Source: Glaucostegus cemiculus (taxonomy: Eukaryota). Taken from it: a stretch of DNA of 64,000 bases. The notes under the pieces are model-generated. The model was not told the origin of the DNA, searched no databases, and worked only from the letters and a program-made list of their open reading frames with translations. The position numbers were made by a program, and so were the translations under genes. Of this stretch, positions 1 to 64,000 are shown one piece after another (position 1 is the stretch's first letter; each line of letters opens with the position of its first letter). The DNA is taken from the NCBI GenBank assembly GCA_976551045.1, contig CDPCPM010000196.1, forward strand, positions 5,146,001 through 5,210,000. Reading direction: 5' to 3'.

Positions 1-1748
1 TGACTATTTTAAAGTGTCAGGCGAAAAAAATGGAAGTGACATGGTGACAAAGGGAAATCAGGCCGCAGATGAAGCAGCCAGGAAAGCCTCTCGATGTCGT
101 TTGGTTGTTATTGCATCTCAGGTGGGTCTGGGTCCAGAACCCCAAATGGAGAACATAATTGAAATACAAGGTAAGGAACAAACAACGTGGAGACAAAGAG
201 GAGCTATGTGAAACCAAGAAGGTCTGTGGAGCACAGATAATGGTTTGTTGGCAACACCTACCTCTTTGTTGACTACCCTCATTTCAGAGGTACATGGGTT
301 GGATCATTCTGCAAGGGGGAGAGGTTAAACAAATCACAATGGGTGTGGGTATAGCATTGCTTATGTCTACACTCATTTTATAATGCTTCCTTCCACACTT
401 TAAGTCCCTTCTACTGCGCGCCAAAGTGAAACAGTTTCCGATGCTCCTGGCGAAGACTGTGTCAAAACCCCCAGGGAAGGAAGTCGCAACAACATACTTC
501 TATGATCTGACTCCAGGAAATGTGCTCAATGATGACCACAACACTACAGATGACAACTATGCTTATGTTAGGGATTATTCTGTGAGGGCCGCAAGGTCCT
601 TTTCCGCGTCTCAGTTACGGAGGGATGGGTTTTTGGACCTCAGGCTCAGGCCATAGAGAGTGGATTCATGAGGCCTGGACACAAAAAGTACATTCTACCC
701 ATTTTTGGAATGATTGGCTTTAGTATTTGGGTGTCGTGTCCTATCAATTCTTTCTCTATGTCAGACCGTGGAACGCTCAAGGAGTGGGGGGGGGGGGGGG
801 CGGGATTATATAGAATATGGAGAGTAGAAAATTGAGTCTGTAAACGTGTTTATTCATTAATTATTGGGTGTCTAAGATGGCCGCTGGTGTTCCTGAGATG
901 GCTGCTGTTCTTTTTTTTTCAGCCCAAGCGCGTGGAACTCAGTGCAGAGACATAAAGCTCATTAAACAAATGGACAGTTCAGGAAAACACTTTTGATCTC
1001 AGGTAGCTAATTTAAAAGATCGGAAGCACATGTCTAGGAAGAGAGTATTCTGCTTTATTGTGCAGCTAATGATTTCATAGCAGCGAGTAGTTTTGATAAC
1101 TAAGAGCTTGGTGCCAACAAGTCTCAGGACTCAGAAGAGATAGTGACACTCTTTTGATGTTTTATAAAGAATAGCCTCGTAGCTAAGAAGGTTTAATACT
1201 GCTAATAATTGGATTGGAGAATAACTAAGTTTAGAAACTATGTACTCCCAAGATGTTCGCAGGTAATTGGGGCACCCTGTGTTTGAGTCACGAAATGCCA
1301 CGGATAGGAGACAAATGGTTAAAGAATGAAGCCACAAAGGTAACAGAGAACATGGTGGGTTGTGAGGATGTGATTGAACTATGAAAGATATATTATTATT
1401 AGAAAATTGCCTAGTACCGATTTAAAAAATGCATGTAGTAATTAGACTAAGAAATAACTGTAGCGCAGTTACAATTATGATATAAGTAGACTAGAGGTAA
1501 AATAAAAGCAATTATGTGAGCTAAGGAATGCAGAGTTTACAGATAGGTGTCACTTTGTGATTGAAATTGGTGCGATTGATTGTATGACTAAGCTGGTGAG
1601 GAAAATAAAAAGAGCTTGTAAGCCGTTGTTCGGGGGCACTTGGCGAAAGGGTTCAGCAAGTGTCTCAGCTTTTGTTTGCATATAAAAGTTTAACTACTTG
1701 ACGAATCTTCTGCGTCTCCTGGTCAATTGATTCTCGGGAAACCACAAC
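1..1748 (+). mobile_element. Degenerate class I (epsilon-like) ERV remnant: RNase H end, integrase N-terminus, env TM fragment, PPT, 3' LTR
   Basis: KGNQAADEAARKA (RNase H C-terminus), HGLDH (integrase zinc motif), G-rich PPT at ~781-805 followed by ~940 bp of LTR-like sequence ending where CR1 coding sequence resumes. Confidence 0.75.
806..1748 (+). repeat. Putative ERV 3' LTR (also ~32345-33285 and ~52343-53283)
   Basis: Immediately after a polypurine tract; AAGATGGC (YY1-like) motif near 875; TATA/polyA-like motifs at ~1603 and ~1680; boundaries approximate. Confidence 0.55.
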
Positions 1749-2470
1749 GATGGTCGCAAATGTTGTGGCTTTATTCAACAAGCGCAAAGGGGACAATCCA
1801 AGAAATTGCAGGCCGGTGAGTCACTCATCAGCAGTAGGGAACCTAATGGAGTGGATTCTTGGGAACTGGTGGATTCGCACACATTTGGTAAAACATGGAT
1901 TGATTATGGACAGTCAGCATGGCTTTGTACGTAGCAGGATAGGTCTAACAAAAGTGCCTGAATTTTTCCTGGAGATGACCCAGGTGATTAATGTGATTAC
2001 AGCAGTGGATTGACTGCACAGAATTTCGGAAGGCATTTGACAAGGTCAAGTATGGTGGACTGATCCGGGAGATTAAGATGCATGATGTTCATCGTCACAT
2101 GGCAGCTTGGACTGAGAATGGACTTGCCCATAATAGACAGAGAATACTGGTGGAAGTGTGCTATTCTGACTGGATGATTGTGGTAAGTGGTGCTTCAAAG
2201 GGATCGCTGCTGGATCCGTTTATGATATCAGTTGGATGAAAATGTAGATGGATGAGTTGCTAAGTGTGCAGACGATAGAAAAACGGGTAGAAATGTACAC
2301 AGTAAAATGATAGAGCAGAATATTAATCAGTTACGGATAGGGGAGGAGAAATAAGAGTTGGAGATTAATCTGAGTAACTGTCAGGTGTTGAATTTTCTGG
2401 AGGGGGACGGGTGTCAAATGTAAGGGAAAACGGAAATAATAGCAGGACATTTAACTGCATTGATTTACAG
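1749..2470 (+). mobile_element. CR1 LINE ORF2 (RT) fragment, degenerate (also ~33286-33990 and ~53284-53990)
   Basis: ANVVALFNKRKGDNPRNCRPVS...HLVKHGLIMDSQHGFV...KAFDKV...SKCADD, typical of CR1 RT. Confidence 0.85.
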
Positions 2471-2716
2471 AGAGAGATTTACATTGTAAATTATTATTCT
2501 CTCTGCTTACTGAGGTGGGGGTAGTTGCGCAGTTGCCATTATTAGCAACATCAGACGAGATCTGACTTTTTTTTTGTTTGTTTAAATGACTGTCACTAAC
2601 CCCAACCATTTTGTGTCAGTTATTTATCACACGGATTCTCTCGAGTATATCTTGCAAACTTACAAAGCCATAAACCTCCTCATGCGACTGACAGAAACCC
2701 AGGTTTCTCTTCCAGC

Positions 2717-4688
2717 ATGGAAAAGCCGGTACTAATTCAGACAGAACTTATTTACTACCCTATCCTTGCCACAGTCAGCGTACCTGGTGAGCCTCCTATT
2801 ATTTTCTGTCAAAGTTTCACTGTGTAGCTTCTAATTTTAAATGTATTTCTGCTATTTGCATTAAGTTTGATTGACACATACGAATGACTGGTTTTGAAAT
2901 CTAACCGACGTACACCGAAGTAAAATGACTTCGACAGTGTTGAAAGACAACAACAATTAACCTGACATGACTCAGTATTTTGGGCGCCAGTAACGGCTGC
3001 AATGGCAGGTCGTGCCTCAGCGAGAAGTGCCAAAGCGGATAGATGAGCTAAATTAGATGTCCATGGGATTGAGGAGGCTGAGAAGGGCAAGGAATTTTAA
3101 CTTTACAATAATTTCGGCTACTCGGGAGAAACGGAAGAGCGGCTGCTACTCCACTAAAATGTCCTAGGTAACTGAAGGACAGCAGGTCACCCACAGAGTT
3201 AACGAACTGCGCGCAGATCCTCAGCCGTATGATATATAAGATTAATTGGAATTATATCCGCATGTTGAATTAAATCTGGGGATTCCTTTCAAATTTTAAG
3301 GATGGTCAAATTTTCAAAAAATATTCATCGTATTTCAACTGGCGCACACTTCTTAAGGTTCTCGCATGAAAGCTGATGCGCATTTCTTACTATGAAGTGA
3401 CAGGAAGTTGAACAATAAGATATGACGCTTGAGACTGATTAGCGTAGCAGCCTCTATGCTTAACAGTCGACATTCCGCTCTATTCAAGTGAATGGTGCCT
3501 GATTTGATTGAGCTGTGAGACTTCCATACCACCGATAGTTGCTCCATTCGAATGTTCCGGCCTCGTTTAGCCATGCACTGTAGGATTTTGTTCATCACTA
3601 TTTCCGACAAGAAACAATACAGCTTGTCTTACAGAATCATGCGCACCTCGTCAGTACGAGGAAAAGAAGTCTGGTTCGGAGTCAAATAATCCACTTAATT
3701 TCATGCGACGAGCAGCCAGCACACCTCGTTGCAAGACCAATTAATGGTGGTAAATAATAACATATATCTTTTTTACCTGCAGCAAATTTCTTAGCCATCG
3801 TCATTCTGTTCCGTGGAAAATGTGGGCTCTCCAAATGCATCACCATTATATGGTGTCCATGGCCATAACTGATTTACTGGTTCTGGTGTTTCAGATAATT
3901 CTGTATGAGTTTAAGGATGGCTATTTCCCTGATTCGTTCCAGAATATAACTCCAGTTTGTAGTCTGCACCATGCCCTCATTCTTTTCTCCATGCATTGCT
4001 CTGTGTGGCTAACGGTGGCCTTCACCTTCGATCGATACATCACCATTTGTTGTCATAACCTATGGTCACAATACTGCACAGAAAAAACTGCGATTCGGGT
4101 GATATCAGTGGTTCTTGCCATAAGTATTTTCGAAAATATCCCAGTTTATTTCTCTTCATGCCTTGGAAAATAATTGACAACGTAGCTTGGTACTGTATTC
4201 TGAAATCGGAATTCTACACCTCACCTCTGTGGGTCACATTTTGGTGGTTTGAAACTATTTGTATCCCATTTGCACCATTTCTGCTGATCATGCTGCTCAA
4301 TAGTCTGACAATTAAGCATATACAAGCCAACAGAGTGCGGAGCGGACTCCGAGGGAGCAAGAATAATGAGAGTTCCACAGATAAAGAGGTGGAGAACCGG
4401 AGGAAGTCAATCATTCTATTACTCGCTGTATCTGGCAGCTTCCTCCTACTGTGGACGGTAAATTTCGCGAGCTACATTACTGTACAGTTCGCAGATGCTC
4501 CGTCTTTTGATACAAACTACAACGAACCATTTACCATTGCAAACGAAACAGGATATATGCTGAGGTGTTTGAGTACTTGCACGAACACGTTTATTTACGC
4601 GGTGTTTCAGACAAAATTCAGGGAGGAATTAAAACATATGATTTCGAGCCCTTTCCTTTGCTTGAATAATTCCATAAAGATCTTCTAA
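2717..4688 (+). pseudogene. GPR139/GPR142-like class A GPCR pseudogene, copy A; exon 1 2717-2786, exon 2 3783-4688
   Basis: Exon 1 MEKPVLIQTELIYYPILATVSVP + G|GTGAG donor; acceptor ttttacctgcAG; exon 2 ANFLAIVILFRGKCGLSKCIT, TM2 MAITDLLVL, FTFDRYITIC, ENRRKSIILL, TM7 CTNTFIYAVFQTKFREEL; two -1 frameshifts (~3843, ~4150); repaired length 325 aa. Confidence 0.9.
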
Positions 4689-4884
4689 AGTCACAGTGAA
4701 AAAAAGTTCGTTTCAATGAGACTCTTCAAGTGCATATTATTTATTGCATCCCACTCTCACCGAGTTAGGAGTCCATTCGAACCATTGAGTCGAGAACAAC
4801 TGTCAGAAGAATCACCCACCCCTCTCCCCTCTTTTCCACTCATCTGGCCCTCTTCCTTTTCTTTTTCTAAAACCGGTCAACGGC

Positions 4885-5085
4885 CCAGAAATTTACCCAT
4901 TGTCCGCCCACACCAGTTGCAATTCACAGCGACGAATCAATCAAGTACTTTCAATATTTGGTATGTGCGAGGATAGTTGGAATACCCAGAGGAAACCGAA
5001 GTGGTCACAGTAAGGATATTCAGTTTCCACGCAAACTGCACTGGAACTAATGCTAAGAGGCTACCGCATTGCCTCGCATCACTGC
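4885..5085 (-). mobile_element. Degenerate V-SINE (HE1-like) fragment (also ~36400-36600, ~56400-56600)
   Basis: Reverse complement resembles the V-SINE core (…GTGACC…GGTTTCCTCTGGGTATTCC…TCC…CACAT.CCAAA…). Confidence 0.5.
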
Positions 5086-5534
5086 AGACCCCCAGAATTT
5101 CATTGTGTAAAATTACGTTTGGGACATATTTTCATCTTAGAAGAACTACTGACCGGCCGGGATTGCTCTCCGCTGAAGTGTTTGCTTTCATCATGAATAA
5201 AATCTAAGAAATTCAATGAAAGTATGTTTATCTGTTCTGTCCTGCTGGTTGCATTCTTTATTCCATTTTTGATGTTCGTTTCAAATTAAGAGTTTTTCCC
5301 AACAATATCAATGCAATTTTAAATATATTTGAACATCAGAACATTTCGGCAATGCCAGCTGCCACCAGTGCGTTCCACCTCAGGCGCTGCCTCCTTTCGA
5401 CACATGGCCATGTGCGGCCCTTCCGCTTCATGTGTTGGTGTGCAGAGGAGCAGCAGGTTGGCGTGCACTGCGTGTCAGTGCAGGGTCGGAAAGAGGGTCA
5501 GACGAAGCAGGGTTTTGTCCAATAGCATCACAAC

Positions 5535-6125
5535 CTACAATGTGTGAATATTCTGAAATGTCGCTCCTGCTAATCAAGATTGTTGGCCCGTGTTCAGCAA
5601 AACCTAGCAGAGATGTTTTGGATATTTACAGCTGAAGGGTGTATTCTTTCCAGGAAAATCAATGGGAATTCTGCGAACTGAAATGCCAAAGAATGGCTTG
5701 TTAATGACTTCTCCAATTTTAATCAACGTAACTGTTGATTCGGTTTCACAAACAACATATATTCACTGGAAAGATTCGAATGCAATTTGGTGCATTAGTT
5801 GAGAAATGGAATCTTATGTTCGGACTGACGTGGACAATGCTCACACAAATAAAGTGCGAATTAAAGTGAAGTAGTTATTTCGTTTTTTTTTTAAACAAAC
5901 AATGGGCAATATTTGCTGTTAACTGCTTGAGCGGTACCTGTACCTCACGTAAGTCGCTTCATGTATATTGCTGTGTTAAATCTACTGCTATTAATACACG
6001 ATCAGTACGTGTCCTTCTTTCAGCTACCATTTTAACCTGAAATGGCATGACCGCCAGGACAATTGATGTCATAATGTATTTGAAAGGAGGACAGGTGTAC
6101 CCGCTGCCTCACAGCTCAAGAGTCA
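5535..6125 (+). repeat. Ancient internal repeat block, member 1 (paralogs at ~25430-26020 and ~27675-28040)
   Basis: Shared anchors gaa.att.tgaaa, agcagaga.gtt, acttctccaat, gga.tgac.tggac and (members 1 and 2 only) ttgctgtgttaaatc.actgct, ggacaggt.tacccgctg.ctcacagc. Confidence 0.75.
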
Positions 6126-6577
6126 CAGTTTCTTTTCTTTCTTTTTCAATCTTTTTATTGATAACAAATCATTACAGGTTAAGATATATAACAACAATGT
6201 TTACACATGTATTATATAAATATCAAATAATCGTAGATAATCATAAAAAAGCAATAAAATATGATGTATATAAAAGAAATAATTCCAACAATATCTCAGT
6301 TCATAAATGTAATATAAAAAATAAAAAAGAAAAAGATTTGTTATATAATTAGAAAAAAAAGAAAACAAAAAAACCCCAAAACATTTAAAAAAAAACAATT
6401 TAAAAAAATCATAATATAGAATAAATTGAACCAAAAATGAATTTAAAAAAAAGGGAAAAAAAAACAAAACAAGAAGAAGAAAAAAAAACTGGGCTAAAAT
6501 TCAATAGAGATAGAACAATATAATGTCATCAGCTCCGTTTCTCTAAATTTTAAAAAAAAAAGTTATAGAAGGGGAGA

Positions 6578-8333
6578 CTACATTGTATGAAAGTATTGAA
6601 TAAATGGACTCCAAACATCTTCAAATTTAAGCGAAGAATCAACAGTACCACTCCTAATTTTTTCCAAATTAAGACATGAAATAGTTTGAGAGAACCATTG
6701 AAAAGTGGTAGGGGGTATTGGATCCTTCCATTTGAGCAGGATTGCTCGTTTGGCCATCAATGTAACAAAAACAATCATACGATTAGCAGAAGCAGGTAAA
6801 TGGCCAGACTTTATCCATGGTAATCCAAAAATTGCAGTAATAGGGTAAGGTTGTAAAACGTTCTTCAATACATCTGAAATAATATTAAAAATGTCTTTCC
6901 AATATTTTTCCAAATTAGGACAAGACCAGAACATATGTGACAAAGAAGCCACGTTTGATTTACATCTGTCACATATAGGGTTTATACGATCATAAAAACG
7001 AGCTAGCTTATCTTTGGACATATAGGCCCTGTGCACAACTTTAAACTGTATCAATGAATGTCTGGCACACATTGAGGATGTATTAACTAAATGAAGAATT
7101 TTCTTCCAAGTCTCTATAGATATAGAAATCTGCAGTTCAATTTCCCAATCATTTTTAATTTTGTCCAGTGAATCTGCTGGTATTTTCATAATTAAATCAT
7201 AAATTATTGCTGTCAAGCCCTTCTGATGAGGATTAAAACCTAAAATTTTATCAATAATTTCATCTTTATAAAGAAATGGAAAGGAAGGTATAGTAGCTTT
7301 TAAAAAATTTCTAATCTGCAAATATCGAAAAAAATGTGATCTAGGTAAATTATATTTATTAGACAGCTGTTCAAAAGATGCAAAACAGTTATCAATGAAT
7401 AGATCACAAAAGCATACTATTCCCTTCCTTTTCCAAAAAGAAAAAGCTGTATCTAGTCTAGATGGTTGAAAAAAAAAATTAGATTGTATAGGACTTGACA
7501 AAACAAATTTAGTCAATCCAAAGAATTTACGAAATTGAAACCATATTCGTAATGTATGTTTAATGATTGGGTTAGTCATATATTTACTTAATTTGGTAAG
7601 TGCAAAAGGAAGTGAAGCTCCTAAAATAGAGAATAACGAAAATTCAAATGTTGATTGATACTCAAGATGTACCCATTTAGGGCATTGAATAACATTTAAG
7701 TCTTGTGTCCAAAAAATTAAATATCTGATATTGATTGCCCAATAATATAATCTAAAATTAGGCAAGGCCATACCACCATCCTTTTTCAGTTTTTGTAAAC
7801 ATTTCTTACTTAGTCTTGGATTCTTGTTCTGCCAAATATATGAAAGAATTTTAGAATCAACCTTGTCAAAAAAAGACTTTGGGATAAAAATTGGAATCGC
7901 TTGAAATAAATATAAAAATTTTGGTAAGATATTCATCTTAATTGCATTAATTCGGCCTATCAGTGATAAAGACATTGGAGACCATTTAGTAAGCGATTGT
8001 TTAACTTGGTCAAATAAAGGTAAAAAATTAGCTTTAAATAAATCCTTATGTTTATTAGTAATTTTAACACCTAAATACATAAAATAATCAGTTACCAATT
8101 TAAAGGGTAACTGGCTATAAATTGAGGTTTTCATATTCAGTGGAAAAAGTTCAGTCTTATTAAAATTTAGTCGATAACCAGAAAAAACACTGAATTGATC
8201 TAATAATAATAGTACTGCAGGGATCGATTCGTCTGGATTAGAAAGATAAAGTAATAAGTCATCTGCATAAAGAGATATCTTATGAGTATTCTGTCCACGA
8301 ATAATACCATGTATATTTAAAGAGTCTCGGATT
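6578..8333 (-). pseudogene. L1 ORF2 C-terminal part (RT YADD at 8258-8269 through the cysteine-rich CCHC domain)
   Basis: HKISLYADDLLLYL…SGYRLNFNKT…YLGV…GRINAIKMNILPKFLYLFQ…GGMALPNF…CDRC-x8-HMFWSC. Confidence 0.92.
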
Positions 8334-9170
8334 TGTTACGAAACCAGCAACAAAAGAAGCACACCAAGTCATACTTCAGTGTTAAATCTACTTTATTAAT
8401 AACTATATCCGATAATACGTAAAATAAGAATAAAAAGTTAGTATATTAGTACACAATAAAATGTTAGAATCTTAACCCCAAAACTATAACCTCAAAACTA
8501 CTCGTCGTGTATGTGCGGCAAGTTCCTAAACTCCAAGTCCAGGAATTAGGTCTTAAAGTCAGTTCAGTAAGCCGTAAGATGACACGAATAAAGGCTTCTT
8601 CACAAGCACTGTCCACCGAAGACAAAATATAGATATAGAGAGAGATTAGAGAGGAATCACGAAATCCAAATGTTCCACTCGAAACTCAAACGACACTTCA
8701 GGGCTTACTCAGTAGTGACTTTCTCACCCTGAAAACTCCTTGAATGTTGACTGTCCATGCAAATACCTGTGTTCTTCTACAGGTTAGCAGCAAAGTGAAT
8801 TCCGTCACTTTGTTCCACAGTATCTGCCACTCTGAAGAGCATCCAAAATGTGGTTGTTCACGCAAACACCTGTGTCCTTCTACAGGTTACCGACAAAGTG
8901 AACTCCACTGGACTACTCCAGAAATCTATCCACGGATTTTAGTGACAAACACAGTTACGGTCCTTCATCCATCGACAGAAACAAAACAAGCTGCCATCTC
9001 GCCTTCTTCTCTCTTTCCATCTGTCTGTCTGTCTCTCTCTCTCTTATCTTTTTTCTTTCTTGCAATGACCTCATCACGTTAGTCCCATCTTCTGTTGACG
9101 TAATACGTTACACACACACACAATGTCCCATCTAAAAGGGATATTTGCCTAAGTAAGCTACTTCGTAACA
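8334..9170 (-). repeat. Gypsy 3' LTR
   Basis: Direct repeat of 13299-14135; TG…CA ends; preceded on the minus strand by a purine-rich tract GTGTGGGAGG (9171-9180). Confidence 0.95.
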
Positions 9171-9295
9171 CCTCCCACACAAACAGAATTTTTTTTTCAA
9201 AAAAATTATTACCCGCGCATATAGTTAGTGATGTTAGTAATTATCATTCTACATACTAACAGTATATCAGATTAGTAACAATATAGGTCTTTCGT

Positions 9296-12241
9296 TTAAC
9301 ATCGAGAAAGGCAATCAGCAATTACATTATCTTTGCCTTTATTGTGAATTATCGTGAGATCAAATTCTTGCAGAATTAAACTCCAGTTTAACAGCCGTCT
9401 GTTTTTGTTTTTCACTCGGCTCAGAAACACTAACGGATTATGATCTGTGTATATAATCAACGGTTTCTGAGTTGGGCAAACATACACATTGAAATGTTGT
9501 AAGGCTAAAACAAGTGAAAGCAATTCTTTCTCTATCGTAGAGTAATTTTTCTGATGCTCATTAAACTTCTTTGAAAAGTAAGCTACAGGGTGGTCAATCT
9601 CATCAAGGTCACTCTTCTGCAACAACACAGCTCCTGCAGCTTCATCACTGGCATCCACTGCTAATGAAAATGGCTTTTCAAAGTCAGGTGACTTGAGCAC
9701 AGGATAGTAACACAAAATGGTTTTTAGCTTCTCAAATGCTTCTTGACAAGAATCTGTCCAAACAAATTTCACTCCTTTCTTCAGAAGATTAGTTAAGGGA
9801 AGAGCAATATCAGCAAAATTTTTACAAAATTTCCGATAATATCCAACCATTCCCAGAAATCTTCTAACAGTCCTGATGCCTGTAGGAACAGGGAATTCAG
9901 ATATCACTTGAACTTTTGCCTGAACAGGTGCTAACTTGCCTTGACCTACAACATAACCAAGATATGTCACAGTGGCATGGCCAAATTCACTTTTAGCCAA
10001 ATTGACTGTAAGGTTAGCTTTGGAAAGTCTTTCAAACAACCTTTCTAATGCAATGATGTGATCCTCCCATGTATCATTCCCTGTCACTAGATCATCAATG
10101 TAGGCATCTGTATGTTTTAACCCATGAATCACTGAATTGATTATTCTTTGAAATGTTGCTGGGGCATTTTTCATTCCAAATGGCAAAACATTGTATTCAT
10201 ACAATCCAGAAGGGGTTGCAAAGGCAGAAATCTCCCTTCCTCTCTCTGTTAATGGAACACACCAGTACCCTTTTAGTAAATCAATCTTTGTAAGAAATTT
10301 GGCCGTCCCCACTCTATCTATGCAATCATCTACCCTTGGAATGGGGTATGCATCCGACTTTGTCACAGCATTCACTTTTCTGTAATCTGTACAAAATCTA
10401 ATGGTCCCATCAGGTTTTGGCACAATTACACAGGGCGAACTCCAGTTTGAACTGGAACGTCTGATGATGTCATTTTCTAACATATACTCAATTTCCTGAT
10501 CAACAAGTTTACTTTTATCCACATTCATTCGATATGGCTGTTGTTTGATTGGTTTTGCATCCTCAACGTCAACATCATGGGTAATTATTGACGTTCTGTT
10601 TGGCACATTGGGAAAAAGATTTTTAAATTTTAAAAGTAACTGTTTCATCTGCTGTTTCTGTGAATCTTGTAAATGGTCCAACTTTGTCTCAAGGTTCTCC
10701 AAGATATTTTGGTTTTCTAGCCTTGCTGAAATAATATTTGGTCTACATTGGCCTCCCTCATTGTCAACAACAGATGTCTCAGGGACATTCCTCACGCACT
10801 GATTCCCAACTTCAGACTTTGGCAATGGTCCAACACAATCCAAAATCACCTTTGAAAAGCGTTCACCAAAATCAGGAATGGGTTTCAGAGGAGCCACAGG
10901 GGGTTTTTGATTTGGTTTACCTACCATCTGACATGTATGACAGGTTCGACAGAACATCACCACATCTTTTCTCAAACCAGGCCAATAGAATTGTTTCAAG
11001 ATCTTCCCCACAGTTTTATTCACCCCTAAATGACCACCTAAAGGCATGCTATGGGCCAGGTTTAAAATCTCATCCCGATAAACTTTAGGAACTACTACCT
11101 GATGAATAACTTCCCACTCCTCATTCACAGGGACATGAGGCGGTCTCCATTTCCTCATTAACAATCCATCCTTGACATAATATCCAACTGGCACTTTTTC
11201 AATTTCCTCACTTGAGAGTGCTTTTTCCTTCAGTTCAGTCAGTTCAGGGTCTTTATTCTGTTCCACCATAAATTCTTTCCTTGACAAAGACAAATCTTTG
11301 TATTCAGGCCCACTACCAAAACTTTGATCCTCCAGTGAAGACAGAAAAGTGTCAGACAAATCATCATAATTTTCCTCTTGTTTAGGACTATCACAAGGAA
11401 CAATTTCAGACTGTGTAGAATTCTCGGCCTTAGCTAATTCTTTAGCTTTAGCTCGGGTTACTGCACAAGATGGATAAATGTCTGCGTCATTCTCAGATTC
11501 AGTAAAGCTTGGTTTAGTTGTTAACTGTACCACAGAAACAAATTCTTCACCTGCAAGGTCATTTCCCAATAACAAAGAAACACCCTCCACTGGTAAACTT
11601 GGTCGTATCCCTATCTCAACAGGTCCTTCCACGAACTTTGATTTTAAAATCACCTTGTGCAAAGGCACGAACATGGTATCACCTGTAACACCTCGCACTA
11701 GATTTACCTCACCAGTTTCAGTTTCCTTACCAAAATTTAAAACACTGTCCAGCAAGAGAGATTGGGAAGCTCCAGTATCTCTAAGGATTTTCACTGGTAC
11801 CTGGGGTGACCCATCCTTCAGTGAAACAAAACCTTCTGATACATATGAACGGAATTCCTCCCTCACCTCATCCAGCTTTTCAGTCTTCATCTCTAGCAAG
11901 GACTGATCTTTCACAACCTCCCCTAAACCTCTTCTACTTTCGGGTTTAATAACTTGACAACAGGCAGTTGGCACAGCTCCCTTTTCATGCTTTTTCTTCA
12001 AAACAGAACAGTCAAATTTCATATGGCCAGGCTTCTTACAGTAATAACAAAGACGCTCAGCAGGTTTCTCCAGCACTGGCTTCTTGTCATCCTTCCCTTT
12101 TGGATTATCTCCCAATTTAATCTCTGGTTTACCTGGATTGTCTCTGTAACTCCTTTGAAAGGTTTTAGGTTGTCCCCATCTGTATTTATGGGTTAAAGCA
12201 TAATCATCTGCCAACCTAGCAGTTTCTTGTAAAGTGTCCAC
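9296..12241 (-). CDS. pol: Gypsy gag-pol polyprotein part: zinc knuckle, protease, truncated integrase, RT, RNase H (981-aa open frame)
   Basis: CYYCKKPGHMKFDC; LRDTGAS (DTG at 11771-11779); AHSMPLGGH…CRTCHTC and VILDCVGPLP; KIDLLKGYW, LPFGMKNAP, YIDD (10091-10102); DASD…EKELL…TDH…NVIADCLSR. Confidence 0.93.
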   Translation of the reverse strand: MDTLQETARLADDYALTHKYRWGQPKTFQRSYRDNPGKPEIKLGDNPKGKDDKKPVLEKPAERLCYYCKKPGHMKFDCSVLKKKHEKGAVPTACCQVIKPESRRGLGEVVKDQSLLEMKTEKLDEVREEFRSYVSEGFVSLKDGSPQVPVKILRDTGASQSLLLDSVLNFGKETETGEVNLVRGVTGDTMFVPLHKVILKSKFVEGPVEIGIRPSLPVEGVSLLLGNDLAGEEFVSVVQLTTKPSFTESENDADIYPSCAVTRAKAKELAKAENSTQSEIVPCDSPKQEENYDDLSDTFLSSLEDQSFGSGPEYKDLSLSRKEFMVEQNKDPELTELKEKALSSEEIEKVPVGYYVKDGLLMRKWRPPHVPVNEEWEVIHQVVVPKVYRDEILNLAHSMPLGGHLGVNKTVGKILKQFYWPGLRKDVVMFCRTCHTCQMVGKPNQKPPVAPLKPIPDFGERFSKVILDCVGPLPKSEVGNQCVRNVPETSVVDNEGGQCRPNIISARLENQNILENLETKLDHLQDSQKQQMKQLLLKFKNLFPNVPNRTSIITHDVDVEDAKPIKQQPYRMNVDKSKLVDQEIEYMLENDIIRRSSSNWSSPCVIVPKPDGTIRFCTDYRKVNAVTKSDAYPIPRVDDCIDRVGTAKFLTKIDLLKGYWCVPLTERGREISAFATPSGLYEYNVLPFGMKNAPATFQRIINSVIHGLKHTDAYIDDLVTGNDTWEDHIIALERLFERLSKANLTVNLAKSEFGHATVTYLGYVVGQGKLAPVQAKVQVISEFPVPTGIRTVRRFLGMVGYYRKFCKNFADIALPLTNLLKKGVKFVWTDSCQEAFEKLKTILCYYPVLKSPDFEKPFSLAVDASDEAAGAVLLQKSDLDEIDHPVAYFSKKFNEHQKNYSTIEKELLSLVLALQHFNVYVCPTQKPLIIYTDHNPLVFLSRVKNKNRRLLNWSLILQEFDLTIIHNKGKDNVIADCLSRC

Positions 12242-13153
12242 ATTCTTTTCATTTAGGTATGCAGCATTTCAGCTGGTACACATCTTTTAAAGTCTTCTAT
12301 TAAAACTAATTCTGTCAATTTCTTATAATCATCAACTACATCTTTCGCCATACACCATCGTTCAAAACATATTCTCTTTCCATTGGCAAACTCCATGTAT
12401 GTTTGATCTGAAGTTTTCTTCAAGTCTCTAAACTTTTGTCTGTACGCTTCTGGTACCAACTCATACACTTTCAAGATTGCTTGTTTTACTTTTTCATAAT
12501 CAGCTGCCTCCTCCACAGACAAAGCAGAATAAGCTTTTTGAGCTTTGCCTTTAATCACACTCTGTAACATAAGAGCCCATCTCCTTTTTGGCCAATTTAA
12601 ACTCGTAGCAACCTTTTCAAAATGTTGGAAATACTGTTCAACCTGATCTTCATCAAAAGGAGGGACTAATCTAACCTCCCTACTGGCTGAAAACTCATCA
12701 TCAGAATCAGAATCTGAACTCTTTCTCTGCATTCTTAACTGATGTTTCCTTTGTTCCTCCCTCTCTTTATTTTCCAGCTCCATCCTCCTCAATTCCAACC
12801 TCTTTTTCCTCTGCCTGAGCTTCAAATTTCAATCGGTCCCTTTCTAACTCAGCATCTATCTTTCTTTGTTCCCTTTCAGCCTCTATCTTTGCTAACTGAA
12901 TTTGGGCATCAGAAATCGCTTGTTCACTGCCAGGAAATTGTTTTACTACTCCCTCTTCAAACACTTGCATCTTCACATAATGACCAGCCATTATTTTCTG
13001 GATATCTGCTTTTCTCATAGATTGTGTTACTGTCGTAAGTTTTAGCTCTGTAGCAAGAATTAATAATTCAGACTTCTTCATTCTCTGCAATCCACTTGGG
13101 GTGGGTTTTTTCATAAACACCTCCATTGCTACTGGTTTCCACACACACGCCAA
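12242..13153 (-). pseudogene. gag: Gypsy gag N-terminal/capsid (SCAN-related) region with two compensating frameshifts
   Basis: LVPPFDEDQVEQYFQHFEKVA…WPKRRWALMLQ…YELVPEAYRQKFR; +1 slip at ~12805 and -1 at ~12263; start 13153 is in frame with 12241. Confidence 0.88.
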
Positions 13154-13276
13154 TTAAGAAAATGTATTGGACCAACCCCAATGTCCAAACTCAGACCTCC
13201 AGTACCAGTCTTAAGTTTGACTGCAAACCAAATCTTTGGACTGGATCCCAGAACGACACTCATTAATCTTGGGAAG

Positions 13277-13294
13277 ATCGCGGACGAGCCCCCA
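13277..13294 (-). promoter_or_regulatory. Primer-binding site, tRNA-Pro type
   Basis: Minus strand TGGGGGCTCGTCCGCGAT, 4 nt after the 5' LTR; 17/18 match to the canonical tRNA-Pro PBS TGGGGGCTCGTCCGGGAT. Confidence 0.9.
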
Positions 13295-13298
13295 ATTT

Positions 13299-14135
13299 TG
13301 TTACGAAACCAGCAACAAAAGAAGCACACCAAGTCATACTTCAGTGTTAAATCTACTTTATTAATAACTATATCCGATAATACGTAAAATAAGAATAAAA
13401 AGTTAGTATATTAGTACACAATAAAATGTTAGAATCTTAACCCCAAAACTATAACCTCAAAACTACTCGTCGTGTATGTGCGGCAAGTTCCTAAACTCCA
13501 AGTCCAGGAATTAGGTCTTAAAGTCAGTTCAGTAAGCCGTAAGATGACACGAATAAAGGCTTCTTCACAAGCACTGTCCACCGAAGACAAAATATAGATA
13601 TAGAGAGAGATTAGAGAGGAATCACGAAATCCAAATGTTCCACTCGAAACTCAAACGACACTTCAGGGCTTACTCAGTAGTGACTTTCTCACCCTGAAAA
13701 CTCCTTGAATGTTGACTGTCCATGCAAATACCTGTGTTCTTCTACAGGTTAGCAGCAAAGTGAATTCCGTCACTTTGTTACACAGTATCTGCCACTCTGA
13801 AGAGCATCCAAAATGTGGTTGTTCACGCAAACACCTGTGTCCTTCTACAGGTTACCGACAAAGTGAACTCCACTGGACTACTCCAGAAATCTATCCACGG
13901 ATTTTAGTGACAAACACAGTTACGGTCCTTCATCCATCGACAGAAACAAAACAAGCTGCCATCTCGCCTTCTTCTCTCTTTCCATCTGTCTGTCTGTCTC
14001 TCTCTCTCTTATCTTTTTTCTTTCTTGCAATGACCTCATCACGTTAGTCCCATCTTCTGTTGACGTAATACGTTACACACACACACAATGTCCCATCTAA
14101 AAGGGATATTTGCCTAAGTAAGCTACTTCGTAACA
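13299..14135 (-). repeat. Gypsy 5' LTR
   Basis: Direct repeat of 8334-9170, offset 4965; only one substitution spotted by eye (8815 C vs 13780 A). Confidence 0.95.
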
Positions 14136-16167
14136 GATTGCAATAGCCAAAGGTTCTAAAGCAATATCGAATAATAAGGGGCTTAACGGACAACCGTGCC
14201 TAGTACCTCGAAAGAGCCTAAAAGAAGAAGATCTTTGATTATTAGTGAATACTGAAGCCATTGGTGTATAATAAATCATTTTAATCATTTAGGGCTGAAA
14301 TTAAATTTTTGAAGTGTAGTGAATAAATAATCCCATTCAACTCTGTCAAATGCTTTTTCAGCGTCTAGGGAAACAACACATTCTGGAATTTGAGATGAAG
14401 GAGTATATATAATATTCATTAATCTCCTAATATTAAAATGTAAATAACGATTCTGGATAAATACTGTCTGATCTTCAGAAATGATTTGTGGAAGAACTTT
14501 TTCCAGCCTAAGGGCCAGTAGTTTGGAAAATATTTTGAAATCTACATTTAATAAAGAGATGGGCCTGTACGATGCACAATCAGTGGGATCTTTATCCTTT
14601 TTAAGAATTAAAGAAATAGTTGCTTCATAAAAAGATTGTGGTAACTTGCCCACTGATAAAGCATCTTTAAAAATTTTGACTAACCAGGGAACAAGAATAT
14701 CCGAAAAAGTTTTAAAAATTCAACTGTATATCCATCAGGACCTGGTGCTTTACCCGATTTCATTGAAAATATCACTTTCCTTATTTCTTCTTCTAACATG
14801 GGAGCATCTAATAGAGAATGATCATTTAAAGAAAGTTGAGGAATCTTCAAACCTCTTAAAAATTCACACATTAATGTGGGATCATCAGACGATTCTGATT
14901 GATATAAAGAAGAATAAAATTCCTGAAAAGATTTATTAATTTGAACAGGATCTATCGTATAGGTACCGTCTGGTTTACGAATTTTATTAATTTGACGTTT
15001 AGATAGAGTGGCTTTCAATTGATTGGCCAATAATTTACCAGACTTATCGCCATGTATATAAAATTGACTTTTATTTTTAAGCAGTAGATTTTCAACTGAA
15101 GATGTTAATAATAAATTATGTTGTAATTGAAGCTCTGTTCTCTTCTTAAAAAGCTCAAAGTTTGAAGTATCAGAATATTTTTTTTATCAATTTCTTTAAT
15201 CTCATCAGTCAAAGTACGTATTTCATTACTCGTTCGTTTTTTTCAATCCAGCGGAATATGATATAATTTGACCACGGATATATGCTTTAAAGGTATCCCA
15301 TATTGTCCCACTAGATAATTCTTCAGTAAAATTAGTTAAAAAGAAAAATGAAATTTGTTCTTTAATAAAATGGAGAAAATCTGAGTCTTGTAATAAGGAA
15401 GGGTTGAATCGCCATTGTCTAACATCAGAGGATACAGCTGGTAATTTAATTGATAAGATCAATGGTGCATGATCAGATATAGTAATTGCATCAAATTTAC
15501 AATCCATAATAAGTGGAGCTAAACTAGTGTCAATAAAAAAATAATCAATCCTCGAATAGTTATGGTAGACATGAGAAAAAAATGAAAATTCTTTATCACA
15601 TGGATGTAAAAACCTCCAAACATCCAAAAATCCAGATTCAACTAGAAAGGAATTAATAAAAACAGCAGATTTGTTTGGAAGTGCAGGTTTTGACACAGAT
15701 TTATCCATCGAGGGGTTTAAACAACAGTTAAAGTCTCCACCCATAATCACAGTATATTCATTTAAATTAGGAAAAAATGCAAACAAATGTTTAAAAAAAT
15801 CCGGATGATCTACATTGGGTGCGTAAACATTTACCATAACAACTTTTTTGTTATGAAGCAAACCAGCAATTAATAAAAATCTACCATTTGGATCAGAAAT
15901 CGTTTCATGATGAACAAACGAAATTGAAGAATCTATAAAAATAGAGACTCCTTTCACCTTTGCTTGTGAGTTAGAATGAAACTGCTGACCCCTCCAAAAT
16001 CTAAAAAATCGTTGATTATCTTCCTTCCTAATGTGAGACTCCTGAACAAAAATAATTTGAGCATTTAATCTCTGGAAAACCTTAAAAATTTTCCTTCGTT
16101 TAATTGGGTGATTCAGCCCGTTAACGTTCCAGGAAATAAAATTAATAGTCTTATCCATTCTCAGCAC
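14136..16167 (-). pseudogene. L1 ORF2 N-terminal part: APE endonuclease and RT domains 0-4, frameshifted
   Basis: SWNVNGLN, VQESH, NVYAPN, GGDFN, SRIDYF, SDHAP; GKAPGPDG; YRPISLLNVD; SLDAEKAFDRVEW; RGTRHGCPLSPLLF; ORF breaks at ~15230, ~15180, ~14690, ~14285. Confidence 0.93.
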
Positions 16168-16719
16168 TTAAAAAAACCCATGGTACGCAAAGGGTTAAAA
16201 ATATGTCCGGGTCTCGACAGCAGGAAGGAAAATGTTCATATAGGAAACGGATATGACGACTGTTTGGAAAAAATTGCAGTTTAGCCCAGAGGAAAAAAAA
16301 GAAAAAAGACATCCCACCCCCCTCCCCCAACAGCCCAAAAACTGACCAATAGACAGCCAGTAAGCTACACTCTAATAGAAACAACCCCATATCTCTTGGT
16401 GGCAGTAGTCCAACAATATTAAAATGTAAAACAACTAGCTATTTTGACTACTCGAAACAAAGGAATGTTAAACAATATTCTAAAATTGGAACAGATCCAA
16501 AGGGCGTTACCAGCCCCTAATTAAAAAATACAGTTTAATAATTGTTTTAAAAAAAAGCAAATAATCAATCATTTGTTAAAATACTTAATTATTACAAACA
16601 AAACATTAAAAAAAAGGAAAAGTATGAATCTAAAACCTAATTAACCAGTAAGAAAAGCACTTAGTATAACATTAAAACAGTGAATTGCCAGCGGATTTCT
16701 TAACAGCCAAAATTAAGAT

Positions 16720-17507
16720 CTAAACTGACAAGAATTTCTCAGCTTCTGCAATTGATTTGAACCACCTGCGTGTTTTATCAGGTAGTATAATTCTGAGCTT
16801 TGCTGGAAATAAAAGAGCAGGATGGTAATTGCTTTGATAAAGACGAGCCATAATTGGTTTATAGGTCATCCTTTCTTTCATAACTTCTGGAGCGTAGTCT
16901 TCAACAATTCGAAACTTCCATTGTTTAAATTGAATCATTCCACGTTTACGAGCGGCACGAATCAGTTGTTCCTTGATACTAACATAGTGAAATCTCAGTA
17001 TTACTGGTCGAGGTTTTTGATCCGGAGCAGGTTTAGATCTTAATGCTCTATCAGCCCTGTCCAGAATCGGCTGGACAGGAAACATTTCAGGACCAAATAT
17101 TTCGACCAAAAGATTAGAGAAGAATTCCGTAGGGTTACCAGTCTCAGTGTTTTCCGGAAAGTTGATGATCCTTAAATTCTTCCTTCTGCTGCGTCCTTCC
17201 AAGTCGGTGATCCTCTGTTGTTGTTTTTCCAGGGTTTGCTTGGTGTATTTAAGGTTATTTCAAGCGAATGAAGTTTGGTATCTCTCTCCTTACCAGCTTG
17301 CTCAAGTTCAGCAATTAATTGTTTCTGTCTGGCGTTCTCTTCGATCAAAATATTCTGCTTCTGTTCGAAATCCCTCAGAATAGACTTCAGTTCGGCAAAG
17401 TTCTGATCAAACTTTTTCTCCAAATTAGAGATAGCTTCCAAAGTAGGCTGGTCTCCATTGTTTTTACCACCTTTACCATTAGCAGAGGCTTTAGATCTGG
17501 TGCTCAT
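16720..17507 (-). pseudogene. L1 ORF1 (coiled coil, RRM, CTD), one frameshift at ~17245
   Basis: Coiled-coil N-terminus; LEGRSRRKNLRI, RPVILRF, LLFPAKLRI motifs of fish L1 ORF1p. Confidence 0.9.
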
Positions 17508-17642
17508 TTTAACAGTTAAAAAAAAACTTACAACAGTATTGTAAAAAAAAAACTTATTAAAGGGTGGTATATAGTGGATTGAAAAGTACCTGGACCAAAG
17601 CCAAGTTGTGGCTCAGTCCATGAGCGCCACCAAGAGACTGCC

Positions 17643-17820
17643 CACAGTTTCAATGCTGTCCTGTGCTGTGTTCGGCGTGGAGATTCCATGTTCTTGCTGT
17701 AACCTCGTTGGTTCTCTCGATGATTCCTTTATTCTGCCTCATCGAAAGTCCACAGCAAATTACCCTTTATGTGCTGTTGAGTGGTATGATCTGGGTTCAG
17801 TTGATAGGAATGGGCAGATT
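17643..17820 (+). mobile_element. tRNA-derived V-SINE split by the L1 (5' part at ~6095-6132; intact at ~37610-37815 and ~57608-57813)
   Basis: GCTGCCTCACAGC…CAGTTTCAAT…GTGGAGATTCCATGTTCTCCCTGTAACC resembles the V-SINE consensus GCTGCCTCACAGCGCCAGGGACCCGGGTTCAAT…GTGGAGTTTGCACGTTCTCCC. Confidence 0.65.
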
Positions 17821-17994
17821 CATGAATGAGGGTTAGAAATTCCAATCGATTTGTGATAAATGAAGACAGTTGGAAAACAGAACCTGTGGCTTCAACGGGA
17901 TGCCGACAGTAAATACAGCTCCAGACTGCGCCTGACGAGGTGGAGAGTTAGAGAGCCTGATAATCAAAGCTTTATACACCTCAGAAAGACGCTT

Positions 17995-18160
17995 CAGGTC
18001 ATCACGCCCAGGCCTTTTCAAGTACCTCTGAATCATCTGAACAGTACCTGATCCCACCATCTCTTTTGGAAGCACATTCAAGATATCTTCCATTCTCGGT
18101 GTTAAAACAAATCCCCAAGTTCCCCTTTCAGACTCCTTCATCTGGTCAGAAACCTGTGCC
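17995..18160 (-). mobile_element. CR1 3'-end fragment
   Basis: VLTPRMEDILNVLPKEMVGSGTVQMIQRYL resembles the CR1 ORF2 C-terminus (FFTQRVV..WN.LP.EVV.A.T...FK..LD). Confidence 0.6.
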
Positions 18161-18329
18161 ATGCAGTTTGTGACAGATCCATTGTGGGATTGTCAACTGG
18201 TAGATTGTTGAAGAGAGTGGCTTGAAATTTTCTGTCATCTTTAGAGGATTTTTGTTCTAAAAGACATACATCAACATGAAAAAGCAAGGACTGGGTGGTG
18301 ATCAGTTTACTGGGAAGTCTCCTAAAATT

Positions 18330-19150
18330 CGGCATCAGGTATACAGACAACTCGCAGGATAGTTGTGACGGATTTCATCATCACTGGTATTAATTGGGAT
18401 TGAGTTGGTGTGAAATATGTAGATATTCCAAATGGAGAGATTACATTCCTGAAGGTAATCTCATGAACTGTAGCATGTGAATGAGGAAGAATATTCGGAA
18501 ATAGTCGCCATAACTCTGTAAATTCTGGAACAATCTACATCTGTTCTTGAGTAAGTCCACATCTGTCATATGGAACCTGTGAAAGAGAAGCTGATGAGGA
18601 TTCAGGACCACCATGTTGATATTGGATTAGAAAATAACGATGGCAATGTAGAAGAACCTTGGATGACAGGAGGTAAGTTAAACCGAGTCAAAAAAAAGGT
18701 ACACATTCATAAGACGAAGGAAGCTGACAAAGGACAAAGCCCATGTGGAAAATAAAAGAAACAAGAAAGATCTGGAACGAAGAATCGGGTGGCTGCAAGA
18801 GCCATAATATGTACCTGGCAAGTGGAAGTAAATAAAATTCCAGGTCATTTTAACATATATTATAAACAAGAAGATAGCCAGCGACAGAGAGGTTCAATCG
18901 AGGTCAAAGGAGTTAAATTGTGCCGGAGACAGACAAGTTAGCGAGATACCAAATGGGTGTTCAAATCTGTACTCACCATGGAGAACAATGTGGATGATAG
19001 TGGGATCAGGGAGAGGTATGTTATATTTTTGTTAATGCTGCTATTCGGAAGAAGGACGTGCTGGGTCACTTCAATGACCTTAAAGTGGATAGGTCCCCGC
19101 GGCCTGAATGTATCTCTCTCAGAATAGCGATGGAAACAAGGCAAAAGATT
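18330..19150 (+). mobile_element. Degenerate CR1 ORF2 fragment (endonuclease C-terminus to RT0); also ~38330-39150 and ~58325-59145
   Basis: EEYSEIVAITL/GNSDHN-like segment, EPWMT, LKVDRSPRP-like motif. Confidence 0.6.
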
Positions 19151-21649
19151 ATTGCTACCATTGTAAGATTCACTAGGCTATCATTTACTGGGTGACCCCC
19201 AAGGTTGTCTAAAAATAGGGGAAAGGCAGTAGCTATTCTCTAGTGTTCGAGTAAATCAGCTGCGTCAAACAAACATAGAAAGATCTTCGACAGAGCCTGA
19301 GCTACGTTTTTTTTTGTTTCAGATTCCAGCATCTGTGGCATTTGTATATGCTGGGGGAGTTCATCGATGTTGATTTTCTTTTTGTGACACAGTTCAGTAT
19401 ATTTGGGCGATGTAGAATTGTGTAATATGTAGAAAATCTCTGTACATGGATCATTACTGATGTTATTTTTTTTCAGTTGAGGCATCTCATTAAGTACCAC
19501 TTGAACTATGTATTATTTGGTTCATCAAAACTGCTGAGAGGCACAACAGGAAACTTCGAGATGTTCCTTATATCTTGAAGAAGTCTCCATCCATCACGTC
19601 TCCTGTCAACGTCAACAGGTTTCCTATTCACTGAGGGAGCAGCGCTGTCATTCTGAAGACCAAACAGCGGTTTCTCTTGATATTCCAGTAATTTATTCTG
19701 ATAAGTCAGAGGAAGGCGGTTCAAAACAGATGTGACACTGTTGAACCACTGAGAATGAAAATTAAATCAAAATCAAGTGAAAATATACCAACATTTGAAA
19801 TAGATCCAAAACTACCATCTCTCTCCCTGCATTTAGGGAAGACACCATAACCAAAAATACATTAAATGGTTACAGAACATCAATAAACAATTCAACCAGT
19901 CGAATTTATACCTGCAATCAATAACTTTAGGAGTATTACATTTCTTCTTCAATATGGAAAAAATACTTTTCACTTTTACTCTCTATTTCCTGATAGCTAA
20001 CCAATTTAGCCATTTCGACTGCATTTATCGCATAGGCGTTTCTTCATGTCAACAATGATACACACTTTCCGAAGTGAGTTCGCCATGACTGCCTGCTACT
20101 AAGTTAAGTCAAATCGAGCCGTGTTGTTTGAATGTGAACAACTACGGTGAAGTAAGTGCACAGTGAAAAACTTGCTAGCAGCAGCATTACAGGCAAACCG
20201 TTTCAAACTAGTCACAGAATATAAACCGTACATAACTTTTGCAGAATCAATCCATAGTCGTGTACGTGAGGGCAAATACTGTACTTGATTATTTTTCCAG
20301 AATGTTTCTGCCACCAGCCTGAAACAGATGGTTCTTCCATTATTGAGTGTACCTATGCGCACCTTCTTTGCAAAAGTCTGTAACATTTGCATTTCTCCAG
20401 TCCTCAGGAACAATCCATGGATCTGCAGATGTGTACATGAGTGCACCAAGGCCATTTTGGTGTTATACAAACTGACTTCAGCCGTGCTTCAGTTTCGCAT
20501 TTTGAATCAGGAGTGCGAATTCAATACAAATACCGGGGCATGGCTCCCGAGTAAACCATTAATGATCAACGAAATCAGAGAAATGTGAGTTACAGGGTCC
20601 GAATTTCGAGGCGAGTATTTAAATGCCCTTAATTCCAGCCTCTTTGAATGTGAAATAATGATTTTCCATGTGTTCAACTTACTGTATCAGACAATATTCA
20701 TCAATATTGCCACTGTGATTTGCTTTCAAAACAGAAGGAATAACTTCGCAGAAATGCACTTGAAATTAACCAAATGAGGCTTTAACTAACATTTGTCAAT
20801 ATTTTCCAAGAAATCTGAAATATTTATGCAGCTGCACAGCCTTACCATGAAAACATTCATCATATGAAAACTGTTTTGTCAAATATATGAAACGTTTGAC
20901 CCACAATGTCAAATTCCTTTATTTTCACCTTCTACATACTTGCCAAATTCTCCAGTCACATGCGATTGTCTGTATATATTTCGGTTTTTATCTGATACTT
21001 CTTTCATCTTATGCAACAAACTGAATTCCCAAACTTCAAGATTTATGAACAGATTATCCCCCTTCGCCAGGAGATTTCTGAACAGTTCATGAAACCGTGA
21101 ACACAACCTCATTATTCCTTTCCTTGCACTATTTATGCATGTTAACATTTGTTGTATTTTTTATGACTTTGCTTTATACTACTACCAAAACCAACAAATC
21201 TTACGTCATGTCAGTCAGTGTTAAAACGTCTGAATCAGATTCTGATCTCACGGAAAGCGTCACGTGTTTATTACTTAATCCTTTGATAGGCTGTGGTCAT
21301 GGATACAAATTGCGATGCATTTTGCATTAACGGAAAAAAGGTGATCGATGGTCACTGTGGATGGTGGGCCGTAAGGACTCTTTCCCTGCTGATTCTATTA
21401 ATCTGTGAGTCGCCAAATGCCTTGATATTGCATCCCGCTTGTTCTTTTCCCTCATTGAAACAGGTGCACTGCGGATCACTGTGACAAGGTCTTCTGTAGT
21501 AAATAACCTGCTCCAGCTGTTCAAAGCCATGGCCTTGATGAGCGAGATAAGCGTTAAATACAACCTGGTAGGTTAATACTCGATGCGGAAATTAACTAAA
21601 GCTCAAGACTGGCTCTGACGAGGAGGTCAGTCAGAGACGTATCGAGCGA

Positions 21650-22980
21650 TAGTGTTGGATAGCACAGATGATGCCCTTCAGCCCAACCCATCCATGGCAA
21701 CATTTTGGCCAACCTCCACTCAATGAATTTTTCTCAATTAGGAGAACATCCTCCCATACCTTACCTATTAAAAGACCTTTCTAAATCCCTCTGAAGCACA
21801 TTAATTTTAGCTGATTCCGCCCCCTCCGTTGGAGCAGGTTCCACATCCAATCCATTCGCTCTCTGAAATCAAATATCCCACGGTTCCCTTGAAAAGTCAT
21901 TCCCCTAATATTAAATCTATGTCCGATAGATTCTTTCAAGTCGATCGTGGGAATGGAATGTACGATTCGTTTTGAATGCGCAGGATGGTAACTTCCCGAT
22001 AATCTTTAGTGGGTTTTTACCTTAAAATTAATACATCGGCATGAAAACACAAGGAGTAGGGTAGTGATCACTCTGCTGGAAGGTACTTCCAATGTCAGCA
22101 GCAGATATGCAGTCAACTCGCAGGATAATAGTGGTAGATTTCATCCTCCTCGATATTAATAGTGACTGCGTTGCTGTGCAAGCCTCGGCATGAGTGGAAT
22201 TTTAAAACGAATCCAGGAGATCTTTTGAGCCAGTCGATAGGTAGTCCAACTGATGAAATTGGATTGCTGAACTAATCTTATGGAATGTAGCTGAGTAACT
22301 GGTTCGATTGTCAGTGGGGGAGAATTTCGGTGTCAGTCAGCATACCTGTGTAACATATTGGGCAAATACGCACTTGTTATTAGGTGAGTCCACATCTAAC
22401 ATGTTTGAGTCTTTTACAGATGTTGTTTTGGATTCATGTCCAGCCTGTTGAAAGAAAGGTGAAAGGCAAGGATGGCAATGTTCATGAACTTTGGATGACG
22501 GGAGATAACTTAGGTTTAGTCAAAAGAAAACTGAAACATTTGTCAGATCAAGGAAACTGAGAATGGCAAAGGTGCCAGAGAAATACAAATGCAGCAGTAA
22601 AACATTGAAACAAAAAATGTGGAGAGCGACAGGGGTCATGGAATGCCCTTAGCAAGTGGGAGTTAGTAAAATCTCGATGCAGTTTATTCATATCTAATAA
22701 AATGGTACCTAGAAAGAGAAAAGGAGGTTCAAACAAGAACATTAGAAAGACATTATACCAGGACAAGTGGGCGCCGTATTTAATGGATATTCAGAAGGAG
22801 AAGGACGTGGATGACAGTGATATCACGAAGGGTGCGTTGATATTCTCTGGCATGCTTTAGTAGGAAAGAGTATGTGCCGTGTCTCTCAAAAACGTGAAGA
22901 ACTATAGGTCCCCGGGGCCTGATGAGATCTATCCTAAGATAACGAAGGGAGCATTGCTTGAGATTGCTGAGCCTTGGCCA
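21650..22980. mobile_element. CR1 3'-end (minus, ~21650-21935) joined to a degenerate CR1 ORF2 fragment (plus, ~21945-22980); also in copies B and C
   Basis: cccttcagccca…aaatccctctgaa CR1 tail; SVGENFG, ELWMT, KNYRSPGPDEIYPKI…EIAEP. Confidence 0.7.
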
Positions 22981-23419
22981 GAACTGTCCTTCGGAGTGGG
23001 TTCCAATGTTATCTCTACCAATGTAAGGCTCACCGGCCTGCTGTTTCTGGTTTATCCCTGATTACCTTTTCAATTCAGGAAGCACTACTCTGCAGTTTTC
23101 TGGCGTATCAGCCAAGTCGAACAAAGATGGAACAATTTGCGAGTAAAATGTAGTCAGAATTTTACAAAATCCGCATGTTCCACGATGGAACAGATAAGAC
23201 ACCCTCTATCTCTGAAGATCTCCGCTGCTTTATTCCGAAGTATCTGCCACCCCGAGGGCATTCGATACATGGACGCCCAAGGAAATATCTGCTTTCCAGT
23301 ACAGCTCAACGACTAAGTGACTCCACTTGATTGCTCCAAAAATCCACACATAGATTGCGGTAACAGACACAGCTATTGTTTTACATCCATTGATACAGAG
23401 TCCAGCAGTCAGAGGCCAT

Positions 23420-23553
23420 CTCTTTCTCTCTCACACTCTCTCTCTCTCCTCTCTCTCTCTCGCTCTATCTATCTCTCTCGCTCTCTCTTCGACTTTGTTT
23501 CCAAACAACCAGTACGCTCCAGTCATAGTCTTGCTCTCTTGAAGATTAGACAA

Positions 23554-23588
<35 letters not shown>
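23420..23588. repeat. (CT)n and (AC)n microsatellites (also 43417-43585 and ~63400-63560, different lengths in copy C)
   Basis: Directly visible dinucleotide runs. Confidence 0.9.
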
Positions 23589-23589
<1 letters not shown>

Positions 23590-24012
23590 CTCTACAGTCC
23601 AGTTGCCTTAAAGGGACATTCACCGAGTATCAACCTGGATCGTTACACTTCTCATTACAATATTTGCAGAAATAGATGGAAAGTCGACAAAATAACCTTC
23701 AGAGAAAATGTGTTGATTTTTTTTTAATGAAATCTGAAGCATTTCACCAGCTGAAGACCCAGAGTAAGGGCAGCAATCTTCATCTGAAAAGTGTTTGGTG
23801 TAAAATTGACAAACGTTTGAAGGACAATCTCGAATTCCTTGCTTTTCGCCTTCACTTATCATCTTCCAGACAGTCCATTTTCGGAAGCATTCCAAATTGT
23901 CCAGATGTATGCGTTTGTCTGCATATATTTCGGTGTTTATTTCACTCTTCCTCCATCTTCAACAGGAGACCAAAAACACAAGCTCAACGATTTGGCAACA
24001 GATTCTTATCCT

Positions 24013-25376
24013 AGTCCACCGATGATGCAGTCTCCTCTGCCATGCACTCTGCACTACATCACTTAGAGAAGAAGGACTCATACTGCCGACTGCTATTCAT
24101 CGACTTCAGCTCCGCTTTCTATACCATCATCCCGCAACAGCTTATCAGGAATTTGAGCGCTCTGGGCATTAAGTCTCCTCTCTGCAACTGGATACTGGAT
24201 TTTCTAACTTGCAGGCAGCAGTCAGTCAAAATTGGTGAAAACACCTCAAGCACCATCACACTGAGCACTGCCTCCCCTCAGGGTTGTGTGCTCAGACCGC
24301 TCCTGTTCACCTTGTTGACCCACGACTGTGAGGCCAGATTCAGCTCCAACCGCACTGTTAAATTTGGCGATGACACGACAGTGGTGTGTCTTGTCACGGA
24401 TGACGATGAGTCGGACTATAGAGAGGAGGTGAACCAACTAGCCGTGTGGTGCCATGACAACAACCTCTCCTTGAATGTGGATAAAACCAAGGCGATGATA
24501 GTGGATTTTAGGAGGGGTCATCGTGTGCACGCCCCGGCTGACCATCAACGGGTCTGCTGTGGAAGAAGTACGCAGCACCAAGTTCCTGGGGGTGCACATC
24601 ACCGACGACCTGACCTGGTCCACTAACATTACGGCCCTCACGAAGAAGGCTCAGAAACGCCTCTACTTCCTGCGGAGACTGAGGAAAGCGTACCCACATC
24701 CCTCAGTCATGAAATCCTTCTACAGGGGGACCATTGAGAGCATCCTAACTCAATGTATCACTGTTTTGTTTGGAAGCTGCTCAGCTGCTGGGCGGAAGTC
24801 CCTCCAGAAGATACTTAGGGCTGCGGAGTGGATCATCGGTGTCTCGCTTCCATCCCTCGCAGACATATACAAAGACCGTTGTGTGAGGAAGACAAAAAGC
24901 ATAATGGCCGACCCTTCTCACCCCTCACACCACCTCTTCACAATTTTGCCATCAGGGAGGAGGCTTAAATGTATCAGGGCAAGAAGGTCCAGGCTGAACA
25001 ATAGCTTCTTTCCGCAAGCCATCAGAACTGCAAACTCTCTCATCCCTCCATCTTCCTTTGATAACAGTAAGAGATGCGAGGTGCACATAAATGCATCAGC
25101 ACTTTAAATGCCCGACACCAGCCCGTTCACTTTAAGAACAATTTATTTATTTACTGGCCATTTTTAATTTAATCTGCGTAATAATTTAATTTCAATCTCC
25201 ATAGCTTCTAATGTGTAATGTTTTGTACTGTGTATTCTGCCAAGTGTGTATGTGTCTCTCTGTTGGTTGTTATGTTATTTTTTTGTGGGACGAGCACCTG
25301 AGGAGGACGGTATCTCGCTGCTATGCATACTATGTGTGTATATGATTGTGACAATGAACTGATTCTGATTCTGATT
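24013..25376 (+). mobile_element. 5'-truncated Rex1/Babar LINE, RT with one frameshift and (GATTCT)n tail
   Basis: STDDA…[23 protein letters not shown]…[11 protein letters not shown]…KFGDDTTVV…[15 protein letters not shown] / [14 protein letters not shown]…KAQKRLYFLRRL…SFFPQAIR; tail gattctgattctgatt. Confidence 0.9.
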
Positions 25377-25429
25377 TATATTTCCGAATGGAGCAGGGTC
25401 TGTCCGAATAAAATTATCACATTTCGACA

Positions 25430-26020
25430 GCATGGAACATTTTGAAATGTAGATTCTGTCAATCAAGTTTCAGGGCCCGGATTTGCGGAAGCTCAGCAGA
25501 GAAGTTCTTAATATCTGCAGCTCACAAGTGTTCTGTGTCCAAAGGATTCAATGGAAGTTCCGCAAATGGAAAATTTCAGATTGGTTTGTAAATCACTTCT
25601 CCAATTTTAATAAACGTGGCTGTTGATTCAATTTTAGAAACAAAATGCTGTCTATGGGGATGATTCTCATGCAATCAGGACTTTTTTATTGAGAAATTGA
25701 GACTCTTTTCCGATTGACATGGAGAATGCACACAGAAATAAATTGCAATATTCTGAAGTAGTAATTGCGTTTATTTTTGAAAGCAAAATAATGTATTACA
25801 TTTGCAGTTCACCGCTTGCGAGGTGCCTGAACCTCACGTTATGTTATGAATCACATCATTGCTCTTGCTGTGTTAAATCCACTGCTGATGATCCACGTTC
25901 CGTGCGTGTGTTTCACTAAGCTCCATATTTGAAATGAACGGACACTGCATTTAAGGCCGTTGATATTAGAATACATTTGAAAACAGGACAGGTATACCCG
26001 CTGACTCACAGCGCCAGGGT
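25430..26020 (+). repeat. Ancient internal repeat block, member 2 (45427-46017 in copy B)
   Basis: Collinear similarity to 5535-6125, including the same SINE head ggacaggtatacccgctgactcacagcgccaggg. Confidence 0.75.
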
Positions 26021-26021
26021 C

Positions 26022-26912
26022 TACGCTGGACTGTGTCCTCAACTCTGCAGCTTCTTGCAGTCCTGGGCAGAGCAATTGCCGTAGCAAATCGTGATACATC
26101 CAGACAGGATGTTTTCTATCGTGCACTGATAGAAGTTGGTGAAGCGAATTTCTTTAGCCTCCTGAGGACGTAGAGGCGATGCTGAGCATTCTTGGCAGTG
26201 GCATCTACGTTATTTGACGAGGACAAGATGTCGTTGATGTGCAGTCATAGGAACTTGAAGCTCTCAACCCTCTCGACCTCAGCACCGTTGATGTAGAGAG
26301 GTGCATGTCCACCGTCCTCTTTTCTGAAGTCAATGACCAGTTCTGTCGTTTTGTTGACATTGAGGGAAAGGTTGCTGTTTTGACACCATTCCACTAAGCT
26401 CTCTATCTCCTTCCTGTACTCGGACTCATCGCGTTGGAGATACGGCCTACAAAGGAGGTTTCATTTGCAAACTTGTTGATGGAGTTAGAACAGACTCTGC
26501 CCACACAGTCATGAGTGTAATGGGAGTAGAGTAGAGGGACGAGGACGCAGCCTTATGAGGCACAATAGTTGAGAATAATCATGCCGGAAATATCGCTGCC
26601 CATCCTCACAGACTGCGGTCTGCTGGTTAGAAAGTCAAGGATTCAGGTACAGAGGGAGGTTTAGTCTCCTACGTCTCGGAGGTTGGTGTTGTTTGCTTGA
26701 GATGATAGTAATAAAGGCAGAGCTGTAGTCAATAAACAATGTCTAACGTAGGTGCCTTTACTGTCCATATACTCCAGAGCAGAGATTAGGGACAGGTTTA
26801 TGGCGTCCGCTGTGGACCTGTTTCGGCGATAGGCGCATTTCAGTGGGACAAGTTTGTCTGGTAGGCTGGAGTTGATACGTGCGATGACCAGCCTCTCAAA
26901 TCACTTCATGGT
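26022..26912 (-). mobile_element. Older degenerate Rex1/Babar LINE RT fragment (46019-46909 in copy B)
   Basis: Minus strand: TNFYQCTIENILSGCITICYGNCSAQDCKKLQ, KFLxLHINDI, KFANET, RHCLLTTAL/DYSSAF, AYRRNRSTADAI. Confidence 0.8.
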
Positions 26913-27009
26913 GGATATCGTTCACCCTCTGTTTTAATGCAAATACCCCCCAGGTCATCTTTCAGACGCCCTCGTCTGATCTTAAGCCTGTGTCACGTAG
27001 TTTGCCACA

Positions 27010-27560
27010 GATCGATCGTGGGAATGGAAAACAAAGATACTGGTTGAACACAGTGATTTTCATCTCCCGATAATCTCTGGAGGGTCTGTGTTCTAAAAAT
27101 CATTCATCAGCATGAAAACACAGGGGTTGGGTGGTGATGAGGTTGCTGCAATGTTCCTTCAAATTTCGCAGAGGATATACAGTCACAGGGCCAGTGGAAA
27201 TTTAAACGTGAATCCAGGAAGGCTGTTCAGCATGTTTGTAGGTTGTACAACTGGGGAAGTTGCATTCCTGGACCTAATATTATGAAATGCAGCTGAGTCA
27301 CTGGTTATATTGTCAGTTGGGGAGAATTTCGGAAATAGTAACCATATCTCTATATGTTTTGGAAGAATTCACATCTGTTCGTTAGTAAATCCACATCTGG
27401 CATGTGGCAACCTTTGAAGAAGAACTGTTCAGAAGTTAAGCCCATATTGTTGATATAAGGATGAAAGATAACGATTGCAAGCTCCAAGAACGTTGGAGGA
27501 ATGGAGATAATTTGGGTTGAGTCAAAAACAAAACAAAAAGAAAACCTTTATCAGATCAAT
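27010..27560 (+). mobile_element. Degenerate CR1 ORF2 fragment, paralog of ~21940-22550
   Basis: Shares junction tcgatcgtgggaatggaa, catgaaaacaca, ggggagaatttcgg and tccacatct; GENFGNSNH motif. Confidence 0.7.
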
Positions 27561-27674
27561 GGTCCTGTTACAGAGAGAGGTGTTGAGTCCTAGGTCTCGG
27601 AGTTTGTTGACATGTTTGCTTGGGATTATGTTATTGGAGATAGAAACCACGACCTATTACACCAATTCATGCCT

Positions 27675-28040
27675 CCAATGTGTGAACATTTTGAAAGGTA
27701 GCTGTTACCAATGAAGATTCAAGGTTCAGCTCAATGGAAGCCGAGCAGAGATGTTATCAATATCTGCAGTTTAAGTTTGTTTTTACCCAAGAAGCGATTC
27801 AAAGAAAATTCTGCGAATTGAAAGATCGAAGATTGGCTTACCAATGACTTCTCCAATATACTAAAACGTAACAGCTGATTAAATTTTGTAAACATCATAT
27901 TGACTCTGGGGATAATTCTAATCCAATTAGTTGTATTCGATGGCAAGTGGAGCCTAAGGTTCGGACTGACATGGACAAAGCACTTGGAAATTAAGTGCAA
28001 AATAGAATGCAGTAGTAATTTTGTTCATTAAAAATGCATG
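27675..28040 (+). repeat. Ancient internal repeat block, member 3 (47672-48037 in copy B)
   Basis: Similar to 5535-5890 (aatgtgtgaa.att.tgaaa, aattctgcgaa.tgaaa, aatgacttctccaat, gttcggactgac.tggacaa). Confidence 0.75.
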
Positions 28041-29399
28041 CTTCGTTTAGCTCCAGTTGTCCTCTCGGTTGGCAATACCTTAGGTACAATTGTTGCAATA
28101 TGTTTCAAAAGAGATCTTATAGCATATTCGATGGAAAACCAAGCGACATGAGATGGTAGGAACAGTGGTTTTGTTCTGGATACTGGAGTATCAATGGGCT
28201 TCACCTCAGTGGAGTGAAATAGCAATTGGAATTCACTCAAGATAAGTTGAAGTGATTTGTCTGGAGAGTGAAGACAAGCAAACAAATGCACAATAACTTG
28301 TGGACGAGTGAGAGGAAAAAGGAACAGACCACTGCTTCTTATCGATCGGAAAATGAGATGGTCGTTGCACAAAGCATTGAATAAGTGGAGAGTTATCTTG
28401 CAGCAGAGAGGGGACAAGGGTGATTTCCAAAGGTATTCCTGGACGGGTAAATACTAAGTTTCAAGGGAGATTGGTTAAACATCCGTTTACCTCTTACGAT
28501 TTGAAAGTCGAACTTCAGCAATGCATGTCAATCATTACAGATTAGTTAGAGTGACCAGAAAGAGCCAATTTCTCCTTGAGCAAGATCATTGACTAGGGTT
28601 GTATGGTTGTCAGCACACTGAGAAATAGAATATGACATCGATTTATTTTGTTCTGGATGGATGGAATGAAGTTCTCTTGCTCTGTAATTTCCTACTATTT
28701 TTTATCATAACATAAAACACCATAAATATTCTGCAGGAAAAGTAGCGCCTTGTAAACTTCTATGTTTCTAATCACTGACACCAAACAACTCGAATCTTTA
28801 TTGAATGGCAACTGTTGGTTTGCAGAAATTTCCTTTCGGAATTGTACCTCGTTACAGAAACGTGTACATTTGCACAATAGATTTATGGATAGGGCTGTTA
28901 TTACAGCCTCTTTAAGTGAATCATTGCTAACATTTTGTTTATTTAATACTCAGATATATTACACTGCCATACTCCTGGTATTGAATGGCAACGGAGATTA
29001 CGCGATCCAAATTGTTCAGCTGAATCCCCAATTGCCTGAATTACACCTTCATCGAAACTGCTCAACCATGGATTCTTTGCACAGTCCCATTTCTTCAGGC
29101 CATTGCAGGTTGAAGCAGCTGGAAATAGTTGCAGTCATTTAACATTCAGAAATATACCTACCAAGACACAATCTCAAAGAATCACACGTATCTACAACAA
29201 AGTTGTGTATTCTCCAGCAGCTACAATCGATTCAGGCCAGACAAAATCCATATCACTTAGTTCAATGGTCTCTCCGCGTCACACGAATAAATATTGAGTC
29301 CACTGCATCTATGTGTCTATGTTTCATCTGGTATTATGTAACTATATGTGGTATTTTGGTAAGCCGGGTTCATTTGTTCAGAATTTAGGTAAGTAGTGG

Positions 29400-29600
29400 A
29401 TAGAGCCTTTTCCTCATAGCGCCAGAGACCCACTTTGAATCCTGACATCGTGTGCTGTCTCTGTAGAGTTTTCACGTTCTGTCAGAAAGTGCAGGGCCCT
29501 CCGAGTGTTCTGGTTTCCTCCCAAATCGAGAAACTATGCGGATTGCGAAGTTAATTGCCCGCTGTACATTGCACCTCTCTGAGAGATAAGGGTGGAAGTT
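29400..29600 (+). mobile_element. V-SINE (HE1-like), degenerate (49397-49597 in copy B)
   Basis: cctcatagcgccagagaccc…gaatcctgac…tgctgtct.tgtagagttt.cacgttct…tggtttcctccca. Confidence 0.7.
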
Positions 29601-29629
29601 TCGTCAAAGTTCGATGACAAAAGTTAGTT

Positions 29630-30097
29630 TAAGTTTAGTCAAAAAAGAAAAAAAATAGAAGCACATATTCGGTTCAGGAAGCTAAAAGTGGGTAAAGCCC
29701 TTAGATAATATAAAGGAAGCTGGAGTGAACTGAAACAAAGAACCAGGAGGGCTTGCAAGGCCTTGAAATCTCTTTGGCAAACAGGAGTAAGTAAATTTAA
29801 ACATTAAATTAAAGCAGAAACGCAGCCAGAGAAATTGTACGTCTTCTCAAGCATTAAAGGCGTAATCTACACATGGACGCATAGGAACTGGGCGATGCTC
29901 TAAAAGAATTGTCACAGCTGCATTTACCAAGGAAAAAGAGATGGATGATGGTGAATTCAGGGTATATTGCAGTGATAATCTCGGGAATATTGATGTCACT
30001 AAAGAGGAGATATGTTTCTTAAAGATCATTAATGCGGATGTTCCCACGGCTTGATGACAATATATCAGGAAAGTGAAGGATGCATGGTGGGAGATTG
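29630..30097 (+). mobile_element. CR1 ORF2 fragment, 5' half of the element interrupted by the ERV (49627-50094 in copy B)
   Basis: FTKEKEMDD…DVTKEEI…LKIINADVP.G.D…WEIA, collinear with CR1 ORF2 just upstream of the ANVV segment at 33286. Confidence 0.65.
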
Positions 30098-33000
30098 CAA
30101 TGCTCAGTTTTTTTCAGCATTCCTTTGGCAAAGCAATTTTGGTATTTGTTTGCTTTCGTTTCCACAGGTAACCAGTATACTTATACCAGGATGCCGCAGG
30201 GATTTAAGCATTCACCGCATATTTTTAATCAGGTATTGAAGGCAGATTTAGTAGTTATACCATTGGAAAGTACACTGATAAAGTATGTGGATGATTTGTA
30301 GGTTCGCTCTGAAATCGAGGAGCAGTGCGAGCGGGATACTCTGGCTTTGTTAGAAAGATTGGTATGTGGAGGTTATGAAGTATCCAGAATAAAAGCTGCA
30401 GTTTTGTAAACGGCAAGTAGAATATTTGGACAGATTACTATCTAAAGGTGTAAAGTCGATAGCACCGGATCAAGTTGCGTCGATAACTAAGGCTCCTAAA
30501 CCTCACACAGTAGGACAGATGATGACATTTTTGGAAATGGCAGGATACAGTTCAGACTGGTTTGGAGAATATGAAATTGTGACACCTTTGAGGAAAATGA
30601 TGCAGGAAACCGGACATGCAGATTTGAAGAGTGTTTTGCAAAGGAATGACGAGGCAGGAATAGCTTTCAACACCCTTAATCAGAAATTGCAGTCAGCCCC
30701 AGGGCTAGCCTTGCCTGATTATGAGCAGGTTTTTCATCTTCATGTATCGAACAGACAGGAAGATTATGTTGCATCAGTACTGGCGCAAGAGACAGGCATA
30801 GGGAGACTAAACCAGTCAATAGCAATTTAAAATGCGAGACTGGATGAGGTGGCACAGGAAAATCCGCCTTGTTATTAGGGACTGGCAGCATTGCATTTTG
30901 CTTATGAGAAAGCATCGTCTGTGACTATGGACATTTTTGTAAACGCATCATAAGGTAGCAGAATTGTTGGATAAGTGAAAATTTGTACTAACGCCAGCCA
31001 GGATAATTGCATTTCAGATATTTTTAACATTTCCAGATATAACTATACAAAGGTGTAGCACTAGTAATATTGCAGATTATGTTCAAATGGGTTATGAAGG
31101 AGAGCCCCATGAGTGTGTAATGGAGACGATGATATTTGCTTAATTAAGAGCACACTTAGAGTCAAAACCGTTGGAGGATGAAGATAAAAAAAGATTTTGT
31201 TTGTGGATGGCTCTTGCTGCAAGGACCATGGAGGAAACCACACAGAGTTTTCCGTGGTGCAGCAGGGTCAGCCTCAGTTTAAAACGGTTAGACCGGAAGC
31301 TTGTCTGCAACCACGTTCATCCCGGTTAGCAGAGATTAAGGCTCTAACAGCACCATGTGAGATAGAGGTTTAGAAAGTTGATAACGATACAGATTCAGCA
31401 TATGCTCATGGAGTATGTCATTTGTCTGGAGCAGTATGGAAGCAAAGAGATTTTAAGAAAAACAATGGAGATTCTATATCGTATTGTCAGCAAATTTTAG
31501 ATTTGATAACAGCAATGAGGAAACATAGAATGTTGACTATTTTAAAGTGTCAGGCGAAAAAAATGGAAGTGACATGGTGACAAAGGGAAATCAGGCCGCA
31601 GATGAAGCAGCCAGGAAAGCCTCTCGATGTCGTTTGGTTGTTATTGCATCTCAGGTGGGTCTGGGTCCAGAATCCCAAATGGAGAACATAATTGAAATAC
31701 AAGGTAAGGAACAAACAACGTGGAGACAAAGAGGAGCTATGTGAAACCAAGAAGGTCTGTGGAGCACAGATAATGGTTTGTTGGCAACACCTACCTCTTT
31801 GTTGACTACCCTCATTTCAGAGGTACATGGGTTGGATCATTCTGCAAGGGGGAGAGGTTAAACAAATCACAATGGGTGTGGGTATAGCATTGCTTATGTC
31901 TACACTCATTTTATAATGCTTCCTTCCACACTTTAAGTCCCTTCTACTGCGCGCCAAAGTGAAACAGTTTCCGATGCTCCTGGCGATGACTGTGTCAAAC
32001 CCGCAGGGAAGGAAGTCGCAACAACATACTTCTATGATCTGACTCCAGGAAATGTGCTCAATGATGACCACAACACTACAGATGACAACTATGCTTATGT
32101 TAGGGATAATTCTGTGAGGGCCGCAAGGTCCTTTTCCGCGTCTCAGTTACGGAGGGATGGGTTTTTGGACCTCAGGCTCAGGCCATAGAGAGTGGATTCA
32201 TGAGGCCTGGACACAAAAAGTACATTCTACCCATTTTTGGAATGATTGGCTTTAGTATTTGGGTGTCGTGTCCTATCAATTCTTTCTCTATGTCAGACCG
32301 TGGAACGCTCAAGGCGTGGGGGGGGGGGTGGGTGGTGGCGGGATTATATAGAATATGGAGAGTAGAAAATTGAGTCTGTAAACGTGTTTATTCATTAATT
32401 ATTGGGTGTCTAAGATGGCCACTGGTGTTCCTGAGATGGCTGCTGTACTTTTTTGTCAGCCCAAGCGCGTGGAACTCAGTGCAGAGACATAAAGCTCATT
32501 AAACAAATGGACAGTTCAGGAAAACACTTTTGATCTAAGGTAGCTAATTTAAAAGATCGGAAGCACATGTCTAGGAAGAGAGTATTCTGCTTTATTCTGC
32601 AGCTAATGATTTCATAGCAGCTAGTAGTTTTGATAACTAAGAGCTTGGTGCCAACAAGTCTCAGGACTCAGAAGAGATAGTGACACTCTTTTGATGTTTT
32701 ATAAAGAATAGCCTCGTAGCTAAGAAGGTTTAATACTGCTAATAATTGGATTGGAGAATAACTAAGTTTAGAAACTATGTACTCCCAAGATGTTCGCAGG
32801 TAATTGGGGCACCCTGTGTTTGAGTCACGAAATGCCACGGATAGGAGACAAATGGTTAAAGAATGAAGCCACAAAGATAACAGAGAACATGGTGGGTTGT
32901 GAGGATGTGATTGAACTATGAAAGATATATTATCATTAGAAAATTGCCCAGTACCGATTTAAAAACTGCATGTAGTAATTAGACTAAGAAATAACTCTAG

Positions 33001-33285
33001 CGCAGTTACAATTATGATAAAAGTAGACTAGAGGTAAAATGAAAGCAATTATGTGAGCTAAGGAATGCAGAGTTTACAGCTAGGTGTCACTTTGTGATTG
33101 AAATTGGTGCGATTGATTGTATGACTAAGCTGGTGAGGAAAATAAAAAGAGCTTGTAAGCCGTTGTTCGGGGGCACTTGGCGAAAGGGTTCAGCGAGTGT
33201 CTCAGCTTTTGTTTGCATATAAAAGTTTAACTACTTGACGAATCTTCTGCGTCTCCTGGTCAATTGATTCTCGGGAAACCACAAC
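30098..33285 (+). mobile_element. Degenerate, internally deleted class I ERV (RT, RNase H, integrase start, env remnant, 3' LTR)
   Basis: FFSIPL…QYTYTRMPQGFKHSPHIF…KYVDDL; KLQFCKRQVEYL; SAPGLALPDY; FVDGSC; AEIKAL; TDSAYAHGV; GNQAADEAA; many stops and frameshifts. Confidence 0.88.
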
Positions 33286-34239
33286 GATGGTCGCAAATGT
33301 TGTGGCTTTATTCAACAAGCGCAAAGGGGACAATAGAAGAAATTGCAGGCCGGTGAGTCACTCATCAGCAGTAGGGAACCTAATGGGGACTGGTGGATTC
33401 GCACACATTTGGTAAAACATGGATTGATTATGGACAGTCAGCATGGCTTTGTACGTAGCAGGATAGGTCTAACAAAAGTGCCTGAGTTTTTCCTGGAGAT
33501 GAGCCAGGTGATTCATGTGATTACAGCAGTGGATTGACTGCACAGAATTTCGGAAGGCATTTGACAAGGTCAAGTATGGTGGACTGATCCGGGAGATTAA
33601 GATGCATGATGTTCATCGTCACATGGCAGCTTGGACTGAGAATGGACTTGCCCATAATAGACAGAGAATACTGGTGGAAGTGTGCTATTCTGACTGGATG
33701 ATTGTGGTAAGTGGTGCTTCAAAGGGATCGCTGCTGGATCCGTTTATGATATCAGTTGGATGAAACTGTAGATGGATGAGTTGCTAAGTGTACAGACGAT
33801 AGAAAAACGGGTAGAAATGTACACAGTAAAATGATAGAGCAGAATATTGATCAGTTACGGATAGGGGAGGAGAAATAAGAGATGGAGATTAATCTGAGTA
33901 ACTGTCAGGTGTTGAATTTTCTGGAGGGGACGGGTGTCAAATGTAAGGGAAAACAGAAATAATAGCAGGACATTTAACTGCATTGATTTACAGAGAGAGA
34001 TTTACATTGTAAATTATTGTTCTCTCTGCTTACTGAGGTGGGAGTAGTTGCGCAGTTGCCATTATTAGCAACATCAGACGAGATCTGACTTTTTCTTTGT
34101 TTGTTTAAATGACTGTCACTAAGCCCAACCATTTTGTGTCAGTTATTTATCACACGGATTCTCTCGAGTATATCTTGCAAACTTACAAAGACATAAAACT
34201 CCTCATGCGACTGACAGAAACCCAGGTTTCTCTTCCAGC

Positions 34240-36206
34240 ATGGAAAAGCCGGTACTAATTCAGACAGAACTTATTTACTACCCTATCCTTGCCACAGTCA
34301 GCGTACCTGGTGAGCCTCCTATTATTTTCTGTCAAAGTTTCACTGTGTAGCTTCTAATTTTAAATGTATTTCTGCTATTTGCATTAAGTTTGATTGACAC
34401 ATACGAATGACTGGTTTTGAAATCTAACCGACGTACACCGAAGTAAAATGACTTCGACAGTGTTGAAAGACAACAGCAATTAACCTGACATGACTCAGTA
34501 TTTTGGGCGCCAGTAACGGCTGCAATGGCAGGTCGTGCCTCAGCGAGAAGTGCCAAAGCGGATAGATTAGCTCAATTAGATGTCCATGGGATTGAGGAGG
34601 CTGAGAAGGGCAAGGAATTTTAACTTTATAATAATTTCGGCTAGTCGGGAGAAACGGAAGAGCGGCTGCTACTCCACTAAAATGTCCTAGGTAACTGAAG
34701 GACAGCAGGTCACCCACAGAGTTAACGAACTGCGCGCAGATCCTCAGCCGTATGATATATAAGATTAATTGGAAATATATCCGCATGTTGAATTAAATCT
34801 GGGGATTCCTTTCAAATTTTAAGGATGGTCAAATTTTCAAAAAATATTCACCGTATTTCAACTGGCGCACACTTCTTCAGGTTCTCGCATGAAAGCTGAT
34901 GCGCATTTCTTACTATGAAGTGACAGGAAGTTGAACAATATGATATGACGCTTGAGACTGATTAGCGTAGCAGCCTCTATGCTTAACAGTCGACATTCCG
35001 CTCTATTCAAGTGAATGGTGCCTGATTTGATTGAGCTGTGAGACTTCCATACCACCGATAGTTGCTCCATTCGAATGTTCCGGCCTAGTTTAGCCATGCA
35101 CTGTAGGATTTTGTTCATCACTATTTCTGACAAGAAACAATACAGCTTGTCTTACAGAATCATGCGCACCTCGTCAGTACGAGGAAAAGAAGTCTGGTTC
35201 GGAGTCGAATAATCCACTTAATTTCATGCGAAGAGCAGCCAGCACACCTCTTTGCAAGACCAATTAATGGTGGTAAATAATAACATATATCTTTTTTACC
35301 TGCAGCAAATTTCTTAGCCATCGTCATTCTGTTCCGTGGAAAATGTGGGCTCTCCAAATGCATCACCATTGTATGGTGTCAATGGCCATAACTGATTTAC
35401 TGGTTCTGGTGTTTCAGATAATTCTGTATGAGTTTAAGGATGGCTATTTCCCTAATTCGTTCCTGAATATAACTCCAGTTTGTAGTCTGCACCATGCCCT
35501 CATTCTTTTCTCCATGCATTGCTCTGTGTGGCTAACGGTGGCCTTCACCTTCGATCGATACATCACCATTTGTTGTCATAACCTACGGTCAAAATACTGC
35601 ACAGAAAAAACTGCGATTCGGGTGATATCAGTGGTTCTTGTCATAAGTATTTTCGAAAATATCCCAGTTTATTTCTCTTCATGCCTTGGAAAATAATTGA
35701 CAACGTAGCTTGGTACTGTATTCTGAAATCGGAATTCTACACCTCACCTCTCTGGGTCGCATTTTGGTGGTTTGAAACTATTTGTAGCCCATTTGCACCA
35801 TTTCTGCTGATCATGCTGCTCAATAGTCTGACAATTAAGCATATACAAGCCAACAGAGTGCGGAGCGGACTCCGAGGGAGCAAGAATAATGAGAGTTCCA
35901 TAGATAAAGAGGTGGAGAACCGGAGGAAGTCAATCATAACTCGCTGTATCTGGCAGCTTCCTCCTACTGTGGACGGTAAATTTCGCGAGCTACATTACTG
36001 TACAGTTCGCAGATGCTCCGTCTTTTGATACAAACTACAACGAACCATTTACCATTGCAAACGAAACAGGATATATGCTGAGGTGTTTGAGTACTTGCAC
36101 GAACACGTTTATTTACGCGGTGTTTCAGACAAAATTCAGGGAGGAATTAAAACATATGATTTCGAGCCCTTTCCTTTGCTTGAATAATTCCATAAAGATC
36201 TGCTAA
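34240..36206 (+). pseudogene. GPR139-like GPCR pseudogene, copy B; exon 1 34240-34309, exon 2 35306-36206
   Basis: Same structure and two frameshifts as copy A plus a net 5-bp deletion at ~35937 before TM6. Confidence 0.9.
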
Positions 36207-39200
36207 AGTCACAGTGAAAAAAAGTTCGTTTCAATGAGACTCTTCAAGTGCATATTATTTATTGCATCCCACTCTCACCGAGTTAGGAGTCCATTCGAAC
36301 CATTGAGTCGAGAACAACTGTCAGAAGAATCACCCACCCCTCTCCCCTCTTTTCCACTCATCTGGCCCTCTACCTTTTTTATTCTAAAACCGGTCAACGG
36401 CCCAGAAATTTACCCATTGTCCGCCCACACCAGTTGCAATTCACAGCGATGAATCAATCAAGTACTTTCAATATTTGGTATGTGCGAGGATAGTTGGAAT
36501 ACCCAGAAGAAACCGAAGTGGTCACAGTAAGGATATTCAGTTTCCACGCAAACTGTACTGGAACTAATGCTAAGAGGCTACCACATTGCCTCGCATCACT
36601 GCAAACCCACAGAATTTCATTGTGTAAAATTACGTTTGGGACATATTTTCATCTTAGAAGAACTACTGACCGGCCGGGATTGCTCTCCACTGAAGTGTTT
36701 GCTTTCATCATGAATAAAATCTAAGAAATTCAATGAAAGTATGTTTATCTGTTCTGTCCTGCTGGTTGCATTCTTTATTCCATTTTTTATGTTCGTTTCA
36801 AATTAAGAGTTTTTCCCAACAATATCAATGCAATTTTAAATATATTTGAACATCAGAACATTTCGACAATGCCAGCTGCCACCAGTGCGTTCCACCTCAG
36901 GCGCTGCCTCCTTTCGACACATGGCCATGTGCGGCCCTTCCGCTTCATGTGTTGGTGTGCAGAGGAGCAGCAGGTTGGCGTGCACTGCGTGTCAGTGCAG
37001 GGTCGGAAAGAGGGTCAGACGAAGCAGGGTTTTGTCCAATAGCATCATAACCTACAATGTGTGAATATTCTGAAATGTTGCTCCTGCTAATCAAGATTGT
37101 TGGCCCGTGTTCAGCAAAACCTAGCAGAGATGTTTTGGATATTTACAGCTTAAGGGTGTATTCTTTCCAGGAAAATCAATGGGAGTTCTGCGAACTGAAA
37201 TGCCAAAGAATGGCTTGTTAATGACTTCTCCAATTTTAATCAACGTAACTGTTGATTCAATTTCACAAACAACATATATTCACTGGAAAGATTCGAATGC
37301 AATTTGGTGCATTAGTTGAGAAATGGAATCTTATGTTCGGACTGACGTGGACAATGCTCACACAAATAAAGTGCAAATTAAAGTGAAGTAGTTATTTCGG
37401 TTTTTTTAAAACAAACAATGGGCAATATTTGCTGTTAACTGCTTGAGCGGTACCTGTACCTCAAGTAAGTCGCTTCGTGGATATTGCTGTGTTAAATCTA
37501 CTGCTATTAATACACGATCAGTACGTGTCCTTCTTTCAGCTACCATTTTAACCTGAAATGGCATGACCGCCAGGACAATTGATGTCATAATGTATTAGAA
37601 AGGAGGACAGGTGTACCCGCTGCCTCACAGCTCAAGGGTCACAGTTTCAATGCTGTCCTGTGCGGTGTTCGGCGTGGAGATTCCATGTTCTCCCTGTAAC
37701 CTCGTTGGTTCTCTCGATGATTCCTTTATTCTGCCTCATCGAAAGTCCACAGCAAATTACCCTTTATGTGCTGTTGAGTGGTATGATCTGGGTTCAGTTG
37801 ATAGGAATGGGCAGATTCATGAATGAGGGTTAGAAATTCCAATCGATTTGTGATAAATGAAGACAGTTGGAAAACAGAACCTGTGGCTTCAACGGGATGC
37901 CGACAGTAAATACAGCTCCAGACTGCGCCTGACGAGGTGGAGAGTTAGAGAGCCTGATAATCAAAGCTTTATACACCTCAGAAAGACGCTTCAGGTCATC
38001 ACGCCCAGGCCTTTTCAAGTACCTCTGAATCATCTGAACAGTACCTGATCCCACCATCTCTTTTGGAAGCACATTCAAGATATCTTCCATTCTCGGTGTT
38101 AAAACAAATCCCCAAGTTCCCCTTTCAGACTCCTTCATCTGGTCAGAAACCTGTGCCATGCAGTTTGTGACAGATCCATTGTGGGATTGTCAACTGGTAG
38201 ATTGTTGAAGAGAGTGGCTTGAAATTTTCTGTCATCTTTAGAGGATTTTTGTTCTAAAAGACATACATCAACATGAAAAAGCAAGGACTGGGTGGTGATC
38301 AGTTTACTGGGAAGTCTCCTAAAATTCGGCATCAGGTATACAGACAACTCGCAGGATAGTTGTGACGGATTTCATCATCACTGGTATTAATTGGGATTGA
38401 GTTGGTGTGAAATATGTAGATATTCCAAATGGAGAGATTACATTCCTGAAGGTAATCTCATGAACTGTAGCATGTGAATGAGGAAGAATATTCGGAAATA
38501 GTCGCCATAACTCTGTAAATTCTGGAACAATCTACATCTGTTCTTGAGTAAGTCCACATCTGTCATATGGAACCTGTGAAAGAGAAGCTGATGAGGATTC
38601 AGGACCACCATGTTGATATTGGATTAGAAAATAACGATGGCAATGTAGAAGAACCTTGGATGACAGGAGGTAAGTTAAACCGAGTCAAAAAAAAGGTACA
38701 CATTCATAAGACGAAGGAAGCTGACAAAGGACAAAGCCCATGAGGAAAATAAAAGAAACAAGAAAGATCTGGAACGAAGAATCAGGTGGCTGCAAGAGCC
38801 ATAATATGTACCTGGCAAGTGGAAGTAAATAAAATTCCAGGTCATTTTAACATATATTATAAACAAGAAGATAGCCAGCGAAAGAGAGGCTCAATCGAGG
38901 TCAAAGGAGTTAAATTGTGCCGGAGACAGACAAGTTAGCGAGATACCAAATGGGTGTTCAAATCAGTACTCACCATGGAGAACAATGTGAATGATAGTGG
39001 GATCAGGGAGAGGTATGTTATATTTTTGGTAATGCTGCTATTCGGAAGAAGGACGTGCTGGGTCACTTCAATGACCTTAAAGTGGATAGGTCCCCGCGGC
39101 CTGAATGTATCTCTCTCAGAATAGCGATGGAAACAAGGCAAAACATTATTGCTACCACTGTAAGATTCACTAGGCTATCATTTACTGGGTGACCCCCAAG

Positions 39201-42200
39201 GTTGTCTAAAAATAGGGGAAAGGCATTAGCTATTCTCTAGTGTTCTAGTAAATCAGCTGCGTCAAACAAACATAGAAAGATCTTCGACAGAGCATGAGCT
39301 ACGTTTTTTTTTGTTTCAGATTCCAGCATCTGTGGCATTTGTATATGCTGGGGGAGTTCATCGATGTTGATTTTCTTTTTGTGACACAGTTCAGTATATT
39401 TGGGCGATGTAGAATTGTGTAATATGTAGAAAATCTCTGTACATGGATCATTACTGATGTTATTTTTTTTCAGTTGAGGCATCTCATTAAGTACCACTTG
39501 AACTATGTATTATTTGGTTCATCAAAACTGCTGAGAGGCACAACAGGAAACTTCGAGATGTTCCTTATATCTTGAAGAAGTCTCCATCCATCACGTCTCC
39601 TGTCAACGTCAACAGGTTTCCTATTCACTGAGGGAGCAGCGCTGTCATTCTGAAGACCAAACAGCGGTTTCTCTTGATATTCCAGTAATTTATTCTGATA
39701 AGTCAGAGGAAGGCGGTTCAAAACAGATGTGACACTGTTGAACCACTGAGAATGAAAATTAAATCAAAATCAAGTGAAAATATACCAACATTTGAAATAG
39801 ATCCAAAACTACCATCTCTCTCCCTGCATTTAGGGAAGACACCATAACCAAAAATACATTAAATGGTTACAGAACATCAATAAACAATTCAACCAGTCGA
39901 ATTTATACCTGCAATCAATAACTTTAGGAGTATTACATTTCTTCTTCAATATGGAAAAAATACTTTTCACTTTTACTCTCTATTTCCTGATAGCTAACCA
40001 ATTTAGCCATTTCGACTGCATTTATCGCATAGGCGTTTCTTCATGTCAACAATGATACACACTTTCCGAAGTGAGTTCGCCATGACTGCCTGCTACTAAG
40101 TTAAGTCAAATCGAGCCGTGTTGTTTGAATGTGAACAACTACGGTGAAGTAAGTGCACAGTGAAAAACTTGCTAGCAGCAGCATTACAGGCAAACCGTTT
40201 CAAACTAGTCACAGAATATAAACCGTACATAACTTTTGCAGAATCAATCCATAGTCGTGTACGTGAGGGCAAATACTGTACTTGATTATTTTTCCAGAAT
40301 GTTTCTGCCACCAGCCTGAAACAGATGGTTCTTCCATTATTGAGTGTACCTATGCGCACCTTCTTTGCAAAAGTCTGTAACATTTGCATTTCTCCAGTCC
40401 TCAGGAACAATCCATGGATCTGCAGATGTGTACATGAGTGCACCAAGGCCATTTTGGTGTTATACAAACTGACTTCAGCCGTGCTTCAGTTTCGCATTTT
40501 GAATCAGGAGTGCGAATTCAATACAAATACCGGGGCATGGCTCCCGAGTAAACCATTAATGATCAACGAAATCAGAGAAATGTGAGTTACAGGGTCCGAA
40601 TTTCGAGGCGAGTATTTAAATGCCCTTAATTCCAGCCTCTTTGAATGTGAAATAATGATTTTCCATGTGTTCAACTTACTGTATCAGACAATATTCATCA
40701 ATATTGCCACTGTGATTTGCTTTCAAAACAGAAGGAATAACTTCGCAGAAATGCACTTGAAATTAACCAAATGAGGCTTTAACTAACATTTGTCAATATT
40801 TTCCAAGAAATCTGAAATATTTATGCAGCTGCACAGCCTTACCATGAAAACATTCATCATATGAAAACTGTTTTGTCAAATATATGAAACGTTTGACCCA
40901 CAATGTCAAATTCCTTTATTTTCACCTTCTACATACTTGCCAAATTCTCCAGTCACATGCGATTGTCTGTATATATTTCGGTTTTTATCTGATACTTCTT
41001 TCATCTTATGCAACAAACTGAATTCCCAAACTTCAAGATTTATGAACAGATTATCCCCCTTCGCCATGAGATTTCTGAACAGTTCATGAAACCGTGAACA
41101 CAACCTCATTATTCCTTTCCTTGCACTATTTATGCATGTTAACATTTGTTGTATTTTTTATGACTTTGCTTTATACTACTACCAAAACCAACAAATCTTA
41201 CGTCATGTCAGTCAGTGTTAAAACGTCTGAATCAGATTCTGATCTCACGGAAAGCGTCACGTGTTTATTACTTAATCCTTTGATAGGCTGTGGTCATGGA
41301 TACAAATTGCGATGCATTTTGCATTAACGGAAAAAAGGTGATCGATGGTCACTGTGGATGGTGGGCCGTAAGGACTCTTTCCCTGCTGATTCTATTAATC
41401 TGTGAGTCGCCAAATGCCTTGATATTGCATCCCGCTTGTTCTTTTCCCTCATTGAAACAGGTGCACTGCGGATCACTGTGACAAGGTCTTCTGTAGTAAA
41501 TAACCTGCTCCAGCTGTTCAAAGCCATGGCCTTGATGAGCGAGATAAGCGTTAAATACAACCTGGTAGGTTAATACTCGATGCGGAAATTAACTAAAGCT
41601 CAAGACTGGCTCTGACGAGGAGGTCAGTCAGAGACGTATCGAGCGATAGTGTTGGATAGCACAGATGATGCCCTTCAGCCCAACCCATCCATGGCAACAT
41701 TTTGGCCAACCTCCACTCAATGAATTTTTCTCAATTAGGAGAACATCCTCCCATACCTTACCTATTAAAAGACCTTTCTAAATCCCTCTGAAGCACATTA
41801 ATTTTAGCTGATTCCGCCCCCTCCGTTGGAGCAGGTTCCACATCCAATCCATTCGCTCTCTGAAATCAAATATCCCACGGTTCCCTTGAAAAGTCATTCC
41901 CCTAATATTAAATCTATGTCCGATAGATTCTTTCAAGTCGATCGTGGGAATGGAATGTACGATTCGTTTTGAATGCGCAGGATGGTAACTTCCCGATAAT
42001 CTTTAGTGGGTTTTTACCTTAAAATTAATACATCGGCATGAAAACACAAGGAGTAGGGTAGTGATCACTCTGCTGGAAGGTACTTCCAATGTCAGCAGCA
42101 GATATGCAGTCAACTCGCAGGATAATAGTGGTAGATTTCATCCTCCTCGATATTAATAGTGACTGCGTTGCTGTGCAAGCCTCGGCATGAGTGGAATTTT

Positions 42201-43550
42201 AAAACGAATCCAGGAGATCTTTTGAGCCAGTCGATAGGTAGTCCAACTGATGAAATTGGATTGCTGAACTAATCTTATGGAATGTAGCTGAGTAACTGGT
42301 TCGATTGTCAGTGGGGGAGAATTTCGGTGTCAGTCAGCATACCTGTGTAACATATTGGGCAAATACGCACTTGTTATTAGGTGAGTCCACATCTAACATG
42401 TTTGAGTCTTTTACAGATGTTGTTTTGGATTCATGTCCAGCCTGTTGAAAGAAAGGTGAAAGGCAAGGATGGCAATGTTCATGAACTTTGGATGACGGGA
42501 GATAACTTAGGTTTAGTCAAAAGAAAACTGAAACATTTGTCAGATCAAGGAAACTGAGAATGGCAAAGGTGCCAGAGAAATACAAATGCAGCAGTAAAAC
42601 ATTGAAACAAAAAATGTGGAGAGCGACAGGGGTCATGGAATGCCCTTAGCAAGTGGGAGTTAGTAAAATCTCGATGCAGTTTATTCATATCTAATAAAAT
42701 GGTACCTAGAAAGAGAAAAGGAGGTTCAAACAAGAACATTAGAAAGACATTATACCAGGACAAGTGGGCGCCGTATTTAATGGATATTCAGAAGGAGAAG
42801 GACGTGGATGACAGTGATAGCACGAAGGGTGCGTTGATATTCTCTGGCATGCTTTAGTAGGAAAGAGTATGTGCCGTGTCTCTCAAAAACGTGAAGAACT
42901 ATAGGTCCCCGGGGCCTGATGAGATCTATCCTAAGATAACGAAGGGAGCATTGCTTGAGATTGCTGAGCCTTGGCCAGAACTGTCCTTCGGAGTGGGTTC
43001 CAATGTTATCTCTACCAATGTAAGGCTCACCGGCCTGCTGTTTCTGGTTTATCCCTGATTACCTTTTCAATTCAGGAAGCACTACTCTGCAGTTTTCTGG
43101 CGTATCAGCCAAGTCGAACAAAGATGGAACAATTTGCGAGTAAAATGTAGTCAGAATTTTACAAAATCCGCATGTTCCACGATGGAACAGATAAGACACC
43201 CTCTATCTCTGAAGATCTCCGCTGCTTTATTCCGAAGTATCTGCCACCCCGAGGGCATTCGATACATGGACGCCCAAGGAAATATCTGCTTTCCAGTACA
43301 GCTCAACGACTAAGTGACTCCACTTGATTGCTCCAAAAATCCACACATAGATTGCGGTAACAGACACAGCTATTGTTTTACATCCATTGATACAGAGTCC
43401 AGCAGTCAGAGGCCATCTCTTTCTCTCTCACACTCTCTCTCTCTCCTCTCTCTCTCTCGCTCTATCTATCTCTCTCGCTCTCTCTTCGACTTTGTTTCCA
43501 AACAACCAGTACGCTCCAGTCATAGTCTTGCTCTCTTGAAGATTAGACAA

Positions 43551-43586
<36 letters not shown>

Positions 43587-44009
43587 CTCTACAGTCCAGT
43601 TGCCTTAAAGGGACATTCACCGAGTATCAACCTGGATCGTTACACTTCTCATTACAATATTTGCAGAAATAGATGGAAAGTCGACAAAATAACCTTCAGA
43701 GAAAATGTGTTGATTTTTTTTTAATGAAATCTGAAGCATTTCACCAGCTGAAGACCCAGAGTAAGGGCAGCAATCTTCATCTGAAAAGTGTTTGGTGTAA
43801 AATTGACAAACGTTTGAAGGACAATCTCGAATTCCTTGCTTTTCGCCTTCACTTATCATCTTCCAGACAGTCCATTTTCGGAAGCATTCCAAATTGTCCA
43901 GATGTATGCGTTTGTCTGCATATATTTCGGTGTTTATTTCACTCTTCCTCCATCTTCAACAGGAGACCAAAAACACAAGCTCAACGATTTGGCAACAGAT
44001 TCTTATCCT

Positions 44010-45373
44010 AGTCCACCGATGATGCAGTCTCCTCTGCCATGCACTCTGCACTACATCACTTAGAGAAGAAGGACTCATACTGCCGACTGCTATTCATCGA
44101 CTTCAGCTCCGCTTTCTATACCATCATCCCGCAACAGCTTATCAGGAATTTGAGCGCTCTGGGCATTAAGTCTCCTCTCTGCAACTGGATACTGGATTTT
44201 CTAACTTGCAGGCAGCAGTCAGTCAAAATTGGTGAAAACACCTCAAGCACCATCACACTGAGCACTGCCTCCCCTCAGGGTTGTGTGCTCAGACCGCTCC
44301 TGTTCACCTTGTTGACCCACGACTGTGAGGCCAGATTCAGCTCCAACCGCACTGTTAAATTTGGCGATGACACGACAGTGGTGTGTCTTGTCACGGATGA
44401 CGATGAGTCGGACTATAGAGAGGAGGTGAACCAACTAGCCGTGTGGTGCCATGACAACAACCTCTCCTTGAATGTGGATAAAACCAAGGCGATGATAGTG
44501 GATTTTAGGAGGGGTCATCGTGTGCACGCCCCGGCTGACCATCAACGGGTCTGCTGTGGAAGAAGTACGCAGCACCAAGTTCCTGGGGGTGCACATCACC
44601 GACGACCTGACCTGGTCCACTAACATTACGGCCCTCACGAAGAAGGCTCAGAAACGCCTCTACTTCCTGCGGAGACTGAGGAAAGCGTACCCACATCCCT
44701 CAGTCATGAAATCCTTCTACAGGGGGACCATTGAGAGCATCCTAACTCAATGTATCACTGTTTTGTTTGGAAGCTGCTCAGCTGCTGGGCGGAAGTCCCT
44801 CCAGAAGATACTTAGGGCTGCGGAGTGGATCATCGGTGTCTCGCTTCCATCCCTCGCAGACATATACAAAGACCGTTGTGTGAGGAAGACAAAAAGCATA
44901 ATGGCCGACCCTTCTCACCCCTCACACCACCTCTTCACAATTTTGCCATCAGGGAGGAGGCTTAAATGTATCAGGGCAAGAAGGTCCAGGCTGAACAATA
45001 GCTTCTTTCCGCAAGCCATCAGAACTGCAAACTCTCTCATCCCTCCATCTTCCTTTGATAACAGTAAGAGATGCGAGGTGCACATAAATGCATCAGCACT
45101 TTAAATGCCCGACACCAGCCCGTTCACTTTAAGAACAATTTATTTATTTACTGGCCATTTTTAATTTAATCTGCGTAATAATTTAATTTCAATCTCCATA
45201 GCTTCTAATGTGTAATGTTTTGTACTGTGTATTCTGCCAAGTGTGTATGTGTCTCTCTGTTGGTTGTTATGTTATTTTTTTGTGGGACGAGCACCTGAGG
45301 AGGACGGTATCTCGCTGCTATGCATACTATGTGTGTATATGATTGTGACAATGAACTGATTCTGATTCTGATT
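44010..45373 (+). mobile_element. Rex1/Babar LINE, copy B
   Basis: Translations identical to 24013-25376 at offset 19,997. Confidence 0.9.
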
Positions 45374-48300
45374 TATATTTCCGAATGGAGCAGGGTCTGT
45401 CCGAATAAAATTATCACATTTCGACAGCATGGAACATTTTGAAATGTAGATTCTGTCAATCAAGTTTCAGGGCCCGGATTTGCGGAAGCTCAGCAGAGAA
45501 GTTCTTAATATCTGCAGCTCACAAGTGTTCTGTGTCCAAAGGATTCAATGGAAGTTCCGCAAATGGAAAATTTCAGATTGGTTTGTAAATCACTTCTCCA
45601 ATTTTAATAAACGTGGCTGTTGATTCAATTTTAGAAACAAAATGCTGTCTATGGGGATGATTCTCATGCAATCAGGACTTTTTTATTGAGAAATTGAGAC
45701 TCTTTTCCGATTGACATGGAGAATGCACACAGAAATAAATTGCAATATTCTGAAGTAGTAATTGCGTTTATTTTTGAAAGCAAAATAATGTATTACATTT
45801 GCAGTTCACCGCTTGCGAGGTGCCTGAACCTCACGTTATGTTATGAATCACATCATTGCTCTTGCTGTGTTAAATCCACTGCTGATGATCCACGTTCCGT
45901 GCGTGTGTTTCACTAAGCTCCATATTTGAAATGAACGGACACTGCATTTAAGGCCGTTGATATTAGAATACATTTGAAAACAGGACAGGTATACCCGCTG
46001 ACTCACAGCGCCAGGGTCTACGCTGGACTGTGTCCTCAACTCTGCAGCTTCTTGCAGTCCTGGGCAGAGCAATTGCCGTAGCAAATCGTGATACATCCAG
46101 ACAGGATGTTTTCTATCGTGCACTGATAGAAGTTGGTGAAGCGAATTTCTTTAGCCTCCTGAGGACGTAGAGGCGATGCTGAGCATTCTTGGCAGTGGCA
46201 TCTACGTTATTTGACGAGGACAAGATGTCGTTGATGTGCAGTCATAGGAACTTGAAGCTCTCAACCCTCTCGACCTCAGCACCGTTGATGTAGAGAGGTG
46301 CATGTCCACCGTCCTCTTTTCTGAAGTCAATGACCAGTTCTGTCGTTTTGTTGACATTGAGGGAAAGGTTGCTGTTTTGACACCATTCCACTAAGCTCTC
46401 TATCTCCTTCCTGTACTCGGACTCATCGCGTTGGAGATACGGCCTACAAAGGAGGTTTCATTTGCAAACTTGTTGATGGAGTTAGAACAGACTCTGCCCA
46501 CACAGTCATGAGTGTAATGGGAGTAGAGTAGAGGGACGAGGACGCAGCCTTATGAGGCACAATAGTTGAGAATAATCATGCCGGAAATATCGCTGCCCAT
46601 CCTCACAGACTGCGGTCTGCTGGTTAGAAAGTCAAGGATTCAGGTACAGAGGGAGGTTTAGTCTCCTACGTCTCGGAGGTTGGTGTTGTTTGCTTGAGAT
46701 GATAGTAATAAAGGCAGAGCTGTAGTCAATAAACAATGTCTAACGTAGGTGCCTTTACTGTCCATATACTCCAGAGCAGAGATTAGGGACAGGTTTATGG
46801 CGTCCGCTGTGGACCTGTTTCGGCGATAGGCGCATTTCAGTGGGACAAGTTTGTCTGGTAGGCTGGAGTTGATACGTGCGATGACCAGCCTCTCAAATCA
46901 CTTCATGGTGGATATCGTTCACCCTCTGTTTTAATGCAAATACCCCCCAGGTCATCTTTCAGACGCCCTCGTCTGATCTTAAGCCTGTGTCACGTAGTTT
47001 GCCACAGATCGATCGTGGGAATGGAAAACAAAGATACTGGTTGAACACAGTGATTTTCATCTCCCGATAATCTCTGGAGGGTCTGTGTTCTAAAAATCAT
47101 TCATCAGCATGAAAACACAGGGGTTGGGTGGTGATGAGGTTGCTGCAATGTTCCTTCAAATTTCGCAGAGGATATACAGTCACAGGGCCAGTGGAAATTT
47201 AAACGTGAATCCAGGAAGGCTGTTCAGCATGTTTGTAGGTTGTACAACTGGGGAAGTTGCATTCCTGGACCTAATATTATGAAATGCAGCTGAGTCACTG
47301 GTTATATTGTCAGTTGGGGAGAATTTCGGAAATAGTAACCATATCTCTATATGTTTTGGAAGAATTCACATCTGTTCGTTAGTAAATCCACATCTGGCAT
47401 GTGGCAACCTTTGAAGAAGAACTGTTCAGAAGTTAAGCCCATATTGTTGATATAAGGATGAAAGATAACGATTGCAAGCTCCAAGAACGTTGGAGGAATG
47501 GAGATAATTTGGGTTGAGTCAAAAACAAAACAAAAAGAAAACCTTTATCAGATCAATGGTCCTGTTACAGAGAGAGGTGTTGAGTCCTAGGTCTCGGAGT
47601 TTGTTGACATGTTTGCTTGGGATTATGTTATTGGAGATAGAAACCACGACCTATTACACCAATTCATGCCTCCAATGTGTGAACATTTTGAAAGGTAGCT
47701 GTTACCAATGAAGATTCAAGGTTCAGCTCAATGGAAGCCGAGCAGAGATGTTATCAATATCTGCAGTTTAAGTTTGTTTTTACCCAAGAAGCGATTCAAA
47801 GAAAATTCTGCGAATTGAAAGATCGAAGATTGGCTTACCAATGACTTCTCCAATATACTAAAACGTAACAGCTGATTAAATTTTGTAAACATCATATTGA
47901 CTCTGGGGATAATTCTAATCCAATTAGTTGTATTCGATGGCAAGTGGAGCCTAAGGTTCGGACTGACATGGACAAAGCACTTGGAAATTAAGTGCAAAAT
48001 AGAATGCAGTAGTAATTTTGTTCATTAAAAATGCATGCTTCGTTTAGCTCCAGTTGTCCTCTCGGTTGGCAATACCTTAGGTACAATTGTTGCAATATGT
48101 TTCAAAAGAGATCTTATAGCATATTCGATGGAAAACCAAGCGACATGAGATGGTAGGAACAGTGGTTTTGTTCTGGATACTGGAGTATCAATGGGCTTCA
48201 CCTCAGTGGAGTGAAATAGCAATTGGAATTCACTCAAGATAAGTTGAAGTGATTTGTCTGGAGAGTGAAGACAAGCAAACAAATGCACAATAACTTGTGG

Positions 48301-50094
48301 ACGAGTGAGAGGAAAAAGGAACAGACCACTGCTTCTTATCGATCGGAAAATGAGATGGTCGTTGCACAAAGCATTGAATAAGTGGAGAGTTATCTTGCAG
48401 CAGAGAGGGGACAAGGGTGATTTCCAAAGGTATTCCTGGACGGGTAAATACTAAGTTTCAAGGGAGATTGGTTAAACATCCGTTTACCTCTTACGATTTG
48501 AAAGTCGAACTTCAGCAATGCATGTCAATCATTACAGATTAGTTAGAGTGACCAGAAAGAGCCAATTTCTCCTTGAGCAAGATCATTGACTAGGGTTGTA
48601 TGGTTGTCAGCACACTGAGAAATAGAATATGACATCGATTTATTTTGTTCTGGATGGATGGAATGAAGTTCTCTTGCTCTGTAATTTCCTACTATTTTTT
48701 ATCATAACATAAAACACCATAAATATTCTGCAGGAAAAGTAGCGCCTTGTAAACTTCTATGTTTCTAATCACTGACACCAAACAACTCGAATCTTTATTG
48801 AATGGCAACTGTTGGTTTGCAGAAATTTCCTTTCGGAATTGTACCTCGTTACAGAAACGTGTACATTTGCACAATAGATTTATGGATAGGGCTGTTATTA
48901 CAGCCTCTTTAAGTGAATCATTGCTAACATTTTGTTTATTTAATACTCAGATATATTACACTGCCATACTCCTGGTATTGAATGGCAACGGAGATTACGC
49001 GATCCAAATTGTTCAGCTGAATCCCCAATTGCCTGAATTACACCTTCATCGAAACTGCTCAACCATGGATTCTTTGCACAGTCCCATTTCTTCAGGCCAT
49101 TGCAGGTTGAAGCAGCTGGAAATAGTTGCAGTCATTTAACATTCAGAAATATACCTACCAAGACACAATCTCAAAGAATCACACGTATCTACAACAAAGT
49201 TGTGTATTCTCCAGCAGCTACAATCGATTCAGGCCAGACAAAATCCATATCACTTAGTTCAATGGTCTCCCCGCGTCACACGAATAAATATTGAGTCCAC
49301 TGCATCTATGTGTCTATGTTTCATCTGGTATTATGTAACTATATGTGGTATTTTGGTAAGCCGGGTTCATTTGTTCAGAATTTAGGTAAGTAGTGGATAG
49401 AGCCTTTTCCTCATAGCGCCAGAGACCCACTTTGAATCCTGACATCGTGTGCTGTCTCTGTAGAGTTTTCACGTTCTGTCAGAAAGTGCAGGGCCCTCCG
49501 AGTGTTCTGGTTTCCTCCCAAATCGAGAAACTATGCGGATTGCGAAGTTAATTGCCCGCTGTACATTGCACCTCTCTGAGAGATAAGGGTGGAAGTTTCG
49601 TCAAAGTTCGATGACAAAAGTTAGTTTAAGTTTAGTCAAAAAAGAAAAAAAATAGAAGCACATATTCGGTTCAGGAAGCTAAAAGTGGGTAAAGCCCTTA
49701 GATAATATAAAGGAAGCTGGAGTGAACTGAAACAAAGAACCAGGAGGGCTTGCAAGGCCTTGAAATCTCTTTGGCAAACAGGAGTAAGTAAATTTAAACA
49801 TTAAATTAAAGCAGAAACGCAGCCAGAGAAATTGTACGTCTTCTCAAGCATTAAAGGCGTAATCTACACATGGACGCATAGGAACTGGGCGATGCTCTAA
49901 AAGAATTGTCACAGCTGCATTTACCAAGGAAAAAGAGATGGATGATGGTGAATTCAGGGTATATTGCAGTGATAATCTCGGGAATATTGATGTCACTAAA
50001 GAGGAGATATGTTTCTTAAAGATCATTAATGCGGATGTTCCCACGGCTTGATGACAATATATCAGGAAAGTGAAGGATGCATGGTGGGAGATTG

Positions 50095-53000
50095 CAATGC
50101 TCAGTTTTTTTCAGCATTCCTTTGGCAAAGCAATTTTGGTATTTGTTTGCTTTCGTTTCCACAGGTAACCAGTATACTTATACCAGGATGCCGCAGGGAT
50201 TTAAGCATTCACCGCATATTTTTAATCAGGTATTGAAGGCAGATTTAGTAGTTATACCATTGGAAAGTACACTGATAAAGTATGTGGATGATTTGTAGGT
50301 TCGCTCTGAAATCGAGGAGCAGTGCGAGCGGGATACTCTGGCTTTGTTAGAAAGATTGGTATGTGGAGGTTATGAAGTATCCAGAATAAAAGCTGCAGTT
50401 TTGTAAACGGCAAGTAGAATATTTGGACAGATTACTATCTAAAGGTGTAAAGTCGATAGCACCGGATCAAGTTGCGTCGATAACTAAGGCTCCTAAACCT
50501 CACACAGTAGGACAGATGATGACATTTTTGGAAATGGCAGGATACAGTTCAGACTGGTTTGGAGAATATGAAATTGTGACACCTTTGAGGAAAATGATGC
50601 AGGAAACCGGACATGCAGATTTGAAGAGTGTTTTGCAAAGGAATGACGAGGCAGGAATAGCTTTCAACACCCTTAATCAGAAATTGCAGTCAGCCCCAGG
50701 GCTAGCCTTGCCTGATTATGAGCAGGTTTTTCATCTTCATGTATCGAACAGACAGGAAGATTATGTTGCATCAGTACTGGCGCAAGAGACAGGCATAGGG
50801 AGACTAAACCAGTCAATAGCAATTTAAAATGCGAGACTGGATGAGGTGGCACAGGAAAATCCGCCTTGTTATTAGGGACTGGCAGCATTGCATTTTGCTT
50901 ATGAGAAAGCATCGTCTGTGACTATGGACATTTTTGTAAACGCATCATAAGGTAGCAGAATTGTTGGATAAGTGAAAATTTGTACTAACGCCAGCCAGGA
51001 TAATTGCATTTCAGATATTTTTAACATTTCCAGATATAACTATACAAAGGTGTAGCACTAGTAATATTGCAGATTATGTTCAAATGGGTTATGAAGGAGA
51101 GCCCCATGAGTGTGTAATGGAGACGATGATATTTGCTTAATTAAGAGCACACTTAGAGTCAAAACCGTTGGAGGATGAAGATAAAAAAAGATTTTGTTTG
51201 TGGATGGCTCTTGCTGCAAGGACCATGGAGGAAACCACACAGAGTTTTCCGTGGTGCAGCAGGGTCAGCCTCAGTTTAAAACGGTTAGACCGGAAGCTTG
51301 TCTGCAACCACGTTCATCCCGGTTAGCAGAGATTAAGGCTCTAACAGCACCATGTGAGATAGAGGTTTAGAAAGTTGATAACGATACAGATTCAGCATAT
51401 GCTCATGGAGTATGTCATTTGTCTGGAGCAGTATGGAAGCAAAGAGATTTTAAGAAAAACAATGGAGATTCTATATCGTATTGTCAGCAAATTTTAGATT
51501 TGATAACAGCAATGAGGAAACATAGAATGTTGACTATTTTAAAGTGTCAGGCGAAAAAAATGGAAGTGACATGGTGACAAAGGGAAATCAGGCCGCAGAT
51601 GAAGCAGCCAGGAAAGCCTCTCGATGTCGTTTGGTTGTTATTGCATCTCAGGTGGGTCTGGGTCCAGAATCCCAAATGGAGAACATAATTGAAATACAAG
51701 GTAAGGAACAAACAACGTGGATACAAAGAGGAGCTATGTGAAACCAAGAAGGTCTGTGGAGCACAGATAATGGTTTGTTGGCAACACCTACCTCTTTGTT
51801 GACTACCCTCATTTCAGAGGTACATGGGTTGGATCATTCTGCAAGGGGGAGAGGTTAAACAAATCACAATGGGTGTGGGTATAGCATTGCTTATGTCTAC
51901 ACTCATTTTATAATGCTTCCTTCCACACTTTAAGTCCCTTCTACTGCGCGCCAAAGTGAAACAGTTTCCGATGCTCCTGGCGATGACTGTGTCAAACCCG
52001 CAGGGAAGGAAGTCGCAACAACATACTTCTATGATCTGACTCCAGGAAATGTGCTCAATGATGACCACAACACTACAGATGACAACTATGCTTATGTTAG
52101 GGATAATTCTGTGAGGGCCGCAAGGTCCTTTTCCGCGTCTCAGTTACGGAGGGATGGGTTTTTGGACCTCAGGCTCAGGCCATAGAGAGTGGATTCATGA
52201 GGCCTGGACACAAAAAGTACATTCTACCCATTTTTGGAATGATTGGCTTTAGTATTTGGGTGTCGTGTCCTATCAATTCTTTCTCTATGTCAGACCGTGG
52301 AACGCTCAAGGCGTGGGGGGGGGGGGTGGGTGGTGGCGGGATTATATAGAATATGGAGAGTAGAAAATTGAGTCTGTAAACGTGTTTATTCATTAATTAT
52401 TGGGTGTCTAAGATGGCCACTGGTGTTCCTGAGATGGCTGCTGTACTTTTTTGTCAGCCCAAGCGCGTGGAACTCAGTGCAGAGACATAAAGCTCATTAA
52501 ACAAATGGACAGTTCAGGAAAACACTTTTGATCTAAGGTAGCTAATTTAAAAGATCGGAAGCACATGTCTAGGAAGAGAGTATTCTGCTTTATTCTGCAG
52601 CTAATGATTTCATAGCAGCTAGTAGTTTTGATAACTAAGAGCTTGGTGCCAACAAGTCTCAGGACTCAGAAGAGATAGTGACACTCTTTTGATGTTTTAT
52701 AAAGAATAGCCTCGTAGCTAAGAAGGTTTAATACTGCTAATAATTGGATTGGAGAATAACTAAGTTTAGAAACTATGTACTCCCAAGATGTTCGCAGGTA
52801 ATTGGGGCACCCTGTGTTTGAGTCACGAAATGCCACGGATAGGAGACAAATGGTTAAAGAATGAAGCCACAAAGATAACAGAGAACATGGTGGGTTGTGA
52901 GGATGTGATTGAACTATGAAAGATATATTATCATTAGAAAATTGCCCAGTACCGATTTAAAAACTGCATGTAGTAATTAGACTAAGAAATAACTCTAGCG

Positions 53001-53283
53001 CAGTTACAATTATGATAAAAGTAGACTAGAGGTAAAATGAAAGCAATTATGTGAGCTAAGGAATGCAGAGTTTACAGCTAGGTGTCACTTTGTGATTGAA
53101 ATTGGTGCGATTGATTGTATGACTAAGCTGGTGAGGAAAATAAAAAGAGCTTGTAAGCCGTTGTTCGGGGGCACTTGGCGAAAGGGTTCAGCGAGTGTCT
53201 CAGCTTTTGTTTGCATATAAAAGTTTAACTACTTGACGAATCTTCTGCGTCTCCTGGTCAATTGATTCTCGGGAAACCACAAC
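50095..53283 (+). mobile_element. Degenerate class I ERV, next copy
   Basis: Near-identical to 30098-33285. Confidence 0.88.
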
Positions 53284-56200
53284 GATGGTCGCAAATGTTG
53301 TGGCTTTATTCAACAAGCGCAAAGGGGACAATAGAAGAAATTGCAGGCCGGTGAGTCACTCATCAGCAGTAGGGAACCTAATGGGGACTGGTGGATTCGC
53401 ACACATTTGGTAAAACATGGATTGATTATGGACAGTCAGCATGGCTTTGTACGTAGCAGGATAGGTCTAACAAAAGTGCCTGAGTTTTTCCTGGAGATGA
53501 GCCAGGTGATTCATGTGATTACAGCAGTGGATTGACTGCACAGAATTTCGGAAGGCATTTGACAAGGTCAAGTATGGTGGACTGATCCGGGAGATTAAGA
53601 TGCATGATGTTCATCGTCACATGGCAGCTTGGACTGAGAATGGACTTGCCCATAATAGACAGAGAATACTGGTGGAAGTGTGCTATTCTGACTGGATGAT
53701 TGTGGTAAGTGGTGCTACAAAGGGATCGCTGCTGGATCCGTTTATGATATCAGTTGGATGAAACTGTAGATGGATGAGTTGCTAAGTGTACAGACGATAG
53801 AAAAACGGGTAGAAATGTACACAGTAAAATGATAGAGCAGAATATTGATCAGTTACGGATAGGGGAGGAGAAATAAGAGATGGAGATTAATCTGAGTAAC
53901 TGTCAGGTGTTGAATTTTCTGGAGGGGACGGGTGTCAAATGTAAGGGAAAACAGAAATAATAGCAGGACATTTAACTGCATTGATTTACAGAGAGAGATT
54001 TACATTGTAAATTATTATTCTCTCTGCTTACTGAGGTGGGAGTAGTTGCGCAGTTGCCATTATTAGCAACATCAGACGAGATCTGACTTTTTCTTTGTTT
54101 GTTTAAATGACTGTCACTAAGCCCAACCATTTTGTGTCAGTTATTTATCACACGGATTCTCTCGAGTATATCTTGCAAACTTACAAAGACATAAAACTCC
54201 TCATGCGACTGACAGAAACCCAGGTTTCTCTTCCAGCATGGAAAAGCCGGTACTAATTCAGACAGAACTTATTTACTACCCTATCCTTGCCACAGTCAGC
54301 GTACCTGGTGAGCCTCCTATTATTTTCTGTCAAAGTTTCACTGTGTAGCTTCTAATTTTAAATGTATTTCTGCTATTTGCATTAAGTTTGATTGACACAT
54401 ACGAATGACTGGTTTTGAAATCTAACCGACGTACACCGAAGTAAAATGACTTCGACAGTGTTGAAAGACAACAGCAATTAACCTGACATGACTCAGTATT
54501 TTGGGCGCCAGTAACGGCTGCAATGGCAGGTCGTGCCTCAGCGAGAAGTGCCAAAGCGGATAGATTAGCTCAATTAGATGTCCATGGGATTGAGGAGGCT
54601 GAGAAGGGCAAGGAATTTTAACTTTATAATAATTTCGGCTAGTCGGGAGAAACGGAAGAGCGGCTGCTACTCCACTAAAATGTCCTAGGTAACTGAAGGA
54701 CAGCAGGTCACCCACAGAGTTAACGAACTGCGCGCAGATCCTCAGCCGTATGATATATAAGATTAATTGGAAATATATCCGCATGTTGAATTAAATCTGG
54801 GGATTCCTTTCAAATTTTAAGGATGGTCAAATTTTCAAAAAATATTCACCGTATTTCAACTGGCGCACACTTCTTCAGGTTCTCGCATGAAAGCTGATGC
54901 GCATTTCTTACTATGAAGTGACAGGAAGTTGAACAATATGATATGACGCTTGAGACTGATTAGCGTAGCAGCCTCTATGCTTAACAGTCGACATTCCGCT
55001 CTATTCAAGTGAATGGTGCCTGATTTGATTGAGCTGTGAGACTTCCATACCACCGATAGTTGCTCCATTCGAATGTTCCGGCCTAGTTTAGCCATGCACT
55101 GTAGGATTTTGTTCATCACTATTTCTGACAAGAAACAATACAGCTTGTCTTACAGAATCATGCGCACCTCGTCAGTACGAGGAAAAGAAGTCTGGTTCGG
55201 AGTCGAATAATCCACTTAATTTCATGCGAAGAGCAGCCAGCACACCTCTTTGCAAGACCAATTAATGGTGGTAAATAATAACATATATCTTTTTTACCTG
55301 CAGCAAATTTCTTAGCCATCGTCATTCTGTTCCGTGGAAAATGTGGGCTCTCCAAATGCATCACCATTGTATGGTGTCAATGGCCATAACTGATTTACTG
55401 GTTCTGGTGTTTCAGATAATTCTGTATGAGTTTAAGGATGGCTATTTCCCTAATTCGTTCCTGAATATAACTCCAGTTTGTAGTCTGCACCATGCCCTCA
55501 TTCTTTTCTCCATGCATTGCTCTGTGTGGCTAACGGTGGCCTTCACCTTCGATCGATACATCACCATTTGTTGTCATAACCTACGGTCAAAATACTGCAC
55601 AGAAAAAACTGCGATTCGGGTGATATCAGTGGTTCTTGTCATAAGTATTTTCGAAAATATCCCAGTTTATTTCTCTTCATGCCTTGGAAAATAATTGACA
55701 ACGTAGCTTGGTACTGTATTCTGAAATCGGAATTCTACACCTCACCTCTCTGGGTCGCATTTTGGTGGTTTGAAACTATTTGTAGCCCATTTGCACCATT
55801 TCTGCTGATCATGCTGCTCAATAGTCTGACAATTAAGCATATACAAGCCAACAGAGTGCGGAGCGGACTCCGAGGGAGCAAGAATAATGAGAGTTCCATA
55901 GATAAAGAGGTGGAGAACCGGAGGAAGTCAATCATAACTCGCTGTATCTGGCAGCTTCCTCCTACTGTGGACGGTAAATTTCGCGAGCTACATTACTGTA
56001 CAGTTCGCAGATGCTCCGTCTTTTGATACAAACTACAACGAACCATTTACCATTGCAAACGAAACAGGATATATGCTGAGGTGTTTGAGTACTTGCACGA
56101 ACACGTTTATTTACGCGGTGTTTCAGACAAAATTCAGGGAGGAATTAAAACATATGATTTCGAGCCCTTTCCTTTGCTTGAATAATTCCATAAAGATCTG

Positions 56201-59200
56201 CTAAAGTCACAGTGAAAAAAAGTTCGTTTCAATGAGACTCTTCAAGTGCATATTATTTATTGCATCCCACTCTCACCGAGTTAGGAGTCCATTCGAACCA
56301 TTGAGTCGAGAACAACTGTCAGAAGAATCACCCACCCCTCTCCCCTCTTTTCCACTCATCTGGCCCTCTACCTTTTTTATTCTAAAACCGGTCAACGGCC
56401 CAGAAATTTACCCATTGTCCGCCCACACCAGTTGCAATTCACAGCGATGAATCAATCAAGTACTTTCAATATTTGGTATGTGCGAGGATAGTTGGAATAC
56501 CCAGAAGAAACCGAAGTGGTCACAGTAAGGATATTCAGTTTCCACGCAAACTGTACTGGAACTAATGCTAAGAGGCTACCACATTGCCTCGCATCACTGC
56601 AAACCCACAGAATTTCATTGTGTAAAATTACGTTTGGGACATATTTTCATCTTAGAAGAACTACTGACCGGCCGGGATTGCTCTCCACTGAAGTGTTTGC
56701 TTTCATCATGAATAAAATCTAAGAAATTCAATGAAAGTATGTTTATCTGTTCTGTCCTGCTGGTTGCATTCTTTATTCCATTTTTTATGTTCGTTTCAAA
56801 TTAAGAGTTTTTCCCAACAATATCAATGCAATTTTAAATATATTTGAACATCAGAACATTTCGACAATGCCAGCTGCCACCAGTGCGTTCCACCTCAGGC
56901 GCTGCCTCCTTTCGACACATGGCCATGTGCGGCCCTTCCGCTTCATGTGTTGGTGTGCAGAGGAGCAGCAGGTTGGCGTGCACTGCGTGTCAGTGCAGGG
57001 TCGGAAAGAGGGTCAGACGAAGCAGGGTTTTGTCCAATAGCATCATAACCTACAATGTGTGAATATTCTGAAATGTTGCTCCTGCTAATCAAGATTGTTG
57101 GCCCGTGTTCAGCAAAACCTAGCAGAGATGTTTTGGATATTTACAGCTTAAGGGTGTATTCTTTCCAGGAAAATCAATGGGAGTTCTGCGAACTGAAATG
57201 CCAAAGAATGGCTTGTTAATGACTTCTCCAATTTTAATCAACGTAACTGTTGATTCAATTTCACAAACAACATATATTCACTGGAAAGATTCGAATGCAA
57301 TTTGGTGCATTAGTTGAGAAATGGAATCTTATGTTCGGACTGACGTGGACAATGCTCACACAAATAAAGTGCAAATTAAAGTGAAGTAGTTATTTCGGTT
57401 TTTTTAAAACAAACAATGGGCAATATTTGCTGTTAACTGCTTGAGCGGTACCTGTACCTCAAGTAAGTCGCTTCGTGGATATTGCTGTGTTAAATCTACT
57501 GCTATTAATACACGATCAGTACGTGTCCTTCTTTCAGCTACCATTTTAACCTGAAATGGCATGACCGCCAGGACAATTGATGTCATAATGTATTAGAAAG
57601 GAGGACAGGTGTACCCGCTGCCTCACAGCTCAAGGGTCACAGTTTCAATGCTGTCCTGTGCGGTGTTCGGCGTGGAGATTCCATGTTCTCCCTGTAACCT
57701 CGTTGGTTCTCTCGATGATTCCTTTATTCTGCCTCATCGAAAGTCCACAGCAAATTACCCTTTATGTGCTGTTGAGTGGTATGATCTGGGTTCAGTTGAT
57801 AGGAATGGGCAGATTCATGAATGAGGGTTAGAAATTCCAATCGATTTGTGATAAATGAAGACAGTTGGAAAACAGAACCTGTGGCTTCAACGGGATGCCG
57901 ACAGTAAATACAGCTCCAGACTGCGCCTGACGAGGTGGAGAGTTAGAGAGCCTGATAATCAAAGCTTTATACACCTCAGAAAGACGCTTCAGGTCATCAC
58001 GCCCAGGCCTTTTCAAGTACCTCTGAATCATCTGAACAGTACCTGATCCCACCATCTCTTTTGGAAGCACATTCAAGATATCTTCCATTCTCGGTGTTAA
58101 AACAAATCCCCAAGTTCCCCTTTCAGACTCCTTCATCTGGTCAGAAACCTGTGCCATGCAGTTTGTGACAGATCCATTGTGGGATTGTCAACTGGTAGAT
58201 TGTTGAAGAGAGTGGCTTGAAATTTTCTGTCATCTTTAGAGGATTTTTGTTCTAAAAGACATACATCAACATGAAAAAGCAAGGACTGGGTGGTGATCAG
58301 TTTACTGGGAAGTCTCCTAAAATTCGGCATCAGGTATACAGACAACTCGCAGGATAGTTGTGACGGATTTCATCATCACTGGTATTAATTGGGATTGAGT
58401 TGGTGTGAAATATGTAGATATTCCAAATGGAGAGATTACATTCCTGAAGGTAATCTCATGAACTGTAGCATGTGAATGAGGAAGAATATTCGGAAATAGT
58501 CGCCATAACTCTGTAAATTCTGGAACAATCTACATCTGTTCTTGAGTAAGTCCACATCTGTCATATGGAACCTGTGAAAGAGAAGCTGATGAGGATTCAG
58601 GACCACCATGTTGATATTGGATTAGAAAATAACGATGGCAATGTAGAAGAACCTTGGATGACAGGAGGTAAGTTAAACCGAGTCAAAAAAAAGGTACACA
58701 TTCATAAGACGAAGGAAGCTGACAAAGGACAAAGCCCATGAGGAAAATAAAAGAAACAAGAAAGATCTGGAACGAAGAATCAGGTGGCTGCAAGAGCCAT
58801 AATATGTACCTGGCAAGTGGAAGTAAATAAAATTCCAGGTCATTTTAACATATATTATAAACAAGAAGATAGCCAGCGAAAGAGAGGCTCAATCGAGGTC
58901 AAAGGAGTTAAATTGTGCCGGAGACAGACAAGTTAGCGAGATACCAAATGGGTGTTCAAATCAGTACTCACCATGGAGAACAATGTGAATGATAGTGGGA
59001 TCAGGGAGAGGTATGTTATATTTTTGGTAATGCTGCTATTCGGAAGAAGGACGTGCTGGGTCACTTCAATGACCTTAAAGTGGATAGGTCCCCGCGGCCT
59101 GAATGTATCTCTCTCAGAATAGCGATGGAAACAAGGCAAAACATTATTGCTACCACTGTAAGATTCACTAGGCTATCATTTACTGGGTGACCCCCAAGGT

Positions 59201-62200
59201 TGTCTAAAAATAGGGGAAAGGCATTAGCTATTCTCTAGTGTTCTAGTAAATCAGCTGCGTCAAACAAACATAGAAAGATCTTCGACAGAGCATGAGCTAC
59301 GTTTTTTTTTGTTTCAGATTCCAGCATCTGTGGCATTTGTATATGCTGGGGGAGTTCATCGATGTTGATTTTCTTTTTGTGACACAGTTCAGTATATTTG
59401 GGCGATGTAGAATTGTGTAATATGTAGAAAATCTCTGTACATGGATCATTACTGATGTTATTTTTTTTCAGTTGAGGCATCTCATTAAGTACCACTTGAA
59501 CTATGTATTATTTGGTTCATCAAAACTGCTGAGAGGCACAACAGGAAACTTCGAGATATTCCTTATATCTTGAAGAAGTCTCCATCCATCACGTCTCCTG
59601 TCAACGTCAACAGGTTTCCTATTCACTGAGGGAGCAGCGCTGTCATTCTGAAGACCAAACAGCGGTTTCTCTTGATATTCCAGTAATTTATTCTGATAAG
59701 TCAGAGGAAGGCGGTTCAAAACAGATGTGACACTGTTGAACCACTGAGAATGAAAATTAAATCAAAATCAAGTGAAAATATACCAACATTTGAAATAGAT
59801 CCAAAACTACCATCTCTCTCCCTGCATTTAGGGAAGACACCATAACCAAAAATACATTAAATGGTTACAGAACATCAATAAACAATTCAACCAGTCGAAT
59901 TTATACCTGCAATCAATAACTTTAGGAGTATTACATTTCTTCTTCAATATGGAAAAAATACTTTTCACTTTTACTCTCTATTTCCTGATAGCTAACCAAT
60001 TTAGCCATTTCGACTGCATTTATCGCATAGGCGTTTCTTCATGTCAACAATGATACACACTTTCCGAAGTGAGTTCGCCATGACTGCCTGCTACTAAGTT
60101 AAGTCAAATCGAGCCGTGTTGTTTGAATGTGAACAACTACGGTGAAGTAAGTGCACAGTGAAAAACTTGCTAGCAGCAGCATTACAGGCAAACCGTTTCA
60201 AACTAGTCACAGAATATAAACCGTACATAACTTTTGCAGAATCAATCCATAGTCGTGTACGTGAGGGCAAATACTGTACTTGATTATTTTTCCAGAATGT
60301 TTCTGCCACCAGCCTGAAACAGATGGTTCTTCCATTATTGAGTGTACCTATGCGCACCTTCTTTGCAAAAGTCTGTAACATTTGCATTTCTCCAGTCCTC
60401 AGGAACAATCCATGGATCTGCAGATGTGTACATGAGTGCACCAAGGCCATTTTGGTGTTATACAAACTGACTTCAGCCGTGCTTCAGTTTCGCATTTTGA
60501 ATCAGGAGTGCGAATTCAATACAAATACCGGGGCATGGCTCCCGAGTAAACCATTAATGATCAACGAAATCAGAGAAATGTGAGTTACAGGGTCCGAATT
60601 TCGAGGCGAGTATTTAAATGCCCTTAATTCCAGCCTCTTTGAATGTGAAATAATGATTTTCCATGTGTTCAACTTACTGTATCAGACAATATTCATCAAT
60701 ATTGCCACTGTGATTTGCTTTCAAAACAGAAGGAATAACTTCGCAGAAATGCACTTGAAATTAACCAAATGAGGCTTTAACTAACATTTGTCAATATTTT
60801 CCAAGAAATCTGAAATATTTATGCAGCTGCACAGCCTTACCATGAAAACATTCATCATATGAAAACTGTTTTGTCAAATATATGAAACGTTTGACCCACA
60901 ATGTCAAATTCCTTTATTTTCACCTTCTACATACTTGCCAAATTCTCCAGTCACATGCGATTGTCTGTATATATTTCGGTTTTTATCTGATACTTCTTTC
61001 ATCTTATGCAACAAACTGAATTCCCAAACTTCAAGATTTATGAACAGATTATCCCCCTTCGCCATGAGATTTCTGAACAGTTCATGAAACCGTGAACACA
61101 ACCTCATTATTCCTTTCCTTGCACTATTTATGCATGTTAACATTTGTTGTATTTTTTATGACTTTGCTTTATACTACTACCAAAACCAACAAATCTTACG
61201 TCATGTCAGTCAGTGTTAAAACGTCTGAATCAGATTCTGATCTCACGGAAAGCGTCACGTGTTTATTACTTAATCCTTTGATAGGCTGTGGTCATGGATA
61301 CAAATTGCGATGCATTTTGCATTAACGGAAAAAAGGTGATCGATGGTCACTGTGGATGGTGGGCCGTAAGGACTCTTTCCCTGCTGATTCTATTAATCTG
61401 TGAGTCGCCAAATGCCTTGATATTGCATCCCGCTTGTTCTTTTCCCTCATTGAAACAGGTGCACTGCGGATCACTGTGACAAGGTCTTCTGTAGTAAATA
61501 ATCTGCTCCAGCTGTTCAAAGCCATGGCCTTGATGAGCGAGATAAGCGTTAAATACAACCTGGTAGGTTAATACTCGATGCGGAAATTAACTAAAGCTCA
61601 AGACTGGCTCTGACGAGGAGGTCAGTCAGAGACGTATCGAGCGATAGTGTTGGATAGCACAGATGATGCCCTTCAGCCCAACCCATCCATGGCAACATTT
61701 TGGCCAACCTCCACTCAATGAATTTTTCTCAATTAGGAGAACATCCTCCCATACCTTACCTATTAAAAGACCTTTCTAAATCCCTCTGAAGCACATTAAT
61801 TTTAGCTGATTCCGCCCCCTCCGTTGGAGCAGGTTCCACATCCAATCCATTCGCTCTCTGAAATCAAATATCCCACGGTTCCCTTGAAAAGTCATTCCCC
61901 TGATATTAAATCTATGTCCGATAGATTCTTTCAAGTCGATCGTGGGAATGGAATGTACGATTCGTTTTGAATGCGCAGGATGGTAACTTCCCGATAATCT
62001 TTAGTGGGTTTTTACCTTAAAATTAATACATCGGCATGAAAACACAAGGAGTAGGGTAGTGATCACTCTGCTGGAAGGTACTTCCAATGTCAGCAGCAGA
62101 TATGCAGTCAACTCGCAGGATAATAGTGGTAGATTTCATCCTCCTCGATATTAATAGTGACTGCGTTGCTGTGCAAGCCTCGGCATGAGTGGAATTTTAA

Positions 62201-64000
62201 AACGAATCCAGGAGATCTTTTGAGCCAGTCGATAGGTAGTCCAACTGATGAAATTGGATTGCTGAACTAATCTTATGGAATGTAGCTGAGTAACTGGTTC
62301 GATTGTCAGTGGGGGAGAATTTCGGTGTCAGTCAGCATACCTGTGTAACATATTGGGCAAATACGCACTTGTTATTAGGTGAGTCCACATCTAACATGTT
62401 TGAGTCTTTTACAGATGTTGTTTTGGATTCATGTCCAGCCTGTTGAAAGAAAGGTGAAAGGCAAGGATGGCAATGTTCATGAACTTTGGATGACGGGAGA
62501 TAACTTAGGTTTAGTCAAAAGAAAACTGAAACATTTGTCAGATCAAGGAAACTGAGAATGGCAAAGGTGCCAGAGAAATACAAATGCAGCAGTAAAACAT
62601 TGAAACAAAAAATGTGGAGAGCGACAGGGGTCATGGAATGCCCTTAGCAAGTGGGAGTAAGTAAAATCTCGATGCAGTTTATTCATATCTAATAAAATGG
62701 TACCTAGAAAGAGAAAAGGAGGTTCAAACAAGAACATTAGAAAGACATTATACCAGGACAAGTGGGCGCCGTATTTAATGGCTATTCAGAAGGAGAAGGA
62801 CGTGGATGACAGTGATATCACGAAGGGTGCGTTGATATTCTCTGGCATGCTTTAATAGGAAAGAGTATGTGCCGTGTCTCTCAAAAACGTGAAGAACTAT
62901 AGGTCCCCGGGGCCTGATGAGATCTATCCTAAGATAACGAAGGGAGCATTGCTTGAGATTGCTGAGCCTTGGCCAGAACTGTCCTTCCAATGTTATCTCT
63001 ACCAATGTAAGGCTCACCGGCCTGCTGTTTCTGGTTTATCCCTGATTACCTTTTCAATTCAGGAAGCACTACTCTGCAGTTTTCTGGCGTATCAGCCAAG
63101 TCGAACAAAGATGGAACAATTTGCGAGTAAAATGTAGTCAGAATTTTACAAAATCCGCATGTTCCACTATGGAACAGATAAGACACCCTCTATCTCTGAA
63201 GATCTCCGCTGCTTTATTCCGAAGTATCTGCCACCCCGAGGGCATTCGATACATGGACGCCCAAGGAAATACCTGCTTTCCAGTACAGTTCAACGACTAA
63301 GTGACTCCACTTGATTGCTCCAAAAATCCACACATGGATTGCGGTAACAGACACAGCTATTGTTTTACATCCATTGATACAGAGTCCAGCAGTCAGAGTC
63401 CATCTCTTTCTCTCTCACACTCTCTCTCTCCTCTCTCTCTCTCTCTCTCGCTCTATCTATCTCTCTCGCTCTCTCTTCGACTTTGTTTCCAAACAGCCAG
63501 TACGCTACAGTCATAGTCTTGCTCTCTTGAAGATTAGACAAACATACACACACACACACAACTCTACAGTCCAGTTGCCTTAAAGAGACATTCACCGAGT
63601 ATCAACCTGGATCGTTACACTTCTCATTACAATATTTGCAGAAATAGATGGAAAGTCGACAAAATAACCTTCAGAGAAAATGTGTTGATTTTTTTTTAAT
63701 GAAATCTGAAGCATTTCACCAGCTGAAGACCCAGAGTAAGGGCAACAATCTTCATCTGAAAAGTGTTTGGTGTAAAATTGACAAACGTTTGAAGGACAAT
63801 CTCGAATTCCTTGCTTTTCACCTTCACTTATCAACTTCCAGACAGTCCATTTTCGGAAGCATTCCAAATTTTCCAGATGTATGCGTTTGTCTGCATATAT
63901 TTCGGTGTTTATTTCACTCTTCCTCCATCTTCAACAGGAGACCAAAAACACAAGCTCAACGATTTGGGAACAGATTCTTATCCTAGTCCACCGATGATGC
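51531..64000 (+). repeat. ~20-kb tandem unit, copy C (partial, runs off window)
   Basis: ORFs offset 19,997-19,998 from copy B (e.g. 35343 vs 55341); offset changes to 19,987 and lower after ~62990. Confidence 0.97.
54238..56204 (+). pseudogene. GPR139-like GPCR pseudogene, copy C; exon 1 54238-54307, exon 2 55304-56204
   Basis: Translations identical to copy B (three frameshifts). Confidence 0.9.

Follow-up and report, generated by a model that had tools for sequence, protein, structure and literature searches.

A 20-kb repeat in a ray receptor gene array is probably a two-copy tandem duplication carrying a receptor pseudogene

Introduction

The stretch of DNA analyzed here, called the window throughout, comprises 64,000 bases of a Glaucostegus cemiculus contig (C196:5,146,001-5,210,000) in which a sequence of about 20 kb with a receptor gene copy recurs head to tail. 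The question raised by this locus is what kind of repeat it represents and what it says about the way in which the surrounding receptor family grows. Six hundred kb of flanks were examined in addition to the window, and there was not a single N across the 1.2 Mb examined.

Results

Self-comparison of the window aligned positions 17,643-44,025 with 37,640-64,000 at 99.72% identity, with offsets of 19,997 and 19,998, bearing out the period of about 20 kb (19,997-19,998) proposed in an earlier note made on this DNA. The periodic stretch extends from 17,643 to 67,619 (in the window as 17,643-64,000, its end lying outside), representing 2.3 periods inside the window and 2.5 overall; a period of 20 kb is beyond the reach of Tandem Repeats Finder. 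The repeat is well above chance, and its first copy is out of the 20-kb register. That copy, positions 1-6,132, is 98% identical to 31,534-37,648 and 51,531-57,646 at offsets near 31.5 and 51.5 kb, and is part of a parent unit of a 30.7-kb type (U3) that was displaced by an 11.5-kb insertion of an L1 and an LTR element at 6,133-17,642. The earlier count of at least 2.6 head-to-tail copies combined the periodic stretch with this parent-unit part; the periodic repeat itself was correctly recognized.

The parent array occupies C196:5,032,402-5,221,104 (189 kb) and consists of six units, U0-U5, the basic unit being ~30.7 kb with three receptor genes in the order g2, g3, g1. The 20-kb unit is this three-receptor unit minus 10.7 kb containing g1 and g2. 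It had been anticipated that the array continues beyond both window edges, which is true of the older 30.7-kb array (it reaches 114 kb to the left and 11 kb to the right of the window) but not of the 20-kb period. No other genes were found in the 20-kb unit when all 64 of its 64 frames of at least 70 aa were scanned, as only retroelement and receptor fragments passed; two domain matches below the cut-off among these frames were read as chance.

The loss of ~10.7 kb of the parent unit is marked by two deletion junctions, at 27,651-27,652 and 47,648-47,649, which are identical across 3,001 bases. At the first of these, sequence lying upstream of g1 in one unit is joined directly to sequence lying downstream of g2 in the following unit, with 10,743-10,768 parent bases missing, or 12,131 relative to U2, which has an extra insertion. 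Judging from the other units, the deletion took out a g1 that was probably truncated and a g2 that was probably open. Homologous recombination was considered as a mechanism for the 10.7-kb loss and rejected, as BLAST of the 2 kb around each breakpoint produced no hit and one base, with no longer homology, is common to both sides of the join. Among 40 places scored in the genome the whole junction was present at two, both in the window, and none was found on other contigs. That the junction recurs identically, and is whole nowhere else among the scored places, points to one deletion and one duplication.

The receptor gene retained in the 20-kb unit is g3, which has a first exon of 70 nt, a GT-AG intron of 996 nt and a second exon of ~906 nt. 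There are three copies in the window, all on the forward strand and all pseudogenes: copy A (2,717-4,688; exon 1 2,717-2,786, exon 2 3,783-4,688), copy B (34,240-36,206) and copy C (54,238-56,204). In exon 2 of copy A, one base is missing at each of codons 21 and 125 and three bases are missing at codon 180; copy B has these lesions and has in addition lost 5 bp at codon 213, and exon 2 of copy C is identical to that of copy B, such that the two 1-bp deletions are present in all three and the 5-bp deletion in B and C. In each of the three the frame stops after 28 exon-2 codons, far short of one open across seven helices. Hence, of the earlier proposal that every copy carries one two-exon class A GPCR, the two-exon layout stands and the intact gene does not, and the duplication added only one dead gene. 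Both frameshifts, together with the 3-bp deletion, are common to all six g3 copies of the parent array, which indicates that the gene was dead before amplification. In addition, contigs from two runs of one related sample, X1 (35,535-35,722) and X2 (35,561-35,722), pass the second frameshift without a gap, arguing that the lesion is real and old and no assembly error. Open g3 genes occur at C196:2,872,191 and 3,840,237, and comparison of copy B with intact g3 gave 5 synonymous and 17 replacement codons, which fits neutral drift (p=1.0).

The assignment of the receptors to the class A GPCRs is based on matches to Pfam 7tm_1 (PF00001) of 79.8 bits for the intact neighbor g2 and 38.4 bits for the copy B fragment (cut-off 30.5). 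The best solved-structure match of g2 was GPR139, aligned over TM1-TM7 (E=3e-7, 33 bits), with 5-HT1A at 32 bits; high sequence conservation with GPR139 was not seen at this score, and the TM6 motif differs (LWMVN in the local receptor vs. LWAPR in GPR139). Identity to shark and ray family members is 52-85%, and 113 of the 120 homologues listed carry names, all of them from sharks and rays, the best among those listed being a stingray protein at 85%. Databases label the shark and ray homologues GPR139, a label also given in the Atlas entry for the stingray homologue. By sequence comparison, "GPR139-like" would be the nearest label rather than established orthology. Fish and coelacanth orphans named GPR210 have been described separately beside GPR139/142 (Rinne et al., 2019, PMC6504862) and provide a lead as possible relatives of the local family. 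Among the titles listed in literature searches, none concerned this receptor family. Term searches of the catshark and whale shark genome papers gave no matches for "GPR", and a ray genome preprint, whose supplements may list the cluster, has one, which concerns SUCNR1.

The L1 that interrupts U3 (6,133-17,642, reverse strand) has recognizable ORF1, endonuclease and RT regions in broken frames and is flanked by a 9-bp target duplication, CACAGTTTC, at 6,124-6,132 and 17,643-17,651. Unit U2 holds the same L1 insertion without the LTR retrotransposon that is nested within it in U3 (8,334-14,135, reverse strand; LTRs 8,334-9,170 and 13,299-14,135). The nested element has a 4-bp target duplication (GATT) and is young, its LTRs differing at 1 of 839 aligned bases. 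Its SCAN, zinc knuckle and integrase zinc finger domains precede RT and RNase H, an integrase-before-RT order like that of Gmr1-like elements as described in bioRxiv 10.1101/2025.03.03.638093; no integrase core domain was detected in the element. Relatives of it are located at C196:5,245,496, 5,278,271 and 5,046,703. Within the 20-kb unit, LINE reverse-transcriptase debris (24,015-25,107, forward strand) and RT and RNase H debris of an LTR-type element (30,077-30,830, forward strand) both recur at +19,997, in agreement with the identical retroelement debris noted earlier.

Several features of the parent array bear on how it was built. Its junction truncates g1 ~20 codons before the end and has 25 inserted bases, made up of repeats of a 10-mer that is present 7 bases into the adjoining flank; within the 1.2 Mb examined, the 17-mer core of the insert occurs only at three array junctions, and AGAAC motifs related to the filler are present elsewhere. 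As the 25-bp filler also resembles LINE-tail repeats, a block-duplication step with a polymerase-theta-type join is uncertain. The groupings of the units shift along the 30.7 kb, which rules out a simple tree of the six units. U2 and U3 have the L1 in common, while U1, U2, U4 and U5 have the 5-bp g3 deletion in common, a distribution that requires exchange between units. Open genes in the array number three of four for g2 and one of four for g1. Between the g2 genes of U0 and U1 there are 9 synonymous and 7 replacement codons (p=0.003), a codon pattern that shows purifying selection on g2 in the array. The sole break in g2 of U2 (C196:5104191) is one extra T in a T run and may be a consensus error. 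We also observed a 1.4-kb element with a AATAGAAC-repeat end (C196:5101062-5102447) inserted ~3 bases from the U1/U2 array junction, and a tandem duplication with a 4,253-base period (99.86%) within an LTR element of U0 (C196:5046703-5056030), which represents a fourth scale of duplication.

The two 20-kb copies are only 6 substitutions and 1 homopolymer indel apart, as compared to 0.6-1.5% for other pairs of units and 3.9% to U0. In a three-way alignment the middle unit follows U5 as far as 41,067 and U3 from 41,504 onward, placing the probable crossover at 21,071-21,506 (equivalents 41,068-41,503 and 61,066-61,501), the middle unit being U5-like before and U3-like after this interval. The interval falls inside a near-identical tract (19,298-22,663) in which only 4 sites in 3.4 kb distinguish U3 from U5, the two outer units, vs. 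~1% elsewhere; a chimeric unit that switches between its flanking paralogs inside long homology is what unequal crossover produces. We are therefore rather confident that a deletion-shortened unit with only a frameshifted receptor pseudogene was duplicated in tandem to give the two copies of the 20-kb repeat, likely by one recent unequal crossover in the older 30.7-kb three-gene array. At a rate of 7e-10 per generation, borrowed from another species, the epaulette shark (PMC10587355), the age of the duplication is capped near 2e5 generations. As the divergence of the copies is also less than the allelic diversity of the epaulette shark, the duplication may still be segregating. Copy-number variation between individuals is plausible.

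The same low divergence (0.03%, under the pi of 0.002 in another shark, PMC10587355) is what might be seen if two haplotypes, each with one deleted unit, had been assembled in tandem. Long-read assemblies still contain false duplications of the haplotype type (PMC9516828), no second haplotig of the 20-kb block was found among the 40 scored matches, and a false haplotype join in the 3.4-kb near-identical tract would be indistinguishable in sequence from a true crossover between homologs. However, the copies are identical for no more than 6,450 bases at a stretch, and the flanks of ~1% divergence on either side of the tract holding the switch bring it within the span of long accurate reads, if the assembly used such reads, and we regard a false duplication as rather improbable. 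The X1 and X2 contigs contained 0.27-0.29 of the words at a divergence of a few percent, and no listed piece of either bridges 27,651; coming from one related sample and being divergent and shallow, they are uninformative on copy number or junction.

The earlier note had named the repeat a macrosatellite, and its head-to-tail units of several kb are in keeping with that name. D4Z4-type macrosatellite arrays, however, consist of tens of homogeneous units, whereas two junctions and 2.5 periods are present in this assembly, and the name gives way to a two-junction duplication. It could be argued that many 20-kb units were collapsed to two, as near-identical long units collapse easily and assemblies often represent large gene-bearing tandem arrays poorly (PMC2588610), but the contig is gap-free, its two junctions have no counterpart among the scored places on other contigs, and both flanks run into recognizable 30.7-kb units, making a collapsed macrosatellite very unlikely. 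Least credible to us is that the duplication was favored, e.g., through lower g2 dosage or more of a regulatory pseudogene transcript: g2 is under purifying selection in the array and one g2 was lost with the deletion, and g3 exon 1 and splice sites are intact in five of six copies, yet three open g2 copies remain, g3 decay is neutral, and at 2% divergence the retention of splice sites is to be expected. The 20-kb event is likely neutral.

Beyond the array, 47 receptor copies were identified in 660 kb, 17 of which have an open second exon by the rule of our script and 30 of which are broken; 14 of the 47 are in the 30.7-kb array. A protein search of the genome identified at least 101 receptor matches on C196 over ~4.1 Mb (1.45-5.58 Mb), a lower bound as 130 of 19,699 candidates were scored. 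This GPR139-labeled elasmobranch cluster accords with the earlier statement that GPR139/142-like receptors are expanded in cartilaginous fish annotations. Duplication at a larger scale was also evident, with C196:2.85-3.07 Mb matching 3.82-4.04 Mb at 97-99% identity (offset ~970 kb) and 10-kb samples from 2.10, 2.22 and 2.49 Mb giving matches of 99.2-99.9%. From these three samples and the aligned part, there is a candidate tandem pair of ~970-kb blocks, ~2.09-3.07 vs. 3.07-4.04 Mb (97-99.9%), which may be two loci or two haplotypes. An older third period of the block is seen at 4.02 Mb (91-94%) and at 5.02-5.29 Mb (92-95%), the latter being a paralog of 2.85-2.95 Mb, a region that has just one three-gene unit, in which g3 is open and both g1 and g2 are broken. 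Loss is reciprocal: g3 is open and g1/g2 are broken at 2.86-2.89 and 3.83-3.86 Mb, whereas g3 is dead and some g1/g2 are open at 5.03-5.22 Mb. Elsewhere in the genome we observed near-identical receptor blocks on four contigs (C24, C65, C129 and C647), four equal-scoring broken receptor copies on C68, three of them ~450 kb apart, and equal-scoring copies on three more contigs (C85, C152 and C267).

The proposal that the family expands by large-unit tandem amplification is thus supported for the cluster, by the share of copies in one array and the ~970-kb block, but not for the 20-kb unit, which carries dead cargo and from which two receptor genes were deleted. It is possible, although we hold this only tentatively, that this is an undescribed shark-and-ray receptor cluster with nested tandem duplication at 20 kb, 31 kb and ~1 Mb, whose sister blocks silence opposite members.

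Discussion

The order of events at this locus can be proposed in some detail. The frameshifting of g3, common to all copies, would have come first. The g2-g3-g1 block would then have been duplicated end to end via the non-homologous join at which g1 lost its end and the 25-bp filler was left, possibly by repair of a polymerase-theta type. Subsequently the array would have grown to several units that exchanged sequence, presumably by unequal crossover and conversion, leaving the mosaic observed. The 10.7-kb deletion would have removed one g1 and one g2, after which the units flanking it mispaired and crossed over, duplicating 20 kb; mispairing and crossing over of U3 and U5 on two deletion-bearing chromatids would give the switch pattern seen in the chimeric middle unit.

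By itself the 20-kb unit is minor, but it is a clear, orderable example of churn in a receptor cluster, and it cautions that, in clusters of this kind, near-identical copies of a gene may be dead cargo. The two junction types are simple PCR markers for copy-number variation. The wider setting is weightier, with a cluster of over 100 receptor-like genes in a lineage regarded as having few receptors of this kind, and block duplications up to the megabase. Should the megabase blocks prove real and still be segregating, individual rays would carry candidate chemosensory repertoires that differ by dozens of genes.

Comparison to known systems places these observations in context. GPR139, which is activated by L-Trp and L-Phe (PMC12208981), is the best solved-structure match of the local family, but the latter, in contrast to GPR139/GPR142, is multi-copy. 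The 30.7-kb unit, not the 20-kb unit, resembles tandem duplications made by polymerase theta, for which templated inserts are described as hallmarks (PMC13031629), in that a short insert at the parent-array junction is built of repeats of a 10-mer present in the adjoining flank; it differs in that the insert has 25 bases, the classes given in that source being 1-20, and a LINE tail is a rival source. With the gene-bearing large tandem arrays and megasatellites described by Warburton et al. (2008, PMC2588610), the locus has in common multi-kb head-to-tail units, recurring transposon patterns, an element inserted into a subset of the units and indications of unequal crossover, yet the 20-kb unit has only two junctions and the parent array six heterogeneous units, 0.6-4% apart.

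The 20-kb repeat is ordinary turnover of a birth-and-death gene cluster, in which no new receptor was born. Clusters of odorant, V2R and TAAR receptors are understood under the birth-and-death model. A stingray V2R cluster has 65 genes over 3 Mb (bioRxiv 10.1101/2025.06.08.657570); the receptors described here belong to a different family, one unnamed in the part of that survey consulted. The likeness to birth-and-death clusters lies in the multi-megabase extent, the shared strand, the many pseudogenes (here 30 of 47 copies broken in 660 kb) and growth by duplication of blocks.

Follow-up and report, generated by a model that had tools for sequence, protein, structure and literature searches.

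Among Gypsy-type LTR retrotransposons, an integrase located upstream of the reverse transcriptase (RT) is the arrangement of Gmr1 (PMC8220671), and Gmr elements carry gag and pol fused in one open reading frame (ORF) of about 1,500-1,630 amino acids (PMC11117352). Several LTR elements with partial coding capacity have been described. In mouse, the IAP 1-delta-1 form carries an internal deletion that leaves a fused open frame, obtains proteins in trans and accounts for most new insertions (PMC6466679). The wheat element RLG_Sabrina_SA and the TR-GAG elements have partial coding sequences, share the primer-binding site (PBS) and LTR ends of a partner and reach high copy numbers (PMC9744471, PMC13570524). 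Partial LTR elements, as described, are treated as clonal subfamilies, and most of them have retained gag but not the enzymes. Viral defective interfering genomes are likewise shorter than their parents, depend on a helper and rise in frequency.

The window analyzed here, a stretch of 64,000 nucleotides from Glaucostegus cemiculus (contig CDPCPM010000196.1, positions 5,146,001 to 5,210,000), contains a Gmr1-type Gypsy element at window positions 8334-14135 on the minus strand, inside the RT region of an L1-type LINE (Table 1). Like members of the Gmr1 clade, the element family has integrase upstream of RT, a single gag-pol ORF and a SCAN-like capsid. Unlike that clade, more than half of its counted copies are devoid of the integrase core and C-terminus. 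The element is thus Gmr1-type by architecture, and functionally it resembles a helper-dependent defective element. The order of zinc knuckle, protease, integrase, RT and RNase H in one frame, proposed in a first-pass annotation of this DNA, was borne out by Pfam and by motif. RT and RNase H matched Pfam RVT_1 and RT_RNaseH with no match to RVT_2, indicating a Gypsy-type rather than a Copia-type enzyme, and the best relative of the RT among solved structures was the Ty3 RT (E 3e-91). The distance from the stop codon to the polypurine tract is about 110 nt, and there is no env. The closest database protein, a sawfish-named sequence (P0001; 89% over the aligned part), carries the rve domain and the integrase C-terminal domain where the window frame has a gap; its origin is in keeping with a cartilaginous fish as the likely host. 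The LTR pair of the window copy differs at one of 837 sites and is flanked by a 4-bp target site duplication (TSD), in agreement with the near-identical LTRs and clean TSD annotated earlier. In another copy (L150), a whole tRNA copy continues from the PBS; ARAGORN reported its loop as 'tggg' and left the amino acid uncalled, and the tRNA is probably tRNA-Pro.

Table 1 Features of the integrase-deleted element and its surroundings in the window.
Feature	Position	Strand	Remarks
Host L1-type LINE (ORF1, endonuclease, RT in pieces)	6578..17612	-	RT split by the insertion
TSD, left copy	8330..8333	.	4 bp
3' LTR	8334..9170	-	837 bp
Polypurine-tract position	9171..9185	-	same place in integrase-bearing copies
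Open frame, 990 aa stop to stop	9296..12268	-	zinc knuckle, protease, integrase N-terminus, junction, RT, RNase H
RNase H, complete in window copy	9299..9685	-	Pfam; alignment
RT core	9950..10423	-	YIDD at 10091-10102
Deletion junction	10785..10801	-	793-nt loss at 2-nt microhomology (10800-10801) plus 2-nt loss; net 795 nt, in frame
Integrase core stub with first catalytic Asp	10802..10900	-	amino-acid changes typical of deleted copies
Integrase HHCC zinc-binding domain, kept	10922..11092	-	Integrase_H2C2, E 1e-19
Aspartic protease region	11555..11836	-	no Pfam match in this region; DTGA motif at 11768-11779 read from sequence; aligned to P0001
CCHC zinc knuckle	12008..12049	-	Pfam
Gag capsid piece, SCAN domain	12253..12828	-	E 5e-8; ends past second frame break
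Gag N-terminal piece	12767..13153	-	stop after frame break in charged-repeat region
PBS, 18 nt	13277..13294	-	likely tRNA-Pro; one mismatch vs other copies' site
5' LTR	13299..14135	-	837 bp; TG...CA ends
TSD, right copy	14136..14139	.	4 bp

In this family gag-pol is one ORF, and the frame at 9296-12268 is without a gene start of its own. It is indeed open as annotated, the 981 amino acids given at first pass starting nine codons into the frame. The gag of the window copy is broken between about 12770 and 12830 and again near 12265, the context of the second break being found in the window copy alone among 189 copies. Because its gag frame is broken twice, the window copy cannot make pol and is itself dead.

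Relative to family members that carry integrase, the window element lacks 795 nt (265 codons) covering the integrase core and C-terminus. Pfam detected no rve domain in the window frame at E<=0.1 or in the junction region at E<=1, and detected it in P0001. Integrase therefore ends after the first catalytic Asp, as had been read from the sequence, with the second Asp, the Glu and rve gone. The first Asp is retained in 98 of 99 deleted copies and the His/Cys residues of the integrase N-terminus in 95-98 of them. The second Asp and the Glu are absent from all 99 and present in all 48 integrase-bearing copies, so the deleted copies have no complete DDE triad, which concerns their autonomy and not their clade. 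Aligned to the partner, the join shows a first loss, of 793 nt, that falls at a 2-nt microhomology and by itself would throw the frame out and introduce stop codons. It is accompanied by a base substitution and by a second loss, of 2 nt, some 12 nt further downstream, with which the frame is restored. An older copy (L169) has exactly this join, with both losses, in otherwise partner-type flanks, and another (L144) has the 793-nt join without the 2-nt loss. It is possible that a single complex event, instead of two losses, produced the junction. The deletion had been recognized at first pass, with its join placed near 10796, about 4 nt from the position found here. Common variants of the junction stub and linker were 11 nonsynonymous to 2 synonymous; this did not show positive selection on the stub and fits relaxed constraint.

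A search with the stretch of P0001 that is missing from the window frame gave 147 scored matches without internal stops. At 30 such loci, the sequence flanking the gap on either side matched the window element at 97-98% identity in nearly all cases. Each of 20 partner copies picked for long frames had a single ORF of 1,570-1,622 aa. Their PBS, polypurine tract and LTR ends are those of the window element, and their LTRs are 93-95% identical to its LTRs. The integrase-bearing copies thus belong to the same family as the deleted ones, and they are candidates for the integrase-intact helper presumed in the first-pass annotation.

Genome-wide, the junction pattern had 1,182 exact matches, or 1,573 with three bases free, and the left edge of the integrase-bearing form had 1,144, in patterns that vary slightly in strictness and with counts that include duplicated loci; reversed-pattern controls gave no match. 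With a 601-nt junction query, all 40 scored matches (of 2,314 candidates) crossed the junction ungapped. We fetched 198 loci in addition to the window copy and, after removal of eight duplicates and two unmappable loci, mapped the remaining 189 copies by BLAST. They comprised 99 integrase-deleted copies, 48 integrase-bearing copies, 12 integrase-bearing copies without RT, 12 copies without integrase and RT, 13 out-of-frame copies and five others. More than 1,000 copies, at different sites and with different TSDs, therefore share the junction. A lone post-insertion deletion, which had been offered as the alternative, or an assembly error at the window locus is refuted: the two gag frame breaks of the window copy are all that speaks for such an event, and the junction matches lie on many contigs. 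In addition, contigs from a short-read run, possibly of the assembly's own sample, carry a junction variant and the join of an RT deletion described below. Two runs from related organisms had none of the listed joints at this place, an absence that carries no evidential weight.

Among deleted copies with both LTRs, 66 of 88 had an exact 4-bp TSD, with 44 different 4-mers, as did 33 of 40 integrase-bearing copies. The base make-up of the targets did not differ between the two classes (P 0.16-0.55), and TG...CA ends were kept in 82 of the 88 deleted copies. The insertions of deleted copies are ordinary integrase products. Considering these TSDs together with the missing catalytic residues, integrase was probably supplied in trans. 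Some loci do duplicate one insertion (the eight dropped from 199), tandem arrays exist, and integrase-free mobilization in yeast has been cited (PMC13570524). However, multiplication at the DNA level by segmental duplication or gene conversion, or integrase-free insertion by recombination, is highly improbable given the distinct flanks, the variety of TSDs, the kept LTR ends and the target make-up like that of intact copies, as well as the identical LTR pairs in 13 of 38 copies of the first sample.

Deleted copies are younger. In samples drawn from the pattern lists irrespective of similarity, the median number of LTR mismatches was 2 for deleted copies (37 clean of 56) and 11 for integrase-bearing copies (16 clean of 28; P 0.002). 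Among these clean random copies, in small samples, at most five mismatches were found in 28 of 37 deleted versus 5 of 16 integrase-bearing copies (P 0.002). By simple arithmetic on these small samples, there are roughly three young deleted copies per young integrase-bearing copy. Identical LTR pairs occur in both classes, which indicates that their periods of activity overlapped.

Within 72 nt of the join, deleted copies are nearly fixed for seven markers that few intact copies carry (r2 0.61-0.94), and a base change adjacent to the join was found at none of the integrase-bearing right edges. Because of these near-fixed private markers, the junction has one origin. The same markers stand against the idea that the deletion recurs from intact RNA by splicing or at a deletion hotspot. 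That idea could draw on the 2-nt microhomology at the join and on the SNPs that deleted and intact copies have in common everywhere beyond 100 nt. However, in no register do GT-AG dinucleotides bound the removed sequence, and the simple one-step product would be out of frame and is rare; recurrence is largely refuted and has very little probability left. A spliced retrocopy was rejected on the same grounds, namely the absence of GT-AG ends and the presence of linked private markers.

Outside the junction, the two classes draw on one pool of variants. For 224 of 258 common SNPs, both alleles were found in both classes, and r2 with the deletion was 0.55 within 100 nt and 0.02-0.03 beyond. Divergence was 0.0163 between young deleted copies, 0.0143 between deleted and integrase-bearing copies, and 0.0105 between integrase-bearing copies. 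Since SNPs beyond about 100 nt are common to both classes, the deletion behaves like one allele among recombining copies, and not as a clade or a sub-population of its own. The separate subfamily proposed at first pass is contradicted by these data, as two deleted copies differ from each other more than a deleted copy differs from an integrase-bearing one. Linkage disequilibrium (LD) between distant SNPs was about 0.05-0.06 among random deleted copies. Among random integrase-bearing copies the flanks had 0.16 and the core 0.25, with CpG sites in or out, values that are inflated by a sample that is older and half picked by protein score and to which age structure may add. Several variants of the 3' UTR and LTR are commoner in deleted copies, and mixing is therefore incomplete. 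A second shared deletion, which removes RT and RNase H, had 138 matches. In 20 sampled copies with this deletion, 13 also had the integrase deletion and six had integrase. The integrase and RT deletions have thus recombined, since the RT deletion is found with and without integrase. Co-packaging of RNAs followed by template switching would be the simplest cause of the shared SNPs. Recombination within a family has been demonstrated for Onsen (PMC5668417).

The junction occurs almost exclusively in frame. An out-of-frame junction pattern had 19 matches, three of which were in-frame point variants, leaving 16 against the 1,573 in frame. In eight out-of-frame junctions (six of them independent), the upstream side carries markers of the deleted type and the downstream side reads as partner sequence. 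The out-of-frame form thus appears to be remade by recombination and yet not to spread. In-frame joins directly followed by partner sequence numbered 48, and 17 of 30 examined had deleted-type markers upstream. An 11-nt window for out-of-frame recombinant products gave fewer of them than the 3-nt window for in-frame products. Ancestral states may account for some of the in-frame 'recombinants'. As a cause of the scarcity of out-of-frame joins, inefficient template switching at mismatched sequence competes with selection. The RT deletion and a loss of the RNase H tail both end translation near the natural stop, and the out-of-frame join ends it about 1.5 kb early. A gag-only out-of-frame derivative was represented by three independent insertions.

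The retained enzymes could also matter in themselves. A full frame was present in 17 of 56 random deleted copies (at least 1,230 aa) versus 4 of 28 integrase-bearing copies (at least 1,500 aa), and catalytic residues are retained in 91-96 of 99 deleted copies. Private variants of RT and RNase H found in at least four deleted copies were 3 nonsynonymous to 5 synonymous, compared with 235:67 for singletons (P 0.019), and singleton variants of deleted copies are near neutral. The ratio was 9:7 for variants in at least three copies (P 0.065), and private shared variants were also synonymous-leaning in gag-protease (4:7, P 0.01) and in the integrase N-terminus (2:5, P 0.003). Deleted copies that keep RT are young, with a median of 2 LTR mismatches, and RT-less ones are older, with medians of 15.5-19.5. 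It is also known that Ty3 integrase domains joined to RT aid reverse transcription (PMC5371799), which could explain why the HHCC domain is retained. These observations speak for a form that depends in cis on the protease, RT and RNase H it encodes and takes only integrase from elsewhere. We consider such a division of labor unlikely, since other observations oppose it and since RT would look conserved simply through recombination with intact copies. A 2-nt loss that deletes the last 14 residues of RNase H had 188 matches, occurring in 10 of 99 deleted and none of 48 integrase-bearing copies; 28 of 30 sampled matches were deleted copies (28 of 29 typed, P 0.003 against an expected 0.75). The Asp lost with this tail aligns to the C-terminal Asp of Ty3 RNase H, in which D469N reduces the activity without abolishing it (PMC5371799). 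Purging of the tail loss from integrase-bearing copies was rejected as an explanation, as nearby non-coding variants are equally enriched (e.g. 0.34 vs 0.02). RT-less double deletions have also spread, in an older wave. The form that keeps integrase and lacks RT is older as well, with a full frame in none of its sampled copies. The reciprocal form without gag-protease had four matches genome-wide, giving no evidence of a complementing pair of two parts. The evidence on selection for the RT protein conflicts; the synonymous lean of private variants favors a real use of the form's own RT. The first-pass annotation inferred an element that supplies protease, RT and RNase H itself. The many full frames and the synonymous lean agree with this, but the RNase H tail loss, the RT-less double deletions and the frameshifted gag of the window copy do not.

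The reading in which we have fairly high confidence is that the window element is a copy of an in-frame, integrase-deleted form of a young Gmr1-type family, a form with more than 1,000 copies that is likely inserted by the integrase of intact sister copies. The deleted RNA would be packaged into particles containing the full-length polyprotein and often a full-length RNA too. RT may then swap templates between both RNAs, so that all but the junction would be exchanged, and the deletion would persist as a cheater allele. The frame may be retained because translation must reach near the natural stop, for reasons of RNA stability or of translation-linked packaging, a weaker step that we regard as fairly probable. 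Its own encoded RT may help the deleted form but would not be essential, since any helper polyprotein supplying integrase would supply RT as well. We favor a reading in which selection acts for translation through to the end of the frame, with the form's own RT as partial help. A role in cis of the fused frame is known for IAP 1-delta-1 (PMC6466679), and Ty1, in which cis preference is absent, is a counter-example (PMC3945221).

Like the window family, IAP 1-delta-1 is an in-frame internal deletion that dominates new insertions, here as judged from small samples. However, it belongs to an endogenous retrovirus lineage and its 1.9-kb deletion takes part of gag and pol, whereas in the window family gag, protease, RT and RNase H stay, integrase only is lost and the SNP pool is shared with the helper. 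Sabrina_SA and TR-GAG keep only gag or gag-protease, and the window form keeps all but the integrase core and C-terminus. Sabrina and its partner are almost without homology, in contrast to the two forms here, which are 97-98% identical and recombine. Of the features used to assign partners (PMC9744471), the window family shows those of PBS, LTR termini, conserved LTR and simultaneous activity, but its one shared SNP pool differs from the expected own sub-population. Compared with viral defective interfering genomes, the record of the window family is germline-fixed and datable. Onsen of Arabidopsis is a Copia family. Its record is that of one induced burst with pairwise recombination in the family, and the abstract mentions no stable integrase-null allele (PMC5668417).

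Partial LTR elements with helpers are already known. Full-text literature searches, from which most subscription journals and Repbase are absent, listed no high-copy family lacking integrase alone. The integrase-deleted form was also absent from the best 120 of 1,335 protein matches, in which coverage of the junction region was at most 64%. Tentatively, and with slightly less than even confidence, the family may document, in datable form, the takeover of an LTR retrotransposon by a cheater allele in a vertebrate germline. In this record an integrase-null form, its frame rescued by secondary mutations, would replicate only in mixed particles, would hence be more recombined than its helper, and would now make up about three of every four new insertions.

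In the window family, the loss of integrase only behaves as a segregating allele in a counted population of roughly 2,700 copies, and the out-of-frame, RT-less and double-deleted forms serve as natural controls. The frequency of co-packaging and recombination of LTR-element RNAs in a vertebrate germline, a cis advantage from translation or from the encoded proteins, and the stability or otherwise of a helper-to-cheater ratio may thereby be tested from genomes and reads alone. In such families, counts based on RT and clustering into subfamilies would misjudge autonomy.

Tandemly repeated copies of a unit some 20 kb long, 99.7% alike, take up most of the window (17643-64000), and window 1-6132 is a 98% match to part of the same unit. 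Between these two stretches lies an L1-type LINE, broken by frameshifts and divided in two by the insertion of the Gypsy element nested inside it. Each unit of about 20 kb carries a frameshifted gene for a rhodopsin-family 7TM receptor. Three further stretches (23228-23461, 43225-43458 and 63212-63446) match the middle of the Gypsy LTR (8808-9043) at about 68%, and perhaps represent a related LTR of greater age.

Features of the window and of two element loci (L150, L341) from the same genome
Feature	Position	Strand
L1-type LINE: ORF1, endonuclease, RT	6578-17612	-
Rhodopsin-family 7TM receptor gene, frameshifted	3754-4688; 35277-36025; also in next unit	+ (both listed coordinates)
Fragments of another LINE RT, inside 20-kb unit	24015-25107; 44012-45104	+
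Fragment of older Gypsy RT/RNase H, inside 20-kb unit	30393-30827	+
Near-complete tRNA copy	L150 2279-2352; L341 1500-1573	

Several derivatives were recognized within the Gypsy family. A deletion of 1,351 nt in the RT/RNase H region gave 138 matches (loci L258-L277 and L178-L196); it predates the main burst and occurs both with and without the integrase. A gag-only derivative (L140, L141, L142 and L154) combines a larger deletion with the out-of-frame variant of the integrase-deletion junction, and is represented by three independent insertions. In L150, a near-complete tRNA copy continues from the primer-binding site in place of part of the leader and gag, and a 39-nt motif was matched 40 times genome-wide. 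Across all copies, the length of a charged, repeat-like segment of gag (about 12770-12900 in the window) is variable; 43 lengths were counted among 84 integrase-deleted copies, the differences being mostly in frame.

Elsewhere in the genome, the element is also found in head-to-tail arrays on two contigs (C59:9319838-9340065 and C10:22634219-22640877), the former containing five element units with a period of 5,051 nt. A related family, with an identity of about 90%, is abundant in sequencing runs of two other organisms (X4 and X5).
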